In this document: in pieces, positions 1 to 64,000 of the stretch
Layout: each line of letters starts with the position of its first letter
How positions within the stretch are numbered: position 1 is the stretch's first letter
Source: a virus
Taxonomy: Duplodnaviria; Caudoviricetes
Length of the DNA stretch: 64,000 nt
Virus record (IMG/VR): IMGVR_UViG_3300048606_000120
Span: 45,518 to 109,517 of that record
Direction: 5' to 3' (one strand)
Made by a program: the position numbers and the translations under genes
The notes under the pieces: model-generated
Databases searched by the model: none
Told to the model about the DNA's origin: nothing
What the model saw: the letters and a program-made list of their open reading frames with translations, nothing else

Positions 1-1
1 C

Positions 2-196
2 ATCACAGATGCGCTCCGTGACATCGCAGACGACCTCTCGGGAGTCAGAGGAGCGACTGTCACGGCTCCGGCGCTGGCGGCGTTCACCGACCCGCCAGCG
101 GCCGCCGAGATGGCTTTGCTGCGCACGCTCGTGAATGAGCTGCGCGCGGCGCAGGTCACCCGATTCGGAACGACCCTCCTCACGACGAAGGTCTGA
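2..196 (+). CDS. partial (5'-truncated) virion head-region protein
   Basis: Open frame from window start to TGA at 194-196 (ITDALRDIADD...TLLTTKV), upstream of neck genes. Confidence 0.55.
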   Translation: MTDALRDIADDLSGVRGATVTAPALAAFTDPPAAAEMALLRTLVNELRAAQVTRFGTTLLTTKV

Positions 197-203
197 ATAA
201 GCC

Positions 204-692
204 ATGCTGGTACGACTGAAGCCGTTCAACGAGCGGAAGCGGCACTTGACTCGAACCTACATGTTCGATGGGGTTCGCTTCTTCGTCGATCGTGGATGGT
301 ACGACGTGGCGGACGCGTTCGCTGATCGGCTTCGCGACTTGCGCCAGGACTACCACGATCCCGACTCGCCGCTTTTGTTCGACGTGTGCACTCCGAAGCA
401 GGCGGAGGCTCTCGAGCAAGCCGAGGTCGCTGCCGAAGTGAAGGCGACTGCGCGTCGTCCTGCGACTGTGGTGACGACCCGATCGCAGGAGGAGCGCAAG
501 CAGCAGCAGTCTTCTGAATCGGGAGACATGACCTCGGCAGACGTGACGTCGCCGTCGCCAGCTCCGGCGATGATCGACCCGGCTGACGAAGACGTCGACG
601 CCGAGGAAGAGCAAGGCCGAGTGGTCGAGGTCGGGCGCGTCAGCAAATCGAGCCCGCCGTCGTCAGGGCCCAAAGAACGCCGCAAGAAGTGA
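204..692 (+). CDS. hypothetical phage protein
   Basis: 162-aa ORF, co-directional, GTGA overlap with next gene. Confidence 0.7.
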   Translation: MLVRLKPFNERKRHLTRTYMFDGVRFFVDRGWYDVADAFADRLRDLRQDYHDPDSPLLFDVCTPKQAEALEQAEVAAEVKATARRPATVVTTRSQEERKQQQSSESGDMTSADVTSPSPAPAMIDPADEDVDAEEEQGRVVEVGRVSKSSPPSSGPKERRKK

Positions 693-1081
693 GCGGCGGT
701 CTTCGTGGCGGGCTGCTGCCTGATGAGGATGCCGTCGCTTATCCGAGCACGCGCCGAGAGGTCGTGATCCCGGCTGCCCCGCCGCCGCCGTCCAAGGCAG
801 TTGGCGACGTCGGGAGGCATCTCCAGGCCGTCAAGGATTTGCGCGAGGTGCCGCGCGAGCTCGAAGGCCGCTTGGCCGCCCGGTTCAATGACGGCACGTT
901 CCAAGCTCGCTGGGATGAGATCGTCATCGAGGCCGAAGCAGCAGGCGCAGACGGCAACCAGGCCCTAGGCATTGCGGCGCGCGAGCTCATGATCGATTTC
1001 GTCGAGTTGCTTCGGGCGGTGCTGTTCGAGCGCGAGAAGGCTGCGTTCGAGCAGATGCGGAACGGCGGCCAGACGCGCTAG
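689..1081 (+). CDS. hypothetical phage protein
   Basis: 130-aa ORF coupled to previous gene. Confidence 0.65.
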   Translation: MSGGLRGGLLPDEDAVAYPSTRREVVIPAAPPPPSKAVGDVGRHLQAVKDLREVPRELEGRLAARFNDGTFQARWDEIVIEAEAAGADGNQALGIAARELMIDFVELLRAVLFEREKAAFEQMRNGGQTR

Positions 1082-1091
1082 GCTGCGGATC

Positions 1092-1826
1092 ATGTACGCC
1101 AGCGTGCAGGAGCTTCGCGACGAGGGGGTGACTGAAGCTCAAGCGAGCGACGAGCAGCTGCTCGCTCGAATCGCTCGCAGCACGGCGCTGATCGATCGCT
1201 GGACTGGCAGGTGGTTCGAGCCTCGAGCCAAGACACTCCTGCTCGACGGATCGGGCGGTGCGATCCTGCAGCTCGGGCCTCCCATCATCTCGATCACTGA
1301 GGTGCGGCTTCTGGGCCAGGGATCGCTGCTCATCACGAGTTCAGACGAGGTGGTCGACCTCGACCAAGTGCGCATCTACAACCGTCACATCACGTCTGGT
1401 CTCACCGATCCGGACGATCGTGACGATCCGAAGATCCAGTGGCTCGCGTTCGAGCGTGGGCGCCGCATGCCTGAGATTGCGGCCATCTCGTATTTCTCGA
1501 AGGGAGTGCAGAACATCCAAGTGACGGGCGTGTTCGGCTACACCGATCCGGATCTCGATGATCCCGACAACCTCGAGGGCGTGACTCCGACTCTCATCAC
1601 CTACGCCTGCATGCAGATGGTCGTGGCTGATTTGCCGAAGCTCGGCGACACGGAGTCACGCGACGAACAGGTGATGCGTGGCCGGATCACCTCGCTGCGC
1701 ACTCGGGATCAGTCCATCACGTGGTCGGCGCTCAACTCAAAGCAGCAGGGAGCGTGGACAGGTTCGCCGAACGTCGACAACATCATCGCCAGCTATCGCA
1801 GGCCTCCAACACTCGGAGCGGTTTGA
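1092..1826 (+). CDS. head-tail adaptor/connector protein
   Basis: N-terminus MYASVQELRDEG...IARSTALIDRWTGRWF typical of gp6/gp15-like adaptors; synteny. Confidence 0.75.
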   Translation: MYASVQELRDEGVTEAQASDEQLLARIARSTALIDRWTGRWFEPRAKTLLLDGSGGAILQLGPPIISITEVRLLGQGSLLITSSDEVVDLDQVRIYNRHITSGLTDPDDRDDPKIQWLAFERGRRMPEIAAISYFSKGVQNIQVTGVFGYTDPDLDDPDNLEGVTPTLITYACMQMVVADLPKLGDTESRDEQVMRGRITSLRTRDQSITWSALNSKQQGAWTGSPNVDNIIASYRRPPTLGAV

Positions 1827-2080
1827 TGGAGATCGAGTTCCACAAGAAGACACTCGGCGATGGCTTTGCCGAGATTCGAGTTGTGATCCCGCGCCCGTCT
1901 AGCGACTCGCCGGACATCTCGGTCACGGGCGAGCTGGCACGCAAGACGTGGATCAAGTTCGTGTTGGCCACGTCAGCTGGCATCGCTCACAGCTGCAACT
2001 GGCGAGAACTTGCTGTGGCTATCAGCGATTTGTGGGAGAGCGTGATGGTCGCTCTTCAAGAAGAGCAGAAGGGCGACTGA
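1826..2080 (+). CDS. small hypothetical protein
   Basis: ATG at 1826 overlapping upstream TGA (TGATG). Confidence 0.55.
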   Translation: MEIEFHKKTLGDGFAEIRVVIPRPSSDSPDISVTGELARKTWIKFVLATSAGIAHSCNWRELAVAISDLWESVMVALQEEQKGD

Positions 2081-2081
2081 C

Positions 2082-2618
2082 GTGCCGCGTGGGCGCCTTA
2101 TTTTCCCGTTCAACGTCGAGCTCGGCTTGCTCGACACGGCAGCGACCGCGGCTGATCCGGACGGGGCAGGACCACTCGAGTCAGGCTACGACGACGAGTT
2201 CCGCGAACCGGTCATGGTACCGCCTGGCAGTGGCAGTGCTCGGGGGCAAGTACGGCGCGTGGAGACTGTGTTCACGTTCAAGGCGCAGATCGAAGATGAC
2301 ACGGATGATGCGTTGGAGATGGCCGCAAGCGGCAACAACCCAAACAACACGATCGGGCTGGTCTTCCACTTTCGAGATCTCGAGGAGGCTGGCGCCGTGC
2401 AGGTCTCCTCAGGGAAGGCGATCATCAAAGCGCCGGGCGCTCGTCTGATCTCGATCAGCAACCCGAGGACGGGGGCGCTAATCGAGCGATTCGATGCGCC
2501 TCCAGGCTATTGGGCGGTGCAGGCGAAGAGCATGGGGTTCGGCATGGGTCCTGAGCGGAACCTGCTGCTGGTAGTCTTCCAGGAGCGCGACGTGAGCGTG
2601 TCGCCGACTGGAGGCTGA
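2082..2618 (+). CDS. putative head-closure protein
   Basis: 178-aa ORF between adaptor and gp10-like gene; function from synteny only. Confidence 0.5.
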   Translation: MPRGRLIFPFNVELGLLDTAATAADPDGAGPLESGYDDEFREPVMVPPGSGSARGQVRRVETVFTFKAQIEDDTDDALEMAASGNNPNNTIGLVFHFRDLEEAGAVQVSSGKAIIKAPGARLISISNPRTGALIERFDAPPGYWAVQAKSMGFGMGPERNLLLVVFQERDVSVSPTGG

Positions 2619-2621
2619 CCA

Positions 2622-2783
2622 GTGGCGAAGCGCAGCATCGCTCGCATGGTGGTCGCTGTCGCGCTTCACATGCTGGAGTCGCTCGCTGAGGATCCAAACG
2701 AGGATGCCACTGGGCTCGATGCGTATGACCGCGCGATCAAGGCGGTGCGTGAGCTGCTCGAGAACGTCGAGGAGTCGTCATGA
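2622..2783 (+). CDS. small hypothetical protein (53 aa, not in ORF track)
   Basis: GGAGG before GTG 2622; ATGA overlap with next gene. Confidence 0.55.
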   Translation: MAKRSIARMVVAVALHMLESLAEDPNEDATGLDAYDRAIKAVRELLENVEESS

Positions 2784-3451
2784 TCAAAGCAAAGCTCTTT
2801 GGCGACTGGTCGAAGGCTGCGGCGATCCTGGGCGACGTTCAGCGGGTGAAGAAGGCGATCAACTGGGCTGTGGTGCAAGAAGCTCAGCAGGCTCGCCGCG
2901 ACATCGTCAAGGGCATCACGTCTCAGGCGCCGGGCGGACGGCCGTTCGCGGCTCTCAGCGCGATCACGCTCGCTCTGCGGAAGGCGAAGGGGTTTGGCGG
3001 CCAGAAAGCGCTGATTCGAACTGCAGGTTTACGCAACTCGATCACGGTGAAGCAGGCAGGCCCTGGGAAGGCCTTCGTCGGCGTGCTGCGAGGAGCGCAG
3101 TCGAAGGATGGCCGCGCAATGGTCAACGTCGCTCGCGTGCACGAAGAGGGCGCGACGATCGTGATTCGAGTCACTCCCAAGATGCGCAAGTGGCTCATGA
3201 TGCAGTTGCGCAGAGCTGGATTCGGTGTGAAGAAAACCGGGCGCGACAAGAAGGGCAAGTTCACGAAGGGCAAGTTCAAGTCCTCGGGGACCGGGCAGAT
3301 CTCCAAAGGTGTGATGGTCATCCGGATCGTTGCTCGCCCGTTCATCCGACCGGTCATCGAGAAGATCAACTCGCAGCCAGACGCGCTGCGCCGCCGCCTT
3401 GCCGGACGCATCTCCAAGAAGCTCGGGATGACGCTCGGCGACGGCACGTGA
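2780..3451 (+). CDS. HK97 gp10-like / virion morphogenesis neck protein
   Basis: Basic protein with LIRTAGLRNSI, ARVHEEGA and IVARPFIRP motifs. Confidence 0.75.
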   Translation: MIKAKLFGDWSKAAAILGDVQRVKKAINWAVVQEAQQARRDIVKGITSQAPGGRPFAALSAITLALRKAKGFGGQKALIRTAGLRNSITVKQAGPGKAFVGVLRGAQSKDGRAMVNVARVHEEGATIVIRVTPKMRKWLMMQLRRAGFGVKKTGRDKKGKFTKGKFKSSGTGQISKGVMVIRIVARPFIRPVIEKINSQPDALRRRLAGRISKKLGMTLGDGT

Positions 3452-3490
3452 AAACTGCGGACTGACGCTCGGCTAGCGTAGCGTTCTCGT

Positions 3491-4477
3491 GTGGCTGTTC
3501 CGACCATCACATCGGTCACTCCGGCGTTCGGGCATACCGGAGGACAAACCCTCGTCGAGATCCTGGGCAGTGGCTTTCAGACGTGGGTGATCCCGCCTCC
3601 CTCGAGCGAACCGAGCAGCGATCCGTGGCCCACGGTCGAAGTGCTGTTTGGCGGCTCTCAAGGGACTGATGTAGCGGTTGTGACGAGCAGCCGGCTGTTC
3701 GTGCGAGCTCCGTCATCGCCGCTGGCGGGGATCAAGCCGGCATTCGGCGAAGGGGCCGTCGATCTGGTCGTGCGCAACATCGACAGTGATGGAGTTTTGA
3801 TCGGAGCCGAAACGGTTACACAGCTTGCTGGTTATGCGTATAGGCGAGCGCAGCTGGCAACTGAATCTGACATGGCTCGCTTGGTCCGGCAGCTGATCAT
3901 CGAGTTGCGCAAGCAAGTCATCCCAAACGTGTCGATCACCAATCATTCGGACTTCGACATTGACACAACGGATCTCGCGAACATCGTCGATGTGGCGCAG
4001 TTGCCGGCTCTCGTGATCTTCGGGCCGCAGCTGCAGGAGAATCGCTTCTACAGCGTGAATGGCATGGTCAACGTTTCTCGAGCTGGGTTCGAGAGCGATC
4101 GTCGGCGAGCGCCTGACACTGACGACTTGGCCTTCACGTTCCTCGGCATCTCCGATCTCAAGGGCGAAGCTCTCAGCTTGCAGAGCCTCGTGAGGCAGTT
4201 CTTCAAAACGAATCGTTGGCTGCAACTGCAGCGCGATCCGAACGATGCATCTCTCGGCTTCGTCAAGTACGACATGCAGCTGGACTCGGGAGCTGGTGGA
4301 ATTGGCTACTCGCCGCCGGCAGACCAGAAGTCGAACCTCAGATCTTTTTCCGGTAGCTTCGTCGTGCGTGGGTTCGACCACGAAGATCTGGTCGGGTTCG
4401 CCGGAAGCGACGCTGTGGGCCGCCTGCATCAGGTAACCGAAGATCCTTCGATCACCTCGCACAACAAGGACGGGTGA
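3491..4477 (+). CDS. IPT/TIG Ig-like domain fused to putative tail terminator
   Basis: PTITSVTPAFGHTGGQTLVEILGSGF is an IPT/TIG start; C-terminal half occupies the terminator position before the sheath. Confidence 0.65.
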   Translation: MAVPTITSVTPAFGHTGGQTLVEILGSGFQTWVIPPPSSEPSSDPWPTVEVLFGGSQGTDVAVVTSSRLFVRAPSSPLAGIKPAFGEGAVDLVVRNIDSDGVLIGAETVTQLAGYAYRRAQLATESDMARLVRQLIIELRKQVIPNVSITNHSDFDIDTTDLANIVDVAQLPALVIFGPQLQENRFYSVNGMVNVSRAGFESDRRRAPDTDDLAFTFLGISDLKGEALSLQSLVRQFFKTNRWLQLQRDPNDASLGFVKYDMQLDSGAGGIGYSPPADQKSNLRSFSGSFVVRGFDHEDLVGFAGSDAVGRLHQVTEDPSITSHNKDG

Positions 4478-4478
4478 T

Positions 4479-4859
4479 GTGGCAGCTACCCTGAAGAACA
4501 ACTCGAAGCAGGCCGTGGTCCTCGTGCTCGATCACCCGGCGTTCGCGAACAAGGAGAGCGGCTGGAGTAGGGGTGTGGGTCGCTTCGCCGCGTCGACCGA
4601 GGAAGGGCACCGTGTCGTTTCAGAGGTGCGGCGCTCCTACGCCGGATCGCTGACCATTCTTCCAGGCGAGTCAGTCGAAGGCCTCCACGAAGCGATCGAG
4701 CATTGCTCGCAAGTGCCGGCGCTGCGCGCTGCCAAGGTGCTGACGCTGACGATTCAGCCGGACGGCGAGCAACCGCCTCCGCTCAAGTCCGCCCTTGTCG
4801 AACGTCAGCCACTTGGCGACGTCGAGATCCAGAAGGCCGATTCGAAGAAGAAGGGTTGA
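4479..4859 (+). CDS. hypothetical protein preceding sheath
   Basis: 126-aa ORF tightly packed. Confidence 0.65.
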   Translation: MAATLKNNSKQAVVLVLDHPAFANKESGWSRGVGRFAASTEEGHRVVSEVRRSYAGSLTILPGESVEGLHEAIEHCSQVPALRAAKVLTLTIQPDGEQPPPLKSALVERQPLGDVEIQKADSKKKG

Positions 4860-4862
4860 TCC

Positions 4863-7118
4863 ATGAGCGCTCAGCTTCTCAGCTCCAAGATCATCGTGCA
4901 GGAGGAAGAGCCCTCACTACGCGTGATCCAACCATCGGCGACTGGAGTGCTCGCGTGCAACGGGATCACCGCGAAGGGCCCAGTCGGAGCGTCAACCCTT
5001 TGCACGTCGTTCGAGCAGTTCGTGAAGATCTTCGGCGGCGACATCTCGTCTGGAATCGCCACGTCTGCGGTTCGCGCCTTCTTCGCGAACGGCGGACAGC
5101 GCTTGTACTTCACGCGTGTCGTTCACTACAGCGACATCACGAACGCAGCTTCAAAGACAAGTGCTGCTGGCACGCTGAGCCTGCAGACGGCTGCAGCGGC
5201 TCCATCTGCCGGAGCTGCTCTGGGTTCGATCGTGGGTCCGTTCGCGCTTGCCAACGGCGACACGCTGCTGGTGTCTCGTGATGCGCTCGGCACTGCGACC
5301 GCGACATTCACCGCGACTCGCGCGACTCGCACAGCCGCCAATGCGCCGACGTATGTGCTCACGAATGGCATGACCTTGACCGTGAAGATCAACGGCGGCG
5401 CCGTGCAGACCATCACGTTCACCACGGGTGCTTTCGTGTCGATCGGAGCTGCGACGGGAGCCGAGGTAGTCGCCGTGATCAACGCTGCGCTGCAAGGCGG
5501 CTTCGCAGACCTGAACTCGGGCACGCCTCGGATCAACAGCGACAAGCTCGGCACGGGCAGCCACGTCGAGGTCACTGGAGGCACAGCGAACACTCCAATC
5601 GGCTTCGTGACAGCGGTGGTCAATGGGACCGGCAACGTCGCAGATGCGAGTGCAGTCACCGTCGCCGAGGTCAAGACGATCGTCGAAGGTGCTGTCTCGG
5701 GCGTGACTGTTTCGAATGCTGGCGGCGCGGTGGCGATCACGTCGAACACAACTGGCGCTTCGAGCTCTGTGCAAGTGACTGCTCCGAGCACGGCGGACGA
5801 TGAGCTCGGCTTCGACAACGCCACTCACACGGGCAGCACTGGCACAGCGGTCAACACGTTGACGGTGGATGCGAAGTACGACGGCACGTATTCGTCGAAT
5901 GTCACTGTGCTGGTCAGCTCGGCGACGTCCGGAGTTGCCGCCGAGTTCAACCTGGCGATCCTCTACAACGGCGTGACGGTCGAGCGTTTTCCGAACCTCA
6001 CGATGCTGGATTCGGGAGCGCGATTCGTAGAGACGATCGTGAACGCAGAGGACGGCGGGTCTGGGTACATTCACGTGACTGACCTCGACGTGAATCCTGC
6101 GAGCGCAGTTGCGGAGAGACCCGCCAACAGCTCGGGCAGCCCGGCAGTGGCGTTCGGTCCGTTGACGGGAGGCAGTGACGGGCTTGCGTCGATTGCCGAT
6201 GTGGACTTCGTCGGCGACTCATCGAGTCACACTGGGTTCTTCTCGTTCGACCTGAACTCTGACATCGACCTGCTCATCAGTCCGGAGCGAGCGACGCCGG
6301 CGGTTCAGAACGCGATGCTTTCGTACGCATCGGTCACTCGCAACGGCGAAGTGTTCGCCGTTCTCGATCCGCCGGCTGGTCTTTCTCCCGAAGGAGTTAA
6401 CACCTACGTCGAGACGACCGCGGCGATCCGGAACCTGACAGAACACGGCGGGTTCTACTGGCCTCGCGTGAAGGTGCTCAACCCAAACGCGACTGTGTTC
6501 GGGTCAGCCGAGACGATCATCGTGCCTCCCTCTGGCCACATCGCTGGCATGTTCAGCCGCACCGACAGTTCACGTGTCGGCGGCGTCTACGAACCGCCAG
6601 GCGGGGTGGAGAAGGGAGTGCTGGCGGGTGTGGTTGGGCTCGAGAACGATCGGGTCAACGACGAGAACGTGCGCGACCTGATCGCCCCCAAGCAGATCAA
6701 CCCGATCTGCAAGCTGCGCGGCTACTCGATCGCGGTCGACGACGTGCAGACGCTTCGGATGGGCGGCGCGTTCCCGACCGTGTCTGAGCGTCGTGGCGTG
6801 TCGTTCATCGAGCGGTCGATCAAGGATGGGCTGCAGTTCGCTCGGCTGCGGAACAACGACGAGAGCTTGCGCGACGAGGTCTCTCGCACGATCGAGGCGT
6901 TCCTGCTGGTGCAGATGCGGGTGAAGGCGTTCCGCTCGATGGATCCGGAGAAGGCCTTCTTCGTCGACGTCGGCGACGCTCTCAATCCTCCGACCGAGCA
7001 GTTCGCCGGCAAGCTCAACGCCCGCATTGGGCTCGCGACGCAGAAGCCGAGCCGATTCTTGATCCTGTCGTTCGCCCAAGACACGCGAGCCATCGACGAA
7101 GAAACTGCAGCTGGCTGA
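4863..7118 (+). CDS. contractile tail sheath protein
   Basis: KGPVG..TSFEQFVKIFGG, AVRAFFANGG, YWPRVKV, VPPSGHIAG, INPI motifs. Confidence 0.95.
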   Translation: MSAQLLSSKIIVQEEEPSLRVIQPSATGVLACNGITAKGPVGASTLCTSFEQFVKIFGGDISSGIATSAVRAFFANGGQRLYFTRVVHYSDITNAASKTSAAGTLSLQTAAAAPSAGAALGSIVGPFALANGDTLLVSRDALGTATATFTATRATRTAANAPTYVLTNGMTLTVKINGGAVQTITFTTGAFVSIGAATGAEVVAVINAALQGGFADLNSGTPRINSDKLGTGSHVEVTGGTANTPIGFVTAVVNGTGNVADASAVTVAEVKTIVEGAVSGVTVSNAGGAVAITSNTTGASSSVQVTAPSTADDELGFDNATHTGSTGTAVNTLTVDAKYDGTYSSNVTVLVSSATSGVAAEFNLAILYNGVTVERFPNLTMLDSGARFVETIVNAEDGGSGYIHVTDLDVNPASAVAERPANSSGSPAVAFGPLTGGSDGLASIADVDFVGDSSSHTGFFSFDLNSDIDLLISPERATPAVQNAMLSYASVTRNGEVFAVLDPPAGLSPEGVNTYVETTAAIRNLTEHGGFYWPRVKVLNPNATVFGSAETIIVPPSGHIAGMFSRTDSSRVGGVYEPPGGVEKGVLAGVVGLENDRVNDENVRDLIAPKQINPICKLRGYSIAVDDVQTLRMGGAFPTVSERRGVSFIERSIKDGLQFARLRNNDESLRDEVSRTIEAFLLVQMRVKAFRSMDPEKAFFVDVGDALNPPTEQFAGKLNARIGLATQKPSRFLILSFAQDTRAIDEETAAG

Positions 7119-7131
7119 TTAGGAGACAACG

Positions 7132-7599
7132 ATGCCGGTCATCGGAAAACCGCGTCACTTTCACACCAAGTTTCGCTTCTTGGTTGAGGTCGACGGCTTG
7201 GGCAGCGCGGCTTTCCAGAGCTGTTCAGAGCTCAAGGCCGAGATCGCGAAGATCGAGTACTTCGAGGGCGGCGTCATCATCCCGAATAAAGATCCGGGCC
7301 GCATGACGATCAGCGACCTGACGATCGAGCGAGCCGCGACGAAGGACATTGACCTCTACAACTGGTTTCAGATCACGTCGAATGCGGCTCTCAACGGCGG
7401 CCTGGCGAGTCCTCTCTTCAAGCGCATGGGAGCGGTCGTTCAGTTCGACCGTGACAATCGCACCCTGCGTCGTTGGCGGCTCGCCGGCCTGTGGCCGCTC
7501 TCGTTCGTAGCGGGGGCATGGGACAACAACTCGGACGAGTTCACGATGGAGCAACTCGTTCTCACCTTCGATTTCTTCCAGCTCACGAAGAACGCCTGA
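7132..7599 (+). CDS. tail tube protein (T4 gp19-like)
   Basis: FRFLVEVDG..FQSCSEL..IEYFEGG..KDPGR..LYNWF; follows sheath. Confidence 0.93.
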   Translation: MPVIGKPRHFHTKFRFLVEVDGLGSAAFQSCSELKAEIAKIEYFEGGVIIPNKDPGRMTISDLTIERAATKDIDLYNWFQITSNAALNGGLASPLFKRMGAVVQFDRDNRTLRRWRLAGLWPLSFVAGAWDNNSDEFTMEQLVLTFDFFQLTKNA

Positions 7600-7607
7600 G
7601 CGGCGCA

Positions 7608-7811
7608 GTGACGGCAGCGGATCCCAATCGCGACTACCTGCGCTTTGTCGAGCGCATGCGGCAGTGGGAGGTTCGTGCTGAGGCGGTGAAGCGAACGCGT
7701 TCGGCGGGTCTGTACGCAGACGAAGAAGAGTTGCCCGAGGTCGAGTTCGACGAAGCTCGCCGTCGCTACCGTCGAAAGGTCAAGGACCTGCCTCGGGTGA
7801 GGCGTGCATGA
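7608..7811 (+). CDS. small hypothetical protein
   Basis: GTG 7608, ATGA coupling to next ORF. Confidence 0.5.
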   Translation: MTAADPNRDYLRFVERMRQWEVRAEAVKRTRSAGLYADEEELPEVEFDEARRRYRRKVKDLPRVRRA

Positions 7812-8017
7812 GTTTGGTCGGCGTGGTCGTCGGCATCCTCTGCATGGAGGTGGGTTACGAGCTCGGCAGGTTCGTTCAGAACCGCAGCCAGCGGCAGATG
7901 ATGGATATGCTCCTGGAGCGCGATGCGCAGCTCCTGGAGGCGCAGCGCGAGCTTACGGGCTATGTGCGAGAGATGGTCGACGAAGTCCGGAGCGGCCGCT
8001 TGAGCCGCATGCACTGA
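7808..8017 (+). CDS. small membrane-anchored coiled-coil protein
   Basis: Hydrophobic N-terminus then heptad-like segment. Confidence 0.55.
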   Translation: MSLVGVVVGILCMEVGYELGRFVQNRSQRQMMDMLLERDAQLLEAQRELTGYVREMVDEVRSGRLSRMH

Positions 8018-8030
8018 AGGGTCCCGAACC

Positions 8031-8207
8031 ATGACCGTCCATTGGGCTCTTGTCGCGTTCGCCGTACCTTTCAGCTGGTTCAGTGGCTTCTGGTTCGGTC
8101 GCCTAGCCGAGGCCTACAAGTGGCAAGGCAAGGCCCACTCATCACGGGTCGCTGGACCGCGCATGCTCAGTGGCGGGCACTTTTACCGGGTGCATTTCGA
8201 CGACTGA
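8031..8207 (+). CDS. small membrane protein (58 aa, not in ORF track)
   Basis: MTVHWALVAFAVPFSWFSGFWFG... translated by hand. Confidence 0.4.
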   Translation: MTVHWALVAFAVPFSWFSGFWFGRLAEAYKWQGKAHSSRVAGPRMLSGGHFYRVHFDD

Positions 8208-8362
8208 GGCAGCAGCACTGTTCTGAACTCATACCGTGCGTCACAGACAACGCACGGCGTGTCCTCTGGATCGATCTCGGCGCACAGACACTCTGCCCAC
8301 GCGTAGCCAGGTTCTGGCTTGTGCTCGATCGTGTCGATGCGAACTAGCTCGGGTCGGTTCAT
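8183..8362 (-). CDS. small Cys-rich protein (59 aa, not in ORF track)
   Basis: MNRPELV...CLC...CVVC...; ATG abuts stop of 8363-8587. Confidence 0.5.
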   Translation of the reverse strand: MNRPELVRIDTIEHKPEPGYAWAECLCAEIDPEDTPCVVCDARYEFRTVLLPQSSKCTR

Positions 8363-8587
8363 TTAGGTCCTCACCACAGCCCGACGGCGCTGCCAGCGGC
8401 CAGTGCTCTTGAGCATCGACTGCACGATCCAGCGCATCCGTTCGTAGCCGCACTGGGTGCATTGGAATCGAGCCCGAGAGCAGCAGCCTCGTCGTTCTCC
8501 CAAATGCAGCTTGACCGCTTCGGCGGCGTCACAGCGGCTGCAGGGGAGATTCAGAAGCTCTCGCCAGCGGATTAGACGCTTCGGCAT
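8363..8587 (-). CDS. small zinc-ribbon protein
   Basis: CSRC...CTQC. Confidence 0.55.
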   Translation of the reverse strand: MPKRLIRWRELLNLPCSRCDAAEAVKLHLGERRGCCSRARFQCTQCGYERMRWIVQSMLKSTGRWQRRRAVVRT

Positions 8588-8727
8588 TGGTTGTCCGTGA
8601 GGAGCCGTGAACGGGCGTCACATCCGTCCACGGCTCCACCGGAGTGCTTTTGGGGTAGCGCAGCTTTCGGCTACGTTCAAGGGGCTATTCGTGATCTCCA
8701 CCGTGCGGCGTGGTACGACGTGTGGGC

Positions 8728-8916
8728 ATGGACGACGAGCCCGACAACGAGTTCACCGAAGCGGAGCGGCCGTCGACTCGCCATCGACTTGGCCAGCTGG
8801 AGCTCATACCGGAGCGAGTCACTTTGCTGGAGCGTCAGATGCAGTGCGTTTGGCCGCTGCTCGTGTGCATGGGTCTAGCGGTTGGTGCGCTGCTCGGGCG
8901 CGGCTGCATAGGCTAG
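8728..8916 (+). CDS. small membrane protein
   Basis: Acidic N-terminus, C-terminal hydrophobic segment. Confidence 0.5.
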   Translation: MDDEPDNEFTEAERPSTRHRLGQLELIPERVTLLERQMQCVWPLLVCMGLAVGALLGRGCIG

Positions 8917-8929
8917 ACTCGAGAGGCAA

Positions 8930-9265
8930 ATGAAGCAGGCTTGCGAATGCTGTCGCCGCAAAGTGATTTGGGCGTACACCGACAACGGCAGTCGCATGAT
9001 CCTCGACTGTGAGCCGTCATCGACAGGTCCTATCGTAGTCACGCAAACGCCGGACGGCTTGCACGCTCGGATCTTGCCGCGCCATCAGCGCAAGCAGCCA
9101 CAGCCAGACATTGACCCGACCACTCGCTACCGATCCCATTACCTTATCTGTCCGGAGTCTGAGCAGCAGGGCAACCAGCACAAGCCTCGCAAGCGGAGCA
9201 AGAGCAAGGTCGGGGCGCGTGAGAAGCGCATGCAGCATATCCGAGCTCTGCTGAAGGAGTCTTAG
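8930..9265 (+). CDS. zinc-binding phage protein
   Basis: CECC..VIWA..LDCEP...HYLICP pattern; GAGG RBS. Confidence 0.65.
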   Translation: MKQACECCRRKVIWAYTDNGSRMILDCEPSSTGPIVVTQTPDGLHARILPRHQRKQPQPDIDPTTRYRSHYLICPESEQQGNQHKPRKRSKSKVGAREKRMQHIRALLKES

Positions 9266-9657
9266 CGAGGGCTCTGCTCGCTCGCAGCGCTGGCTAGGCG
9301 CCTCTTGGGAGCGGAGTCGAGCCATTCAAGCAGGTTGTCGATGCCGGCCCGCACATCGTCTGGCAGGTGCGGCAGCGTGGCTGCGATGGCCAGCCGCAGC
9401 AGTTGGATCGACTTGTTCAGCCGCATCGTTTCGATCGTTTTGCGAGCGACCTCGGACTGAAAATCGTCAAGCCAACGCTGCGTGCGAGCGTGAGCCGCTC
9501 TCTCCGCGGCGAGCTGTTCTTTGAGCGCAGCAGCGATGTCCGACGGTCGCTCTGCTGGCGTGAATGCCGGGCAGTTGCTTGCGCACGGCGGCTCGTATCC
9601 GCACTCGCACCATGTCGATTTTGAGGGCGCTTGGTCTGTCACGAAGGCCTCCTCCAA
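9262..9657 (-). CDS. hypothetical protein (CxC..CxxxC plus coiled coil)
   Basis: 131-aa ORF; start may be the downstream GTG after GGAGG. Confidence 0.55.
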   Translation of the reverse strand: MEEAFVTDQAPSKSTWCECGYEPPCASNCPAFTPAERPSDIAAALKEQLAAERAAHARTQRWLDDFQSEVARKTIETMRLNKSIQLLRLAIAATLPHLPDDVRAGIDNLLEWLDSAPKRRLASAASEQSPR

Positions 9658-9660
9658 GAA

Positions 9661-9682
9661 GTTGTAACCTCGAGGTTACAAC
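9661..9682. promoter_or_regulatory. conserved palindrome copy 1 (GTTGTAACCTCGAGGTTACAAC)
   Basis: Perfect 22-bp palindrome between divergent genes. Confidence 0.85.
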
Positions 9683-9741
9683 AAGTTGCGAGTTCAACCC
9701 GCTTCCATTTATTCCCTACTGAGGCACCGAAAAGGATCTAC

Positions 9742-10518
9742 ATGGCTAGAGAGACCGAGCTGACATGTCCATCAGGGTTGCGCGTTCGGCTACGCAGCAT
9801 CAAGGGCAAGGATTTGGACGGGCTGCGCGACAAGCGAAAAGTGGCGACTGGAGAAGCCATAAGCACGCTGTTGAACGAGTGCACGCTCGAGGTTCTTGAC
9901 GCTGCGATCTACAAGGACCTACCGACTGCGTTCAGCTGGGCAGATACGCTGATCGGTGATCGGATGAAGGCGATCGTGGCGTTGCGCCAGGCCACGTCAG
10001 GGGAGGAGTACGATTTCCGGCTGCGCTGTCGTGATCCAGAGTGCAGGGAAATGATCGACTGGACGATCAACTTGAGCGACTTGCCCGAGAAGCGGCTCAC
10101 GCCCGAGAACGCGGCGGTCTTTCTCTCAGGCAACGTGTTCGAGACGCTGATCAACGACACACTTGTGAAGTTCAAGCTGCGGACCGGGCGCGATCAGGCG
10201 AAGCTCCAGAAGCAGATCTTGCAGATGGACGCCGCTGCTCGGGATCACGACAAGAAGAACCGCCAGTCTGCTGAAAACAGAGCTGTGATCGGCGTGTTCG
10301 CTCGGATCATCTCGGTCGACGGTGTGACGAACGTAATGGACTGGCTAGGTGAGCTGGATTTGTCTGAGATCAATCAGCTCTCGAAGGCGATGGATGCTGC
10401 TGACTGCGGCATCGAAACCACGATCCAAGTCGTCTGCGAAAACGTGAACGGGAACGGGTGCGGGTTGAAGCAGGAGGTGGAGCTCCCTTTGGACAGCACC
10501 TTCTTTCAGCAGAGGTAG
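9742..10518 (+). CDS. tail assembly chaperone / T4 gp26-like baseplate hub assembly protein
   Basis: GDR..ALRQATSGEEY...VKFKLRTGRDQ...ELPLDSTFF; directly upstream of tape measure; AAGGA RBS. Confidence 0.7.
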   Translation: MARETELTCPSGLRVRLRSIKGKDLDGLRDKRKVATGEAISTLLNECTLEVLDAAIYKDLPTAFSWADTLIGDRMKAIVALRQATSGEEYDFRLRCRDPECREMIDWTINLSDLPEKRLTPENAAVFLSGNVFETLINDTLVKFKLRTGRDQAKLQKQILQMDAAARDHDKKNRQSAENRAVIGVFARIISVDGVTNVMDWLGELDLSEINQLSKAMDAADCGIETTIQVVCENVNGNGCGLKQEVELPLDSTFFQQR

Positions 10519-10751
10519 ATGCTGAGCCGTTCGACTACCTGTTGTTTTACGACGAAAAAACTGGCGAAAGTCAGTGGTGGGAGATTCGCTTTGCGCTGAT
10601 GTGGATTCAGCACGGCGGCAGCGGACTTGGCATGTCGTACGATCAAGTGAACGACCTCGATGTGATGGAGATCGCGTGGTTGGTCGAGCGAATGCATGAG
10701 CAGCGGAAGATCGAGGTCGAAGCCATGAAAAGAGCCAACCGGAGCCGGTGA
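10458..10751 (+). CDS. second tail chaperone ORF (-1 frame; possible frameshift extension)
   Basis: LGMSYDQVNDLDVMEIAWLVERM motif typical of the small pre-TMP ORF; no good start or RBS. Confidence 0.55.
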   Translation: MRVEAGGGAPFGQHLLSAEVDAEPFDYLLFYDEKTGESQWWEIRFALMWIQHGGSGLGMSYDQVNDLDVMEIAWLVERMHEQRKIEVEAMKRANRSR

Positions 10752-10790
10752 GCATAGGCTGGTGGGCATGCTCACCGCCGCCGCCGCCGA

Positions 10791-10814
10791 AGTTGTAACC
10801 TCGAGGTTACAACT
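10791..10814. promoter_or_regulatory. conserved palindrome copy 2
   Basis: Perfect 24-bp AGTTGTAACCTCGAGGTTACAACT abutting tape-measure ATG. Confidence 0.85.
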
Positions 10815-13139
10815 ATGGGCCTGAACTCACTCGGGCTCGGGTTCTTGTTCACGGCGACCGACCTTGCGTCGGGCGTGATGTCCAACGTCGGCAAGAACTT
10901 CAAGGAGCTCGAGGAACAGTCCGGCCGGTCGATCGGCAATATCGACGAGATGACTAAGAAACTCGGCGCTGGCTTGATCACCACAGCTGTCGGCGTGGGT
11001 GGGTTGGCAGCGAGCTTCAGCCTGGCTGGTAAAGCTTCCACGTTCGAGGCCGCGCTCGCCGCAGTCGGCGCAGTCAGCAACGCCACGGCTGCTGAGATGA
11101 AGCAGCTGGAGGATGCGGCGATCAAGGCTGGCAAGGAGACCCAGTTCTCGCCCACTGAAGCCGTTCAGGGGCTCAATGAGCTGTCGCAGGCCGGGTACAA
11201 CGTCAAGGAGTCAATCGACCTCCTGCAGCCGTCCTTGCTGCTTGCTGCGGGTTCTCTGGGCGACCTCTCGCCAGCAGAAGCTGCTGGTCTTGCTTCGCAG
11301 GGCCTCAAGGCGTTCGGAATCGACGCCAAGTACGCCGGCCGGATGGTCGATCAGTTGCTGCAGTCGGCCAATGCGTTTGCGGTGAAACCGGCCGACCTCG
11401 CTCTCGGTTTGGGCACCGTGTCGAGCGGCGCGCAGACGTTGAACCAGAGCCTCACCGAGAGCGTCATCGCGTTCGGGTTGGTGAAGAACATCATCCCGGG
11501 CACGGAGCGAGCAGCTACCAGTGTGAAGGTGGCGATGGAGCGGCTCGCTGATCCGAAGGTCCAGAAGGCGATGAAGGCACACCACGTCTCGGTGCTCGAT
11601 GCCAACGGCGGTTATCGCCAGTTCCTCGACATCATCAAAGACCTGATGCCTCAACTCGACAAGATGAGTGAGGGTGACAAGGGAGCTTTTCTCATCAAGA
11701 CGTTCGGGACCGAAGGCTTGTCTGGCGTCAACGCGATGTTGTCTCAGTTCGGGGCTGGCATAAAAGGCGCTGATGGTCAGATTCGAAAAGGTGGCGATGC
11801 GATCGACTACCTGCGCAAACAGTTCTCAGGAGCCAATGGAGTTGCCGAGGACTTTTCGAAGAAGACTCTCAACACGTTCGAGGGCTCGAAGAAGCTGCTG
11901 ATGGGTTCGATGGAGACTCTCGCGATCATGATCGGCAAGCCGTTCATGAAGGCGTGGAAACCAGTAGTCGACTCGTTCACGGCGTCGGTGAACGAGATCA
12001 TCGTGATCCTCGACAAAATGAGTCCCTCGACGAAGAACTACTTCGCGAAGGTCATCGTCGGAGGCTTGGCAGTGGTAGCGCTCGCTGGCGCGATTCTGCT
12101 GGTGGATGCAGCTATCCCGATGGTCATGGGAGGCATCGCGTCTCTCACGACAGCGGTGATCGGCTTGGGAACCTCCGCCGGCATTGCGCTTATCGAGCTG
12201 TGGCCGCTGACTCTCATCGCTCTTCTGCTCGGCGGAGTTCTCTACGGCTTGAGCAAACAGACTGGAGGACTACAAGCTGCTTGGGACGCTTTGTGCAATG
12301 GGTTCGAAGCCATGGACGTCTGGAACGAGCTGAAGATCTCGGCCGACAACTTGAGGGCAGCGTTCGCGTTTCTCTCAAAACAGTTCGGCGGCACTGGGAA
12401 AGATGCCAACCTGACCAAGATCATGTTCGGCTTGCTCGGTGGAGTTATTGGCGGGCTCGTGCGCTTTGCATCTTGGCTTGTTGTTATTTTTGTAGATGTG
12501 GTTGCCTCAATTGTGGCCGTCGGAGGCTGGGTGGTCTGGCTGGCGAAGAAGTTCAGTTTCTTGATCGACGCGGTCAAGGACGCTTGGAACTGGATGAAGA
12601 AGCTCGTCGGGCTTGGTCCTGTCGCCACAGCGACTCTCAAGGACATGAGTCCGAAGTTCAAGCTGTCCGATCAGGGCAAAGCTCAGCCGGATCCCGTCGA
12701 CTACAAAGCGCGCGGTCACAACCTAGTGAGCGATGTACCTCAAGTGCTCGACCCATACATGCCGGTGCCGTTAGCCAACATCGCGACGCAGCGAGACCTG
12801 CTCTCGCTTGCTCAAGATCAGAACCTTCGAGAGCAGCAAAAGCGCTTTGCGCTCGCTCAACGCAACCAACAAACCCATCCAGGGTTCGAGCCGGACTACT
12901 CGCAATACATGCCCTCGGCTGCAAGCGCGGCTGGCTTGGCAGAAGCCTCGAGCCTGCATCGTGGCGAGGGTCCGATCGACTACGACAAGATGGCCGAGTC
13001 GCTCACGAAGCTGGTGCCATTCCAGTTCAACGTGTCGATCGGGCAGGACAAGTTGATCACCATCATTCAGAAGGCGCAGGCGTCGCAGTCTGCTCGCATG
13101 AGCAACACGAACACGTACATCAGCTCCCACGAAGGTTGA
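10815..13139 (+). CDS. tape measure protein (TP901-family core)
   Basis: ATAAEMKQLEDAA..TQFSPTEAVQGLNELSQAG; hydrophobic C-terminal half. Confidence 0.92.
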   Translation: MGLNSLGLGFLFTATDLASGVMSNVGKNFKELEEQSGRSIGNIDEMTKKLGAGLITTAVGVGGLAASFSLAGKASTFEAALAAVGAVSNATAAEMKQLEDAAIKAGKETQFSPTEAVQGLNELSQAGYNVKESIDLLQPSLLLAAGSLGDLSPAEAAGLASQGLKAFGIDAKYAGRMVDQLLQSANAFAVKPADLALGLGTVSSGAQTLNQSLTESVIAFGLVKNIIPGTERAATSVKVAMERLADPKVQKAMKAHHVSVLDANGGYRQFLDIIKDLMPQLDKMSEGDKGAFLIKTFGTEGLSGVNAMLSQFGAGIKGADGQIRKGGDAIDYLRKQFSGANGVAEDFSKKTLNTFEGSKKLLMGSMETLAIMIGKPFMKAWKPVVDSFTASVNEIIVILDKMSPSTKNYFAKVIVGGLAVVALAGAILLVDAAIPMVMGGIASLTTAVIGLGTSAGIALIELWPLTLIALLLGGVLYGLSKQTGGLQAAWDALCNGFEAMDVWNELKISADNLRAAFAFLSKQFGGTGKDANLTKIMFGLLGGVIGGLVRFASWLVVIFVDVVASIVAVGGWVVWLAKKFSFLIDAVKDAWNWMKKLVGLGPVATATLKDMSPKFKLSDQGKAQPDPVDYKARGHNLVSDVPQVLDPYMPVPLANIATQRDLLSLAQDQNLREQQKRFALAQRNQQTHPGFEPDYSQYMPSAASAAGLAEASSLHRGEGPIDYDKMAESLTKLVPFQFNVSIGQDKLITIIQKAQASQSARMSNTNTYISSHEG

Positions 13140-13143
13140 GCCA

Positions 13144-13671
13144 ATGGCAATCGACTCGATGGAAGCCTACGTACGAGTTCCCGAGCGGTTCTCGGTCCTG
13201 AACTTGTCAACAGACGAAGAGGTGATCGCTCAGCTGAACCCGACTGAGTTCGAGGAGTCGATCAGTGCCAACTGGAACAGGCTCGGCACCCCGGGCGCGT
13301 CGCGGCAGCACATGCATTTCTCGAACACCGACAACGGCACGGTCTCGCTGGAGCTCTACTTTCGAGCCGCGAATGAGATTGAGTACGACAACATCAATAA
13401 GGCCAAATACCAGATCAAAAGCTGGTGCTACCCGCAAGCCGCAACTTCGACAGCTCCGGGTAAGGGCCCGCCTGTGTTGCTCGCTACGTGGCCGATGGTA
13501 TTCTCGATCGACTGTGTCCTGCTCAGCTGCACGTTCAAGAACAAGCGGTTTGCGCCGGATGGGCGCTGCACGATGTTCACTGCACAGGTGAAGTTCGAGG
13601 AATGCAGCGATGGTAGGCTGACCTCTGAAGACATCGTGCAGGCATCTGTCGTGCGAGGGTTGACCTCTTGA
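13144..13671 (+). CDS. tube-initiator (CIS tube-like) baseplate protein
   Basis: QLNPTEF..VSLELYF..PPVLLATW..FAPDG..AQVKFEE. Confidence 0.75.
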   Translation: MAIDSMEAYVRVPERFSVLNLSTDEEVIAQLNPTEFEESISANWNRLGTPGASRQHMHFSNTDNGTVSLELYFRAANEIEYDNINKAKYQIKSWCYPQAATSTAPGKGPPVLLATWPMVFSIDCVLLSCTFKNKRFAPDGRCTMFTAQVKFEECSDGRLTSEDIVQASVVRGLTS

Positions 13672-14003
13672 CTGTCTTCGAGAAGAGCCGCTTCACGTTC
13701 TGCAACGCCTGGTTCGACGATGCGGGCCGTGTCTTCCTCGACGATCGTGTTCCGTACGGCTATCGAGCGTTCAGCGACAACACGATTCACATCGTGACCG
13801 AAGGCGAAACCATTTGGTCCATCGCTGGCCAGCACTTTCAGCCGACACCTCGAGCGGCCGGCCTCTGGTGGGCGATCGCTGACTTTCAGCCGAACCCGAT
13901 TCATGACCCGACGATCGCTCTGGTGCCTGGCTCTATGCTCGTGCTGCCGAGCCTAAGGACCGTCCTCGAGGAGGTCCTGGGCGAAGCCAGGCGGACTGGA
14001 TGA
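13668..14003 (+). CDS. LysM / gpX-like baseplate protein
   Basis: HIVTEGETIWSIAGQHF..WWAIADF..LVPGSMLVLP. Confidence 0.85.
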   Translation: MTVFEKSRFTFCNAWFDDAGRVFLDDRVPYGYRAFSDNTIHIVTEGETIWSIAGQHFQPTPRAAGLWWAIADFQPNPIHDPTIALVPGSMLVLPSLRTVLEEVLGEARRTG

Positions 14004-15301
14004 GCCGGAATGTTCCCATCATCCAAGTCTCGGTTCAGCCCGAGGGCTCGCCGAAGGTGCGAGTCGACGTGAGCGATCGCGTCATCTCGATGCAGTACCA
14101 GGACTGCGAGCACCAAGCCGACAAACTTGAGCTGACGATCGACAATGAAGATCTGTCCGGCTTCGACGATCCGATTTGGCGCAAGGGCAACATGATCATC
14201 ATCAGCTGGGGTTATCCCGAAGCGATGGCGATTCCGCGCACCTGCCAGATCCGAAAAGTGATGGGCTTCAAGAAGCTGACGATCGAAGCTCTCGGCAAAG
14301 AGGTGCTGCTGAACGTCGAGACCAAGAACCGCGTGTTCGAGAACACGCGGCGCTCTGAGGTGGTGCGGTTCATCGCAGAGGAGTGGGGATTTCGTGAGGA
14401 GGAACTGCTCCACATCCAAGACACAGAGATCGTCCGAGACCACATCGCGCAAGCGCGCATGACCGATGCTCAGTTCCTGCGCCGGCTGGCGAAGAAGGAA
14501 GGCTTCGAGTGGTACATCGACCACGACGGCTTTCACTTCCACGAGCGCGACTTTCTTCAGCGCTCGATTCGCACTCTCGTCTATTACTCGGAGCCAGAAG
14601 GCTCAGAAATCTCGGACATCACGATCGAGAATGACATCACGCGGCGAGCTGGATCGGTGAAGCTCAAGACGCACGTCCCGACTGTGCGCAGGACGATCGA
14701 CCTTGACGCAAACAACCTCAATCAAGGCGATCGACCGGTCCTTGGGACGGTGGTCGAGGCTCCTGGTAAAACGGAAGCGTCGACGCCTGGATTCGGAGGG
14801 ATCGCTCACCACGTGATCGGGTCGACCACGGAGCCGAATGAAGCTGCCGTGAAGCGCCGGGCCGCAGCAGACTTGCGGCTCGCTCAACAGCGCGCTGTGA
14901 AGTGCAACATCACCTTGGCCGGGGATCCCAACATCAATGCCAAGACGGTGATCAACCTGCTTGGCGTCGGCAAGCGTTTGTCGCAGCTCTACTACGTTCG
15001 CGGCACGTCGCACACGATCGATGGGATCTACACGATGAGCCTCGAGTGCATCTCGGACGGCTCGGGCGGGCATTCGACCAAGAGCACGCTTGCGAAGGAA
15101 GCATCTGCCGTGCAGGTTGGGCCAAAGTTGAAGGGAAAGAAGAACCACGCCCCGACCCCTAATCGCTCGATCGACCTAGATGGGAAGCCGCCTGCTGAAG
15201 TTCCAAAGGTGCCGGTCGCGACAAACGCCGCTGATCTGCAAGCCCAAGTTGCGCAGGCGAAGGCAACTCTCGAGGCTCTACAATCGGCGCCTGAGGAGTG
15301 A
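14000..15301 (+). CDS. baseplate hub (late control D-like)
   Basis: ADKLELTIDN, TDAQFLRRLAKKEGF, GDPNINA motifs. Confidence 0.85.
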   Translation: MSRNVPIIQVSVQPEGSPKVRVDVSDRVISMQYQDCEHQADKLELTIDNEDLSGFDDPIWRKGNMIIISWGYPEAMAIPRTCQIRKVMGFKKLTIEALGKEVLLNVETKNRVFENTRRSEVVRFIAEEWGFREEELLHIQDTEIVRDHIAQARMTDAQFLRRLAKKEGFEWYIDHDGFHFHERDFLQRSIRTLVYYSEPEGSEISDITIENDITRRAGSVKLKTHVPTVRRTIDLDANNLNQGDRPVLGTVVEAPGKTEASTPGFGGIAHHVIGSTTEPNEAAVKRRAAADLRLAQQRAVKCNITLAGDPNINAKTVINLLGVGKRLSQLYYVRGTSHTIDGIYTMSLECISDGSGGHSTKSTLAKEASAVQVGPKLKGKKNHAPTPNRSIDLDGKPPAEVPKVPVATNAADLQAQVAQAKATLEALQSAPEE

Positions 15302-15315
15302 TAAGAGGCCTTTCC

Positions 15316-15762
15316 ATGTCCCAAAGGCTGATAGCGATGGTGCGGAAGTTCGCAGATGCTTACAACAACGCAGACGGCGATGCTGTGGACGCTGCGTTCA
15401 ACGAGATGACAGAAGCCCTCTGGGAGTGTCCTGGTTGGGCCGAGGCCAAAGCAGAGACGGCAGAGTTGCCCACCGGCAAGGAGCAGCGGATCGTGTTCGC
15501 CGTTGCGCTCGACAGCAGCGACAGCGTGCCGCTAGTGCTCCTGGGAATGCCTGCTGGCGCGTGGACGTACATCAAGGATGGGATGACGTCGACCTTCGAT
15601 CTCACGAAAGCAGGGATCCCCGTCAAGCTGATGATCTTCGGCAGCGCGACCCACGATTCGGTCATGGAGCTCATGAATCGGATGATGGCTGAATCTTTCT
15701 CGAAGGACATTCCGATCGTCGATCGCCGTGGAGAGGACTTCTCCATCAAGCCGCGCGAATGA
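15316..15762 (+). CDS. hypothetical protein inserted in baseplate operon
   Basis: AAGAGG RBS; no structural motifs. Confidence 0.6.
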   Translation: MSQRLIAMVRKFADAYNNADGDAVDAAFNEMTEALWECPGWAEAKAETAELPTGKEQRIVFAVALDSSDSVPLVLLGMPAGAWTYIKDGMTSTFDLTKAGIPVKLMIFGSATHDSVMELMNRMMAESFSKDIPIVDRRGEDFSIKPRE

Positions 15763-16328
15763 GAGAAGAAGACAACCACATCTCGATCTACGACGGTGTT
15801 GTGTACGACAACGTCGATCCGCTGCGCATCGGCCGAGTGCGCGTGACCGTGCCTGGCATGATCGAGCCGTACAGTTCGTGGGCCTTGCCTAGTGGCAACT
15901 GCGGCTCGGGCTCGAGCGAAAGGGGCTTCTGGTGCGTGCCTGCCATCGGGTCCAACGTCAGCGTGATGTTCAACGAAGGGGACCCCGATCATCCGCGGTA
16001 CTTTCCTGGGCCCTGGGCGGCTCCGGATGACCAGCCCGAAAGCCCGACGTTCGCCGGCAGCTTGTCGCCGAAGGACGCCACGCAGGTCTCGGGGCTGCAA
16101 ACGAAGCGCTGGGAGGTCGTCTGCGACGATCGACCGGGCCAGGAGAAGCTCACGATCCGCGATCGCCAGATGGACCAGAACATGATCGAGATCGACGGCG
16201 TCGCTCAAGCAGTGACCATCAGCGGCACGGTGGCGATTCAGATCAAGAGCACTGGCGTCATCAACATCGAGGCCTTGCAGGTCATCATCAACGGTCGTGC
16301 CGTGCTGCCTTCGGGTAGTCCGATATGA
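15759..16328 (+). CDS. baseplate spike (gpV/gp5 OB-fold)
   Basis: GVVYDNVDPLRIGRVRVTVP..WA..VPAIGSNVSVMFNEGDP. Confidence 0.9.
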   Translation: MREEDNHISIYDGVVYDNVDPLRIGRVRVTVPGMIEPYSSWALPSGNCGSGSSERGFWCVPAIGSNVSVMFNEGDPDHPRYFPGPWAAPDDQPESPTFAGSLSPKDATQVSGLQTKRWEVVCDDRPGQEKLTIRDRQMDQNMIEIDGVAQAVTISGTVAIQIKSTGVINIEALQVIINGRAVLPSGSPI

Positions 16329-17035
16329 CGATCGACCTTCAAGCGCTATGCGTTCCGATCGCAGAGGCACCACGTGACCTCTGCATCACGCTGCCTGGCG
16401 GCTTGGAAGTTTGCGCGCAGAGCGGCGATCTCCCGCCGTCGCTGTTCGGCTATGCAAAGCTCGCGCTCGGTGCTGCCAACAGCGCGATGGCGCCGCTCGG
16501 TCCGATCTTCACGATCATCGAGACGATCACAGCTATCCAGAAGTGCCTGACGGCGATCCCAGGGATCCTCGGGCCGCCGCCAAACCCGAAGAAGCTTCTC
16601 GATGCGCTGGTAGAGCTCGCCGAGAAGATCGAGAAGCTGCTGAAGCTGCTGCCGCAGTTGAGTGTGCCGTTGATGGTGGTGCAGCTTATCGACGTGATTA
16701 TCGCAACCATCGAAGGCGCAGCGTCTGAGCTCTCTGCGATCGCTAGGCAAGTCGAGCGCCTCTCGGCAGCGCAGAGCTTGGTCTCTCAAGCGCCTGGGCT
16801 GAGCGTCATGATCCTGTGTGCGCAGACGTCCATCGACACCCAACTTTCGAACATCGAGAGAGCGTTTGCGTCGATCAACCCGATCATCGAGGTGATCAAC
16901 TTGCTCGGCTCGCTTGCTGGGTTGAAGCCGCTTCCGCCGTTCGAGGGCTTACCCGGAGACCCGATCGACGCTGTCACGGTTCTCCACTCCGCAGCCGACT
17001 CGCTGCGAGTGGTTCGATCAGCAATTCCCGTATGA
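16325..17035 (+). CDS. hypothetical helical virion-associated protein
   Basis: 236-aa ORF coupled to spike gene. Confidence 0.65.
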   Translation: MTIDLQALCVPIAEAPRDLCITLPGGLEVCAQSGDLPPSLFGYAKLALGAANSAMAPLGPIFTIIETITAIQKCLTAIPGILGPPPNPKKLLDALVELAEKIEKLLKLLPQLSVPLMVVQLIDVIIATIEGAASELSAIARQVERLSAAQSLVSQAPGLSVMILCAQTSIDTQLSNIERAFASINPIIEVINLLGSLAGLKPLPPFEGLPGDPIDAVTVLHSAADSLRVVRSAIPV

Positions 17036-17059
17036 AGCAGCGACGTGTTTCGTATTTGG

Positions 17060-17209
17060 TCATCTGTACACCCCGCGCTCTTGGTCATCGCAGAACTTGG
17101 CGGCGCTCAGCCGGTGTTCGTTTCGCACAAGACACAATTCGTACTCCGGAGAGTGCGTGCCGGAATAGCCGCCGCACCCGGCCAACAGCACCAAAACTAA
17201 ATACTTCAT
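17060..17209 (-). CDS. small lipoprotein (49 aa, not in ORF track)
   Basis: MKYLVLVLLAG-C lipobox; AGGGAG RBS. Confidence 0.75.
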   Translation of the reverse strand: MKYLVLVLLAGCGGYSGTHSPEYELCLVRNEHRLSAAKFCDDQERGVYR

Positions 17210-17285
17210 CGCCAATTCTCCCTAGCCGTCAAGCGGTGCGTGCGCAAGTAGAGAAGGACCTTCCGGATCGTCGATTCTCGTCTGC

Positions 17286-19883
17286 ATGGCGCTGATGAAG
17301 ATCGATCAGGCGGGCTTGTCAGCAGGCGTCGCTGGAAGGGCTCGGAACGACGGCCTGAGCGATGGGTCACTTGTGACCCTGACCGACATGACGCCGGGCG
17401 GCAGTACGCTGTTCGAGCTGTTGTGGGCCCATCCTGAAGACACAACTTCGGTGCTTTCGTTGGCGCCGACAGTTGATCCGCATGTCTGGACGTTCTCACC
17501 CACAGAAGCCGTGGGAGTTGGCTACGGCTTTCGGATTCGCCTGACGCACACGACAAACATCGGAGTCGTCACAACGCAGACGAGGATTTTCGGCATCCCG
17601 GATGGGCTCGGAGTCGTGAAGCCGATCCCTGGCGAGCGCTCAGACCCAAACGCGACGATCGCGAATGCGACTGATTCGGCGGTCATCGCGAGGTGCGAGC
17701 GCAACTGGCCAACCACTGGCTATCCGCTCGGCAACCCATTCGGATGGGGGCCTGAGCTGATCGAGCTGATCGAGTCGGCGACGGGTGGTCTGACGGCTCC
17801 TCAGCGCAACGCGATTCAAGCCGGCGACGTGCCGACGGACCTGAACCCGTTCATCACGATTAGTCATCTTGCAAAGCTCGGGACTAGCGTCATCTCGCTC
17901 ACTGATCAGCGATTTGGTTGGCCTGGGCACGCCACCAACATTGGCCCGTACCTGCAGGCTGCGATTGCTTACGCGATTGCACATCGCATCGGAACGATCG
18001 AGCTGCCCGCAGGGTTGCTCATCTGCGATCGCCAGATAGTGGTGCCGCCTGCACCAGGGCCCGACGGCTTCAACCACGCAATCATGATCCGCGGCCAGGG
18101 ACGCGAGCAGACTTACATCTATTTCTACAATCACACCGGTGGCTTTCGGCTCGAAGGCACAATCGACAGCAGTGGGATGTACTACTTCGGCGGCGGCTTG
18201 CGCGATCTCGCGCTCGTCGGGGTCTATGACGACGGCAGTCCGGCGGGCACACACAACGGCGTCGAGATGTTCGAGTGCATTTTCACGATGCTCGACAACG
18301 TGCACATCCGCGGCTTCAATGGATACGGCCTTTTCCTCGACAACATCTGGCCCAACGGCCAGCAAGATCTGCACTTCAGCAACTGCCACATTCAGCTAAA
18401 CCGAGCCGGTGGCATTTGGTGTAACTCGGTCCAACAGGCCGTGTTCAGCAACATGCAGATCAACCAGAACCTCGGCGATGGCGTGACATTCACATCTGGC
18501 AACAACGGCATCGCTTGGGTTGGCGGCTTATTCCAGAACGAGGGTCGCGCCATGCGCTTTACGCGGCGTGACGAGCCAGGCGATGAGCAAGACGGCGAGC
18601 TAGCCATCAACATGTCGATGTACGGCTCGGTATACGTCGAACAGATTGATTTGGATGTACCGCTCTTCGATTTTGAAGAGCCAGCTGGCTCGAGTGAGTT
18701 CAATATGTTCGGGTCGCTGGTGGTTCAAGGCGGCTCACTAACCACCCCAGTCTTTCGATTCGAAGGTAACTACGCTGTGGTGGTGGCTGGAAAGATCCAC
18801 GCAGCTGGCTGGAGCAAACATATTCAGGCCGTCAACCTCGCCGAGTTCACGGGCATAGGCCTGCAGAGCGGCAGCGACTACTACGACTTCGACACCATCT
18901 CGCAAGCCAACGCCACGTTCATCGGCCGCGGAGGTCTATGTGTGGGCGCTGCCGCGCCCGCGGGCGATCGCGTTGCGCTTTACAAGCCGTTGCAGCTCAT
19001 GGAGCTGACGACTGGCCACGAGCCGGCTCTCAAAGGCGTGATCTACGACACTGCTCTCAACAAGTTGCGCTTCAGTCCTGACGGCACGCTGTGGTACACA
19101 CTGTCAGTCGATCCGTTCAACCTCGCGATCGATCTCGCTCCGTATCTCGCCGAGTTCTGGGACGCTACGAGCGCGGCTGACTCAGGGGGCGCTCTCAGTG
19201 CATGGGTTGGCAGCTTCCATGCGACTCCATTCACATGGTCGGGCACGCCACCTACAGTCACGACATCTGCAGAGCTCAACGGCCAGAAGGTGGTCAAGTT
19301 CTCCAAGGCCAGCAGCATGTGGGTCGACACTGGCACGCTGACCGGCGGGGGCATTCTACCAGGTACATCCAACGACACTCCGTATGCTGTGACCGTCCTG
19401 TGCCGTACGCCGCTCGGAGCTACCTCTGACCTCGATGTCATCAGCCAGCTGAGCGACGCGAACAACGATCAATTGGAACTGAAGGTGTGGGGCAACGGCG
19501 CAGCCGCCGATACGTTCCAAACTCGCGTCCAAGATCACATCGGAGGGGGAGGCGACTCTGGCAACCTCGCGATCGGGAACGTCGCCCCTGCTGGTCACAT
19601 GGTCGAGTACATGCTGTCCGACTACCCGACTCCAGGCACTGTCAAGAACGTCATCACGATCGACCAAGGCGCCCCGCCGGCAATGAATAACTTCCCGTCC
19701 ACCAAGATCGGCCCCATCACTCGCGTGCTTTTGGGCAACAACCTCTTGGGGGACGCCACTCATCCGGCCGACGTCGAAGTCGGGCTCCATCTTGTGTGTC
19801 ATACTCGCCCGCCCGCGAGCATCCGGGCGCGGTTCTATCAGTACATCCAGCAGCGTTTCGGGATCGATATAGCTGGCGTCTGA
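17286..19883 (+). CDS. tailspike / receptor-binding protein with right-handed beta-helix and C-terminal LamG-like domain
   Basis: LQAAIA..GTIELPAG..IRGQG pectin-lyase-like start; Asn/Gly coil repeats; C-terminal W..S..LNG..V.F motif. Confidence 0.75.
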   Translation: MALMKIDQAGLSAGVAGRARNDGLSDGSLVTLTDMTPGGSTLFELLWAHPEDTTSVLSLAPTVDPHVWTFSPTEAVGVGYGFRIRLTHTTNIGVVTTQTRIFGIPDGLGVVKPIPGERSDPNATIANATDSAVIARCERNWPTTGYPLGNPFGWGPELIELIESATGGLTAPQRNAIQAGDVPTDLNPFITISHLAKLGTSVISLTDQRFGWPGHATNIGPYLQAAIAYAIAHRIGTIELPAGLLICDRQIVVPPAPGPDGFNHAIMIRGQGREQTYIYFYNHTGGFRLEGTIDSSGMYYFGGGLRDLALVGVYDDGSPAGTHNGVEMFECIFTMLDNVHIRGFNGYGLFLDNIWPNGQQDLHFSNCHIQLNRAGGIWCNSVQQAVFSNMQINQNLGDGVTFTSGNNGIAWVGGLFQNEGRAMRFTRRDEPGDEQDGELAINMSMYGSVYVEQIDLDVPLFDFEEPAGSSEFNMFGSLVVQGGSLTTPVFRFEGNYAVVVAGKIHAAGWSKHIQAVNLAEFTGIGLQSGSDYYDFDTISQANATFIGRGGLCVGAAAPAGDRVALYKPLQLMELTTGHEPALKGVIYDTALNKLRFSPDGTLWYTLSVDPFNLAIDLAPYLAEFWDATSAADSGGALSAWVGSFHATPFTWSGTPPTVTTSAELNGQKVVKFSKASSMWVDTGTLTGGGILPGTSNDTPYAVTVLCRTPLGATSDLDVISQLSDANNDQLELKVWGNGAAADTFQTRVQDHIGGGGDSGNLAIGNVAPAGHMVEYMLSDYPTPGTVKNVITIDQGAPPAMNNFPSTKIGPITRVLLGNNLLGDATHPADVEVGLHLVCHTRPPASIRARFYQYIQQRFGIDIAGV

Positions 19884-19944
19884 GGTCTCGCTGGAAAGCA
19901 TCCACGTCAGCGCAAGCACGCTGCAGCGCATTGCGCGCTGGCTG

Positions 19945-20334
19945 ATGCCATCTGCCAGCGTCATATTCTCCGCGTTAGCCCTCGGCTACCGCTGGATGGG
20001 CGACGTTGCCAGCATGACCGAAGTCGGCACCGCGATCGCCCCCATCGCCCAGACTGCCAAAGCGGCAGCCGCGGACGGCCTGCACTGCGCGAGCTTGATC
20101 GATGTGCACGAAGCGCAGCTCGCGGCTGCATGGGCGGAAGTGGTAGCGATGCATGCAGAGCTCAGGGTTTACCGCGCATACAGCAACCAGCCGGCAGCTA
20201 GGCGCAACGATCTCATCGATCAAGCGACTGGCTATTACCGCGCGCGCTATGCCGAACAGCTCGAAAAGCGCCCGACCAATCCAGCTGAAGCCGCGCGGCT
20301 CGCGCTCCTGCAGCAATGGAGGCCTGACAAATGA
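19945..20334 (+). CDS. membrane-anchored hypothetical protein (lysis region)
   Basis: N-terminal hydrophobic segment; frame open upstream to CTG at 19873. Confidence 0.55.
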   Translation: MPSASVIFSALALGYRWMGDVASMTEVGTAIAPIAQTAKAAAADGLHCASLIDVHEAQLAAAWAEVVAMHAELRVYRAYSNQPAARRNDLIDQATGYYRARYAEQLEKRPTNPAEAARLALLQQWRPDK

Positions 20335-20535
20335 GTGGTCGAGCTCGAACGCGAGAGCTGCTGCAGGAGTTCATCAAGCAAATGCGAGGTCGTCGACCTC
20401 CTCGACGTGGGCGTGTTGCACGCGCTGCGTGATCTCGCTTCTGCCTGCTACGAACGTGGCTACCAGGATGCCCAAGACGCACACCGCAGCAGCACGTTGC
20501 CGGCTCCTGCAAACTATCCGGGACGCGACGATTGA
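20331..20535 (+). pseudogene. small gene apparently split by a 1-nt frameshift
   Basis: ATG 20331 (ATGA coupling) reads MSGRARTRELLQEFIKQ, and the +1 frame after A20382 continues CEVVDLL... Confidence 0.4.
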
Positions 20536-20576
20536 CGGCACCATGAGAAATCGTCATCCACACAGGGAGACCTTTC

Positions 20577-20906
20577 ATGAATGAGAAACTGAGCGAGCTC
20601 CTCGTGCACATGGCCTGTGTCGTCATCATCGGGGGATGCTTTGCGCTCGCCGAGCTGACGCCGCTTCACACCGTGCTGATCGGCGGCATGGCGGTGTTCT
20701 CGCGCTCGCTGGAGGTTGCCGGGTTCTTCCTGTGGGGCAAGCTCGGGTTCAAGCCGGCCGAGGCCATCATGACCAAGCTGCTGCTCCAGATGGAACCGGA
20801 GAAGGTCGAGCGGATCATGTCGCAGCGTCCACCTCCACCCTTGAGCGAGCCGCGGCTCGTCGTGTCCGCATCGGTCGCTCCTGCGCCGGCAGATCGGGAC
20901 GTATGA
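20577..20906 (+). CDS. putative holin
   Basis: 2-3 hydrophobic segments, directly upstream of amidase. Confidence 0.55.
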   Translation: MNEKLSELLVHMACVVIIGGCFALAELTPLHTVLIGGMAVFSRSLEVAGFFLWGKLGFKPAEAIMTKLLLQMEPEKVERIMSQRPPPPLSEPRLVVSASVAPAPADRDV

Positions 20907-21523
20907 CCGAAGAGCTTCCTCCTCGCAAAGGACCTCCGCCGCTTCCGATCGAGCCGGTGATCGTGGCTGTTCATGGGCCGCTCGCACTCAAGCAACGGCC
21001 GGCAGCCCGCAGCAACTACGGCGGTCGACGCTCAGCGAGCCCGACTTTGATTGCTTTGCACTGCACGGATGGCCACGAAGGCTTCAGCAAGGACGACGAT
21101 GTCGCTGCGATGTTCGCTAACCCGCACCTGATTCCAGAGCGCAGTGCGGGCTACGTGGTCGACAGTGACAGCGCGACGCAGTGCGTGTCCGATGACTTCA
21201 TCGCGTGGCACTGCGGTCGAACAGGCAACCTGATGGCGTTGTCGGTCGAGTTCTGCGGCTTCGCAAAGCAGACGCGAGCCGACTGGCTCGACAAGCTGTC
21301 GTTGCCGATGTTGAACATCGGAGCTCGCCTGGTCGCTGATCTCTGCGTCAAGCACAAGCTACCTGTGATGCTGGTCAACGCAGAAGGCCTGATCCACGCA
21401 CAGACCGGGATCACGACTCATGCTTTCATCTCGCAGGCATTCAAGCAGTCGATTCATACCGATCCGGGCCCGGGCTTCCCGATGGCTGCTTTTCTGAACG
21501 CGGTCGGTCGAGCAATGCCATGA
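20903..21523 (+). CDS. endolysin, N-acetylmuramoyl-L-alanine amidase (Amidase_2)
   Basis: IALHCT, AWHCG..N..SVEFCG, GITTH, HTDPG zinc-amidase motifs; ATG 20903. Confidence 0.9.
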   Translation: MTEELPPRKGPPPLPIEPVIVAVHGPLALKQRPAARSNYGGRRSASPTLIALHCTDGHEGFSKDDDVAAMFANPHLIPERSAGYVVDSDSATQCVSDDFIAWHCGRTGNLMALSVEFCGFAKQTRADWLDKLSLPMLNIGARLVADLCVKHKLPVMLVNAEGLIHAQTGITTHAFISQAFKQSIHTDPGPGFPMAAFLNAVGRAMP

Positions 21524-21921
21524 GCGGCGAATCTCCCGGGTACGGATCGACGCCTTGGTCATTGTTCAGTCCAGGCGCGGGCGAGGATGACTTTGCGCCG
21601 TTCATCGGTCGCTGGAGCCCGTTCTTCGGCGCTGCGATTTCACGTCTGACCCCAATCATGTTCGAGGTGACTGACGACTTCGGAGTAGTCGACGCGCGAG
21701 TGCAGGTGGTGCTTCCCGCAGGTGTGATCGAAGTCGTGTGGACACAAAACGTCGGCTTCTGGGAGCTCTACAAACGCGGCAGCGGGCGAGTCGGGATCGA
21801 AGGCGGGCACAGGTACACCGTGCGGCGCACGGGAGGCTGGCCGAGCTCCAACGTGAGATTCGATGTGACTGCTACCGATCTCGCGGGCAACGTCGCGACC
21901 GGGCAAGCTGTCTTTTCGTGA
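21520..21921 (+). CDS. hypothetical Ig-like virion protein
   Basis: FEVTDDFG...VTATDLAGN beta-sandwich signature. Confidence 0.55.
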   Translation: MSGESPGYGSTPWSLFSPGAGEDDFAPFIGRWSPFFGAAISRLTPIMFEVTDDFGVVDARVQVVLPAGVIEVVWTQNVGFWELYKRGSGRVGIEGGHRYTVRRTGGWPSSNVRFDVTATDLAGNVATGQAVFS

Positions 21922-21938
21922 ACCTCTCGTGGCAAATC

Positions 21939-22412
21939 ATGCCAGATCCGGTCACACCGGACTTGGCATCGACCGAGCAGTCGACCGCTGACACAGGGCG
22001 ATCGGTTGATCGTGGTGTGTCGGGCCGCGGGATCCTGCTGCCTTTCAGGCGCGACAAGAAGTCTGATTTTGCGAATGGCCAAGGAGCCGCTTTGGTGACA
22101 AGCGCTGTGCGACTGGCGCTCGGAACGATTTGCGGCTCGGATTCGTCGCAGGGCGAGCTGCCGTGGCGAACCGAGTTCGGGTCGCTTTTGCAACAGCTGC
22201 GCATGCGCAACAACAGCCCAGCACTGGCAGAGATTGCACGCTACAGGGTGGTTCGTGCGCTTCGGCAATGGGTACCGTCAGTGCGAGTGCGATCAGTGCT
22301 GGTGACTCAACAAGGGGATCGAACGACGCTCTCGCTGCGGTGGGACGTCATCGATCCTGCTGGCACAAAGGTGCTGATTCCTGGGTTGGAGACGTCAGTG
22401 CCAGTCGGCTAG
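21939..22412 (+). CDS. baseplate wedge gp25/GPW-like
   Basis: GELPWRTEFGS..ALRQWVPSVRV. Confidence 0.85.
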   Translation: MPDPVTPDLASTEQSTADTGRSVDRGVSGRGILLPFRRDKKSDFANGQGAALVTSAVRLALGTICGSDSSQGELPWRTEFGSLLQQLRMRNNSPALAEIARYRVVRALRQWVPSVRVRSVLVTQQGDRTTLSLRWDVIDPAGTKVLIPGLETSVPVG

Positions 22413-22425
22413 TTTCGGAGGACAG

Positions 22426-23916
22426 ATGCCCATCCAAACCTCGCTTGACTACACGTCCAAGGACTTCGACGCTCTGCGCGATCGGCTGTTCAACGTCATT
22501 CCCAGCGCATTCCCAGACTGGACCGATCGCCAGGTTGCGGACTTTGGGAACATCCTTGTCGAGCTCTTCGCGTTCTGCGGCGACGTTCTCGGGTTTTATC
22601 AAGACAACCAAGCGCAGGAGAGCCGGTGGACGTCGGCGCGCCTGAGGCGCTCGCTGTTCGCGATGACGAAGCTGATCGGCTACGTGCCTCCTGGAGCGAG
22701 CGCAGCGACGACTGACCTGACCATTCAGCTGAGCGAGCCTCCGACGGGCTCTGTGAGCATCGACGTCGGCGATGTCTTTCGTACGCGGGACGCGACGAGC
22801 CCAGTTGTGTTTCAAGCCATCACAGCTGCGACGATCGCTGCTGGAGAGGATCCCCCGATTGCCACGATCACCGTGGAGAACAGCTCTGCTGCGCAAGACA
22901 TCGTCCAATCGACGAACTTGCCCAATCAGGAGTACCAGCTCGGCGAAGCACCGTTCCTCGACAGCTCGCTCACGATTGCAGCCGCTGATGGCGCCTACAC
23001 GATCGTCGATGACTTCCTGAGCTCCACTGGAACAGATCATCACGCGACGGTGACTGTCGATGAGAACAACAAAGCCCGAGTGAGGTTCGGCGACGGGATC
23101 AGCGGTTCTGTCCCAAGCGGCGCGATTACGTTCACGTACAAAACAGGCGGTGGATTTGCCGGTAACGTGTCGTCGAACACGATCCAGAAGGCGGATCGCG
23201 CCTACGTCGATAACTTCGGCACGCCCGTTACCATCTCTGTGACGAACCTGCAGAAAGCCGGGGGAGGGTTCGAGCGGCAGACCGTGGAAGGCATCCGCAG
23301 CGGTGCTCCTCGCAGCTTGCGAACGCTTACAAGGACCGTGAGCCGTGAGGATTACGAGACCAACGCGCTTCGCGTTCCTGGAGTGGCTCGGGCTCTCATG
23401 CTCAGCGTCGACGAGAGCCCGAGCATCCTGGAGAACAACGGAGCGCTCTACATCGTGCCTGCTGGTGGCGGCGCCGCGTCGTCTGCGTTGATCGATGCGG
23501 TGCGGACGAATATCACGATCACGTACCCGAAGACGATCACGTTCAAAGCGTCGATCTTCTCTGCGCTCTACCTGCCCGTGAACATCACGACTCGCGTTCA
23601 CCTGTCGAAGGGAGCTGTGCCGGGAGTTGTTGGTCCAGCTATCCGCAAGTCGCTCATCGGGCTCTTTGCGATCACGAACTTGGACGGATCGGAGAACGAC
23701 GCGATCGACTTCGGTTACTACATGGAAGGCGCGCTTGCGTGGTCGGACGTGTTCAACGCGATTCGCGACACGGCCGGCGTGCGGAAGATCGACGACGGCC
23801 TTGGCAACCTGACTTTGAACCTGGCGTCTGAAGACGTGGAGGTGCCGCTCGCGCAGTTCCCGATCCTCGGCACGGTGACGATCGTCGACGCCATCACTGG
23901 GTTAGCTTTGCCATGA
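22426..23916 (+). CDS. baseplate J-like wedge protein
   Basis: DYTSKDFDALR..WTD..DFG..LVELFA, RFGDG..G.VP, VSREDYE. Confidence 0.92.
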   Translation: MPIQTSLDYTSKDFDALRDRLFNVIPSAFPDWTDRQVADFGNILVELFAFCGDVLGFYQDNQAQESRWTSARLRRSLFAMTKLIGYVPPGASAATTDLTIQLSEPPTGSVSIDVGDVFRTRDATSPVVFQAITAATIAAGEDPPIATITVENSSAAQDIVQSTNLPNQEYQLGEAPFLDSSLTIAAADGAYTIVDDFLSSTGTDHHATVTVDENNKARVRFGDGISGSVPSGAITFTYKTGGGFAGNVSSNTIQKADRAYVDNFGTPVTISVTNLQKAGGGFERQTVEGIRSGAPRSLRTLTRTVSREDYETNALRVPGVARALMLSVDESPSILENNGALYIVPAGGGAASSALIDAVRTNITITYPKTITFKASIFSALYLPVNITTRVHLSKGAVPGVVGPAIRKSLIGLFAITNLDGSENDAIDFGYYMEGALAWSDVFNAIRDTAGVRKIDDGLGNLTLNLASEDVEVPLAQFPILGTVTIVDAITGLALP

Positions 23917-24749
23917 TCTTGAACAGCGGGTTCGAGACTGCTGAGGATTCGACTCATCCAGGAGCGGCTGCGAGCTGGACGTCGACCGCGTCTGCTTCAC
24001 TCGAGCAGACCGCTGAGTTTGCGGGCGACTCAGGGCTTGCTGTCAGCGGCCAAGAGACGTTCGAGCACGGTTGGGGAGCGATCGATCCGCAGACGTTGCT
24101 GAGTGAGCTCGTCAACACAGAAAAGACGCTTCTGCAGGCGGAGACATTCGACCGCAAATGGTACCCAGACCAAGGCTTCATGTTCTTGGCTGCGCTCGAG
24201 GCAGCGACATTCGATGCTGCTTCGCAAGCGTTCGAGGACTTCGAAGACGTGTGGGCCACGGTAGACGCTGACATGGAGCTGTCATCGTTCGAAACCAGGG
24301 CTGCCTTGTTCGGTGACATCGAGTCCCCCGAGTCTCAAGAGACGTTCGAAGTCAGGTGGGGAGGAGATGCCTCCTTCGCGATGACGACTGTCGCACTCCT
24401 GTTCGACATGCAGGGGTTGAGCGCAAACTCTCCCTCGCCGAGCTCGTTCGAGATATTCAATCTCAAGGTGCGGCAGCGAGTCACGTCCGACATCCCCGAA
24501 AGCAAGCTGGTGGCTGTGACTCCGCCGCTGCTGCTCGCCGTCGGCAACGCGATCACTCTCGTCGCCGAGAGTGGCGACTTGCCCGAGCCGCTCCTCGAAG
24601 ACACGACGTACCTGGTGGAGTCGATCGCCGCCAACGCGATCACGGTGGCAGCGCAGTCCGGATCGTCGCCGATCACTCTGAGTGCCGAAGGGACCGGAGC
24701 TAACTATGTACTCGCGGATCCTGGTAGGTTTTGGCTCGACGAGTTCTGA
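23913..24749 (+). CDS. hypothetical virion protein
   Basis: NSGFE start, acidic ETFE repeats; coupled to J. Confidence 0.6.
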   Translation: MILNSGFETAEDSTHPGAAASWTSTASASLEQTAEFAGDSGLAVSGQETFEHGWGAIDPQTLLSELVNTEKTLLQAETFDRKWYPDQGFMFLAALEAATFDAASQAFEDFEDVWATVDADMELSSFETRAALFGDIESPESQETFEVRWGGDASFAMTTVALLFDMQGLSANSPSPSSFEIFNLKVRQRVTSDIPESKLVAVTPPLLLAVGNAITLVAESGDLPEPLLEDTTYLVESIAANAITVAAQSGSSPITLSAEGTGANYVLADPGRFWLDEF

Positions 24750-24764
24750 AGAGGGCCAAACCAA

Positions 24765-25508
24765 ATGGGTCAGCTGGATTGGGGCAACTTGAGCGGCGCT
24801 TTGACGACCGATGATGCCGTCAGCGGTCCCACAGCGGGCACGACTCCGCCGTCAGGCGGAGGAACGTACGTGTTCGGCATGAAGGCCGTGCAGAACGTCG
24901 TCGGGGTTGTCGGCAAGTACTGCTTGCAGACGAACTTTTCACCAACGCTCACCGGGAAAGGTGGGCGCATCTCCGGAGCACTGCGCAAGTCATCCGTCGG
25001 AGCAGCCAGCGGGTTTTCGCCGTTCCTGTTCTTTGCTGCAGGCGGCACAGCGGTCTCTGACAATGCGTACTTGCTGGGCCTGTCGGACGAGAACCCGAGC
25101 CACATCGAGCTGCGCAAGGGCGCTATCTCGGAGGGGCTGCCGGCGATCGTGGCTCTCGATCCCGATGCCAGCCCGAATGTCCTGATGCGCTCGACCGATG
25201 TGTTTCCTGCCGACACGTGGCAGCACCTGCGACTCGACGTGGTGATTCAGGGCACTGGCGACGTCATCTTGCAGGTCTATCGCAGCGACTTGGCCCTGCA
25301 CAACGTCAGCAGCCCCTCCTGGGCGCTTGTGCCGGGCATGGAAGGGCCGCACTACCCAACGTTCGCCGGGTTCGTCGACGACGTCCTGGGCGTCAACACA
25401 GGCTCGCCGCCGTATGCCGCTGGCGGGCGCATCGGCTTCGCATCGCGGTTCAGCACGGCGAACCGGGCGGCCTACTTCGATCAAATTTCGGTCGAACGTC
25501 AACTTTAG
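24765..25508 (+). CDS. hypothetical virion protein (concanavalin-like beta sandwich)
   Basis: TWQHLRLDV...GRIGF...YFDQI pattern. Confidence 0.6.
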   Translation: MGQLDWGNLSGALTTDDAVSGPTAGTTPPSGGGTYVFGMKAVQNVVGVVGKYCLQTNFSPTLTGKGGRISGALRKSSVGAASGFSPFLFFAAGGTAVSDNAYLLGLSDENPSHIELRKGAISEGLPAIVALDPDASPNVLMRSTDVFPADTWQHLRLDVVIQGTGDVILQVYRSDLALHNVSSPSWALVPGMEGPHYPTFAGFVDDVLGVNTGSPPYAAGGRIGFASRFSTANRAAYFDQISVERQL

Positions 25509-25513
25509 AAAGT

Positions 25514-25531
25514 TGTAACCTCGAGGTTACA
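25514..25531. promoter_or_regulatory. conserved palindrome copy 3
   Basis: 18-bp core TGTAACCTCGAGGTTACA in a 26-bp intergenic gap. Confidence 0.85.
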
Positions 25532-25534
25532 GGT

Positions 25535-26020
25535 TTGAACCCCTTCACGAAGGACCTGGGAGTCCATCAAGGACGGATCGTTCGAGCGGATGCGCCGGAG
25601 GGCTCCTACGTCTACGAGCTCGGTCACGCACTGTTGCAGGGTGTGAACGTCGATGTCGGCGACTATCACGAGGTTGCGCAGACCTTCGTGATGGATAACC
25701 AGGCTCACCTCGTACGGGCGACGATCAGGGTGGTGACTCCTCCGATTTTGCCGATCGGCTCCTCTTGGGAAGTCTCGGCGTGGCTGCGGGGCGTGAAGAT
25801 GGTGCGGCGCGTGTTGCGCCCATCCAAGAGGGTCGTCGAGCTCAGCGACTGGCGGATTCGGCTGCGCGCTCTCGGCGTGGACGAAGATCCGAACATCGAG
25901 GTGAAGTTTCGCTTGGAGCTGGTTGAAGGCGGCGGTGTTGTTCCCGAGGACTCCTTCACGGACGACGACGGCGACTCGTTGGTCGATGACGATGATGACG
26001 ACTATCTGACGGAGTCCTGA
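25535..26020 (+). CDS. hypothetical virion protein with acidic tail
   Basis: TTG start after palindrome; frame shared with track ORF 25217-26020. Confidence 0.55.
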   Translation: MNPFTKDLGVHQGRIVRADAPEGSYVYELGHALLQGVNVDVGDYHEVAQTFVMDNQAHLVRATIRVVTPPILPIGSSWEVSAWLRGVKMVRRVLRPSKRVVELSDWRIRLRALGVDEDPNIEVKFRLELVEGGGVVPEDSFTDDDGDSLVDDDDDDYLTES

Positions 26021-26021
26021 C

Positions 26022-27344
26022 ATGCCGAAGCGGTTATCTACGAAGTTGAACAGCACTCTCGAGGTTGATGGCGCTGGCAAGTACGGCGTTGCTGCAAGCG
26101 TGCAAGATCTCATCACCAGTGCCGGCACAGCAGCAAGCGCTGCCAGCACAGCAGCCAGTGCGGCCAGCACAGCAGCCAGTGCGGCCAACACAGCAGCAAG
26201 CGCTGCCAGCACAGCCGCCAGTACGGCGCAGTCTACCGCGAATGCAGCTGTTCCGAAGTCACTCTACGACGCCAACTCGCTGCTCACAGCTGACTTGGAC
26301 AACACCCCAGCGGCTCTCATCGTGCCTGCGAGCACGATCGTAGGCCGCAAAGCATCTGGAGGCATCGCTGCAATCAGCGTCGCAGAGGCGCTGACGTTGC
26401 TGCAGGTATTGACCGAGACAACGTCTGACGCACGGTACGTGGCGAAGAGCTTGTTTGACGCCAACACGCTTCTTTATGCCACCTCAGACAACACTCCGGT
26501 CGCGTTGACCTTGCCCGCGAGCACGATCGTGGGCCGCAAATCATCTGGTGGGATCGTCGCTCTCACGGCCGCAGAGGTGCTCGCCATCATCGGCTTGAGC
26601 ACTGCCGCTGGCAGTAAGCCGCTCTATGTGCCGCCTGGCACGCCTGAAGCGATCGATGAAGAGTTCGACTCGACCACGATGCCGGGTGGTTGGACGTGGC
26701 GAGACATCACGAACGCCGCAGACCGAACGCCGTCGTTCAACTCCATCGACATGTTCTCCACGCTGACCGGAACAGCCAGCCCACGAGTCGCGCTCCACAC
26801 CGATTGGCGTGCGAGCTGGATGATGTGGCAGGTCGCAGACGCTGGCTATCACTACGCCACGAAGCCGATCGGCACTGTGCCGACGAACGCGTGTTACTGG
26901 AGCCGGATACGGCTGCCGTGGCTGGAAGGAAACGCCGCTAACCCGAGTCGGATGCAGCTGATCATTGCAGCCGACAGCAGCGGGAAGGTCGATCCGTTGA
27001 ATCAGATTTGCGTTGGTCCGTTCAACGTCGGCGGCGTGCCCCGCATCAGCTCGCTCTACTACTTCAACAGCGCGTCGCCCATCGGCCAGGAAGACTCAGA
27101 GGTTTGGGGTGCCAACAGCCCGCCGCCCGAGTACTTCGCGATCCAAAAGTTCGGAACCACGTACTTCTGCCACTTCGCTAGCGAAGCCGGGGCCGGGCGT
27201 TGCTCTATCAATTTCAACGTGAGTTTCACGCCGGCGCACATCGGTTGGCGCGTGATCGCGGGACCGGCTGGCTCGCAGTTTCCGGTCGCGGTGTTCGGCG
27301 TTGACTTCTTGCGGCGACTCACTGGCTCGAAGCTGCCATGGTGA
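26022..27344 (+). CDS. tail fibre-like protein
   Basis: ASAAST coiled coil, duplicated ~45-aa shaft unit, C-terminal beta domain. Confidence 0.7.
   Translation: MPKRLSTKLNSTLEVDGAGKYGVAASVQDLITSAGTAASAASTAASAASTAASAANTAASAASTAASTAQSTANAAVPKSLYDANSLLTADLDNTPAALIVPASTIVGRKASGGIAAISVAEALTLLQVLTETTSDARYVAKSLFDANTLLYATSDNTPVALTLPASTIVGRKSSGGIVALTAAEVLAIIGLSTAAGSKPLYVPPGTPEAIDEEFDSTTMPGGWTWRDITNAADRTPSFNSIDMFSTLTGTASPRVALHTDWRASWMMWQVADAGYHYATKPIGTVPTNACYWSRIRLPWLEGNAANPSRMQLIIAADSSGKVDPLNQICVGPFNVGGVPRISSLYYFNSASPIGQEDSEVWGANSPPPEYFAIQKFGTTYFCHFASEAGAGRCSINFNVSFTPAHIGWRVIAGPAGSQFPVAVFGVDFLRRLTGSKLPW
26125..26229 (+). repeat. five tandem 21-bp coding repeats
   Basis: GCACAGCAGC(A/C)AG(C/T)GC(T/G)GCCA units encoding TAASAAS. 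Confidence 0.85.
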
Positions 27345-27509
27345 TCAGAACGGATCGTGCACGGGTTGGCCTGGCTCAGGCCAAGGCGGCAACTCGCGAC
27401 GCTCTGCTTGGTAGACGTGGAGCAGAACTGCGATCGTGAGCATAACCACTGCCATCATGCTCACGATTAGCCACTTGAGAGCCACGCTGCTGATCTGAAC
27501 CTTGACCAT
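27345..27509 (-). CDS. small single-pass membrane protein (54 aa)
   Basis: MVKVQISSVALKWLIVSMMAVVMLTIAVLL...; fills gap antisense to operon. Confidence 0.6.
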   Translation of the reverse strand: MVKVQISSVALKWLIVSMMAVVMLTIAVLLHVYQAERRELPPWPEPGQPVHDPF

Positions 27510-27543
27510 GGGCGGAGTGTGCCAGAACTGGGAGGGTTTTTGA

Positions 27544-29214
27544 ATGCTGCAGCTACCTTCTATCCAGCTCGACCAAGTCGAGCAAGACTTCCTCTCGGCG
27601 GCTCCTGCGCAGGTCATCTCCGCTGACGGCCCGTTCGAACTCGTCGATGGCGACACGTTGATCGTCACCTTTGACGGCATCCCCGCAACGATCACATTCG
27701 TGGCAGCTGCGTTTGCCGACATTGCCACGGCGACCGTCAGCGAGGTGATCGCCGCTGTGCGCCCAACTGCCGAAAGTGCCAGCGGTCAAGTGTTCGCGAG
27801 CGGCTCGGCGTTCGGGCTCCGGACATCGAACTACGGCGCGCTGAGCGTGTTGGGAATAGGCGCCGGCACGGCGAACGCTGCTCTCGGGCTCAGCCCCGAT
27901 GTCATCACGGGAACCGACGCTGAGGACGTGTTGGTAGCGAACCGCAATCCGCAGCCTGGCGAGGTGCAGGTTCCTCTCGAAGCAGACGTCGAGTTCGACT
28001 ACATCCGAGCCGATGAGTCGCCGCTGCCCGCCAACTCGACGTTCAGGGTGTGGATCAACGGAGTCCTTGTCTGGAATGCCGCTGGTTTCCAAGCCGGTCG
28101 GTTCGGGTTAGTCAGCAACGGCTTGCCTGATGACGGCACGATTCGCTTCAGCATCCAGGGCAACAACTTCACCAGCGGCCAGCTGGTAACAGTGATCGTC
28201 GATCAAGGAACAGGCGACTTTCAAGAGACGTGGTCATTCGTTGCATACGACACGCAGCCGCCGCTATTGGCTGCAGTGCAAGCGGTGAACAAAGACCAAG
28301 TACGGGTTACATTCAACGAGCCCGTTATGATGATCAGCTCTGCGATTGAAGGCGATGCGCTCAACCCCGACAGCTACTTCATCGAGCGAGTGAGTCGACC
28401 TGCAGCTACGCCTGGGGTGGTTACCGTGCATCCTGTGAGCGAGACGGTTGTCCTGCTCACTACGTCGTTCGAGCTCACGTTCGGAGCTCAGTACATGCTG
28501 GTCGTGACCGGCATCTCGGACGAGTTCGGCAACGTGTTCTTGCCACCCGACAACGTCGTCGCCTTCAGCGGATGGCTGCCGCCGTTCCCTCCAGGCCGGC
28601 AGTTTCTGCTTCACCGCTTCGTGCCCGCATTCGCGCTTGGCGAAGATGTGACCGACGATTTGCGACTGTTCCTTGGCTGCTTGCAAGACAGCACCAACCT
28701 GCTGCTGCACTTGATCGACAAGTGGGCCGAGATTCTCGATCCAGATCTCGCCCCCGAGACCTTCCTTGATCAGATGCTGGAGGACCTCGGTAATCCGTTC
28801 GTGTTCGACCTGACGGTCGACTTAAAGCGGAAGCTGATCAAGGTGCTCGTACGCATCTATCAGCTGAAGGGGACTGTCCCGGGCATCATCGACGTGGTGC
28901 GCTTCTTTGTCGGAGTTGAAGTCACGGTCGAGGTGTTCAACGGGCTCGGATGGAAGCTTGGCTTCGACAAGCTCGTGGCTCAGCCGAATCCCGCGATCAT
29001 CGGCGCTGGCGGGCGAGCTCGCTTTGCGTTTCGTGTTCGTGCCGACGTGATCCTGACCGATGTGCAGCGGGAGCAGATCGCGACGATCGCGACCTACATG
29101 AAGGGAGCACAAGAGCACATGGTTGGCGTGCTTGACGCGACAGCTCCTCCGCTCACGTACAGGTTTTGGAAGCTCGGCTTCTCGCTGCTCGGACACGCCA
29201 AACTCGCGGCGTGA
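27544..29214 (+). CDS. baseplate wedge protein (P2 gpI-like C-terminus) with N-terminal Ig-like domains
   Basis: LDPDLAPETFLD..KRKLI..IYQLKGT..GI. Confidence 0.8.
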   Translation: MLQLPSIQLDQVEQDFLSAAPAQVISADGPFELVDGDTLIVTFDGIPATITFVAAAFADIATATVSEVIAAVRPTAESASGQVFASGSAFGLRTSNYGALSVLGIGAGTANAALGLSPDVITGTDAEDVLVANRNPQPGEVQVPLEADVEFDYIRADESPLPANSTFRVWINGVLVWNAAGFQAGRFGLVSNGLPDDGTIRFSIQGNNFTSGQLVTVIVDQGTGDFQETWSFVAYDTQPPLLAAVQAVNKDQVRVTFNEPVMMISSAIEGDALNPDSYFIERVSRPAATPGVVTVHPVSETVVLLTTSFELTFGAQYMLVVTGISDEFGNVFLPPDNVVAFSGWLPPFPPGRQFLLHRFVPAFALGEDVTDDLRLFLGCLQDSTNLLLHLIDKWAEILDPDLAPETFLDQMLEDLGNPFVFDLTVDLKRKLIKVLVRIYQLKGTVPGIIDVVRFFVGVEVTVEVFNGLGWKLGFDKLVAQPNPAIIGAGGRARFAFRVRADVILTDVQREQIATIATYMKGAQEHMVGVLDATAPPLTYRFWKLGFSLLGHAKLAA

Positions 29215-29259
29215 GAGCGCAAATAGCGAACCGAGGCTGCGGGGTGGCAGCTTGTCGGG

Positions 29260-30975
29260 ATGGCGAACAGGTTCCACACCTACTTCGGTCAGATCGTTAC
29301 GCCGTCTGAGCTGAATGAGATCTTCGAGTCGTTGTTTAGTGGAATTGACCAGTTCGTCCAAGACTTCGGCTTCAGTGGTGTAGCGGTCGGCGCGGTCGCG
29401 ACGCAGCACACGCCGCCGAACCTTACGGTCGACGTCAGTGGGCCTGCTGTCGTTTACGACCAGATGGCGAACCGCATGACGTTCGGCTCGCCGGTGGTGG
29501 TCAACTGCACTCTGGACGAGAACGGCAGCTCTACCTCGGTTGTTGGCGGCTCGAATCAGAAGTGGCTGTCGCTGTTCATCGAGTTCACGACGACGCCAAG
29601 CGATCCACGCACGGATGAGCTGGGCGCGACCGTCTACTACCGCAACGTCACTGGGTACCGGATCAACGTCGTGCAAGGCGCAGAGGCGCCGATCGGCACG
29701 CCGACGAGGCCTGCGCTGCGAGGCGACCAAATCTTGCTGGCTGACGTGCTGCTCGGGTTTTCGCCGGCCTCAATCGTGAACGCGGACATCTCGACGACTC
29801 GGACTCAGGTCATTTACGACTTGACCGGTTCGCCGAACTCCATCCGAGCTAGGAGCTTGGAAGACGTGTTGCAGTCGATGCTCGGCACGATCAACTCGTT
29901 CAGCGGAACGCTCGACACGGAAGCGTTCGACAGATCGACTGCCGACACTGCCTTGGGAGTTCTGATCTCCACGACGGCTGGATCCGTCCGCACAGACGAA
30001 GCAGTTCGAGCGGAGGTCAACGCTCTTTTGAACTTTCGAGTGGTGGACACTGGCGGCGGGCAGGTGATCAACGCCGCTGCGATGGACCTGGGCAACATCG
30101 TCGCTGTCGGTGCAGTTGGAACGATCATGTACTCGTTCGACGGCGGGCTCACGTGGAGTGCCAGCACTGCTGCCAACAGTCCGGCGAGCGGTGGTTCGAC
30201 GTACAACGGCACCTTTTACGACGTCCTCTGGGTTACCACGCTCGCAAAGTTCGTCGCTGTAGGATCGCTTGGGGAGATCCAAACGAGCCCGGACGGCGTC
30301 ACCTGGACTCACCAAGTGAGCGGCGACGCGACTGACTTACACGCGATCGCATTCAACGGCACCACGCTGTGCACGATTGGCAACTTGAGCGGCGCCGGCA
30401 AGTCGAAGGTTTCAACCAACGGCACTGCATGGTCGACTACGACTCAGGCATTTCAGTTTTCGCCGGCGCTCGCCGGGGGCTACAGCTCTGGCCTGTTCGT
30501 GGCGCACGAAGCTGTGAGCGCTAACATGAAGAGCAGTCCGGATGGAGTGACGTGGACAACCCGCACGCTAGATGGCGCTCCTGTCATGACAGCCGGAGCA
30601 GGAAGCATCGGCTGGAGCTACACACAAGGCTTCCTCGTGGTGGGCGCCGTGACGACGCCTCGCATCATGCAGCAGTCGCCGACCGGCACGGTGTGGACGT
30701 CGCTCCGCACGCCTGCGTCAACTGGCGCTACCAATCAGGTCCTTGTGACCGATCAAGCTGCTTATGCGCTGACGCAGCGTAAAACCACAGCTTGGGTGGC
30801 AGTCGCTGGCGTGTCGAGCGGTAGTAGGGACTTCACCTCGCTCGGGCCAAGCACGTCGAGCACTCCCAGCAACGGCAAGCCGTCGTTGCTCAGGTGCAGC
30901 TCGCGATCACAGATGGCGTTCTTGCCGACAGGTACCGCGGGCATCGTTGGTCTCTCGCAGGCATGGGCTGCGTAG
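29260..30975 (+). CDS. tail fibre protein with BNR/beta-propeller repeats
   Basis: YFGQIVTPSELN N-terminus; SxDGxTW repeats. Confidence 0.75.
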   Translation: MANRFHTYFGQIVTPSELNEIFESLFSGIDQFVQDFGFSGVAVGAVATQHTPPNLTVDVSGPAVVYDQMANRMTFGSPVVVNCTLDENGSSTSVVGGSNQKWLSLFIEFTTTPSDPRTDELGATVYYRNVTGYRINVVQGAEAPIGTPTRPALRGDQILLADVLLGFSPASIVNADISTTRTQVIYDLTGSPNSIRARSLEDVLQSMLGTINSFSGTLDTEAFDRSTADTALGVLISTTAGSVRTDEAVRAEVNALLNFRVVDTGGGQVINAAAMDLGNIVAVGAVGTIMYSFDGGLTWSASTAANSPASGGSTYNGTFYDVLWVTTLAKFVAVGSLGEIQTSPDGVTWTHQVSGDATDLHAIAFNGTTLCTIGNLSGAGKSKVSTNGTAWSTTTQAFQFSPALAGGYSSGLFVAHEAVSANMKSSPDGVTWTTRTLDGAPVMTAGAGSIGWSYTQGFLVVGAVTTPRIMQQSPTGTVWTSLRTPASTGATNQVLVTDQAAYALTQRKTTAWVAVAGVSSGSRDFTSLGPSTSSTPSNGKPSLLRCSSRSQMAFLPTGTAGIVGLSQAWAA

Positions 30976-30996
30976 TCCGATTTTTGAAAGGGCACC

Positions 30997-31368
30997 ATGA
31001 ACAGGTTTCTGAAGCAGTTGGCAGGAGCGACTGGGTTCCTCAAGACCACGATCGTCGGCGGCGATCACGTGCCGAGCGTGAGCGTCGACTTGCCGACGAG
31101 CTTCACTGTGTTCCAGGTCACTGTCGGCGTGACTGAAGTGCAGCTCACTGGGACCAGCACTCCCGTCAAAGCGGGCACGATCCTCAAGGCTGACCCTGCC
31201 AACACAGGCGTCATTTACGTGATCCTGCACAGCGGCACGACGAGCACAGGATTTCCGCTGTCTGCGGGCGACCCGCTGCCGGTGAACTTCGTCAACAACT
31301 TGAACGCGATCTATCTCATCGCGAGCGTGGCGAGCCAAAAGCTTGCGTGCATCGCTGGCCTGCCATGA
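30997..31368 (+). CDS. hypothetical virion protein
   Basis: LKADPANTGVIYV..GFPLSAGD motif. Confidence 0.65.
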   Translation: MNRFLKQLAGATGFLKTTIVGGDHVPSVSVDLPTSFTVFQVTVGVTEVQLTGTSTPVKAGTILKADPANTGVIYVILHSGTTSTGFPLSAGDPLPVNFVNNLNAIYLIASVASQKLACIAGLP

Positions 31369-32135
31369 GCTGGGGCGACGGCACAGACGAGCTCTTGCTC
31401 TGGCGCCGTAAGAAGACGAGCGTCTTGGCTGCTTCCGTGGTCGCGAGCAGCAAAGTCGCGCTCGATTTGATCTCGGACCTGGGCATCACGATCGCCACCG
31501 GCGTGTCGGCGTGGTCTGACCAGGGCCCTCGCGGTAACCACGTCGTGCAAGCCGCTACGGGCCAGCAGCCGCCGCTGGTGGCAGCTGTGCTCAATGGCCA
31601 TCCGGCTCTGCGTCCTGACCTCAGCGACGATAACCTCGAACGTGCGGGCACGTTCACGGGCATAACCGCAGCGCAGACGGTGTACGTATACACGATCTGC
31701 AACGATCGAGTTGGAACGGGAAACTATCGCGGCTGCCTCTACGACTTCAGCTTGGACGGCGGCGCGAATCATGGCCTGTCGCTCTTTCACTACGACACGA
31801 ACCTCTGGGGCAGGCACAGCAACGCATCGGGCGGCACGAACAACATGCTTGTCACAGACGCGACTGTCGGGCCTCGCCTGTACACCCAGCGAATCGACAC
31901 TGGCCAAATCGCGCTCGATATCAACAACACTCAAGTGTTCACGAGCGGCATCACTGACGGGATGCTGACTACGCCGACTTTCCTCAAGATCGGCAACATC
32001 TATGGCGGGGGCATCGGCAACGGCAACTTTGACATTTTCCGCATCATTGCTCTGTCCCCCAAGCCCACGGCACCCGAGCATGCAGCCATCCTCGCGATAT
32101 TGAAGTCGCAATACCCGAGCATCGCGATCGCGTGA
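31365..32135 (+). CDS. LamG/concanavalin-like virion protein
   Basis: VSAWSDQG..GNH..Q..P..LNGHP motif. Confidence 0.65.
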   Translation: MSWGDGTDELLLWRRKKTSVLAASVVASSKVALDLISDLGITIATGVSAWSDQGPRGNHVVQAATGQQPPLVAAVLNGHPALRPDLSDDNLERAGTFTGITAAQTVYVYTICNDRVGTGNYRGCLYDFSLDGGANHGLSLFHYDTNLWGRHSNASGGTNNMLVTDATVGPRLYTQRIDTGQIALDINNTQVFTSGITDGMLTTPTFLKIGNIYGGGIGNGNFDIFRIIALSPKPTAPEHAAILAILKSQYPSIAIA

Positions 32136-32593
32136 TGAGAGCACTGACCATCGCTTCCATGCTGAGCGCGATCGGCTGCGCTGGGTCGGCCTCGCTCGAC
32201 CGAGCCCAGATGGCTACTGACCTTACGCGCAGCTTGCTGACGCTCCTCGACGACACGTTCTCGCCGCTGTGGACCGCTGCGCTTGCGGCTGCGAACCGAG
32301 CCAATCCTGATGACGACGTCGCCTACCACGAGGCGATTGCGCCGCAGGAGCTGGTGTTCCACCTGATCGAGAAGGCTCGCCGACAGCATGCTGTGCTCAC
32401 GATCGCTGTTTCTCGCTGGGAGCAGACGGGCGACTCAAGTGCGTTTCAGCACGAGCTGCCTTGCGCGATCCGGACCTTCGACGAGCTCGCTCAAGCGCTT
32501 GCAGATGCTGACCTCGCCCAAGCGGTGCGAGCCGTGGACACAACGCTTCGAGACGTCATAGACGCTCCTGGCACGTGCACAGAGGCCCAATGA
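32132..32593 (+). CDS. lipoprotein (possible spanin component)
   Basis: MRALTIASMLSAIG-C lipobox, helical body. Confidence 0.6.
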   Translation: MMRALTIASMLSAIGCAGSASLDRAQMATDLTRSLLTLLDDTFSPLWTAALAAANRANPDDDVAYHEAIAPQELVFHLIEKARRQHAVLTIAVSRWEQTGDSSAFQHELPCAIRTFDELAQALADADLAQAVRAVDTTLRDVIDAPGTCTEAQ

Positions 32594-32784
32594 ACTGGGC
32601 CGCCATGCTCAAGCGAGTGCCTCGAGCGATCGGCGTGCTGCTCGGCGTCGACGTGCCTGTCGAGCCTGAGAAGCATGTGCAGGGCCCGCTGCCACCTTCG
32701 AAGGCTAGTCTGGCCTACGAGGAGATGCAGGCCAAGCGAGCCGCAGCGAAGAAGCCGGTTGACCCTGCAGGCGGCTCGCGATAG
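32590..32784 (+). CDS. small hypothetical protein
   Basis: ATGA-coupled. Confidence 0.5.
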   Translation: MNWAAMLKRVPRAIGVLLGVDVPVEPEKHVQGPLPPSKASLAYEEMQAKRAAAKKPVDPAGGSR

Positions 32785-32855
32785 CGTTTGCATTCGCTGA
32801 CACTTCCTGGGCGGACGAGACAAGCTGGGCGCCGGAGAGTTGGGTGGCACGAGAG

Positions 32856-33086
32856 CTAGGCTCTCCGGCGCTTCAGTTTCCACCGCGGTTGTTCTTCAGC
32901 AGCTCGAACAGTTCCATGGGCGTCATCAGACGCATCGTGCCTGCAGCGTCCAAGACCACCACGGCAGCGCCGCAGTGCTCGCAGATGCCGTAATCGCCAG
33001 ACCTTCGGCCGAGGAGCGCCGACCGGGCTGTCGCCGATCATGCGCTTGCAGCGCGGGCACGGGTTGGGTGGATGCCGCTCGGTCAT
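32856..33086 (-). CDS. small Cys-containing basic protein
   Basis: CPRC; coupled to upstream minus-strand gene. Confidence 0.45.
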   Translation of the reverse strand: MTERHPPNPCPRCKRMIGDSPVGAPRPKVWRLRHLRALRRCRGGLGRCRHDASDDAHGTVRAAEEQPRWKLKRRRA

Positions 33087-33355
33087 TGCGGTTCGCTAAG
33101 TGGCATCGGCACAGGACAATCGCCGCAGCAGCGCCGATAGATGTGCTTCTCGAGGATGTCGAAGCGCTCCATGGTCCGGCCCATGCTGTAGACGACTGCG
33201 CCGCAGAGAAAGCCGATCAGCAGGGCCAGGCCGAGGATCGTGAACTGAATGCTGCGCACGCGTCGGCGAAACCACGCCACGCCAATCATCGAGAGCGCCG
33301 CGGTCCAAGCGTCATCGTCATCATCATCATTTGAAAAAGAAGCCTTGCCTCTCAT
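33083..33355 (-). CDS. small membrane protein
   Basis: AAGGA RBS, poly-Asp, TM segment FTILGLALLIGFLCGAVV. Confidence 0.55.
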   Translation of the reverse strand: MRGKASFSNDDDDDDAWTAALSMIGVAWFRRRVRSIQFTILGLALLIGFLCGAVVYSMGRTMERFDILEKHIYRRCCGDCPVPMPLSEPQ

Positions 33356-33558
33356 CGCAGGTTCCTTTCGACGACCTCGAGCAGCATGTTCGCGGTCCGA
33401 GCGTTGACCACGTGGGGCTGCTGTGCGGCTCCAGGTCGGTCGTTTGATTTTCCCCGTGTGGAAGGAAGGGCCGATGTCTTCCGGGCAGCACGCGAGCGCC
33501 TCGCACGAGGACGGCGTGGTTTTGCACTGGCGACGCAAGTCGACTTTTTCTTGGGCAT
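33352..33558 (-). CDS. small basic protein
   Basis: MPKKKST...; ATGA coupling. Confidence 0.45.
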   Translation of the reverse strand: MPKKKSTCVASAKPRRPRARRSRAARKTSALPSTRGKSNDRPGAAQQPHVVNARTANMLLEVVERNLR

Positions 33559-33616
33559 GGCTCGGAACCCCACTTACCCCAGAATCGAGTGTGCGGTAAA
33601 GTCCGCTCAGTCGAAG

Positions 33617-33636
33617 TTGTAACCTCGAGGTTACAA
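33617..33636. promoter_or_regulatory. conserved palindrome copy 4
   Basis: 20-bp perfect palindrome between divergent operons, just downstream of a -10-like TAAAGT (33597). Confidence 0.85.
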
Positions 33637-33639
33637 GTT

Positions 33640-33831
33640 TTGAGCGATCGCCCCTGCAACCGCTTCCCGCTCATGCTGCTGATCGCGGTCTTCGTGCTCA
33701 GCGTCACGGTCTTGCTCCAGGCCGATCGCGTCATTCGGCTAACAGCCAGGGTCGACTCGCTCGAACAGGAAGCCGTCACGATCCGCAAGCGCGAGCTCGC
33801 CGTCGGAGCCGCGACCCAGAGCTGCTGGTGA
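33640..33831 (+). CDS. small membrane protein
   Basis: TM segment plus coiled coil; start uncertain. Confidence 0.45.
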   Translation: MSDRPCNRFPLMLLIAVFVLSVTVLLQADRVIRLTARVDSLEQEAVTIRKRELAVGAATQSCW

Positions 33832-34169
33832 AGGCGTTCACGCCCGTGATCATCGAGAGCCGCTACGCCGGCAACGTCGAGCGCAACCTGCGCTACCTGC
33901 GAGCCTGCATGCGCGACTGCCTCTTGCGGGGCGAAGCGCCGCTCGCAAGTCACGCGCTCTACACCCAGTCGGGCGTGCTCGACGACAGCGATCCGGTCGA
34001 GCGCGACATGGGCATCGCCGCCGGCTTCGCTTGGCGTCCACTCGCGACGCTGACGGTGTTCTACGTCGACCTTGGCTGGTCGAAGGGCATGCGGGAAGGA
34101 CTGCTCGACTGCGAGATCCGAAAGCTGCCCTGGGAGGAGCGCCTGCTCGGCGGCGTGTGGAAGAGTTGA
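33828..34169 (+). CDS. conserved phage protein (DUF4406 / nucleoside deoxyribosyltransferase-like fold)
   Basis: VIIES.YAG.VERN..Y..GEAP.ASH.LY..LDD..P.ER..GI..G..S.GM pattern. Confidence 0.7.
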   Translation: MKAFTPVIIESRYAGNVERNLRYLRACMRDCLLRGEAPLASHALYTQSGVLDDSDPVERDMGIAAGFAWRPLATLTVFYVDLGWSKGMREGLLDCEIRKLPWEERLLGGVWKS

Positions 34170-34470
34170 TCCCTCTTTTTCTCTCTTGAACGAGAGTGCA
34201 AGTCCAAGTGGATCTTCTCGGCTGAGCGAAAACGCCGCTGTCGGTTAACTCATGTTCCGAAGGAACATGAGTTGTAGATCGATCAACCCTGAATCTGCTT
34301 CGCTCGCTCCGCTGCGCTCTCGCTGATTCAGAAGATCAAAAACATTCCGGGTTAGGGACTCCCGAAGGGAGAACCGTTAACCCCCGGTGGGGGGTTATTA
34401 GGGGGGAGGGACGTCGGTTTGTAAAGCGCAAACTGACATGCCCGATCTCGATTTCTGCAAAACTAAAATC
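34170..34470. other. structured non-coding region, candidate replication origin or ncRNA
   Basis: No ORF; multiple inverted repeats (34247-34273, 34359-34371, 34378-34397). Confidence 0.5.
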
Positions 34471-34488
34471 TGTAACCTCGAGGTTACA
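34471..34488. promoter_or_regulatory. conserved palindrome copy 5
   Basis: 18-bp core immediately before MazG ORF. Confidence 0.85.
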
Positions 34489-34490
34489 AC

Positions 34491-35123
34491 TTGTCCCTCC
34501 TGAGCTCGACGACGAAGTCGGTGCTCATGAAAGACGACGACCAAATCGTAAGAGCAGAAAATGCGGCGTGGTGGGAAGAGGAAGCTCGGTTCCAGAAACT
34601 CGCGGCTCGATGCGAGAGCATCTCGCTCGCTCACGGTTTTGCGAAAACGACGTGGGAGAACCTGCCGGCCAACCTGATGTTCATCGTCACGGAGGTAGAC
34701 GAGGCCTTTCACGCCCCGACCCGCGATGCTTTTTACGAGGAGCTCGCAGACATCGCGATCCGGATCCTCGTGCATCTCCATGCGCTGTGGGGTCCATGCT
34801 GGAGCTTGCGCCGCGCGGCGAACACGGCTCGTGTCGAGTGGCCGTATCCGGGCCTGCTTTACCACCCGCACTTGGTGTCGGTTGATCCGACGGTTGGCTT
34901 GCGGCTGGTGATCAACCGCGTTTGTGAAGCCGCGAAGTCGTGGCGTCTGGGCCATGGCCAAGTGGTGCAGGCCGACGTGCGAGTCTGCCTCGAGCAAGCG
35001 CTTGCGCAGTGCTTGAGCGTTACCAAGATGTGCGGGATCGACGCGCAGCGGGAGATCGACGCGAAGTGCGCGAAGAACGAAGGGCGGCCCCATCTGCATG
35101 GACGGCTCGAGGTGATCGGGTGA
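34491..35123 (+). CDS. MazG-like nucleotide pyrophosphohydrolase
   Basis: LMFIVTEVDEA..EELADIAIRI; C-terminal K..KNEGRP..HG. Confidence 0.8.
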   Translation: MSLLSSTTKSVLMKDDDQIVRAENAAWWEEEARFQKLAARCESISLAHGFAKTTWENLPANLMFIVTEVDEAFHAPTRDAFYEELADIAIRILVHLHALWGPCWSLRRAANTARVEWPYPGLLYHPHLVSVDPTVGLRLVINRVCEAAKSWRLGHGQVVQADVRVCLEQALAQCLSVTKMCGIDAQREIDAKCAKNEGRPHLHGRLEVIG

Positions 35124-36592
35124 ACACCCTGAACCTCTTGGTCACTGTCGACAACCGCATCCGGCTACCAAGCGAGACTCCGACCGAGCTCGTGAAGCGC
35201 CTGAAAGAGGTGACCACTCACCCGAATCCCGAGTATGGAAAGGCTCGCGCGTTGGGCCGCTGGGTCGGCAGTGTTCCGACCGAGATCAAGACGTGGCGCA
35301 TGGACGTACGAAGCACTGCAGCCGGCAAGCAGTTTTCGTTTCCTCGAGGCGTCGCTGGCCTAGTGCGAAGTCATGCGGCGAGCCTCGGCATCGTGATCCG
35401 CTGGTCAGACAAGAGGACGAGCGTTCCTGTCGACTGGAAGCCGTTTCTTGTCGAGCCGAGGCCTTACCAAAGTGAAGGGATCGCAGCATGTGTGGAGCGT
35501 GAGCAGGGTATAGTGAAAGCTCCTACTGGGTCGGGAAAAACCTCGATGGCTCTTGGAGCGCTCCCGCAGCTCAAGCAGAGAGCGCTCGTGATCGTGCGCG
35601 ATCGCAACTTGCTTGAGCAGTGGCTCGAGCGTGCGGAGAGCGAGCTAGGGCTGAAGAAGCGCGAGGTGGGAGTGGTGTCGGGCGGAAAGCGACGCATCGG
35701 CGAGCGGCTAACGCTGTCGCTCCAGCAGACGCTGTACTCGAAGTCGTTCCCGCTCGAAGAGTTCGCCCAGCAGTTCGGCGCGGTGCTGGTTGACGAGGTG
35801 CACGAAGCGGCAGCTCGGACCGTCAGCGAGACCGTGGACGCGTTTCCAGCGCGAGTGCGGCTCGGCTTCTCTGCCGATCACCGCAGGCGCGATCGGAAGG
35901 AGTTCCTCAGCGAGGACTTGTTTGGCGACGTGATCTTCGAGGTGAGTAAGCAGCAGCTCGAGGCGGAGAAGCACGTGGTTCCGGTCGTGGTGCGTCTTGT
36001 GCCGACTGCGTTCGCGGCCGATTGGTACGCCGATGCTCCGACCGAAGAGCGAGACTTCATGAAGCTGATCAGCGAGATGTCGGCAGATGAAGAGCGAGGG
36101 TTGCTCTTGCGCCGCGTCGTGCTCGAACTTGTGTCGTCAGGTTGCGCTCCGGTGCTCGTCTTCACTCATCGGCGTGAGCACGCGTCGCGGCTTGCTGAGC
36201 GCGAGCTGCCAGCCGATGGGGTGCCGACAGGACTGTTGCTTGGCAGTGCTGGCAGCGCCGTGCAGTTCGAGGAGAGCAAGTCGCTGCTGCTGAAGGGCGT
36301 GCTCAAGGTCGCAGTCGGCACGTTCAAGGCAGTTGGTCAGGGGATCGATTTACCGAACGTGATGGCGGGGGTTTGCGCGACTCCGATCGGCGCGAACAAG
36401 CAGTTTTTCGGCCAAGTCCGCGGGCGAGTGTGTCGAGTGTGGCCCGGCAAGCAGGTTGGCTATCTCTACTATCTTTGGGATGAGCAGGTCTTTCCGGACG
36501 CAGGACGAAACCTGTTGAACTGGAACGATGGGCTCGTCGAGATTTTCGATCGGGCGAACAAGCAGTGGATGACGTTTCGAGGGTCTCCCTAA
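35120..36592 (+). CDS. SF2 DExH helicase
   Basis: RPYQ, APTGSGKT, DEVH, SAD, GIDLP, QVRGRVCR. Confidence 0.92.
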   Translation: MNTLNLLVTVDNRIRLPSETPTELVKRLKEVTTHPNPEYGKARALGRWVGSVPTEIKTWRMDVRSTAAGKQFSFPRGVAGLVRSHAASLGIVIRWSDKRTSVPVDWKPFLVEPRPYQSEGIAACVEREQGIVKAPTGSGKTSMALGALPQLKQRALVIVRDRNLLEQWLERAESELGLKKREVGVVSGGKRRIGERLTLSLQQTLYSKSFPLEEFAQQFGAVLVDEVHEAAARTVSETVDAFPARVRLGFSADHRRRDRKEFLSEDLFGDVIFEVSKQQLEAEKHVVPVVVRLVPTAFAADWYADAPTEERDFMKLISEMSADEERGLLLRRVVLELVSSGCAPVLVFTHRREHASRLAERELPADGVPTGLLLGSAGSAVQFEESKSLLLKGVLKVAVGTFKAVGQGIDLPNVMAGVCATPIGANKQFFGQVRGRVCRVWPGKQVGYLYYLWDEQVFPDAGRNLLNWNDGLVEIFDRANKQWMTFRGSP

Positions 36593-36613
36593 ACAGAACA
36601 CACGAGGTGCGAT

Positions 36614-36979
36614 GTGAGCACTGACGATGACTTCGAAGCTCGTGATGGCGACGTGTTGGTGGTTTCGTATCCTGAGGTGAAGATCCCGCTCGCTACGAAG
36701 TACAGCACTGTCACGATCGGCGGGCTGATCTACACGCGGCAGTTGCGCAGCAAGGACAGCCCGACCGAGGAATACCAGCGGGTCTACGCGTTCTTGAGGC
36801 ACATGGCAGAGGCTGACGCTCGCGCGAAGGTGCAGCAGTGGACCGAGGAGCTTGCGGCAAAGCGACCGCCACCGCTGCCGACGGCTCCGAAGCCGGTGGG
36901 TGAAGTTGTAACCTCGAGGTTACAACCCAGCGCAGCAGCTCCTGGCGGCGTCGTGCGGCCGAAGCCGGTGAGTCGGTGA
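36614..36979 (+). CDS. hypothetical protein
   Basis: GAGG RBS; contains palindrome copy 6 in frame (EVVTSRLQP). Confidence 0.65.
   Translation: MSTDDDFEARDGDVLVVSYPEVKIPLATKYSTVTIGGLIYTRQLRSKDSPTEEYQRVYAFLRHMAEADARAKVQQWTEELAAKRPPPLPTAPKPVGEVVTSRLQPSAAAPGGVVRPKPVSR
36905..36926. promoter_or_regulatory. conserved palindrome copy 6 (intragenic)
   Basis: Perfect 22-bp copy within Pro-rich tail, about 50 bp upstream of next gene. Confidence 0.85.
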
Positions 36980-37437
36980 CGATGCGCATCACCGACTTCG
37001 TGAATAGCTTCGACAAGCCCACAGGGCCGCGCTTGCGAATGAAGCGCGCCAAGCCGATGACGCTAGTCGAGATTGCGATCGACGATGCCAGGCGGCGCGC
37101 TGCAAGTGGTGAGTGGGCAGGCGCGAAAGGAGCGGTTCTTGTCGGTCTGTACGCGATGTGCCATCGCATGGTGTACGGCATCATCCCGAGTGAGTTGTTC
37201 GAGGTGCCGACGTTTCGTGCGGCTGCGAAGATGGCGGCCAAGGCTATGCACGAGCTATTCGGAGACGATCCGGCCGAGGTCGCCGCGTTCGTGAAGTGGT
37301 CGTGGCAGGTCGAGAAGCGCAAGAACGAGTGGGCTCAAACGAAGTCGGTCGACCGCAAACATCTGGGTTGGCGAGCGCAGTTCTGTAGGTCGCTGGAGAC
37401 CGATTACCGCATCTGGCAGAAGCAAGGGCGCCGCTGA
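36976..37437 (+). CDS. hypothetical protein upstream of DnaB (possible initiator or loader)
   Basis: 153-aa coupled ORF; function from position only. Confidence 0.6.
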   Translation: MTMRITDFVNSFDKPTGPRLRMKRAKPMTLVEIAIDDARRRAASGEWAGAKGAVLVGLYAMCHRMVYGIIPSELFEVPTFRAAAKMAAKAMHELFGDDPAEVAAFVKWSWQVEKRKNEWAQTKSVDRKHLGWRAQFCRSLETDYRIWQKQGRR

Positions 37438-37440
37438 GCT

Positions 37441-38901
37441 GTGGCGGTCTCGAAAGAGTTCGTCTACGACTCGTCCAACGAAGCACTAGTTTTGCGAGCG
37501 GCGATTGCGCTCGCGCGTGAGTCAGATCGCACGCAGTTCCGGGCGCTCGTGCATTCCATCGGAGAGGACGAGTTCCTCGTGGCTCAGCACTCTTCGCTGT
37601 GGCGTGTGCTGCGTCGCACCGCGGACGGGGGGCTCGAGTACACGACGGAGACCGTGCTGCAGCTGATGGCGGCAGAGCCATCAGAGGTCGACGTCAACTA
37701 TTTGGCTGAGCTCGAGAGGGCTGCAGTCTTGCCAGCGAACCTAGACTGGCACGTGCAAACGCTTCGTTGGGACGCGACGCGGGCACGAGTAGTGAAGAAC
37801 GGGTTGCCCGAGCTAGTTCGCGACTTGAGCGATCCGCGAGTGACAGTTGACCGTGCAGTCACGTCGGCTCGCTCTATTGTTCGAGCGCTCGAAGGCGGCG
37901 GCGGGCGTAAGTTCATTCATCGGCGAGAAGAGCTTGCTGCTGTTTATCGAACCGAGCTCGCTAAGCGGCGCGACCAAGGCAACTTCTACCCGTGTGGGTT
38001 TGAGCATGTTGATGGGCTGATGTCAGAAGGATTCAAGCCAGGCAATACGGCGATCATCACGGGCTTGTCAGGCAGCGGGAAGAGCACGTTTGCAGCGCGG
38101 CTCGCGATCAACCTAGCTCGTCTGGGAAGGCGGCCGATGATCTGTGCGTGGGAGATGGGCGGCACGTCCACGCTTGACGTCATTGTTTCGATGCTCACCG
38201 GCATCTCGCTCGACATCGTCATCAAGGGCACTTACAACGACCTCGACTGCAGGCGGCTGGAGCGCGCGAGCGATTGGGCGAACAAGAAGATCCTGTTCAT
38301 GGAGAACGCGTTCTTCGGTCAGCTCGCGAGCAGTGGTGGCGGCAGCAGCAGCAGTGACAGAAAGCAGAGGCGATCGAACGATCGCAACCTCGACATCTTA
38401 GAGGGCTACATCGCCGAAAGCGGCTGCGACGAGATCATTATGGACCTGTGGGATCGCATCCTCGCTGATCAGAATCCCGACGCGGTCACCGACGCCTTGT
38501 ATCGTCAGCAGAACATGCATCGGGAATACGGCGTACATGGGACGTTGCTCGTCCAGCTGCGGCTGAAAGACGTCGAGCGGCGCGCCGATAAGCGACCGAC
38601 TCGCGAGTCGATCAAAGGCGTCGGCACGTTCGTCGAGGTGGCCGATTTGATCTTCGGCGTGCACCGCGACGCGCAGTTCAAGGACGTTCCCGATAACACG
38701 ATCGAGCTCATCTGCTTGAAGCAGCGCAAAGGCCGGTCGAACTGGGCGGTTCGGTTCGGGTGGTGCGGTGAGATCTGCGAGATCAGCGGCGGCGAAGAAG
38801 TGCCCTACAACCCCGGGCTCGAGGCGACTGGAGACTACGGCGACATCGCAGATCCCTCTGCGATCCGTACGAGCCCGCGGAAGATGAATCGTCGCGATTG
38901 A
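37441..38901 (+). CDS. dnaB: DnaB-like replicative helicase
   Basis: GLSGSGKS, WEM, LVQL, KRPT..IKG.G..EVADLIFGVHR, KQR. Confidence 0.9.
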   Translation: MAVSKEFVYDSSNEALVLRAAIALARESDRTQFRALVHSIGEDEFLVAQHSSLWRVLRRTADGGLEYTTETVLQLMAAEPSEVDVNYLAELERAAVLPANLDWHVQTLRWDATRARVVKNGLPELVRDLSDPRVTVDRAVTSARSIVRALEGGGGRKFIHRREELAAVYRTELAKRRDQGNFYPCGFEHVDGLMSEGFKPGNTAIITGLSGSGKSTFAARLAINLARLGRRPMICAWEMGGTSTLDVIVSMLTGISLDIVIKGTYNDLDCRRLERASDWANKKILFMENAFFGQLASSGGGSSSSDRKQRRSNDRNLDILEGYIAESGCDEIIMDLWDRILADQNPDAVTDALYRQQNMHREYGVHGTLLVQLRLKDVERRADKRPTRESIKGVGTFVEVADLIFGVHRDAQFKDVPDNTIELICLKQRKGRSNWAVRFGWCGEICEISGGEEVPYNPGLEATGDYGDIADPSAIRTSPRKMNRRD

Positions 38902-39114
38902 GGACTGGTCGGCCGGCACACTAGATCGTCTTCCGCCCCACGAGCCGCTGGGAAGGACGCCGAAGAAGCTGAGCAGCCAGAGCAAGAAGAGCAGCAGCAG
39001 GACGACTAACGCGATTCGTTGGAACGGTTGGGGGAGAGGGATCAACGTGATGATCCAATACACGATGCCGCAGATGATCACGGCGATGAGCAGTTGAACG
39101 AGCATTGCGAACAT
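38398..39114 (-). CDS. small two-TM membrane protein (Thivi_2564-like N-terminus); 3' end uncertain
   Basis: LLIAVIICGIVYWIITLIPLPQPFQRIALVVLLLLFLLWLL; no stop before running antisense into dnaB. Confidence 0.5.
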   Translation of the reverse strand: MFAMLVQLLIAVIICGIVYWIITLIPLPQPFQRIALVVLLLLFLLWLLSFFGVLPSGSWGGRRSSVPADQSSIATIHLPRARTDRRGICDVAVVSSRLEPGVVGHFFAAADLADLTAPPEPNRPVRPAFALLQADELDRVIGNVLELRVAVHAEDQIGHLDERADAFDRLASRSLIGAPLDVFQPQLDEQRPMYAVFPMHVLLTIQGVGDRVGILISEDAIPQVHNDLVAAAFGDVAL

Positions 39115-39155
39115 AGCCAGATCATCTGCTTGCCGATCAGCGAGGAGCAACATCG

Positions 39156-40106
39156 ATGACTTTTCGCGATCGAGTTGACGTGGAGAAGCTATTGCAGGCA
39201 CTCGGCGTGAAGTACGAGCGACGCGGGCGCAAGTTGCAGGCGTTGTGTCCCAATCCAGATCACCAGGACTCGAGTCCGTCTTGGGCGATCGTCGACTCGC
39301 CAGGCGCGTCGACGCACGCAGGGCACCACTGTTTTAGTTGCAAGTTTGGCGGCGGGCCGTGGGAGCTCGTGATGGCCGTTCGCGGCGTCGACGAAGCCGA
39401 GGCGTTCGCCTTCATGGGCGAGCTCGTGTCAGGCGTTGCGCGCCCCCAAGAGGGTGTGCCGCAGCTCGTGATCAAGCCGCCAGCGGCGCGTGTGGAGTAC
39501 GTGTTGCCGCGGGGAGTTCAGATCCCGTCGATTGACGGATCGAGCTGGCCCGAGCCGTTCGCGAAGTACCTCGAAGTGCGGGGCGTCACCCAGGAGCAGA
39601 TCGATCGCTGGAGCATCGGGTTCGCGAAGTGGGGTCCGCTCGCTTGGAGGGTGGTGATCCCCGTTCATACACGCGGGCGTTTGGTGGCACATGTAGCCCG
39701 GTCGATTTTTAGGGACGGTTCGAAGCGCTACGACATGCCTACCAAGGGTCGAGCGTCGCCGACAATGGCAGTGTTCGGCGAGCCGCTGATTGATCCTGAG
39801 CTTGGGGTTTTGACCATCGCAGAAGGTTCGTTCTCGATGCTTGCCCTCGAGCGAGCGGGTGCGCCGAATCCTGTTGCGCTGCTCGGCAGCGATTGGTCGC
39901 CGGCGAAGGCCGCGATCCTGACAGCTGTGCAGTGGTCGCATGTGATCGTTGCGACGGATCCCGACATGGCAGGCGACAAAGTCGCTCGGGCCATTTCAGC
40001 GTCCTTTCGAAAAGCGAAAATATCTCGACTGCGGATGGACCAAAGTCCGGATGATTGCGAACTGGGTGTTTTGCGAGCAAGGACCCGAGAAGTTCTCGCA
40101 GCGTGA
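39156..40106 (+). CDS. DNA primase (CHC2 zinc finger plus TOPRIM)
   Basis: CPNPDH..HCFSC; AEG, ATDPDMAG. Confidence 0.88.
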   Translation: MTFRDRVDVEKLLQALGVKYERRGRKLQALCPNPDHQDSSPSWAIVDSPGASTHAGHHCFSCKFGGGPWELVMAVRGVDEAEAFAFMGELVSGVARPQEGVPQLVIKPPAARVEYVLPRGVQIPSIDGSSWPEPFAKYLEVRGVTQEQIDRWSIGFAKWGPLAWRVVIPVHTRGRLVAHVARSIFRDGSKRYDMPTKGRASPTMAVFGEPLIDPELGVLTIAEGSFSMLALERAGAPNPVALLGSDWSPAKAAILTAVQWSHVIVATDPDMAGDKVARAISASFRKAKISRLRMDQSPDDCELGVLRARTREVLAA

Positions 40107-40134
40107 AAAATAACCGTTGTTTGCAGGCGCTCCG

Positions 40135-40160
40135 GAGTTGTAACCTCGAGGTCACAACTC
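40135..40160. promoter_or_regulatory. conserved palindrome copy 7 (one mismatch)
   Basis: GAGTTGTAACCTCGAGGTCACAACTC, intergenic, upstream of -10-like TACCAT (40173). Confidence 0.8.
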
Positions 40161-40229
40161 GGACGGCTGCAGTACCATCCCGCATACGGGACACGTCGAC
40201 GCAGGGCATAGCCCCAAAGGACGACTGCA

Positions 40230-43088
40230 ATGACGAGCACAAGCCCAACCGAGGGCATGAACCCCGAGCAATCCCAAGCGGTCCTGCACGATCACACTCC
40301 GCTGCTCGTAGCAGCAGTTGCTGGGTGCGGGAAAACGAGGGCTCTCACGCATCGAGTCGTTCAGCTCGTGGCGAGCGGAGCAGAGCCAGGCCGCATACTC
40401 GCTGTCACTTTCTCGGTGAAAGCCGCGCGCGAGATGAACGATCGTTTGCAGCGGCTCGACTGCGAAGGTGTGCGAGTCGGGACGTTCCATTCGCTTGCGC
40501 TGCAGATCGTGCGCGAAGAGTGGTCGGAGTGCCGCAGCTGGACGATCGACGACTCCGAGCGTTACCGCATCTGTGTGAAGGATGCGGTTTCGTTCCGCTA
40601 CATGGATTGGAAGTCAGCGGACGTCACTTACTTGATGAGCTATATCAGCCGCTGCAAGGCAGCGGGCGCCTATCCGGCAGATGCGAAAGCTTTGGTTATC
40701 GCGACCGAGATGTACCGCAAGCGTCCCACTGCGGGGCGTGAACCAACTCTGTGCAGGCAGGCTTACGAAACAGCTGAGATCGTACGGCACGAGCGGCAGC
40801 TGCTGACTTTCGATGACATGCTGCTCGACGCTTGGGCTCGATTGTCGACTGACGAAGCAGCTCGCACGCGGTGGGCGCAGCGGTGGGATCACGTGCTGCA
40901 AGATGAGGCACAAGACGAGAATTTCGTGCAGCACGAGCTTGGCGCCATGCTCGCCCGAGACCACCGCAGCTACACAATAGTGGGCGATCCGGCACAGTGT
41001 CATCCAGCTGGGACGCAGATCGAGATTGCTGACGGTGTGACGGTGCCGATCGAAGGGCTTCAGGACGGCGATCTGATTCGCGGTTGGAATCAGAACTCCC
41101 AGAAGATGATCGGCGGGAGACGCGTGCAAGTCGCGGTTCGTCAGTTTAGCGGTCGGTTGCGCGACGTGTTCGTAGCGGGCCGAGTGGTGCCGGTCACACC
41201 GAATCACAAGTTCGTTGCACGATGGACGACGCGGGAGTCAGGGGTGTTGGTCACGTACCTCATGCGTCGCGAGGGATTCGGGTACAGAGTCGGATGGTGC
41301 AAGCTGTTCGCTCACGGCGGCGAAGGGCCGATCCCCTTCCATTTGGCAACGCGAGCTCGCATCGAGAAGGCCGATGGAGTTTGGATTCTGAAGGTGCATC
41401 AGACACGTACTGACGCGAGTGTGTACGAGAGCATTGTTGCTGCAATGTACGGCTTGCCGACAGCGACGTTCGAACCTGTTCATGGGACTGAGCATCAGAC
41501 TGCAGATGCGATTGCTCGCATCTTCGAGGCTGTTGCTGACGAAAATCGAGAGCGCGGTGAGCGGTGTTTGGCAGTGCACGGCCTCGATTCGCAGTTGCCG
41601 TTGTACCCATGGCCGAATCGAGAGGCAGCTGGCCCTCAAGGGCGACGCACTATCTTCCAAGTGCATGCGGCGAACCTTTTGCCTGATTTGATGTGCGTGC
41701 CGCTTCCTGATCGAGTGGGTGCATGGTCGCCTGTCGAAGGAGTGCGCCCTCGTTCGGTTGAGAGCGTAGCCGTCTACTCTCTTCAGGTCGCTGAGGATGA
41801 GACGTATGCGGCGAACGGCATCGTCGTGCACAACAGCATCTTCCAATTCCGAGGCGCAAACCCGCAGTCGATGCTGAAGTTCGAGCAAGAGTGGGGCGCT
41901 CGTGTCGTGCGCATGGGACTCAACTATCGCAGTTGCGACAGCATCATCGAGATCGCCAACAAGACTCTCGACGCGATGCCGCCGGCGACCCATTTGGGCG
42001 TGAAGATGATCGCGACTCGAGGTGAGCCGGGCCGTGTCAGTGCTGTTGTGTATGAGGACTTCGATGCCGAGGGCGAGGGGGTCACCGAGAAGATCCTGGA
42101 GCTGCACGAGGACGGCAGGAAGTGGTCTGACTGCGTCGTGCTGTTTCGGACTAACGCTCAGAGCCGCGGCGTCGAGGAGTCGCTGCTCGGTGCGCGAGTG
42201 CCGTACCAGGTGATTGGCGGAACGAACTTCTACGACCGGCGAGAAGTGAAAGACTTGCTCGCTTACCTGCGGGTCGCAGCGGGGCGAGGCGAGTTTGACG
42301 ATGTGCGGCGATCGATCAACACGCCGTTTCGGTACTTGGGTAAGGCGTTCTTGGATGGGCTGGAGCGAGTGATTTCCAGCGCAACGCCTGAGCAGATCCC
42401 TGGGATTGTTCGAGCCTACGTGATGGATCCTGCCACTCGGTTGCAGCAGCGGCAGCGCACGTCGGCGATTGTCTGGTGTGAGCTCATCAATGGGGTTTCG
42501 GCGGCCATCGCGGCAGGCGCAGCTGAGAACGAACTCGGGGGCATCGTCGAGACGTCCGCAACGTGTGTGGAAGCGTCGCCCGCTCGGCTTCTCGAGAACC
42601 TCGTAGCTGACTTGCGGTATTCCGAGTGGTTGACGCGCGACGAAGGCACCGAAAGCCCGGAGAATAACCGGGTGTCGAATGTGCGTGAGCTCATCCGAGC
42701 AGCAGGGCGGTTTCCGACCGTTCCAGAGCTGCTCGACTACGTCGACGACACGCTCGAGCGAGCGGCCAGGGCAAAGCGTGAGGCGCGTTCGAGCGACGTC
42801 GTTACGCTCTGTTCGATCCACAGGTCAAAGGGCCTCGAGTGGCCGATCGTTTTCGTGCTGGGCGTGAACGACAAGATCCTGCCGCACGCGATGGCGGAGG
42901 ATCCCGATGAAGAGCGGCGGCTCTTTTACGTGGCGTGCACTCGGGCTCGCGATGTTCTCGAGCTTTCGTGCGTGGCTAAAGCGGCGGTCAGCAATCGGGT
43001 CCTCGACCTCGAGCCGTCTCGCTTCTTGGCGGAGGTCGGGATCAAGCTCGGCGTAGCAGCGAACGTCGTGCCAAAGGAGATCGGCTAA
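40230..43088 (+). CDS. uvrD: UvrD/PcrA SF1 helicase with intein
   Basis: AGCGKT, DEAQD, GDPAQ/SIFQFRGA, NYRS, HRSKGLEW, EERRLFYVACTRAR. Confidence 0.95.
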   Translation: MTSTSPTEGMNPEQSQAVLHDHTPLLVAAVAGCGKTRALTHRVVQLVASGAEPGRILAVTFSVKAAREMNDRLQRLDCEGVRVGTFHSLALQIVREEWSECRSWTIDDSERYRICVKDAVSFRYMDWKSADVTYLMSYISRCKAAGAYPADAKALVIATEMYRKRPTAGREPTLCRQAYETAEIVRHERQLLTFDDMLLDAWARLSTDEAARTRWAQRWDHVLQDEAQDENFVQHELGAMLARDHRSYTIVGDPAQCHPAGTQIEIADGVTVPIEGLQDGDLIRGWNQNSQKMIGGRRVQVAVRQFSGRLRDVFVAGRVVPVTPNHKFVARWTTRESGVLVTYLMRREGFGYRVGWCKLFAHGGEGPIPFHLATRARIEKADGVWILKVHQTRTDASVYESIVAAMYGLPTATFEPVHGTEHQTADAIARIFEAVADENRERGERCLAVHGLDSQLPLYPWPNREAAGPQGRRTIFQVHAANLLPDLMCVPLPDRVGAWSPVEGVRPRSVESVAVYSLQVAEDETYAANGIVVHNSIFQFRGANPQSMLKFEQEWGARVVRMGLNYRSCDSIIEIANKTLDAMPPATHLGVKMIATRGEPGRVSAVVYEDFDAEGEGVTEKILELHEDGRKWSDCVVLFRTNAQSRGVEESLLGARVPYQVIGGTNFYDRREVKDLLAYLRVAAGRGEFDDVRRSINTPFRYLGKAFLDGLERVISSATPEQIPGIVRAYVMDPATRLQQRQRTSAIVWCELINGVSAAIAAGAAENELGGIVETSATCVEASPARLLENLVADLRYSEWLTRDEGTESPENNRVSNVRELIRAAGRFPTVPELLDYVDDTLERAARAKREARSSDVVTLCSIHRSKGLEWPIVFVLGVNDKILPHAMAEDPDEERRLFYVACTRARDVLELSCVAKAAVSNRVLDLEPSRFLAEVGIKLGVAANVVPKEIG
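40998..41834 (+). mobile_element. intein (279 aa) in UvrD motif III
   Basis: Starts CHPAGT, block B TPNHKF, ends VVHN followed by Ser; removal restores GDPAQSIFQFRGA. Confidence 0.95.
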
Positions 43089-43090
43089 AA

Positions 43091-43993
43091 ATGAGGATGC
43101 GAGTCCGTCGAGCAGTTTCTCCCGATCAGCTTACTTTGCCCATCGTCGGAGAGCTGGCGGAACGACCGTTTGCTGGTCGCATGCGAGTTCGGCGCGATGT
43201 TCAACTGCTGGAGTTGCTGCCGAAGCAGTCGCCCGCGAACGATTCGCCGAAGAAGAGTTGGAAAGGGGATCTGCATGCTGTGAAGCAAGGCAAGCTGCAG
43301 TTTGCGGTGTTGGCCAAGCGGCATCGCGCACTCATGTGCGCGATAGCTCGACCGTGGCTAGGCAGGTGTCCGCCGAACGTGGGTCTAGAAGATTTGGCTC
43401 AAGAGATCTTGCTCGAGGTCTGGCAGGCGATCGAAGTTTGGGATTCGGAGCGAGGTACGCCTTTGCTCAACTATGTTCGGGGGCGGATTCGTCATCGCAT
43501 GCTCGCTTTCACTCACAAGTTGATTCGCGGCAGCGAGAAGGACGGGCGATATCTTCTGCAGCAGATCATCGAGGAGAAGGTGGTCAAGGTTTACGGCGCA
43601 GGCGAGCATCCCGAGCAGTTGGATTTCGTGCCTGTCACGCTACCAGTGGACGACGATTGTGACGTCGCGCAGCTGGCGGCGTTAGTTGTCGGAGGATTAC
43701 CTTCCAAGCAGGCGCGTGTGGTTGCAGGGTTGCTCACTGGTGAACAAACCGACTCAGTCACCGAACGCGTCTATGGTAGTAAATGTAAGCTGCAACGAAA
43801 AGCTGCACTTCGTGCGTTCGCAGCGGCAACTGCTCTCGTACACTCTTCTGGAGAGCCAGAAGAAAATGGTCAAAGGACGAAAGAAACTCATGCGCACCAA
43901 AGCACCACCTGCTCCCGCAGCAAAGAAAACTTCTCGGCCGCCGGCAGCAGTCGCCAGCAAGCCACCTGCGCCTCTCACCTTGGTCAAGGGTAA
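43091..43993 (+). CDS. sigma-70 family sigma factor
   Basis: EDLAQE..VWQAIEVWDSERG.PL.NY...I region 2; degenerate region 4. Confidence 0.75.
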   Translation: MRMRVRRAVSPDQLTLPIVGELAERPFAGRMRVRRDVQLLELLPKQSPANDSPKKSWKGDLHAVKQGKLQFAVLAKRHRALMCAIARPWLGRCPPNVGLEDLAQEILLEVWQAIEVWDSERGTPLLNYVRGRIRHRMLAFTHKLIRGSEKDGRYLLQQIIEEKVVKVYGAGEHPEQLDFVPVTLPVDDDCDVAQLAALVVGGLPSKQARVVAGLLTGEQTDSVTERVYGSKCKLQRKAALRAFAAATALVHSSGEPEENGQRTKETHAHQSTTCSRSKENFSAAGSSRQQATCASHLGQG

Positions 43994-45008
43994 TCGGACC
44001 ATGGTCCTTGCTGACGGCAAGACTCGGGCGAACCCAGAGGTGATGCGCAAGGCGGCGAAGGTTCTTGGGGTAAAACTGCCGAGCGTTCGTGGGGCGAAGT
44101 CTGATCAAGAGTTGCTGGGAAACCTGCGATTGGAAGTCAGCAAGCGGGTTGCGAAGCTGGATGTAGGCGATCACGTCAAGTGTGGCGTCTGCGGCGAAGT
44201 GGCGACCGACGACACGCCGTACTGCCCGTTTTGCGGCGATGAAGGCACCACCGAAGAGGCAGCTGCAGCGGCAACCGGAGCAGCGATCGTGCCTGCCGCT
44301 GTGGGGGTGGGAATCGCCAAAACTCCTGTGCCGACCGCGAACGTCGAGGTCGCAACTGTGGTGCTCGCTCAGGACTTGGATGCTCTGCTCGAGAAGATCC
44401 GAGAGCTGAAGCACGCGCAAGTCAGCATGTCGTATGAGATCGGCGTGCTCTGCAGAGAGATTCGCGACAAGCAGCTTTACAAAGCGCGTGAGTACAAGAG
44501 CTTCAGTGCGTTCGCTGCCAAGGAGCTGCCCTTCGCGCGTGAATCTGCGTTGAGCCTGATCGCGATCGTCGAAAAGCACACGAAGGAGGATTACGACCGG
44601 ATCGGCTACGCCAAGCTGCGGGTCATATTGGCCGTGAATGACGATGCGGCCAAGACTGAGCTGCTCAGCGCGGCTCGCGAGGGCGCTACCACGAAGCAGC
44701 TGACCGAGCGTGCAGCGCGAGCCAGCACGCCGCCGAAGAGGCTGTCATCCGGGCCCGAGAAGGAGAAGGGCGAGAAGATCACCCTCCTCGGCAGGATCGG
44801 CGCGCGCAATCAGGTGGTGCGCTTCCACGATCTGAAGACTCAAGAAGTCATCGAGTCGGTTGGCACGTTCAAAAACGTCTCGGCTGATGTTTACGGCGAG
44901 CTCGAGATCGCTGACGGTGTGTTCGTGCAGATCGGTTTGCGCGTGAGCGACGAGAAGGAGCTCAAGGGTTTGACGGTTCGGTTTGTCCGACCGACCGCTG
45001 ACGAGTGA
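43866..45008 (+). CDS. putative DNA-binding protein (zinc ribbon plus DUF3102-like domain)
   Basis: CGVC..CPFC; EIG..REIRDKQLYK..YKSF..F...EL. Confidence 0.6.
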   Translation: MVKGRKKLMRTKAPPAPAAKKTSRPPAAVASKPPAPLTLVKGNRTMVLADGKTRANPEVMRKAAKVLGVKLPSVRGAKSDQELLGNLRLEVSKRVAKLDVGDHVKCGVCGEVATDDTPYCPFCGDEGTTEEAAAAATGAAIVPAAVGVGIAKTPVPTANVEVATVVLAQDLDALLEKIRELKHAQVSMSYEIGVLCREIRDKQLYKAREYKSFSAFAAKELPFARESALSLIAIVEKHTKEDYDRIGYAKLRVILAVNDDAAKTELLSAAREGATTKQLTERAARASTPPKRLSSGPEKEKGEKITLLGRIGARNQVVRFHDLKTQEVIESVGTFKNVSADVYGELEIADGVFVQIGLRVSDEKELKGLTVRFVRPTADE

Positions 45009-45019
45009 ACTACGTCTGA

Positions 45020-47761
45020 GTGGATCTCGTATCTGGCTGGTCTGACGACACGCACGTCTATCTCGTAGAGCGACCTGACGGCGGCGACGCGGTGAAGGTT
45101 CGAAGGATGCGGGCCAAGTGGTCTGCATTCTTCACCGGGCTCGACGACAAAGACCGTCTCGCACTGCAGCGGACGCGCGAGGTCATTGGACTGTCGACGC
45201 AGGGGCAGTACACCCGGGTCGACTTCCGAAACAAGTGGGCTCGCAAAGACATTTGCTGGAAGTTGGGTCAAGCGATCGAAGGAGCGCGCGCCGCCGGCGC
45301 TCTCGACGCTGCGATCCTCGAAGCAGACGTGAACCCGCTGCGTCGGTTTTTGAGCGACTACGGCACAGCGAACGTGTCGACGAGTCCTCGCTGCGCTTGG
45401 TTCGACCTGGAGACTGACAGCCGGCGGTCATTCCTCGATGCGACCGAGCACGGCACTGCAAGGATCCTGTGCTGGTCGATTGCGACGTTGGTAGACGGCG
45501 AGTCGCGCATGGTGGCGAGCGGGTTGCTCGAGGCAGACACAGACGAAGCCGAGCGTCGCTTGATCGAAGATTTTCTCGACGCGTGCCGCAGCTATGACGT
45601 GCTACTTGCGTGGTCTGGCGACGGGTTCGATTTTCCTGTGCTTGCGCTGCGCGCCGACAAGCTTCGAGCGAAGCAAGCGGGCATGCGGCCCTTGTGGAAC
45701 AGGTGGTGCTGGCTCGACTGCCTCGAGGTGTTCAAAAAGTACCACGCTCATGTGCACGAGTCGGGCGAGGAAAAGACGAGCTTCAAGCTCAACAACATCG
45801 CTCAGGTCCTGTGCGGCGAGGGCAAAAAGGAGTTCGCGGTCTCGCGCACCTGGGAGTCATGGGCTGCTGGTGGAGAGGAGCGACAGCGCCTGTTGCTCTA
45901 CAACCAGCAGGACACTCTGCTTATGCCGAAGATCGAGGCTCGAACTGGGTACGTAGCCCTGCACGTCGCTGTGTGCTCGGTCACTCGGTGCTTCCCAGAT
46001 AGCCGCTCGCTGATGGCGAGCCAGCAAGGGGATGGCTTCTTGCTGCGTCTCGGCGAGATTCACGGGCATCGCTGGCCGACGAAAAAGGGCGTGGAGAATG
46101 TAGAGCAGTACTCGGGCGCCTATGTGATGGAGCCGTCGAGGACCGGCATCATCGAGAACGTCCACGTCGCAGACTTCGCTGCGCTGTACCCGTCGATCAT
46201 GCGTAGTTGGAACATCAGCCCAGAGACGGCGCTGTGGCAGCGCCAGCCTGATCCGCAGGAGGGTAGCTGTCGGCTGCCATACTCTGATCTTGTGCGCTTC
46301 TCGAAGGCAGCTCGGGGCATGTTTCCGCGGGCGCTTGATGATCTCGTTGTGAAGCGAGCCGAGTACTCTCGTCGGCAAGATGCGGCCGAGCCAGGCTCGG
46401 ACGAGTGGGAGCGGTACAAGCGGTTGTCGGGGGCCTACAAGATCGTCGCCAACTCGTTCTACGGGATCATGGGCAGTCCCTACGCCCGGTTCTTCAGTTC
46501 CACTGCTGCTGAGGCGGTGACGCAGACGGGGGCATGGTTGATCAAGCGAGTCGCAGCAGCGAGCAAGGAGAAGGGGCTCGATGCGTTCTACGGCGACACA
46601 GATTCTTGCTTTGTGAGCGGCGACAGTGGGCAGTTCGCCGAAGTTGTGCGAGGGCTGAACGAGTCATGGCGGCCGCTGTTGACCGAGCTCGGCTGCGACG
46701 ACTGTCACATCAAGCTTGAGTTCGAGAAGTCATTCAATCGGATCGTGCTCGTCAGTGCGAAGCGCTACATCGGGCGCTTCTCGATTTACAAAGGCAAGCA
46801 GGTTTCCGGCAAGAAGGTCGAAGTCAAAGGTCTCGAGTACAAGCGCGGCGACACAATGCGCTTCGCGCGCACGATGCAGAAGGAGTTGATCGACTTGCTC
46901 CTAGGGGATGAGGTGCCATCGCTCGACGTGGTGCGCGAGTTCGTCGCGGGCTGGAAGGATCGTGTTCTGAACGGCGTGCTGACGGTGGAGGACATCGTGC
47001 TGAGTCAGAGCGTCAAGGGGCTCGACGAATACGCTGAGCGCTACACGGTGGCTCAGTGCTCGGGCTCTTCGGGCACTGGCAAGAAGAAGCGGAAGTGTGG
47101 CTACAACTTCGGATCGACGGTTGTGGTGGGCCCTGGCAAGTGTCCGCGGTGCGGTACCGAGCGCAAGCAAGCGTCGCCTCCTGTGCATGTTCGGGTTGCC
47201 AAGGTACTTGAAGAGCGCGGCGAAGAGATCCGCGCAGGCACTCGAATCGAGTACTTGATCGTGAGCGACGAGGGTGATCGCATCGATGCTGTTCCGGCTC
47301 GCGACGAAGGAGCTCTTGCCAAAATCAACCGGCACTACTACTGGAACTCGAGGATCTACCCGCCGACGGCGCGCGTGCTCGAGAGTGCATTTCCGAGTGA
47401 AGATTGGGTCGAAACCAAGGCTCAAAAGAAGGAGCGCCGAAAGCTCGCTGCGATCGAGAAGAACCGAGGTGTGTCGGGACCTTTGTTCGACTGGCTAGCT
47501 CGAACTGGCAGTGAGTCGAGTCGGGTCGTCATTACGATCGATCGCGACCTCGACGGCCAAATCGACATGGCTGCTCTCAAGAGCGTGTTGGTTGCTCGGC
47601 GTGGAGATCGGCCCGTCATGCTGAAGCTTGTCGATGCAAGCGGCGAACAGGAGTTGAACCTCATGCGCTACCCAGTGCAGCTTGACGACCAAACTATTTT
47701 GGAACTCGAGCGCATTTGTGGACGAGGTTCTGTGTCCTTCTCGACGTTGCGCGGCAACTAG
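45020..47761 (+). CDS. polB: family B DNA polymerase
   Basis: Exo DLETD, FDFP, YNQQD; pol DFAALYPS, KIVANSFYG, YGDTDS, KRY. Confidence 0.96.
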   Translation: MDLVSGWSDDTHVYLVERPDGGDAVKVRRMRAKWSAFFTGLDDKDRLALQRTREVIGLSTQGQYTRVDFRNKWARKDICWKLGQAIEGARAAGALDAAILEADVNPLRRFLSDYGTANVSTSPRCAWFDLETDSRRSFLDATEHGTARILCWSIATLVDGESRMVASGLLEADTDEAERRLIEDFLDACRSYDVLLAWSGDGFDFPVLALRADKLRAKQAGMRPLWNRWCWLDCLEVFKKYHAHVHESGEEKTSFKLNNIAQVLCGEGKKEFAVSRTWESWAAGGEERQRLLLYNQQDTLLMPKIEARTGYVALHVAVCSVTRCFPDSRSLMASQQGDGFLLRLGEIHGHRWPTKKGVENVEQYSGAYVMEPSRTGIIENVHVADFAALYPSIMRSWNISPETALWQRQPDPQEGSCRLPYSDLVRFSKAARGMFPRALDDLVVKRAEYSRRQDAAEPGSDEWERYKRLSGAYKIVANSFYGIMGSPYARFFSSTAAEAVTQTGAWLIKRVAAASKEKGLDAFYGDTDSCFVSGDSGQFAEVVRGLNESWRPLLTELGCDDCHIKLEFEKSFNRIVLVSAKRYIGRFSIYKGKQVSGKKVEVKGLEYKRGDTMRFARTMQKELIDLLLGDEVPSLDVVREFVAGWKDRVLNGVLTVEDIVLSQSVKGLDEYAERYTVAQCSGSSGTGKKKRKCGYNFGSTVVVGPGKCPRCGTERKQASPPVHVRVAKVLEERGEEIRAGTRIEYLIVSDEGDRIDAVPARDEGALAKINRHYYWNSRIYPPTARVLESAFPSEDWVETKAQKKERRKLAAIEKNRGVSGPLFDWLARTGSESSRVVITIDRDLDGQIDMAALKSVLVARRGDRPVMLKLVDASGEQELNLMRYPVQLDDQTILELERICGRGSVSFSTLRGN

Positions 47762-47767
47762 CTGTGC

Positions 47768-48400
47768 ATGATCCGCAGACGGAAGGTTTCAGGCAGCGCT
47801 GCTAATGCGCCAGATTCAGAAGCGACTCCCGACCCTGGAAGTGAGCGTTGGGCAGGCAATCCCGAAGAGCCGGCGGCGGCAGCAGTTGCTGACCCGGTAG
47901 CACAGAAGGACGACAGGCACCCGTTTCCGTGGGGCCTCGTTATCTCAGACGTCTTCAATCTGGAAGTTCACAAGCTGTTCAAGCAGCTCGAGCTGGAGCT
48001 GACGCTCGGCGATGGCGCCACCGAGTATGGGACTTTGCTGCATGCGGTCGACAAGAGCGCTCGCAACCTCTACGACGCAGCGCGCCTGTGTCGGAAAGCC
48101 AAGCTTGTCGACGAGCAGTTCGCAGAGGAGCTCGACAAGCGGCTCGAGGTGCTGCGTTCGTCGGCAGTGGCCGAGCTGGAGGAGGAGAAGCTAAAAGGCA
48201 TGCGCTCCAAAGCTCCGACGATCAAAGACATCGATGATCGGATGCTCAAGAACTGGCCAGATGAGTACGGCGCGATCAAGTCCAGGAAGGCCGAGATGCA
48301 CGGTGCTTTCCGTGCGCTGGAAGCGTTGGAAGGCGCCTGGCGTGATCGTTGCCAGTCGCTTCGGTCAATGGCTCAAGGGCACAGAACAGCGGGTGTTTGA
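47768..48400 (+). CDS. UvsY-like recombination mediator (putative)
   Basis: Long helical protein, T.K.ID..M...EY pattern; near SSB-like and RecA. Confidence 0.5.
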   Translation: MIRRRKVSGSAANAPDSEATPDPGSERWAGNPEEPAAAAVADPVAQKDDRHPFPWGLVISDVFNLEVHKLFKQLELELTLGDGATEYGTLLHAVDKSARNLYDAARLCRKAKLVDEQFAEELDKRLEVLRSSAVAELEEEKLKGMRSKAPTIKDIDDRMLKNWPDEYGAIKSRKAEMHGAFRALEALEGAWRDRCQSLRSMAQGHRTAGV

Positions 48401-48414
48401 GCGACAAAGGCACG

Positions 48415-48678
48415 ATGCGAATCAACGTCTACAGTCAGGAACTAACGAACGAAGTCAAACTCCTTGAAAAGGAGAGCAATACTGGGCTGGTTTACAGCGC
48501 GGTGCAGTTGATTTTGCATTCGTCTCCGACCCTCCATCATCCGCCTCAGGATGATGATCGGAGTGCGGTGACTATATGGCTACCGAAGAGCGTGCAGCGC
48601 CGGGAAGAACTGGCCGACACGCTTCGCAGGATGGCGGTCATGGTGTTGTCAGCGCGCAACGAAACTGGACTGGATTGA
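48415..48678 (+). CDS. conserved phage hypothetical protein
   Basis: MRINVYSQEL..DDD.SAVT.W. Confidence 0.65.
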   Translation: MRINVYSQELTNEVKLLEKESNTGLVYSAVQLILHSSPTLHHPPQDDDRSAVTIWLPKSVQRREELADTLRRMAVMVLSARNETGLD

Positions 48679-48703
48679 CTCGGACTACAAAAGCGAGGGC
48701 TGA

Positions 48704-50254
48704 ATGACGGCAGAAGCAGGGCTTGGGATCGCTGCGTTCTTGAAGCACAACAGCGACGCTGGCGGCGGCGGACAATGGCTTCGGCAGTGGCGCAAGAAGG
48801 GCGTCGGTGAGGTCACGATTTGGCTGCACACGCTAGCTCCGATCGTGCCGTGCTTCAGTCACTCGTTCATGTTCGAGGACGAGTACGAAGACAAGCAGAC
48901 CGGCAAAACGACGCCGACTCTTCGTTACCCGCGCTTCGTTAGTCCGGATGCTGAGATCGTTCACCGAAATCAGTACTTCCGGAACGACGACGGAACGATG
49001 CAAGTTCCTCCGGATCTAGACCCGTTCTTGCTGTTGCGTGAGTGGCTGCGTTTCGGCGCCGAGCACCTCAGTCTCGAAGAGCCGATTTTCAAGTGGCATG
49101 ACGCAAAAGAGCGGCGTGATGTCGTGTGGGAGCGCGGCGAGCTAAGTGGGCTGGTCAAGCGCGGTCAGAAGAACTTTGGGCATTCGCTCGACACAAAGCT
49201 TGAGTACATTTACGTCGTCGTCGACAACGATGCCGTGAGCGAAGGCCCTGTTTTGGCGCGTGAAGGGAAGCTCGTCAGCCAGAAGATTGGGGAAGTCATT
49301 AAGCAGCAACAGAAGCAGTGGGGCGACAAGCAAGGCGATCCGCTGCAGCACCCGTATGCATTCCAGCTAGTCGGCGAGGACGCGTCATCGCCGATGAACG
49401 CTTACAAAGCGTTCAAAGCAGAGCGGGCCGAGTTTACCGAAGAAGTTTGGGCGCAGATTTCGTGCGAAGACTTCCCAGATCCGTTGAAGCATGGGCAGCC
49501 GGTCGAAGGCGACATGGAGAAGCTTCGCGAGCTGTTCGAGCAAGCGGCGCAAGTGGAGCTGCCAATCGATCAGATCTTCTCGGACGATCCCGCAGTGCGA
49601 CGCGATCTGACGCGAAACACAGGCGGCAATCGGCCAGCGCCACGAGCATCGAAAGCGTCGGCGACAAAGGTTGCTGCTCCGACTCAAGCTCAGCGTCCTC
49701 CAGTTCCGCAGCGAGGCGGAAAGCCAGCGGCTGCAGCAGCTCCTCAGACGAACACTGGTGCGCCTCAGGTGCGCCGCAAGAAGGTCGATAAGCCGGCTGA
49801 GCCGCCGCCTCCAGAAGTGGAGGTCATTCCTTGCGCTGATTGTGGCAAGGACATGCTTGCAACAGACACGAAGTGTTCGTCGTGCGGCGCAGAGTACGAG
49901 CTGATCGTCGACGAAGCACAAGCGGCGGTTGCAGTACCAACGCTGCCGGCTGCGAATGCGAACGGGAAGCCGAGTACAAGCACGAAGCCAAAGTCGGCGG
50001 CAGCGCCTAAGCCGATTCCTGCAGCGTCGCCGTCCTCGAGGCAGCCGTCCTTGCCGCACACCGATTCGGCGCAAAAGGAAGTTGTAGCCAACTGCTGGTC
50101 GTGTGGAGCTTTGCTCAACGGCAAAGACAACTGCCCGTCGTGCGGCATCGAGCAAGGAGATGATCTTCCGTTCATTTTCAACGAGTGTGAAAGCCAACTC
50201 AGCGGCATCGGGGAGCGATGGAACTCCAAGCTCACTGCTCGTCAAATCATCTGA
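48704..50254 (+). CDS. putative ssDNA-binding protein with zinc ribbons
   Basis: Position before RecA, low-complexity linker, DDLPF motif near C-terminus. Confidence 0.55.
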   Translation: MTAEAGLGIAAFLKHNSDAGGGGQWLRQWRKKGVGEVTIWLHTLAPIVPCFSHSFMFEDEYEDKQTGKTTPTLRYPRFVSPDAEIVHRNQYFRNDDGTMQVPPDLDPFLLLREWLRFGAEHLSLEEPIFKWHDAKERRDVVWERGELSGLVKRGQKNFGHSLDTKLEYIYVVVDNDAVSEGPVLAREGKLVSQKIGEVIKQQQKQWGDKQGDPLQHPYAFQLVGEDASSPMNAYKAFKAERAEFTEEVWAQISCEDFPDPLKHGQPVEGDMEKLRELFEQAAQVELPIDQIFSDDPAVRRDLTRNTGGNRPAPRASKASATKVAAPTQAQRPPVPQRGGKPAAAAAPQTNTGAPQVRRKKVDKPAEPPPPEVEVIPCADCGKDMLATDTKCSSCGAEYELIVDEAQAAVAVPTLPAANANGKPSTSTKPKSAAAPKPIPAASPSSRQPSLPHTDSAQKEVVANCWSCGALLNGKDNCPSCGIEQGDDLPFIFNECESQLSGIGERWNSKLTARQII

Positions 50255-50255
50255 A

Positions 50256-51392
50256 ATGCCAAAGCTTCGAAAAAAAGTGGCAGCTGTAGCTGACCCTGTG
50301 GAGCGCGATGCTGTTCCGTTGCCGCTGCGTCGGGCTATGCCGCTTCCGAAGAACTGGCAGCGAGCCGATGAAGCTCTCGATAAGATCGAGTCAGTCTCGA
50401 CGATCTTCCCAGACTTCAATCGAGCAACGCGATGCGGCGGGCTGCCGGTCAATCGGATGCATACCGTACATGGACCTACACATGGGGGAAAGACCGCATT
50501 TGTTTTAGGCTTAGCGAAGAGCTTCCTCGACGGCGGTCATTCGGCTGCATACGTGGATGCCGAGCACGCTACCGCGCACGAGTTTGCCAGCGAGCTGCTC
50601 GGCGAGCTGAAGCAGCACGATCGTTTCTTCGGTCGAGTGCCAGCCACCTATGAAGAAACGATCGACGCGGTCGACGAGTTCCTCAAGATGATGACTGAGT
50701 TTCGGAAGGACTCGCCCGAGACAAAGTCGATCGTCTTGGTCGACTCGATCAATAAGCTCACGCCAGAGCGCGAGCTCAAGAACGTGTTGAAGAGTGGCGG
50801 CGAGGAGGTCAGCAAAGGTCATGCTGGTCGCTATCGAGCTGCGGTCAATAAGTCATGGCTCGATCACCTGTCTCCTCGGCTCAAAGCAGCTGGCTGCGCG
50901 ATGGTGTTCATTGCTCAAGAGCGGGAAGGCTCAGACGACAAGCCTTGGGATGCCGACGGTGGCGTGGAGATCAAAGGCGGCGAGGCACTGTCGTACGACG
51001 CTTCGTTGCTCATCCGCGTCAGCAAGGCTTTTCCGATGCGCGATCCTTCGACCGCGGCAAAGGATTACCCAAAGGGGAAGATCATCGGCTTCCAGCATCG
51101 CGTGCGCATCTACAAATCGAAGGTCTCCCACATGGATGGAGCTTTCACCGACTGTGTTTACCACTTCAGCAATGGCACGCAGACGCCGCCCGGGTTCGAC
51201 TTGCAACGTGATGCGATCTACGTAGCGAAGGAGCTTGGGCTCGTGCAGGTGAACGGCTCGTGGCTGAGCTGGAAGAAGCATCGATGGCAGGGCGAGATGA
51301 AGGCCGCTCAGTGGCTCGCTGAAAACCAACTTGCTTTGTTCGGCATGGTGAAAGAAGTCGAAGAGCGCTTGGCCGCTGATCGGAAGCGATGA
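50256..51392 (+). CDS. recA: RecA/UvsX-like recombinase
   Basis: GGLP, GPTHGGKT, YVDAEH, LVDS, IAQER, GG.AL.Y.A. Confidence 0.92.
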   Translation: MPKLRKKVAAVADPVERDAVPLPLRRAMPLPKNWQRADEALDKIESVSTIFPDFNRATRCGGLPVNRMHTVHGPTHGGKTAFVLGLAKSFLDGGHSAAYVDAEHATAHEFASELLGELKQHDRFFGRVPATYEETIDAVDEFLKMMTEFRKDSPETKSIVLVDSINKLTPERELKNVLKSGGEEVSKGHAGRYRAAVNKSWLDHLSPRLKAAGCAMVFIAQEREGSDDKPWDADGGVEIKGGEALSYDASLLIRVSKAFPMRDPSTAAKDYPKGKIIGFQHRVRIYKSKVSHMDGAFTDCVYHFSNGTQTPPGFDLQRDAIYVAKELGLVQVNGSWLSWKKHRWQGEMKAAQWLAENQLALFGMVKEVEERLAADRKR

Positions 51393-52147
51393 GGATCCTC
51401 ATTTTCAGCGACATTCACCTCGATGCGGTGACTGCTGGCAATCCGCGCAAGCAGGAAGTGGTGGAGTTCCTCCGGCACGTGCAGCAAGCAGCTACCGCCC
51501 ATGAAGTCGATCTCGTCATCTTCAGCGGCGACGCGCACGACTCGGGATGGCTGCTCGATCCGCTCTATACAGCCGAGCTGATCTGGGGTTTGTTGTCGTT
51601 CAAGCAAGATGTCATCGCGGTCGCAGGAAATCACGATGTTGTCGACACGTCCGAGCTCTTCGACGGTGAGCCGGTCACGACGCTTACGCCGTTGCGGGTT
51701 GCCAGCAAGTTCACGCCGCAGCTTCAGCGCCGATGCTTCGTTGCCGATCGTCCCAAGCTCGTGAAGATCTCGGCTAAGTGGGCAGTGCTTTGTCTGCCGT
51801 ACGTGTCGAGAGTTCACAGCAAGGTGAGCGGGGAGTGGCTCGAGCACGCGGTTGTTGAGGCGGCAGAGTTTGGGCAAGGCGGCGGCAAGCTGATCGTTGT
51901 CGGGCATCGCGTCGTGCCTGGCGCCGTGATGGGCAGCGAGTCGGCCGAGATGGCGAAGGGACAAGACCAGATGTTTCCGTTCGCAGAAGTCGCTCAGCTG
52001 CAGCCAGCTGTCGTGATCAACGGCCACTACCACGCGCGTCAGGTCGTGCGGGTAGAAGGGCTGGAGGTGAACATTCCAGGCGCGCCGTTGCAGTTCACTT
52101 TCGGTGAGACCGAGGAGCCAAAAGGCGTCACGGTGATGCAGCTATGA
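51389..52147 (+). CDS. sbcD: SbcD/Mre11-like metallophosphoesterase nuclease
   Basis: SDIH, GD, GNHD, GHYH. Confidence 0.88.
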   Translation: MRILIFSDIHLDAVTAGNPRKQEVVEFLRHVQQAATAHEVDLVIFSGDAHDSGWLLDPLYTAELIWGLLSFKQDVIAVAGNHDVVDTSELFDGEPVTTLTPLRVASKFTPQLQRRCFVADRPKLVKISAKWAVLCLPYVSRVHSKVSGEWLEHAVVEAAEFGQGGGKLIVVGHRVVPGAVMGSESAEMAKGQDQMFPFAEVAQLQPAVVINGHYHARQVVRVEGLEVNIPGAPLQFTFGETEEPKGVTVMQL

Positions 52148-52539
52148 GGATTCGGACCAAGCGGCTAGACAGCCAAGCTGCTCAGTTCATCGATTTCGAC
52201 CACCCAGCGATGGTCATCCTACGTGAGATCGATGGAACCCACATTGTCAGCGGGGCTTACGTGAAGTTCGCTCCGACGGTGCGAGCGTCCGAGCGAGCGG
52301 CGATTGACGCTAAGGCCATTCGCGAGCGCCTGCTGGCTGCTGGTGCCGTCGCGGTCGTAGTGGCTCCGGTCATAGTGCCAGACTCGATCAAAGGCCGGCA
52401 GCAGCCCGACAAGCCGGCTGTGCTGGATTCTGAGATGTACCTGCGGGAGTGGTTCGCTCTTGTGCGTGGGCTGCCGCAAGACGTGGTTGAGTTGGCTATG
52501 CCGGAAGCGCTTGCGAGCGTGCGGGAAGCCGGGCTGTGA
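52144..52539 (+). CDS. hypothetical protein (possible split SbcD C-terminal part)
   Basis: Coupled between SbcD and SbcC. Confidence 0.55.
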   Translation: MRIRTKRLDSQAAQFIDFDHPAMVILREIDGTHIVSGAYVKFAPTVRASERAAIDAKAIRERLLAAGAVAVVVAPVIVPDSIKGRQQPDKPAVLDSEMYLREWFALVRGLPQDVVELAMPEALASVREAGL

Positions 52540-54482
52540 GGATTGAGTGGCTGGAGATCGAGGGGTGGATGCCCTTTGCCGAATGGTTCCGGCTGAACCT
52601 GCCGGCAGGGCCGATCGCGGTCATCGGTTCGCACAGCGGCGATCCTCGACGCAGCAACCGTGCCGGCAAGACGGCGCTGCTCGAAGCGATCACGTGGTGC
52701 CTGTACGGCGAGCACCGCAAGCGGCTCGATGACGACGTCATCCACAAGCAGTGCTCGTTCTGCAAAGTGTCGATTGGCCTGGGGAGCCGGAAATCAGACT
52801 CGTCGTACCTCATGGTCGAGCGCTCCCGCACGCGAAGCAGCAGCACAAAGCTCGTGGTGTCGACGATGACCGAAGAGTTCGTCGGCGACGCGGCGCAAAA
52901 CGCAATCGTGCGGGCGGTCGGCATTGGCTTCGACGACTACACCGCGACGAGGTGCTTTCGGCAGGGCGAAGTGGCGGACATCATCGATCGCAGCCCAAGT
53001 GAGCGGCTTTCGTTGGTGAGCGAGTGGTTGCAACAGAGCCGCTGGTTCATCGCCAAGAAGCTGCAAGCCGCCAAGTCGAACGCCGCTGACGCAAAGCTTG
53101 CCGAGGATCGTGCCGCGCTCGCGACAGCTGCCGGCTACCTCTTGGCCGAGCCCGATCGTGAGGCAGCTGAGAATGAGCTCGCGCTGGCGTTTCGGGGAGT
53201 TGTTGATGACGAAGCCGAGATCACAGAGCTGTCAGCTAAGCTGATGCAGCTGGCCGAAGCAGAAGCGCAGCGCTCTCAGCATGTCGAGATGAAGCAGCTG
53301 CGCGTTCAAGCCGCTGACTTGCGAAAGCAGTTGGTCGGGCGAGTCAACGCTAGCCAGCGAAAGGCTCAAGCCGGCCAAAACCTCGCCGACAAGCAAGAGG
53401 CTGTTCAAGCTGCGAAAGTGGCCGTAGACAAGCTCGTGCAGGTCCGGCGAGCCGGCTTCGACGGGATCTGTCCGGTCACTTGCGAGGCATGTCCTGTGGC
53501 GGAGGAGGTGACGGCAGCCGCCAGGGCCGCGAACGAGCTGCTGAGCGTGCGCACCGCTGCTCACGAAGCAGCAGCAAAGCAGATGCCTCCTGCAATGCTT
53601 GAGGCAGCCGCGGCGAACTCAGAGGTGATCGCTCTCGATCGAGTTGCTGCTCGCTACCAGCAAGTCGTCGAGCGCGGCAAAGAGCTAGCCGCGACGCTTC
53701 CGCCGCTGAGCGATGAGGAGGTCCCCTCGGCTGAGCCGCTCAAGCAGCGTCTCGAAGAGCTGCGGCAGCGCTCCTCGGAGATGTCCAGGCGCGTCGGCGA
53801 GCTCGAGAGCATGCTCGCTGCCGCGACGTGGAATAACGCCCGTCACGCCCAGCTGCAGGCTGCTGAGCGGGAGTCGGATCGAGCGGCGCTCGTCAGCCGC
53901 TTGGCGCTGCGGGCCATCTCCAGCGTGCCAGCACGCATCGCCGCCGAGCAGCTCGACGAGTTGGAGCTTGAGGCGAATCAGCTGCTCGAAGGAACCGGCG
54001 TGAGCCTGCGGTTCTCGTGGACGCGCGAGCTCGGCAACAAGTCGCCCGTCTGCGAGGAGTGCGGCTACGTCTACCCGAGCAAGCGCGGCGACACGTGCCC
54101 GACCTGCAGCGCCGTTCGCGGTAAGAAGCGGGCTCAGGAACTCGAGATCCTGTGCGATGACGGCTCGGGCGTCGAGGAGGACGTGCGCTTCAACAGCGGC
54201 GGCACGCGAGCGATCGTTGGCTCAGCAATCCGGCTCGCTGCTTCGGCGATGCTGACTCGGCTCAGGTCTTCGCGATCAGCCTGGGCGATCGTCGACGAGC
54301 CGTTCGGTTCGCTGGACGTCGAGAACCGGGAGCAGCTCGCCCGCACGTTCGCTGGCATGCTCGGCAGCGTCGGGCTGGAGCAAGCCCTCATCGTGTCACA
54401 CGACCCTGCGCTGCTTACCGCGTTGCCCAACCGGATCGTAGTCGACAAAGATGGCGCCGCCTCCACAGCGAGGGTCGAGTGA
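52536..54482 (+). CDS. sbcC: SbcC/Rad50 SMC-like ATPase
   Basis: NRAGKT, Q-loop, coiled coil with Cys hook, SGG, IVDEPFGSLD, VSHD. Confidence 0.9.
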   Translation: MRIEWLEIEGWMPFAEWFRLNLPAGPIAVIGSHSGDPRRSNRAGKTALLEAITWCLYGEHRKRLDDDVIHKQCSFCKVSIGLGSRKSDSSYLMVERSRTRSSSTKLVVSTMTEEFVGDAAQNAIVRAVGIGFDDYTATRCFRQGEVADIIDRSPSERLSLVSEWLQQSRWFIAKKLQAAKSNAADAKLAEDRAALATAAGYLLAEPDREAAENELALAFRGVVDDEAEITELSAKLMQLAEAEAQRSQHVEMKQLRVQAADLRKQLVGRVNASQRKAQAGQNLADKQEAVQAAKVAVDKLVQVRRAGFDGICPVTCEACPVAEEVTAAARAANELLSVRTAAHEAAAKQMPPAMLEAAAANSEVIALDRVAARYQQVVERGKELAATLPPLSDEEVPSAEPLKQRLEELRQRSSEMSRRVGELESMLAAATWNNARHAQLQAAERESDRAALVSRLALRAISSVPARIAAEQLDELELEANQLLEGTGVSLRFSWTRELGNKSPVCEECGYVYPSKRGDTCPTCSAVRGKKRAQELEILCDDGSGVEEDVRFNSGGTRAIVGSAIRLAASAMLTRLRSSRSAWAIVDEPFGSLDVENREQLARTFAGMLGSVGLEQALIVSHDPALLTALPNRIVVDKDGAASTARVE

Positions 54483-55216
54483 CTGAGGTGATCGGGCTGG
54501 ATGTCTCGCTGAGAGGCCTCGGAGTCTGCATCGTGAACGGCGATCCGAGGCAGAAGGTGGGCGATGGGCTCGACTTCGATTCGGCCTTGTTCCGAGCTGG
54601 CGAAGACGTCGATGGACCGCGTCGGCTGTCGGTCGTGTCGAACGCAGTTTGGTCTTGGCTCGATGCTCGCGACGTTGTTGGTCCAGGTAGGGTCTACGTG
54701 ATGGAGGGCTACGGGTTCGCGTCGCAGCAAGCGCACTCGCTTGGCGAGATCGGCGGCTGCATTCGAAAGATGATCTGGGAGAGCGGCGGTAATCTCGTGG
54801 TCATTCCGCCGGCAACTTTGAAGAGGTTCCTCACGGGTAAAGGGACCGGCGACAAGAACATCGTGATGAAGTGGTTGTTCAAGCGGTGGGGATTCGACGA
54901 GGACGAGGACAATCAGTGCGACGCGTTCGGCTGCGCGGTGGTCGGGCTGATCGATCTCCATGAAGACGATTGGTCAAAGATGGAGCACGACATCCTCACG
55001 AAGAAGGTGGAGCGGTATGCGGGTCAGGGTCAAAAGGATTGGCACGGCGGAGGTTCGACCCGGAAGGTGGCAGGACGTTCTGGCAGACGAGCGCGCGGAC
55101 GTGCTGATCTCGGATCCGCCCTACTCAAAGAAGACGTGCAAGGGACACAACGCGGGCGACGAGATGGTTCGCGACGGGGTGCAGCGCCGAAAGATTGGTT
55201 ACCAGGCGTGGAGTGA
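54479..55216 (+). CDS. RuvC-like Holliday junction resolvase
   Basis: IGLDVS, MEGY, LKRFLTGKG..DK, NQCDA. Confidence 0.85.
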   Translation: MTEVIGLDVSLRGLGVCIVNGDPRQKVGDGLDFDSALFRAGEDVDGPRRLSVVSNAVWSWLDARDVVGPGRVYVMEGYGFASQQAHSLGEIGGCIRKMIWESGGNLVVIPPATLKRFLTGKGTGDKNIVMKWLFKRWGFDEDEDNQCDAFGCAVVGLIDLHEDDWSKMEHDILTKKVERYAGQGQKDWHGGGSTRKVAGRSGRRARGRADLGSALLKEDVQGTQRGRRDGSRRGAAPKDWLPGVE

Positions 55217-55802
55217 GCCCGACGTCGTCGAGTTCGTCGAGTCGTGGTCGCCGCGCATTCGGGGTTGGTTCGTTGTGTTCACCGATCACAAGCTCATGCC
55301 GTTCTATGAGCGCGAGCTGGAGAACGCCGGTCGGCTCGTGTTCGCGTCGTTGCCGTATGTCGAACCCGGCATGACGGTGCGACGGCAGGGCGACGGGCAT
55401 TCGAGTTGGACGAGCTACGTGATCGCAGCTCGTCCACGTACTCGCGAGTTTTTGCGTTGGGGCACGCTGCGCGGCGCGTATATCTTGCCGCCGGGGCACA
55501 AGGAGAAGCGGTTGATTATGGGTCAGAAGACCCAATGGGTGATGCGAGAGGTAATCAAGGACCATAGTCGTTCGGGCGATTTGATCGTTGACCCGTGCTG
55601 CGGATCGGGCAGCACGCTGGTAGCAGCTGTAGGGTTGGGGCGAAATGCACTCGGTGCAGATGGGGATCAGCGTGCAATCGACATCGTCAGAACGAGGTTA
55701 CCCAATGGGATGCGTGCTGATGGCGGACGTAGTCGCGTTCGCCAAGAAGTGGTTGGAGGCGGGTTCGCAAGTCGTTCAGTTCTGGGCGACGTGGGAGGGT
55801 AA
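55017..55802 (+). CDS. N6A/N4C DNA methyltransferase (beta class)
   Basis: DPPY before DPCCGSGST; GGAG RBS before ATG 55017. Confidence 0.88.
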   Translation: MRVRVKRIGTAEVRPGRWQDVLADERADVLISDPPYSKKTCKGHNAGDEMVRDGVQRRKIGYQAWSEPDVVEFVESWSPRIRGWFVVFTDHKLMPFYERELENAGRLVFASLPYVEPGMTVRRQGDGHSSWTSYVIAARPRTREFLRWGTLRGAYILPPGHKEKRLIMGQKTQWVMREVIKDHSRSGDLIVDPCCGSGSTLVAAVGLGRNALGADGDQRAIDIVRTRLPNGMRADGGRSRVRQEVVGGGFASRSVLGDVGG

Positions 55803-56127
55803 GGCGGGGGAGTTCTTCGAGGTGGGCCGCTCTGGGAAACCGCTCATTGAGGCGGATTCTGATGTGTTGCACGGGGTGATGACAGTCGTTTGTTGCGTGT
55901 GCTTTGGTGACGCGAGCGAGGTGAAAGCTGGCATGCGGGTAGCGACTCCGCGCGTGCTGTCGATCTGCTCAACGTTGCTCAGTCACCTGCAGCAGTTCGC
56001 AGTGGTGATCGAAGCAGAGACGCGGTTTCGGGCGAGAGAGCTTGCGACCGATTGGTCGTTGTATTCACAAAACGGAAAGATGGTAGTGCGGTCCGAATTT
56101 CGCCGCACAGGGGAGACAGAACATTGA
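55720..56127 (+). CDS. hypothetical protein
   Basis: ATG 55720, co-directional. Confidence 0.55.
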   Translation: MADVVAFAKKWLEAGSQVVQFWATWEGKAGEFFEVGRSGKPLIEADSDVLHGVMTVVCCVCFGDASEVKAGMRVATPRVLSICSTLLSHLQQFAVVIEAETRFRARELATDWSLYSQNGKMVVRSEFRRTGETEH

Positions 56128-56726
56128 AGCCAGTGATGCCTGAGAAATACGTCGATGGTGTGCAGGTTGAAGAGGGCGGGAAGCTGTCGGCCCATGACAT
56201 CCTTGCGCAGCATGTCACGAACGTCTCGCCTGTGACCGCGAAGGCGATCGCACGAGCGCTCCAAGAGCATGAGGATTCGCAAGCGCTGCAGGAGGAGAAC
56301 GAACGGCTCAGGCAAGAGCTGAGCATCGCCCACGAAGGTCTCGGGTCGATGGAGTGGAACGAAGCTGCTTGGAAGGACTTCCTCGACGCAGGAAAGCTGC
56401 GCGATGAGCTGGCCCGCGTGAGTTTGGAGCGGGACAAGTGGAAGCGGGAAGCCGAAGAGGCTCGCCCGTCCAAGAACGACCTGATCGAGGCGCTGAACTC
56501 TGTGACTGATCTGAGGTACGCAATCGAGCTGCTGGAGACGTTTGCTCGAATGGCAACGACAGCAGCGGCACGACTGGAGCAGGTCCAAGTGGTGCCGCCA
56601 AAAGAGTCGTGGCGCCCGCCCTCGTCGAATCCGCCGGCTCCTGCTCTTACTCGGGCGTCGACTCGCCCATCAGCTCGATCGTCGTCACATCCGCCCAAAG
56701 TCGAGACTCACACGAACGGGACTTGA
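56124..56726 (+). CDS. coiled-coil hypothetical protein
   Basis: GGGAG RBS, coupled start. Confidence 0.6.
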   Translation: MKPVMPEKYVDGVQVEEGGKLSAHDILAQHVTNVSPVTAKAIARALQEHEDSQALQEENERLRQELSIAHEGLGSMEWNEAAWKDFLDAGKLRDELARVSLERDKWKREAEEARPSKNDLIEALNSVTDLRYAIELLETFARMATTAAARLEQVQVVPPKESWRPPSSNPPAPALTRASTRPSARSSSHPPKVETHTNGT

Positions 56727-56729
56727 GGA

Positions 56730-57086
56730 ATGGCAGAAGTAGCGGCTGTGTTCATCGCGCAAGGCTGGTCAGATCAGACGTTCATGAGGATGTGGGTGAA
56801 GATGTTGGTGAAGAAGCCGACCATGGTTCTTGCGACAGACGACGTCACGGATGGCAACTCGGTGCTCTTGAGGCAGCTCAGGTGTTCGGGCATCGTGGCC
56901 GCGGTGGTTCGGATTCCAGGAGTCATGCGATCTGCAGTCGAGCTTGCGCGGGCTCGACTGCAGCGAGACTCAGCGATGGCCGAGCTTGCCACGGTGATCT
57001 ACGACTTCGGCGAGATGCCGGGAGGAGTGGAGCGGTTCGCCGGCAAGCAGACGATCGTCGTGGAGCGGCTGTCGGGCAAGTTGTAA
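56730..57086 (+). CDS. hypothetical protein, possibly degenerate SLOG/YspA-like
   Basis: RDSAMAELATVIYDF resembles RN..M...A..+IAF. Confidence 0.4.
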   Translation: MAEVAAVFIAQGWSDQTFMRMWVKMLVKKPTMVLATDDVTDGNSVLLRQLRCSGIVAAVVRIPGVMRSAVELARARLQRDSAMAELATVIYDFGEMPGGVERFAGKQTIVVERLSGKL

Positions 57087-57102
57087 CCTCGAGGTTACAA
57101 CT
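57079..57102. promoter_or_regulatory. conserved palindrome copy 8
   Basis: Perfect 24-bp copy overlapping the TAA of 56730-57086. Confidence 0.85.
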
Positions 57103-57134
57103 CAATGTGCGGTCTCAACTCATAGGGTGCGACC

Positions 57135-57458
57135 TTGATCGGCCAGCTGACACCAGCTCTCGAGCACTGCCGAGTGTTGCGTGAGATTTACGTCGCAGGA
57201 GTCTCTCATTGGTCCGCACAGCAGCTTGCAGCGTTGGACGCTGCTCAGGTTGCCTTGGTTGATCAGGACGAGCTGCAAGCGGAGCTGGAGCGCCTCAAGC
57301 GGCTTGTCGGCCAGCAGAGCACCGTGCCGCCAGACCCTGAGCCGTGGGGCGCCAGTAACGCCGAGATTCACTCCAAGGCAGAGTCGCTTGCAGAGCTGGA
57401 GGAGCTCAAGAGTCGAGTGCATTTGGCGATCTCGATCTTGGAGGCAGTGTGCAGGTAG
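57135..57458 (+). CDS. hypothetical protein
   Basis: 107-aa ORF. Confidence 0.55.
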   Translation: MIGQLTPALEHCRVLREIYVAGVSHWSAQQLAALDAAQVALVDQDELQAELERLKRLVGQQSTVPPDPEPWGASNAEIHSKAESLAELEELKSRVHLAISILEAVCR

Positions 57459-57652
57459 CGATTCCGTGTCCCAGGTGTGGGGCTGCTCCTGAGATTATGC
57501 AGGACTCAGTCGGCTTGAGCGCCAGCGCTTGGGTGATCTGGTGCGCCCACTGCGAGGCTGCGGCCAAAGCAGCGTCTCAGCGGATTTTCATGGCGAGGGC
57601 GTTGTCGGTCGACCGAGTGATCAAGCTTTGGAACGAGCAGAAGCTCTCATGA
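57449..57652 (+). CDS. Lar-like zinc-finger protein
   Basis: CPRCG...CAHC...IKLWN. Confidence 0.6.
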   Translation: MQVAIPCPRCGAAPEIMQDSVGLSASAWVIWCAHCEAAAKAASQRIFMARALSVDRVIKLWNEQKLS

Positions 57653-57942
57653 GCGACGATCGGCGGGCAAAGCAGAAGCTGACCGGGGTTTACATGCAGC
57701 GCCCCGAGGAGATGCTCAGGCATGCCATTTCCGTGACGCTCTCGCTTGCTGCGGCGATGATTGCGACCAGGCGCAACACGCAAGCGCTGATCACGGTCTG
57801 CGCGGATGTGAAGCTGACGGAACGGGCTGCTCGATTGGTCATGTCCCACATGCTTCGGCAGATGGTCTGGTCTGAGGAGCCGTCATCGAAAGATTTCGAT
57901 CGGCTTGTCCAAGGAGTGGTGTCTCTCGCAAAGGAGTCATGA
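57649..57942 (+). CDS. hypothetical protein
   Basis: ATGA-coupled. Confidence 0.55.
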   Translation: MSDDRRAKQKLTGVYMQRPEEMLRHAISVTLSLAAAMIATRRNTQALITVCADVKLTERAARLVMSHMLRQMVWSEEPSSKDFDRLVQGVVSLAKES

Positions 57943-58355
57943 GGAGGACCCCGATGGCAGCCACCACCGACGACGAGATCGAGTCTTTGCGGGTCAGCCT
58001 GAGCAGCCTCAAGAGTCGTAGCCCGGATCAGCAGCTCAAGCTCTTTCCTCGTGAGCAGATCGAGAAGTGGCCGCTGCTCACTGGAGAAGATGTCGTCGTG
58101 CTGATGCAACACGTGCGGTCGATGTGGTGCAACTGCGACGAGACCTGGTCAGAGTTGCCGTGCATCGACGACGGTTGGGAGGGAATCCAGCGGCGATTCG
58201 TGCGTTACGAGCTCTGGACTGCCGGCTGTGCCAGCAACGAATACATTATCGATGCGCTGCGAGCGAACAGCCGCTTCTGGCTGACAAGCTGGGTGCAAAG
58301 CAAGCGAGGTGGCTACCACTCGTTCGAGGTGGAGCTTGGAGGCGAGCATGGCTGA
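57939..58355 (+). CDS. conserved phage hypothetical protein
   Basis: NE.II.AL..N..FW...W..S.RGG...FE motif. Confidence 0.65.
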   Translation: MRRTPMAATTDDEIESLRVSLSSLKSRSPDQQLKLFPREQIEKWPLLTGEDVVVLMQHVRSMWCNCDETWSELPCIDDGWEGIQRRFVRYELWTAGCASNEYIIDALRANSRFWLTSWVQSKRGGYHSFEVELGGEHG

Positions 58356-58743
58356 TCTTCTCGATGATCTTCTCGATGAGCCGCAGCTGCGCAGTCGGAT
58401 CGCGCAGCTCGAGTACGAGCTTGCCGATTCGCGGATCGAGTGTTCGAGGCACACTGCAGAGCTTCAGAGCGTGACTCAAGAGCGTGATCAACTACGCGCT
58501 CGATTGACGGCAGGAGGCGATGAGCGAATCGCGGAACAAGCGCGCCAGTGGCAGCTTGAGCTTCAGCAGCTGCCGGTGTTCCAGCCGAGGCGAGCTTGCC
58601 TGAATAGAGCGATGGACCGGCTCAAGGAGGCGGTGCGCGAGATGGACGGCGCAGAGCATCCGGCTGTGTGGCAGCTCACGCAGACCTGCCGGTGGTTGCT
58701 GGCTGCGATCGAGAGCAACGATGAAAGGCTGAGGATCCGATGA
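58348..58743 (+). CDS. coiled-coil hypothetical protein
   Basis: GGAGG RBS. Confidence 0.6.
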   Translation: MADLLDDLLDEPQLRSRIAQLEYELADSRIECSRHTAELQSVTQERDQLRARLTAGGDERIAEQARQWQLELQQLPVFQPRRACLNRAMDRLKEAVREMDGAEHPAVWQLTQTCRWLLAAIESNDERLRIR

Positions 58744-59021
58744 AACTCAACGAAGCGTTGTTGGCGCGTGAAGAGTCCAAGCTAAAGCTCTTGGAGCTGC
58801 GAAGGCAGATGACCGACAAGAGACAGCTGGTCGAAAAGCTAGCCCATGAGCTCAGCGAAGATGCAGCTCTCTTGAAGCGAGAGCATGCCAGGCTGGTCGA
58901 CCTCACTAGCTTGGCCGCCAAGCTGCTGCACTCGGATCTCGCTGGAGTGACTGGCAGTGCCGACAAAGCTTGCGCCTTTGCGTCTGACAGCGAGAGCAGC
59001 AGCGAAGAAGCTCACGCATAG
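58740..59021 (+). CDS. coiled-coil hypothetical protein
   Basis: Coupled ORF. Confidence 0.55.
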   Translation: MKLNEALLAREESKLKLLELRRQMTDKRQLVEKLAHELSEDAALLKREHARLVDLTSLAAKLLHSDLAGVTGSADKACAFASDSESSSEEAHA

Positions 59022-59270
59022 ATGCCCATCTCGCTGCTGGTCGACTCGCTGATCTGGGGTGGGAGTGTGGGTCACATCTACAATCAAGAACGCAGCGCAG
59101 AGCTGTACGAGAATGCGCGCTTAGTGTACGTGCTCGAGCATTTCGACGCGGTCCGAGAACTACAAATGTTCGCGCAAGGCTACAGCGTCAGCATTCGAGT
59201 GGGACTCGGCATCGAGGACACTATTATTTTCAACTTCGACTACACCCAGCCTGGTTGGTGGAAGCCATGA
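59022..59270 (+). CDS. hypothetical protein
   Basis: Abutting ORF. Confidence 0.5.
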   Translation: MPISLLVDSLIWGGSVGHIYNQERSAELYENARLVYVLEHFDAVRELQMFAQGYSVSIRVGLGIEDTIIFNFDYTQPGWWKP

Positions 59271-59536
59271 ACGTCCTCGACAAGCTCATCACATTCGTGC
59301 CGCCGATCGTCGTGGCGATGTACAAGGCGATCGCAGCTCGTGTGCGGAAGAGCAAGCGCCCGCCGCAGCCTCGAGGTCGAGTGCACCTGTGGGACGAGGT
59401 TGCGGGATGGCAGCGGCCAGCGCAGCCGGTGAGGTGCCTCTATTGCCAAGCGTCGAAGTCCGCCAGCAACATCAGCGACGCATGCTCGGGCCCGATGCTT
59501 CGAACGCGAGCGCGGACGATCAACGGGTTGAACTGA
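59267..59536 (+). CDS. small membrane-anchored Cys-containing protein
   Basis: Coupled ORF. Confidence 0.5.
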   Translation: MNVLDKLITFVPPIVVAMYKAIAARVRKSKRPPQPRGRVHLWDEVAGWQRPAQPVRCLYCQASKSASNISDACSGPMLRTRARTINGLN

Positions 59537-59781
59537 TGGACGTCAACGACGAAGAAGAGGGGCATTGCGAAGATGCGGTCTGCGAGCTTGCAGACCGCGA
59601 AGGGCTAGTCGTCATCACGCCTGAGGTTGTCGCGCTGCTCATGAGTGAGCGAGCCGCAGTTCGGGCAGCTGAGCGCGCTAGGTGCTTGCGCTGCTGCGAC
59701 GCTGCCCAGTGCTGGTCAGACAGGCCCACGATCGAGACCGTGCGAGAGCTCATCGAGTCTGGGAACGAGCCGGACAAGTGA
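59536..59781 (+). CDS. hypothetical protein
   Basis: TGATG coupling. Confidence 0.5.
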   Translation: MDVNDEEEGHCEDAVCELADREGLVVITPEVVALLMSERAAVRAAERARCLRCCDAAQCWSDRPTIETVRELIESGNEPDK

Positions 59782-60059
59782 GCTACTCTGACCGAATCCA
59801 CGAGCTGGACGACCAGCGGCTGGCAGCAGCGGCAGCCGTGCTCACGCAGCGATCGGAGCGACTGCAGCTGCCGATGAGCCCATGGGAGAGCCGGAACATC
59901 ACCGGCATAGTCGATGCGTTCCGATGCTTCGGTGCGCTGACATTTCGGCAGCGCAAAGTGTTGCGCCTGTTCGTCGGACAGTTGACTGTGGTCTTGGAGC
60001 AGCGAGCGTCGTTCGACAAGCTGCTCAAGGAGATCTTCGAGCAGGCAGCGGCGCTATGA
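59778..60059 (+). CDS. hypothetical protein
   Basis: GTGA coupling. Confidence 0.5.
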   Translation: MSYSDRIHELDDQRLAAAAAVLTQRSERLQLPMSPWESRNITGIVDAFRCFGALTFRQRKVLRLFVGQLTVVLEQRASFDKLLKEIFEQAAAL

Positions 60060-60250
60060 GCAAGGCCAAGAAGCTCGAGGGAGCGGTGCTGTTCGTGCGA
60101 GTTGGCAAAGATCTGAAGCGCGCCTTGGAGCAGCGCTTAGCGGCACAGCGAACCGCTAACCCAGGAGTGACGCTGTCCATGTCGGACATGGTCCGTTCGA
60201 TGCTCTGGAACATCATCCAGGCTGAGCAAGAGCGTCGCGCGTCAATGTGA
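60056..60250 (+). CDS. ribbon-helix-helix DNA-binding protein
   Basis: LFVRVGKDLKRALE...SMSDMVRSML strand-helix-helix pattern. Confidence 0.7.
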   Translation: MSKAKKLEGAVLFVRVGKDLKRALEQRLAAQRTANPGVTLSMSDMVRSMLWNIIQAEQERRASM

Positions 60251-60385
60251 AGGTCGGTACCACAGGATCGTCCAGACGAAGCACCCGCCCAAGAGCACAG
60301 CGATGCCAACATTCCCGCTACTGGCAGCGACTGCGCAACAGAACAGGTTGAGCGCTGCGATGATGCTTGTGAATGGCGGCTTCAT
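60242..60385 (-). CDS. small two-TM membrane protein
   Basis: Hydrophobic 47-aa ORF. Confidence 0.5.
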   Translation of the reverse strand: MKPPFTSIIAALNLFCCAVAASSGNVGIAVLLGGCFVWTILWYRPSH

Positions 60386-60567
60386 GATTGCCTTCGAGGC
60401 GGCTCCTCGACGAGCACGTCTCCCTCGCTCAAGAGGCACAGCACCACGTCCTGCACAGTGGTGAGGACTTGCCCAGCTCGGTTGCGGTGGATGTGTCCGA
60501 GGGAGAGCCGGACCCGAATCGCAGTGATCAGGTCCAGCGCCGATTTGTTCCTGACAGCATCGGTCAT
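60382..60567 (-). CDS. small hypothetical protein
   Basis: ATGA coupling. Confidence 0.5.
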   Translation of the reverse strand: MTDAVRNKSALDLITAIRVRLSLGHIHRNRAGQVLTTVQDVVLCLLSEGDVLVEEPPRRQS

Positions 60568-60752
60568 GAAGCGTCCGGCTTTTGTGTAGGAGTCGGCTTC
60601 TGCGTTTGGTCGAATGACCATTGCAGCAGCTCTAGGACGGTGGTGTCGCCGAGATGCTTCTTGCGGTTGTGCCACAGGAAGTCAGCGACGAGCTCATCGA
60701 TTGCATGATGCAGCTCGATGTGGTGCTCTCTGTGCTTCTTCTGGTCTTCCAT
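60564..60752 (-). CDS. small hypothetical protein
   Basis: 62-aa coupled ORF. Confidence 0.55.
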   Translation of the reverse strand: MEDQKKHREHHIELHHAIDELVADFLWHNRKKHLGDTTVLELLQWSFDQTQKPTPTQKPDAS

Positions 60753-60775
60753 TCAGTAAATGCGGCGCAGTCGAG

Positions 60776-61417
60776 TCATCGCTTTGCCCGTTCTCTTTCC
60801 ACGCGCGCAGCGTGGCCAGCCAGAGCTTCCGCTTCAGTCGCCCACGTCTCCTCTTCGCCGTAGTCGTCATCGCACTTTGTGATGGTGCCGAAGATGAGCG
60901 GAGGAGTCCTTTGATCTATGAGACTTGCATCCATGCCGTGCCACAGAGTGATCACTGTGGTTTTTCCGACCTCGTCTCGAGCGATGAGTCGATAGCCTTC
61001 GTAATCTTCTCGGAGCTTGGCCCAGCGCAGCAGCCCGATGCGCTGACCAGTTCGGTTGTAGTACGCGCCCACGTCGTCACGGATCGCGTTGGGAAAGACC
61101 AGATCTTCGGACATGGTCCTCAAGAGCTTAGGGACAAGATCCATGGTGTGCGGAGGAGCTCGGAACGCGTATGTCACGAATCGCGATCCGAGCGTGTTGA
61201 AGTCGTCGCGCAAATAGTCTGGGTGCTTGCGGAGGGCGGCAGTCACTGGCTCGAACCAGTGCCCGCCGCCGTTGGACGTGAACACGTGGATCTCGAGCGA
61301 TTTGTCTTCGGCCCGATGCAAGTAGCAGTCACGGAACTGACCGACTTCCTGTGGGTAGATGAGAAGCGACCCCATCCAGAAGTACGCAAGGCCAGCGCTG
61401 CTTGTCTGGTCGCTCAT
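60776..61417 (-). CDS. hypothetical protein
   Basis: 213-aa ORF; PPLIFGT..ATEAEALAGH motif recalled from phage proteins. Confidence 0.65.
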   Translation of the reverse strand: MSDQTSSAGLAYFWMGSLLIYPQEVGQFRDCYLHRAEDKSLEIHVFTSNGGGHWFEPVTAALRKHPDYLRDDFNTLGSRFVTYAFRAPPHTMDLVPKLLRTMSEDLVFPNAIRDDVGAYYNRTGQRIGLLRWAKLREDYEGYRLIARDEVGKTTVITLWHGMDASLIDQRTPPLIFGTITKCDDDYGEEETWATEAEALAGHAARVERERAKR

Positions 61418-61686
61418 TTGAAGAACGCTCGGACCTTCTGGGCAGTCGCAGGACGCAGCTGATGAGCGAATCCGGCAGCTACGCGGTACATCGTGACTTC
61501 ACTGATGCCCATACTTTCGGCCGTCTTCGGCCCGCCGTCGCTGTCGATCAAGTCACGCAGGTATTGGATCTGCTCGCGAGTGACGCGGTTGCGATCGTAA
61601 GGCCCGATCTCGAACAGCCGGATCAAGTTGTCAGGACGCTCGCTCTTGCGCCGAGCGCGACTCTTCTTCGCTGCTGATCTTCGCAT
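61414..61686 (-). CDS. helix-turn-helix (Cro/XRE-like) regulator
   Basis: TAESMGISEVTMYRVAAG; AGGAG RBS. Confidence 0.7.
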   Translation of the reverse strand: MRRSAAKKSRARRKSERPDNLIRLFEIGPYDRNRVTREQIQYLRDLIDSDGGPKTAESMGISEVTMYRVAAGFAHQLRPATAQKVRAFFK

Positions 61687-61722
61687 CTGTCTCTCCTGTG
61701 TTTGGGGCAACCCCGGGCTGGA

Positions 61723-62199
61723 TCACTTCTCACGAATGAGCTGTCGCAGCCGCAGCATCTCGGCGGCAAGCAGTGAAGCAGCTTTCTCTCGAGCAAGGAT
61801 GCTCTCCACGTCGTACTTGCCGACGTGCTGGCAGATCTCGATGGCGTCGTCGATGGCCTTGCTCGATCGGCTGCTTCGAAGCCGCTCGCAGGCGCAATCA
61901 GTCTCGGTGTTGGCGATCGTGGTCAGCTTGCTGACGAGCTTCGGCAGCTCGGCGTGGACTGATTCGAAGTAGTCAGCCGTCTCGCGGCTCAGGTGGTCGG
62001 CGGCGACGGTACCGACTCCGTTCCAGATCACCCAGCGGCTGCTCGGAAAGTTGTAACTTCCAGAGCCAGTGGCCAGATCGGCGGCTCGCCACTCCTGCGA
62101 GTCACTCCGAATCCCTTCTCGAGCGATTGCAGCAGCGCGCTTGCAGGCAAGGACGATGAGCGAGTTCGCGAGTTCTCGCAGCTGCTGCGCCCGCGTCAC
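61723..62199 (-). CDS. hypothetical protein
   Basis: GTG 62199 coupled to upstream stop. Confidence 0.55.
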   Translation of the reverse strand: MTRAQQLRELANSLIVLACKRAAAIAREGIRSDSQEWRAADLATGSGSYNFPSSRWVIWNGVGTVAADHLSRETADYFESVHAELPKLVSKLTTIANTETDCACERLRSSRSSKAIDDAIEICQHVGKYDVESILAREKAASLLAAEMLRLRQLIREK

Positions 62200-63008
62200 T
62201 TGGGATCCGTTGCTTGAGGTATTGGCTGCGCTTCTCGCAGTCTGAGCAGTCGGCACAGGTGAGCGCCGTCGCCAGCGCTCACGACCAGCTCGCCAGCCAG
62301 GCCGTGGCGCGACCACACGCTCACGTGGTCGTGTCCTCCCATCTTCACGACCAGTGCGCTTGTCACGAGCACTGCGCCTGGAGTGATCACGATCAGGTCT
62401 TCGGAGTTCACCTCTGTGCGTCGAGTGAGTGGATCGTCGATAGCCCACTCGACGGTCACCTTGTTGGCGAGCAAGTCGAAGTCGATCACGATCCCGGGCT
62501 CAGCCCCACCTGGCGGGTAAGCCATCTGCACGAAGTCGCCCGGTCGAGCAGACCTGTTCTGCGGAGCTGGCACAAACAGCCGTCCTGCGTCGCCAGCAGT
62601 CGCCGCGGCAGTTTTCGCCGCGTGGCGGTCGGATCTGCTTGGCAGCAGCTTCATGGTCTCGCTCGCACGGCGCTGGGCGAGCAGCTCATCCGGCTTCAAG
62701 AATATCGGCCCGATTTCCTGCAGAAGAATCGGCAAGTCGTCCTCTTGCTCCCGAGACTGGTCTTCGAAGAGCTGCTTCCTTACCAGACCAGCTCGCTCGC
62801 GCATGGTTGTGAGTTCGGCTCGAAGCCGATCCATTTCCTCTTGTTGGACTCGGGGGTTGTGGGCAAGTGCCTTTTGGTAGCGCTTATTCTCTGCCCGCAA
62901 CGCCTCGAGTTCGGCGAGCGCTGCGTCCTCCACAGCGGTGCGCAACACATCGATCGCATCGAGCACGTGCTTTTGGGCCGCCGCTATCTTTGCCACCGCG
63001 TCGTTCAT
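62196..63008 (-). CDS. hypothetical protein (coiled coil plus beta domain)
   Basis: 270-aa coupled ORF. Confidence 0.6.
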   Translation of the reverse strand: MNDAVAKIAAAQKHVLDAIDVLRTAVEDAALAELEALRAENKRYQKALAHNPRVQQEEMDRLRAELTTMRERAGLVRKQLFEDQSREQEDDLPILLQEIGPIFLKPDELLAQRRASETMKLLPSRSDRHAAKTAAATAGDAGRLFVPAPQNRSARPGDFVQMAYPPGGAEPGIVIDFDLLANKVTVEWAIDDPLTRRTEVNSEDLIVITPGAVLVTSALVVKMGGHDHVSVWSRHGLAGELVVSAGDGAHLCRLLRLREAQPIPQATDPK

Positions 63009-63289
63009 TCGTTCCCCCGCGACAAGAACTCCTTTTGAGAGAACGCGTACACCTCGCCCTCACTCGCAAGCACAGGCCCGAAGTCGAACGTCACCCGCAT
63101 CGGCACAGCCCCGATCGAGCTCATCGAGTCAGGCACCAGCAAACTTTCATGCACCGTGTAGCTGGACGAGATCAACCGCAGCAGCTCCATCTTCTGCGGA
63201 GCCGCAGCAAGCGTTTCATCCATCACCGCTCGAACAGCTGCCATCAGCTTCGAGTGCACCATGTGCTCTAAGTCGCTCTTGAACGTCAT
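63005..63289 (-). CDS. hypothetical protein
   Basis: GGAGAG RBS. Confidence 0.6.
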   Translation of the reverse strand: MTFKSDLEHMVHSKLMAAVRAVMDETLAAAPQKMELLRLISSSYTVHESLLVPDSMSSIGAVPMRVTFDFGPVLASEGEVYAFSQKEFLSRGNE

Positions 63290-63304
63290 CTGCTCTCTCC
63301 ATTC

Positions 63305-63613
63305 TCAAGCAGCTGGAGTGCCGCCCGGAAACCGAGCCGCATACGCAATCTGCTCCGCTAGCTCAGCAGCGCTCACCACCTCGCTGAACTCCACAGTCAC
63401 GCGAATGCCGACAGCACTGCCGTTCATCAGCGCGAGCATGCCGTCATGCACGTGAGCGCTCTCAGCGAGAGCCCGCAGCAAACGGTCCTTGTCACCCGCA
63501 CCGCTGCACTCCCGGTCAATCACTTCCAAGAAGGCTTGCTGAGCTTTGCGGTAAGCAGCAACCTCTTGCTCGAACGCAGCGCCGGTAGTCGTCGACGTGA
63601 GCTTGATCGTCAC
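63305..63613 (-). CDS. hypothetical protein, first gene of leftward operon
   Basis: GGGAGG RBS before GTG 63613. Confidence 0.6.
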   Translation of the reverse strand: MTIKLTSTTTGAAFEQEVAAYRKAQQAFLEVIDRECSGAGDKDRLLRALAESAHVHDGMLALMNGSAVGIRVTVEFSEVVSAAELAEQIAYAARFPGGTPAA

Positions 63614-63700
63614 AGCTGCCCTCCCTAAAAGAACTGTCCCTGATGCGAAACGCCCTTTTACTCCGCGACGCGCAAGGCAGGCAACTCCTTTGCGGAAGCG

Positions 63701-63724
63701 TGCCGAGGTACATGTACCTCGGCA
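63701..63724. repeat. perfect 24-bp palindrome TGCCGAGGTACATGTACCTCGGCA
   Basis: Read directly. Confidence 0.9.
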
Positions 63725-63798
63725 ACGGCGGCAAGACAGATGGCCAGCCAGGCTCACCAGCAGCGTGAGAGCTGGGCCATATACCTCGGGGAAACGGG

Positions 63799-63913
63799 AA
63801 GTGTCTTTGAAATGCCCTTCGACCAAAGAACCAAGGCGGCACCCAAGTGTCTTTGAAATGCCCTTCGACCAAGAGAGAGGCGGGCAAGTGTCTTTGAAAT
63901 GATCCCTTTGCCA
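63799..63913. repeat. three direct repeats AAGTGTCTTTGAAATG(CCCTTCGACCAA)
   Basis: Copies at 63799 and 63845 (28 bp identical) and 63886 (16 bp identical, then diverged). Confidence 0.9.
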
Positions 63914-64000
63914 GCCACGCCCTGCAGAAGGGAAAGAAGTCCTACCCAAAGCAGCCCGGAATTCACCAAGATGTGAGACAGGAGCCTACCCGATAAACAC

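Follow-up and report, generated by a model that had tools for sequence, protein, structure and literature searches.

Dispersed gene-border palindromes of lineage-specific sequence in a clade of large phages, and a candidate ParB-like reader protein

Results

The window analyzed here, the last 64 kb of the 109,517-bp record of a virus that we call G0, carries eight copies of a palindrome with the 20-bp core TTGTAACCTCGAGGTTACAA, together with the gene for a core protein that we consider the candidate reader of these sites (Table 1). A search allowing up to 3 mismatches returned eight matches in the window and none in 100 shuffled sequences, which recovers all eight copies of the preliminary description against 0 expected by chance. 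The core is perfect in five of the eight, and the flanks extend it to a 24-bp palindrome of the form (A/G)AG-core-CT. A single mismatched copy had been described previously; that mismatch is indeed present at 40138, but the copies at 25513 and 34470 deviate by one base as well, and the earlier positions were 0 to 3 bases off. The central CTCGAG is invariant in all window copies, as had been claimed. Scanning the full 109.5-kb record raised the count from 8 to 14, while only 3 isolated half-sites of the motif were found.

Table 1. Palindrome copies and the candidate reader gene, in window coordinates
Feature	Position	Strand	Description
Palindrome	9660..9683		Core 9662-9681, perfect 20-mer; just 5' of a baseplate-hub-like ORF
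Palindrome	10791..10814		Core 10793-10812; tape-measure ATG 2 nt further on
Palindrome	25511..25534		Core 25513-25532, last base G
Palindrome	33615..33638		Core 33617-33636; first copy of the pair preceding the replication module
Palindrome	34468..34491		Core 34470-34489, starting with C; second copy of that pair
Palindrome	36904..36927		Core 36906-36925; in frame, encodes EVVTSRLQ
Palindrome	40136..40159		Core 40138-40157, variant GGTCACAA; between primase and UvrD
Palindrome	57079..57102		Core 57081-57100; supplies the stop codon (TAA) of ORF 56730-57086
Candidate reader	43866..45008	+	380-aa core protein; orthologues in all related records
Predicted DNA-binding domain	44316..44765	+	ParB/KorB/Noc-type domain of the candidate reader, AF2 domain model

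In our own reading of the ORFs, seven window copies fall in gaps between ORFs or overlap a stop or start codon and one lies in frame, which bears out the earlier account of their placement. The tape-measure and UvrD neighbors named there also stand, but the MazG assignment is weak (E 9e-4, below our cut-off). The copy at 25511 is wedged between the stop codon of ORF 24765-25508, 4 nt before it, and the TTG of ORF 25535-26020, 2 nt after it, and the second copy of the replication-module pair is preceded by a 300-nt noncoding stretch of lower GC content. The in-frame copy sits in the Pro-rich C-terminal tail of a 121-amino-acid ORF, 54 nt ahead of its stop, and is an insertion relative to the orthologue in the nearest relative, G1. 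Several of these positions are shared with other phages: the G1 tape-measure gene is likewise preceded by a syntenic copy of the G1 motif, the primase-UvrD junction is also occupied in G5 and G7, and the syntenic G1 counterpart of the 57079 copy keeps the TGTAAT arm and likewise provides the stop codon. A weakly coding minus-strand ORF begins 5 nt to the left of the copy at 9660, and some sites seemingly fall in divergent gaps, where gene calls are weak.

A host REP-type repeat or an assembly artefact, either of which would have undone the preliminary reading, can be set aside: the exact 18-mer is missing from other IMG/VR contigs and is at chance level in genomes and metagenomes, with 4 single matches in 596 Gb (185,579 species genomes) against about 9 expected by chance. 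Searches of the phage collection by DNA returned no cultured relative, and the DnaB and UvrD proteins gave distant matches only. Among related phage records, 10 of 11 carry a palindrome family of their own, GC rich, 16 to 24 bp long and present in 6 to 26 copies each; G6 alone yielded no dispersed family. The families follow a common frame, (T)GT-nn-CC-yC|G, and every even-length motif has a central CpG; the GC content of the phages spans 40 to 69%. The earlier proposal of a cis-element system dedicated to the phage and covering both its late and its replication modules is supported, and it can be extended: the system is genome-wide (14 copies) and characterizes the clade, with a sequence that differs per lineage. 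Beyond the records compared here, searches returned about 150 DnaB relatives and 21 homologues of the candidate protein.

G1 and G8 have both the motif and the recognition helix of the candidate reader in common. At about 50% identity in protein sequence, the related contig L020 has the same motif as G0, whereas the similarly distant G1 does not. In G2, whose motif is a quasi-palindrome, copies among genes on the same strand run in either orientation (3 versus 8), with the same T/C asymmetry in 14 of 17 copies, and the half-site variants of G10 assort freely (TT 3, TC 9, CC 1). With 26 copies, G7 has 13 that lie 2 to 9 nt past a stop codon and five that are nested in longer copy-specific hairpins with 4 to 9 additional stem pairs, two of these with T-runs; no extra complementarity was found in the flanks of G0 to G5.

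Copies lie mostly at gene borders, and the same junctions are reused despite differing motif sequences. Four junctions carry a site in at least four of seven genomes, where uniform placement would give about 0.5 such junctions by our own arithmetic. The SNF2 helicase has one or more sites upstream of it in all seven genomes compared, and in G0, G1, G3 and G4 the region upstream of the SNF2/ResIII helicase has paired sites 770 to 1100 bp apart. Sites cluster in long noncoding regions, and other copies inside genes fall in variable linkers, such as the SbcC coiled coil in G7 and a linker of the candidate reader itself in G2. About half of the G0 sites adjoin differences in gene content from G1, with which G0 is collinear over 70 kb; a DUF7768 cassette, for example, is site flanked in G0 and site adjacent at another location in G1.

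From the N to the C terminus, the candidate reader consists of short helices with a CxxC...CxxC zinc ribbon, a central helical domain and a beta domain. Modeled alone, the central domain reached a pLDDT of 82, and its top 10 Foldseek matches were all ParB, Noc or Spo0J (probability 0.8 to 0.99, TM about 0.5, E 0.4 to 0.8). VIA-align gave Z scores of 7.2 for ParB-parS, 6.2 for Spo0J, 6.1 and 5.6 for KorB and 5.5 for SopB. Both sets of scores are moderate, Foldseek E values being 0.4 to 1 overall and the Z scores falling under the aligner's caution line for helical proteins. Several of the matched ParB-family DNA-binding domains are structures solved on palindromic sites, and the predicted fold suggests that the candidate has a ParB-type helix-turn-helix DNA-binding domain. 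The whole-protein model had a pLDDT of 60 and no Foldseek match, and neither Pfam (for ParB or DUF3102) nor a sequence profile search of the PDB matched the protein. The earlier nomination of this DUF3102-like protein as a possible reader is favored by its fold and its distribution, but the family name finds no counterpart in Pfam. Because ParB_N (PF02195) had no match in five genomes and the N terminus consists of short helices and a zinc ribbon, the candidate is not a canonical ParB, although functionally it may correspond to the DNA-binding half of such a protein. No ParA-type ATPase surfaced among about 90 ORFs scanned. The central domain is present in all 10 palindrome-bearing records and is missing from the orthologue in G6, the record without a dispersed family. 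No site adjoins the candidate-reader gene in G0.

Other proteins fared less well as readers. The RHH (60056) and HTH (61414) ORFs put forward in the preliminary description have no family matches and no detectable orthologues in palindrome-bearing relatives, and Pfam and PHROGs searches over these and about 90 other ORFs assigned no DNA-binding family to small proteins. A ParB-like protein beside a site in G0 (31218-31763) matches PHROG 620 only; in G1 and G2 it makes up the N-terminal domain of N6/N4 methyltransferases, and in G4 it was undetected, which rejects it as a universal reader. The gene of a TerS-like HTH protein has sites clustered by it in G2 and G5, but the protein was undetected in G7, with its 26 sites. 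Tyrosine integrases and a serine recombinase were also rejected, their phyletic distribution disagreeing with that of the palindromes; the integrase is present in G0, G1 and G4 and absent from the complete records G5, G6 and G7, and no immunity repressor was recognized. Sigma-70 promoters and terminators occur near the sites at chance level, and a scan for T7-type RNA polymerase promoters gave no match, as did its control.

Discussion

We favor a network of docking sites on double-stranded DNA as the explanation. Among the three mechanisms raised in the preliminary description, protein docking of a parS-like or stoperator-like kind fits best, while hairpin or processing sites have been weakened. 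Specifically, we propose that the palindromes are bound by a phage-encoded dimeric protein, most likely the product of 43866-45008, acting as a KorB/Noc-like regulator or organizer, and we give this reading about an even chance of being right. We infer the binding, the dimer geometry and the regulatory outcome as follows. The two halves of the dimer would each read a 9- to 12-bp arm, following the common frame, on either side of the central CpG. Placed at about 14 gene- and operon-border sites, the reader would then act like KorB on IncP plasmids or Noc on chromosomes, as a genome-wide regulator or organizer that most plausibly represses or blocks transcription across module borders, with the start of the replication module as its most conserved target. 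In this scenario, protein and sites would coevolve, leaving a private sequence in each lineage.

Several observations argue for such docking: the near-identity of copies over a fixed 20 to 24 bp that includes the centre, the two orientations in G2, the free assortment of half-sites in G10, the reused junctions and the fold and phyletic pattern of the candidate reader. Others count against it. The negative control is a single genome, G6, and any core gene would show mostly the same phyletic pattern. The T/C asymmetry of G2 is not predicted by a simple homodimer model, in-frame copies in disordered linkers resemble tolerated insertions more than selected operators, and many G7 copies abut stop codons, some within longer hairpins. 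The moderate fold scores, the missing Pfam match and the distance of the G0 sites from the candidate gene weigh on the same side.

Two other explanations concern the palindrome itself rather than a reader of DNA. Transcribed, the sites would form hairpins with a 9- to 10-bp stem and a 4-nt loop that could serve as terminators or attenuators, 3'-end stabilizers, processing sites or occluders of Shine-Dalgarno sequences, and a phage RNA-binding factor might recognize them. The stems are stable (-12.5 to -17.8 kcal/mol in G0, G1, G2, G3 and G4), the GAGG of the 3' arm lies 7 to 12 nt ahead of the start codon at five G0 sites, including that of the tape-measure gene, and G7 has copies behind stop codons, five copies with extra stem pairs and two with T-runs. 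We nevertheless consider an RNA role unlikely. Within a genome neither loop nor stem varies, though ordinary hairpins need no identity, and the stable stems of G0 are followed by no U-tract of the kind that makes a GC-rich stem an intrinsic terminator; a terminator scan flagged one copy, on the minus strand, which is chance level. Variants limited to one side disrupt base pairs and yield G-U equally often, G2 copies run both ways among same-strand genes, the spacing to start codons varies in G1, an Rfam search gave no match and some sites apparently lie in divergent gaps, where gene calls are weak. Tests for G-U wobble and strand bias showed no bias, in small numbers. Rather improbable, too, is that the palindromes are selfish, REP/RPE-like miniature repeats that spread by insertion or conversion and are tolerated where harmless, any function being secondary. 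This would suit the near-identical copies, the in-frame insertion in a disordered tail, the linker copies of G2 and G7, the fixed asymmetry of G2 in both orientations, the G7 copies at the centre of longer palindromes, and the association of G0 sites and of the DUF7768 cassette with gene-content differences. However, a RAYT/Y1 transposase (PF01797) was unmatched in five genomes, the motif is abundant in none of the 185,579 species genomes, a 20- to 24-bp unit would require a coevolving sequence-specific mobilizer, and the repeated filling of the same four junctions exceeds what uniform placement predicts.

Explanations that assign the sites to a different protein fit less well still. As 11 bp + CG + 11 bp, the palindromes resemble the crossover sites of site-specific recombinases (hix, gix or res site I) and might mediate inversion or cassette exchange; a 229-amino-acid serine recombinase indeed precedes a palindrome by 31 nt in G0 and follows one at about 190 to 270 nt in G1 and G8, and G0, G1 and G4 have tyrosine integrases. 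The serine recombinase is absent from G2 to G7, G9 and G10 and the integrase from G5 to G7, yet palindromes are found in all but G6, and because these phyletic patterns mismatch we hold recombination to be extremely improbable; dispersed sites without orientation would, moreover, scramble essential modules, yet G0 and G1 remain collinear. Nearly as improbable is that each motif mirrors the host of its phage, as the site of a global or LexA-like regulator or as a borrowed host repeat. Motifs do differ among phages of differing GC content, possibly with different hosts, but the G0 18-mer is no more frequent in genomes than chance would have it, L020 shares the G0 motif where the equally distant G1 does not, and a common frame across hosts favors a phage-borne reader.

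If docking by the candidate reader is correct, a further step suggests itself, which we offer tentatively: a large clade of ~100-kb phages would have a minimal, CTPase-less ParB-like system, in which a zinc-ribbon reader and 6 to 26 private palindromes control or organize the whole genome. By two aligners, the predicted reader domain has the same fold as the proteins of the ParB-parS, Noc-NBS, KorB-OB and SopB-sopC systems. ParB-family readers are dimers on short perfect palindromes, and the 16- to 24-bp palindromes described here, with two equivalent arms, would be bound alike. parS and NBS have a central CpG, with TGT...ACA ends in parS and a CCCGGG centre in NBS. On IncP plasmids (RK2), KorB has 12 OB operators, of which many are found at a promoter or gene border; both arrangements amount to about a dozen scattered sites per ~60- to 110-kb replicon. 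There are differences. ParB proteins carry a CTP-binding ParB/Srx N-terminal domain where the candidate has a zinc ribbon, the sites here are longer (18 to 24 bp), with a specificity private to each phage lineage, and the ParB-N-like protein is a separate one (PHROG 620), with a methyltransferase-type domain.

Known repeat systems of phages and bacteria offer partial parallels. Cluster A mycobacteriophages have tens of stoperators (L5 gp71 type), near-identical sites that lie on both genome arms and mostly in short intergenic gaps (PMC6550527, PMC9283540), and their genome-specific motifs at syntenic sites track a repressor (PMC6550527). Stoperators are, however, 13 bp, asymmetric, orientation biased and monomer read, and belong to temperate phages, whereas the sites here are palindromic, show no orientation bias and are present also in integrase-free records. 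T4-like PeSL cassettes are gene-border repeats that mark gene gain, loss and exchange (PMC2839356, PMC4122927); they are ~70-bp composites of promoter and stem-loop, confined to hyperplastic regions, and not short perfect palindromes. With REP/REPIN elements our families share short, species-specific, near-identical extragenic palindromes, but unlike REP/REPIN-RAYT systems they come without a RAYT, match no host repeat, are perfect and lack a conserved 5' tetranucleotide.

What emerges here is a clade-wide trait with lineage-specific sequence, recurrent positions and a concrete candidate reader, which makes it directly testable. Should the pairing of protein and palindromes be true, it would provide a natural series for how ParB-fold proteins switch DNA specificity, a layer of genome-wide control or organization in large phages without a CTP switch, and a kit of orthogonal protein-operator pairs. 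Should the CTPase-less ParB-like system also be real, a dark-matter (DUF3102-like) class of proteins would acquire a function, specificity switching would be akin to immunity or incompatibility groups, and the iterated palindromes seen in Cluster O and other phages would be accounted for. The coincidence of sites with points of gene gain, loss and movement bears, in addition, on the origin of phage mosaicism.

Iterated phage palindromes have long been seen unexplained, and the Cluster O mycobacteriophages are a case in point. Their 17-bp dyad repeat, TGTTCGGNNNCCGAACA, occurs in more than 30 invariant copies per genome, many of them intergenic or near gene ends and some within genes. The host lacks this repeat, indels arise by recombination between its copies, and the authors suggest a dimeric protein (PMC4351075). 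That repeat belongs to another phage group, has a variable 3-bp centre, and came with neither a proposed reader nor a described series of lineage-specific variants. The outer arm of the Cluster O repeat recurs in the motif of G5, TGTTCACCCGGGTGAACA.

Palindrome families in G0 and its relatives

A motif scan recovered all eight palindromes that the preliminary description had reported in the window of G0, the phage record under study, each with the 20-bp core TTGTAACCTCGAGGTTACAA, which was not found in any of 100 dinucleotide-preserving shuffles. Five of these copies are perfect and three carry one mismatch; the copy at 40138, described as the only deviating one, thus has its mismatch but is not alone in this. 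With its flanks, the core becomes a 24-bp palindrome, (A/G)AG-core-CT. Scanning of the full 109,517-bp record, which has a 127-bp terminal repeat and whose final 64 kb make up the window, yielded 14 copies, with the left arm intact in all and the right arm in 12, and only three isolated half-sites. By our own rough ORF reading, 13 of the 14 are located between ORFs or touch a start or stop codon. In three cases the palindrome provides the preceding ORF with its TAA stop (read as AAG TTG TAA), and five copies end 1 to 6 nt before a start codon, which puts their internal GAGG at Shine-Dalgarno distance. The copy at window position 36906 is, as described, in frame inside a gene, where it lies in a Pro-rich C-terminal tail and is an insertion relative to the orthologue in the related phage G1.

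An abundant REP-type host repeat, raised earlier as a possible objection, and an assembly artefact could both be ruled out, since no other IMG/VR contig contains the exact 18-mer, which has four single matches in 185,579 species genomes, below the roughly nine that our own arithmetic predicts by chance for 596 Gb. Metagenome contigs gave eleven single matches, only one of them on a contig (L020) related to G0. Here CTGTAACCTCGAGGTTACAG occupies the position corresponding to that in G0, at the 5' edge of a ParB-N-like gene, with no more than about 50% identity between the two versions of this gene.

Relatives were found via DnaB and the candidate reader protein, and their whole records were searched de novo for repeated palindromes. 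Each palindrome-bearing relative proved to have its own motif, with the exception of G8, and no families of this kind were found in the unrelated loci searched. Between G7 and G0, the shared genes are restricted to the replication module, TerL and a few more. Every motif of even length is centered on a CpG, and the frame (T)GT-nn-CC-yC|G is common to most motifs. In G1, stop codons are supplied by precisely the rare arm variants, TGTAG and TGTAA, and since one such copy is syntenic with a G0 copy that also supplies a stop, this site, at least, is older than the G0-G1 split and has changed in place. An unrelated low-GC metagenome contig encountered through a chance motif match (Ga0307487_1001906, L018) has a palindrome of its own, GCCGTTGCAACGGC, four times in 14 kb.

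Repeated palindromes in G0 and related phage records
Record	Size	Motif	Copies
G0	109.5 kb	AGTTGTAACCTCGAGGTTACAACT	14
G1	110 kb	CGTGTGGCCCCGGGGCCACACG	13
G8	73-kb fragment	identical to G1's	7
G4	107 kb	AGTTGTCGCCCCGGGGCGACAACT	12
G3	65-kb fragment	GAGTCTCCCCGGGGAGACTC	6
G2	87 kb	GCGTGTCTTCGTCGGAGACACGC	17
G5	113.5 kb	CGTGTTCACCCGGGTGAACACG	21
G7	92 kb	CCACCGCACGGCGCCGTGCGGTGG	26
G9	94 kb	AGTTGGGCGCCCAACT	8
G10	81 kb	CGTYTACCCGGGTARACG	13
G6	106 kb, 40% GC	no dispersed family; end-clustered repeats only	

Placement at gene borders

The same junctions are occupied across genomes despite differing palindrome sequences. The start of the replication module is the one universally occupied position: a site lies upstream of the SNF2 helicase in seven of seven genomes, usually as one of a pair, 0.8 to 1.1 kb apart, with non-coding DNA of lower GC content in between. 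Sites follow PolB in five of the seven and surround TerS/TerL in five, one head-gene junction is occupied in four, and the primase-UvrD junction in three. Four junctions are occupied in at least four of the seven genomes, where uniform placement would give about 0.5. Pooled over seven genomes, only 33 of 109 copies lie deep inside ORF calls, although these rough gene calls make 69 to 89% of each genome coding. By the same calls, the proportion of divergent gaps among occupied junctions is about double that in the background, an excess that is soft because the coding scores of several minus-strand ORFs next to G0 sites are weak. Beside the TerS-like gene of G2, a 1.2-kb non-coding hub holds four copies in mirror arrangement, two per orientation; it resembles an origin, pac or control region. 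The palindromes there stand among many GTGCTCGG-type short repeats.

A candidate reader protein

We examined the conserved 380-aa candidate because a DUF3102-like protein was among the possible binders listed in the preliminary description. It comprises a zinc ribbon, a helical domain and a C-terminal beta domain, and has no sequence match in Pfam, so that its family label found no support there, or in the PDB. The whole-protein model is poor (pLDDT 60), yet VIA-align already ranks Spo0J first (Z 7.5). For a domain-only model from a 17-sequence alignment (pLDDT 82), the ten top-ranked Foldseek structures all belong to Noc, ParB or Spo0J, and several of them include the bound site (probability up to 0.99, TM about 0.5, E 0.4 to 0.8), and the top six of VIA-align against 48,161 chains include ParB-parS (Z 7.2), Spo0J (6.2), KorB (6.1 and 5.6) and SopB (5.5). 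The scores for the predicted ParB-type domain are moderate, yet consistent between the two methods and between the two models. Its co-occurrence with the palindromes likewise favors the proposed role as binder. The domain is present in all ten palindrome-bearing records, although its recognition in G10 depended on inspection by eye, and the 245-aa orthologue of G6, the only negative-control genome, lacks exactly this domain. G1 and G8 share both recognition helix and motif; the other genomes differ in both. As readers, the integrase and the serine recombinase were rejected, since their occurrence does not track the palindromes.

Possible roles of the palindromes

The most economical account, to which we give an even chance of being correct, is a KorB/Noc-like arrangement, wherein a ParB-fold protein docks on lineage-private palindromes. 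The candidate would dock as a dimer at gene and module borders, and might thereby repress or act as a roadblock, organise the genome, or connect to replication. The likeness to KorB and Noc lies in the predicted ParB-fold DNA-binding protein; the difference is that the candidate has no CTP-binding N-terminal domain. A documented precedent is given by Cluster A stoperators, whose motifs are specific to each genome, lie at syntenic sites and follow the protein that binds them (PMC6550527), and the same phenomenon of iterated palindromes, unexplained, is seen in Cluster O mycobacteriophages (PMC4351075).

That the palindromes act as hairpins at the RNA level seems unlikely to us. The motifs of the five genomes folded (G0 to G4) do form stable RNA stems (-12.5 to -17.8 kcal/mol), and in G7 half of the 26 copies lie 2 to 9 nt past stop codons and five form the center of longer palindromes that differ from copy to copy, with T-runs at two of them; the core looks as though it had been inserted into hairpins already there. 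A purely structural role, however, is at odds with a center as invariant as the arms and with flanks that add no pairing in G0 to G5. Moreover, changes in one arm only are about as likely to disrupt a pair as to yield G-U, the asymmetric motif of G2 is found in either orientation among genes that share a strand, the G0 copies have no U-tract after them, terminator and promoter scans at the sites stay at chance level, and Rfam has no match. Slightly less probable again is a mainly selfish repeat with a copy-paste history, which would suit the copies in frame within disordered linkers and the fixed T/C asymmetry kept in G2, but not the G10 half-sites, which, in contrast to those of G2, assort freely. 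No RAYT is present. The small probability that is left falls to recombinase or host-factor sites.

Gene content and minor features

G0 is myovirus-like, with a GC content of about 60%, and no cultured relative was found. Its identified genes encode structural proteins (tape measure, baseplate J, capsid), replication and repair proteins (SNF2/ResIII helicase, DnaB, primase, UvrD, PolB, RecA-like, SbcCD-like, RuvC-like), a tyrosine integrase and a small serine recombinase. Dark matter accounts for most of the small ORFs.

Coordinates of features in G0 and related records
Sequence	Position	Feature	Remarks
G0 window	9662, 10793, 25513, 33617, 34470, 36906, 40138, 57081	Core palindromes	
G0 window	13980-14053	tRNA-Gly(CCC) call (ARAGORN)	Overlaps start of ORF 14000-15301
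G0 window	40230-43088	UvrD-type helicase	952 aa
G0 window	43866-45008 (+)	Candidate reader	Between UvrD and PolB in every relative
G0 window	50103-51392	RecA/UvsX-like	Recombination set in a row, 50103-55216
G0 window	50511-51329	Two conserved "minus-strand ORFs"	Shadows of the RecA-like gene
G0 window	51389-52147	SbcD-like	Recombination set
G0 window	52536-54482	SbcC-like	Recombination set
G0 window	54479-55216	RuvC-like	Recombination set
G0 record	179-868	Small serine recombinase	229 aa; Resolvase E 8e-33; outside window; palindrome begins 31 nt past gene end
G0 record	30849-33023	ParE-family toxin gene, palindrome, ParB-N-like gene, C5-methyltransferase-like gene	In this order
G1 record	2405-5190	Second repeated palindrome, CGCTCGAGA...TCTCGAGCG	Present four times in 3 kb, close to one end
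G1	100046-100732	Serine recombinase orthologue	Inserted between TerS-like gene and TerL
G2 record (L012)	69670-70910	Non-coding hub	
G6 record	0-5.5 kb, 97-106 kb	End repeats	About 20 copies of AGATCT-N9-AGATCT; 7 of TTACAC-N5-GTGTAA
G7 record	e.g., 2631, 17954, 24975, 36822, 50875	Nested palindromes	Core at center, 4-9 extra pairs; in two copies, A/T runs resembling bidirectional terminators

The UvrD-type helicase aligns with SPO1-group helicases as two or three separate segments, and since these relatives are annotated as intein-containing, the G0 gene probably carries an intein too. The tRNA-Gly(CCC) call is probably false, because no tRNA in the window reaches the Rfam gathering score. 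Serine recombinase orthologues in G1 and G8 lie about 190 to 270 nt after a palindrome, and the gene is absent from the other relatives. The ParB-N-like protein of G0 has a C-terminal zinc ribbon; in G1 and G2, the ParB-N-like domain occurs as a fusion with an N6/N4 methyltransferase that has a DPPY motif.

Follow-up and report, generated by a model that had tools for sequence, protein, structure and literature searches.

The stretch of DNA analysed here, called the window, comprises 64,000 nucleotides (positions 45,518 to 109,517 of the IMG/VR virus record IMGVR_UViG_3300048606_000120). It is part of the complete genome (109,517 bp, with direct terminal repeats) of an uncultivated tailed bacteriophage of 110 kb. 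The features of the window that are relevant to this analysis are the following, with the kind of evidence in parentheses:

34940..43993, plus strand: replication module upstream of the polymerase gene, encoding a DEAD/ResIII helicase, a DnaB-like helicase, a DnaG-type primase, a UvrD-like helicase, and a sigma-70-region-2 protein (Pfam)
45020..47761, plus strand: gene of a family-B DNA polymerase (PolB) of 913 aa with proofreading exonuclease, GTG start (ORF, Pfam, PHROG, motif conservation)
47057..47152, plus strand: four-cysteine, zinc-ribbon-like insertion in the thumb region, C680...C693...C708-P-x-C711 (4/4 cysteines invariant in 21 homologues)
47471..47494, plus strand: clamp-binding-motif-like peptide VSGPLFDW, with the core P821-L822-F823 at 47480-47488 (conservation, disordered linker)
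47519..47758, plus strand: C-terminal domain (CTD) of PolB, aa 834-913, a homologue of the tau-binding domain at the C-terminus of Pol III alpha (DnaE) (fold, profile, language model)
48704..50254, plus strand: gp32-like ssDNA-binding protein (SSB) of 516 aa with two zinc ribbons (AF2, Foldseek)
50159-50173, plus strand: SSB-Ct-like motif DDLPF within the gp32-like SSB (sequence)

The polymerase gene and its neighbourhood

Family-B membership was defined as a Pfam DNA_pol_B match over the gathering score together with intact Exo I-III, motif A, motif B, YGDTDS, and KxY. The product of the ORF at 45020-47761 belongs to this family, with a DNA_pol_B domain at residues 340-672 (E 1e-47; 163 bits vs. 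a cut-off of 23), preceded by a DnaQ-like exonuclease at residues 146-305 (Pfam RNase_H_2 / DNA_pol_B_exo2). The protein matches PHROG 262, DNA polymerase (E 6e-59), and the exonuclease residues D129/E131, D204, and Y294/D298 as well as the polymerase residues D385, K474, D526/D528, and K581-Y583 are invariant among 21 PolB homologues. Judged from the Pfam and PHROG matches and these invariant motifs, the gene product is an active, proofreading family-B replicative polymerase. Its closest cellular relatives are archaeal PolBs with 25-27% identity; a scan of genome contigs with PolB yielded one bacterial MAG contig (36% identity), the remaining matches again being archaeal PolBs. The 3' end of the ORF (47477-47761, plus strand) reads GPLFDW..., then VVITIDRD, ALKSVLVARRGDRPVMLKLVD, and YPVQLDDQTILELERICGRGSVSF, followed by the stop codon. 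Translation of this segment and the intact 913-aa ORF confirm the sequence-only reading that the thumb is followed by SGPLFD and a domain of about 80 aa.

Besides the helicases and the primase encoded upstream of PolB, the phage also carries recombination genes. In a blastn comparison with isolated phages, the sole match was a 200-bp small-gene segment. The earlier statement that the window holds no phage clamp or clamp loader could be upheld and extended, since Pfam models for clamp, PCNA, gp45, clamp loader, and tau domain V matched nothing in the complete 109,517-bp genome at E <= 10. These models could miss a clamp or loader of the phage if it were highly divergent. Several proteins in the vicinity were considered as hidden clamps or loaders and ruled out, namely an upstream protein of about 336 aa (zinc ribbon, helical domain, and beta domain), a downstream protein of 210 aa (apparently helical or coiled-coil by sequence), and the 516-aa protein, which has the fold of a gp32-like SSB. 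The AF2 model of residues 1-310 of the latter has a pLDDT of 91.7; its best Foldseek match in the PDB is the core of RB69/T4 gp32 (E 3e-4), and phage SSBs are among the BFVD matches, while a comparison of the SSB with isolated phages gave no match. The family tip is DDIPF, and 38 of 44 SSB homologues terminate in [DE][DE][IVL]PF; in the SSB of the phage itself 26 further residues come after DDLPF, so that the motif is not C-terminal. The bacterial SSB tip DDIPF contacts the chi subunit of the clamp loader (PMC3045619, PMC5872125).

Homology of the C-terminal domain to Pol III alpha

The resemblance of the last ~80 aa of PolB to the DnaE C-terminus, originally noticed by eye, was borne out by fold, profile, profile-profile, and language-model searches. 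The AF2 model of the CTD, which was computed without templates and from an alignment of PolB relatives only, displays a beta-alpha-beta-beta-alpha-beta arrangement with a core pLDDT of about 88. Each of the best eight Foldseek matches in the PDB is a Pol III alpha structure, aligned over 74-85 columns with 22-24% identity, the E-values being modest (2e-3 to 0.2). VIA-align, an independent aligner with which 48,161 chains were scanned, matched the CTD to Taq alpha (2hpi_A, residues 1120-1205; Z 8.8, 84 aligned residues, rmsd 3.4) and to E. coli alpha (5fku_A, residues 1072-1160; Z 7.3, 86 aligned residues), the next-best match having a Z of only 3.4. The matched region of E. coli alpha corresponds to the tau-binding domain, which comprises residues 1079-1160 (PMC4703070), and the alpha CTD is important in tau binding (PMC3919608).

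A search of 1.84 billion proteins with a CTD profile gave about 30 matches, which are DnaE C-terminal fragments with E-values of 5e-6 to 8e-4. Those that were checked contain DnaE OB, HhH, or finger domains immediately upstream of the CTD-like segment, and the alignment of the matched fragments maps onto the C-terminal ends of three alpha subunits of solved structure. Among PDB sequences, the profile matched best to the C-terminal part of 7pu7_A (residues 1126-1181, E 0.032), a chain of Pol III alpha. Comparison by hhalign with DnaE C-termini, a target set chosen by the same CTD profile, gave 98.8% and an E-value of 6e-17 over 77 columns, with the common signatures G-x-x-PV and E-x-x-x-G-x-G-x-V. 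The nearest ESM Atlas clusters in the language-model search are those of PF20914 / Pol III alpha C-terminal domain (score 0.94).

In the proposed profile or HMM check of the PolB C-terminus, the CTD profile retrieves DnaE C-termini. Pfam PF20914 (DNA_pol_IIIA_C) matched neither the whole genome nor any of 11 CTD sequences at E <= 10; this model is narrow, a single one of 14 control genomes exceeding its cut-off. Single-sequence searches with the last 94 aa of PolB returned nothing useful from Pfam, PHROGs, or PDB sequences. The identity of the CTD to DnaE CTDs is only about 17-29%, and the relationship is visible only through profiles and structure. The missing PF20914 match, the modest Foldseek E-values, and the fact that the fold class is a common one would all be expected if the likeness had arisen by convergence on a ferredoxin-like beta-alpha-beta-beta-alpha-beta fold. 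This explanation is largely refuted and very improbable, because generic ACT and ferredoxin-like domains do not exceed a Z of 3.4 vs. 8.8 and 7.3 for alpha, because sequence-only profiles reach DnaE C-termini independently with library-wide significance, and because the hhalign signatures and the language-model search concur with the assignment. Pfam revealed no DnaE OB, HhH, or PHP domains in the phage PolB; the CTD follows the family-B thumb and a short linker and not, as in the canonical DnaE context, the OB domain of a family-C polymerase. Sharing both the fold of the solved alpha C-termini and statistically significant sequence similarity with them, the phage CTD is a homologue of the C-terminal domain by which Pol III alpha binds tau. 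In the literature we found no published description of a family-B polymerase with a DnaE-type CTD. Tau binding does not follow automatically from homology, since the C-terminal domains of tau in E. coli and Thermus are unrelated and differ in their mode of alpha binding (PMC4703070).

The PLF peptide and the distribution of the tail modules

Within the otherwise variable tail, all 21 homologues have P821 and L822, and more than 90% have F823. The peptide segment has a pLDDT below 50 in the AF2 model, as typical of a disordered linker, so that the peptide is both conserved among orthologues and situated in a disordered or terminal segment, as would be expected of a beta-clamp motif. The consensus of the beta-clamp motif is QL(S/D)LF, the motif itself being variable (PMC9690074), and it is present in bacterial PolBs of groups G1 and G3 (PMC12926913). 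The family consensus of the peptide, DLPLF, fits x-L-x-L-F, whereas the peptide of the phage itself, S-G-P-L-F, is degenerate and lacks Q1 and L2. The spacing between peptide and CTD is 10 aa in the phage PolB and 45-65 aa in distant relatives, and CTD-less relatives have their C-terminus 4-15 aa past the peptide (LPLF), in which they resemble E. coli Pol II with its clamp motif near the C-terminus. Of the DnaE-type clamp motif proposed in the sequence-only reading, a conserved clamp-motif-like peptide remains, but not the DnaE-specific type, since the consensus is DLPLF and the peptide also occurs close to the C-terminus of CTD-less relatives. By its sequence, it is to be regarded as a generic look-alike of the bacterial beta-clamp motif. 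Conservation among the 21 homologues and the confident fold place the PLF peptide and the 80-aa domain beyond chance.

The CTD is present in 14 of the 21 PolB homologues and well conserved there (four invariant residues, G, E, G, and G; mean column identity of about 48%), the polymerase cores being only about 50% identical. The other seven lack it despite having the same replication module, which indicates that it is dispensable in some lineages, and its pattern on the tree requires at least three gains or losses. The CTD could accordingly be a remnant that can be dispensed with, or serve in a general way in stabilisation or oligomerisation, devoid of a specific replisome partner, with only the PLF peptide being functional, as the retention of the latter in all relatives would suggest. 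We consider this improbable, because the CTD has been kept in both branches that arise from the deepest split in the PolB family tree, which together with its conservation argues for purifying selection.

Another possibility is that the CTD was captured from DnaE but repurposed, binding a phage partner (the DnaB-like helicase, primase, or SSB) and coupling the polymerase to the phage replisome independently of host tau, in the manner of T7 gp5, which couples to gp4. A full helicase-primase-SSB set is encoded beside the polymerase and the domain is far diverged from cellular DnaE CTDs, and the lineage-specific modes of tau binding (PMC4703070) imply that the CTD surface is evolutionarily plastic. 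Several observations speak against this: the replication module has the same gene order whether or not a relative carries the CTD, no gene up to 10 kb from the polymerase in either direction is gained or lost in step with this domain, and neither this genome nor the surroundings of CTD-less polymerases contain a stand-alone or second CTD. Furthermore, the PLF peptide implies a clamp, yet there is no phage clamp loader to load one. Repurposing appears rather unlikely. A search of 301 genomes of the phylum of the PolB-matching MAG with the CTD profile gave noise-level matches only (best E 0.002).

Proposed host docking and comparison with known systems

Family-B and family-C replicases are unrelated enzymes, each of which was believed to rely on accessory machinery of its own; a family-B polymerase with the loader-anchoring domain of family C would be a natural adaptor between both systems. 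The phage has helicases, a primase, an SSB, and recombination genes, yet no detectable clamp, loader, or tau, which makes the following mechanism the most likely one. The host DnaX complex would put host beta clamps onto phage primers, the PLF peptide would hold the phage polymerase on beta and thereby confer processivity, and the DnaE-derived CTD would attach to the tau arms of the host's clamp loader, placing the polymerase where alpha usually sits. The two modules of the PolB tail, the PLF peptide and then the CTD, are joined by flexible linkers. That PolB docks in this way onto the host clamp (PLF to beta) and clamp loader (CTD to tau) is in our judgement an evenly balanced proposition, in which the contacts with host beta and host tau and the competition against host alpha are all inferred. 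Among the points against it are the degenerate peptide, the far divergence of the CTD and its absence from seven relatives, the internal position of DDLPF in the SSB, and the DnaB-like helicase encoded by the phage, with which host tau may fail to interact.

If the binding is true, it would show how a virus devoid of clamp and loader genes gains processivity and leading/lagging-strand coupling, it would represent a new route to host-replisome takeover, and it would provide a minimal, portable tau-binding module useful in the study or engineering of replisome assembly. The sister lineages that lack the CTD offer a natural comparison for the contribution of tau tethering. More tentatively, and less likely than not, a hybrid replisome can be envisaged in which the phage PolB, helicases, primase, and gp32-fold SSB operate with host beta and the host DnaX loader, captured through three mimicries (the clamp peptide, the tau-binding domain of alpha, and the SSB-Ct tip DDIPF). 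Occupancy of tau would displace host Pol III alpha and shut down host replication while the phage replicates.

In T4-like phages, both the clamp (gp45) and the loader (gp44/62) are phage-encoded. Neither family was found in the genome of the present phage, whose polymerase tail has modules of the bacterial type. PolB shares with T4/RB69 gp43 the character of a phage family-B replicase with a C-terminal clamp-reaching peptide, which is predicted for PolB and is the means by which gp43 reaches the sliding clamp (Shamoo and Steitz 1999, cited in PMC7544198). With E. coli Pol II and the bacterial PolB groups G1 and G3, it has in common a proofreading family-B core and, towards the C-terminus, a short hydrophobic clamp motif, which is putative in PolB (PMC12926913), but no DnaE-type CTD is described for the bacterial groups there, and DnaE and tau are unmentioned in PMC7544198.

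In the tail of E. coli Pol III alpha, the clamp motif (residues 920-924) is followed by the OB domain (960-1071) and the tau-binding domain (1079-1160) (PMC4703070). Like alpha (DnaE1), the phage protein is a replicative polymerase that ends in a clamp-motif-like peptide and a homologous CTD of the same fold; unlike alpha, its core is of family B instead of family C and lacks PHP, HhH, and OB domains, and its CTD, with the low identity and the unmatched PF20914 model described above, is a putative tau binder. Dependence on host clamp or loader components, inferred for the phage PolB, is known from SPP1, which uses host PolC, DnaE, DnaX, and DnaN (PMC5737612), and from Mu, whose MuC enlists the beta clamp (PMC12867686). 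Whereas SPP1 employs the host polymerase and Mu uses beta for transcription, the phage described here would plug its own family-B polymerase into the clamp and clamp loader of its host.

The polymerase gene and its genome setting

The virus record is complete (109,517 bp with direct terminal repeats, 60.6% G+C, one tRNA), and the window represents its right-hand 64 kb. The replication module comprises, in this order, a DEAD/ResIII helicase, a DnaB-like helicase, a DnaG-type primase, a UvrD-like helicase, a sigma-70-region-2 protein, a zinc-ribbon protein, the family-B DNA polymerase (PolB), a protein of 210 aa (helical, judging by sequence), one of 516 aa, a RecA/UvsX-like recombinase, SbcD, and SbcC. 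This order is kept in related metagenomic phage contigs of ~100 kb.

45020-47761, +, PolB gene, GTG start, 913 aa; 47477-47761 is its 3' end

On translation, the sequence-only reading of 47477-47761 (+) proved exact: GPLFDW is followed by a short Ser-rich linker, a block of ~80 aa and the stop codon. By Pfam, aa 146-305 are a DnaQ-like exonuclease and aa 340-672 DNA_pol_B (E 1e-47); PolB also matches PHROG 262 (DNA polymerase family, E 6e-59). In an alignment of 21 homologues, the exonuclease motifs (D129/E131, D204, Y294/D298) and the polymerase motifs (D385, K474, YGDTDS 524-529, K581-Y583) are invariant, and PolB is predicted to be an active proofreading replicase. Four cysteines at aa 680-711 (C680, C693, C708, C711; 47057-47152, +), invariant in 21/21 homologues, form a putative zinc-ribbon-like insertion in the thumb region.

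Isolated phages contain only distant PolB relatives (<=27% identity). A search of cellular genome assemblies yielded one bacterial MAG contig, probably a binned phage, with a PolB of 36% identity; apart from it, the nearest PolBs are archaeal (Hadarchaeota, Micrarchaeota; 25-27% identity), a hint that the catalytic core may be of archaeal-type origin in a phage with otherwise bacterial-type replication genes. A bacterium as host is indicated by the primase, which is of bacterial type, by the sigma protein and by the clamp-, tau- and SSB-type modules.

The UvrD-like helicase (40230-43088, +) has 952 aa, compared to 662-760 aa in relatives, and a weak Intein_splicing match at aa 441-535 (E 0.0057); size and match suggest a possible mini-intein or other insertion. 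Directly upstream of PolB, a conserved protein of ~336 aa (43989-45005, +) combines a zinc ribbon (CxxC...CPFCGDEG) with one helical and one C-terminal beta domain; given where it lies, it may serve in origin binding or replication initiation. Between the 210-aa gene and that of the ssDNA-binding protein (SSB), ~200 bp (~48415-48645, +) share 70-74% nucleotide identity with hypothetical small genes of Burkholderia, Xanthomonas, Ralstonia and Gordonia phages; no Pfam family was matched in this stretch. For the RecA/UvsX-like ORF (50103-51392, +; listed start GTG 50103), ATG 50256, directly past the SSB stop codon (50252-50254), is the more likely start.

Homology and distribution of the C-terminal domain

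A fold model of PolB aa 808-913, computed from an alignment of PolB relatives only and without templates, shows the C-terminal domain (CTD, aa 834-913, 47519-47758) as beta-alpha-beta-beta-alpha-beta with a core pLDDT of about 88. Foldseek against the PDB ranked Pol III alpha subunits first to eighth (Thermus 2hpi, 4iqj, 3e0d; E. coli 5fku, 5fkv; 22-24% identity over 74-85 columns, E 2e-3 to 0.2). VIA-align, an independent aligner, gave Z 8.8 with 2hpi_A 1120-1205 and Z 7.3 with 5fku_A 1072-1160 among 48,161 chains, the next fold having Z 3.4. The tau-binding domain of E. coli alpha spans residues 1079-1160 (PMC4703070).

Searched against PDB sequences, A3, a CTD-only profile from 11 phage sequences, matched best 7pu7_A 1126-1181 (E 0.032), where a Pol III alpha of 1184 aa ends; Thermus alpha came next. 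Among 1.84 billion representative proteins, A3 had 40 matches at E <= 1e-3: three PolB fragments, two repeat artefacts and otherwise short proteins matched C-terminally (E 5e-6 to 8e-4, 35-42 bits). Eight of the longer matches were examined; directly upstream of the matched part, each carries a DnaE OB fold, HhH_6 or finger domain, and a joint alignment of the matched DnaE tails hits residues 968-1181, 936-1158 and 994-1168 of three solved alphas (E 1e-31 to 2e-41). Short fragments dominate presumably because the HMMER score penalty rises with target length, and we think that full-length DnaE lies just above the E cut-off. In hhalign, CTD and DnaE tails align with 98.8% probability (E 6e-17, 77 columns) and share G-x-x-PV-x-L and E-x-x-x-G-x-G-x-V, a comparison which is partly circular since the DnaE set was picked with A3. 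In the ESM Atlas, aa 832-913 fall to clusters named Pol III alpha C-terminal domain (PF20914; score 0.94, 191/256 features in common). The Pfam PF20914 model itself, which is narrow (above cut-off in 1/14 control genomes), did not match the CTD. The likeness to the DnaE C-terminus noted by eye was thus borne out by Foldseek, VIA-align, A3, hhalign and the ESM Atlas. Despite the PF20914 negative, the fold, profile, profile-profile and language-model results make it very probable that CTD and DnaE domain are homologous, if much diverged; convergence would be a most improbable explanation.

The CTD is present in 14/21 aligned homologues. A midpoint-rooted maximum-likelihood tree of the polymerase core has CTD-bearing members on either side of its deepest split, and the pattern requires at least three gains or losses, e.g. 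two losses after a single old gain. CTD-less phages keep the gene order that surrounds the polymerase, and no stand-alone CTD was found there within 10 kb on either side. At the sensitivity of the A3 search, the CTD was found in DnaE and this PolB family only. The domain is dispensable in sister lineages, a caution for the docking model proposed below; we consider it improbable that it is a dispensable or structural module.

The clamp-motif-like peptide, missing clamp families and the SSB

In the otherwise variable tail past the thumb, P821 and L822 are invariant and F823 is conserved in >90% of 21 sequences (PLF peptide, 47480-47488). The family consensus is DLPLF, with G-P-L-F in this phage and two relatives, and the segment is predicted to be disordered (pLDDT <50). 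CTD-less relatives end 4-15 residues past the motif (e.g. ...DDLPLFAGFRS, ...VLPLFGDDVG), a place typical of clamp-binding tails. LPLF and CTD lie 45-65 aa apart in the CTD-bearing clade that is most distant, with a proline-rich basic linker between them; therefore, peptide and domain behave as separate modules. The bacterial beta-clamp consensus QL(S/D)LF tolerates variation (PMC9690074), and the motif is present in bacterial PolB groups (PMC12926913); together with the conserved near-terminal position, this makes PLF a plausible candidate beta-clamp-binding peptide. In this phage, it lacks Q1 and L2 of the consensus, and this degeneracy is a caution for a clamp tether. The proposed DnaE-type clamp motif is hence clamp-motif-like and conserved in 21 homologues, but generic rather than DnaE-type; it is also present in CTD-less relatives.

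The absence of a phage clamp or loader, claimed for the window, holds for the complete genome: DnaN (three domains), PCNA, gp45, DNA_pol3_delta2 (the clamp-loader AAA+ module) and tau domain V had no match at E <= 10, and the clamp, loader and tau models matched in control genomes. PolB-flanking genes of unassigned function were analysed as clamp candidates and rejected.

48704-50254, +, gp32-fold SSB, 516 aa, two zinc ribbons

The SSB consists of a gp32-like domain followed by a Pro/Ala linker and the zinc ribbons. The N-terminal fold model (pLDDT 91.7) best matches the RB69 and T4 gp32 cores in the PDB (E 3e-4), and the best viral structure matches include annotated phage SSBs. In 38/44 homologues checked (family: 91), the protein ends with [DE][DE][IVL]PF, a putative equivalent of the bacterial SSB-Ct tip, whose DDDIPF contacts clamp-loader chi and other host proteins (PMC3045619, PMC5872125). 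Across the family, this ending is a further hint that the phages target the DnaX complex of their hosts. In this phage, 26 further residues follow DDLPF, so that Phe is not C-terminal, and they may impair SSB-Ct function; extra residues also occur in relative P0079.

Proposed host docking and comparison with known systems

With gene, conservation, fold and homology, and missing clamp and loader families established, the best-supported model, to which we give an even chance, has three steps. On phage primers, host beta would be placed by the host clamp loader; PolB would be kept on beta by the PLF peptide, and the captured alpha CTD would link PolB to host tau in alpha's stead; we infer both bindings and any competition with host alpha. 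Tau C-terminal domains are lineage-specific and differ in alpha binding (PMC4703070), which is a caution for the tie to tau, and the predicted phage-encoded DnaB-like helicase is one for host-replisome docking in general. That the CTD binds a phage-encoded protein instead is unlikely, though less so than a dispensable or structural module.

A PolB with a DnaE CTD is not described in surveys of PolB diversity (PMC7544198), bacterial polymerases (PMC12926913) or Pol III alpha architecture (PMC3919608), nor was one found in a targeted full-text literature search. The Pol III alpha tail is composed of clamp motif, OB domain and tau-binding domain; that of the phage PolB is functionally similar, minus the DnaE OB domain, which PolB lacks. 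Its CTD-less relatives presumably resemble E. coli Pol II, in whose group a clamp motif is recorded as well. The latter record stems from the bacterial polymerase survey (PMC12926913). A tail that binds the clamp is likewise found in gp43 of T4, a phage which brings its own clamp and loader, whereas this phage's genome shows neither family. PolB would thus be a phage replicase whose modules for docking to the host replisome stand in a new B/C domain combination.
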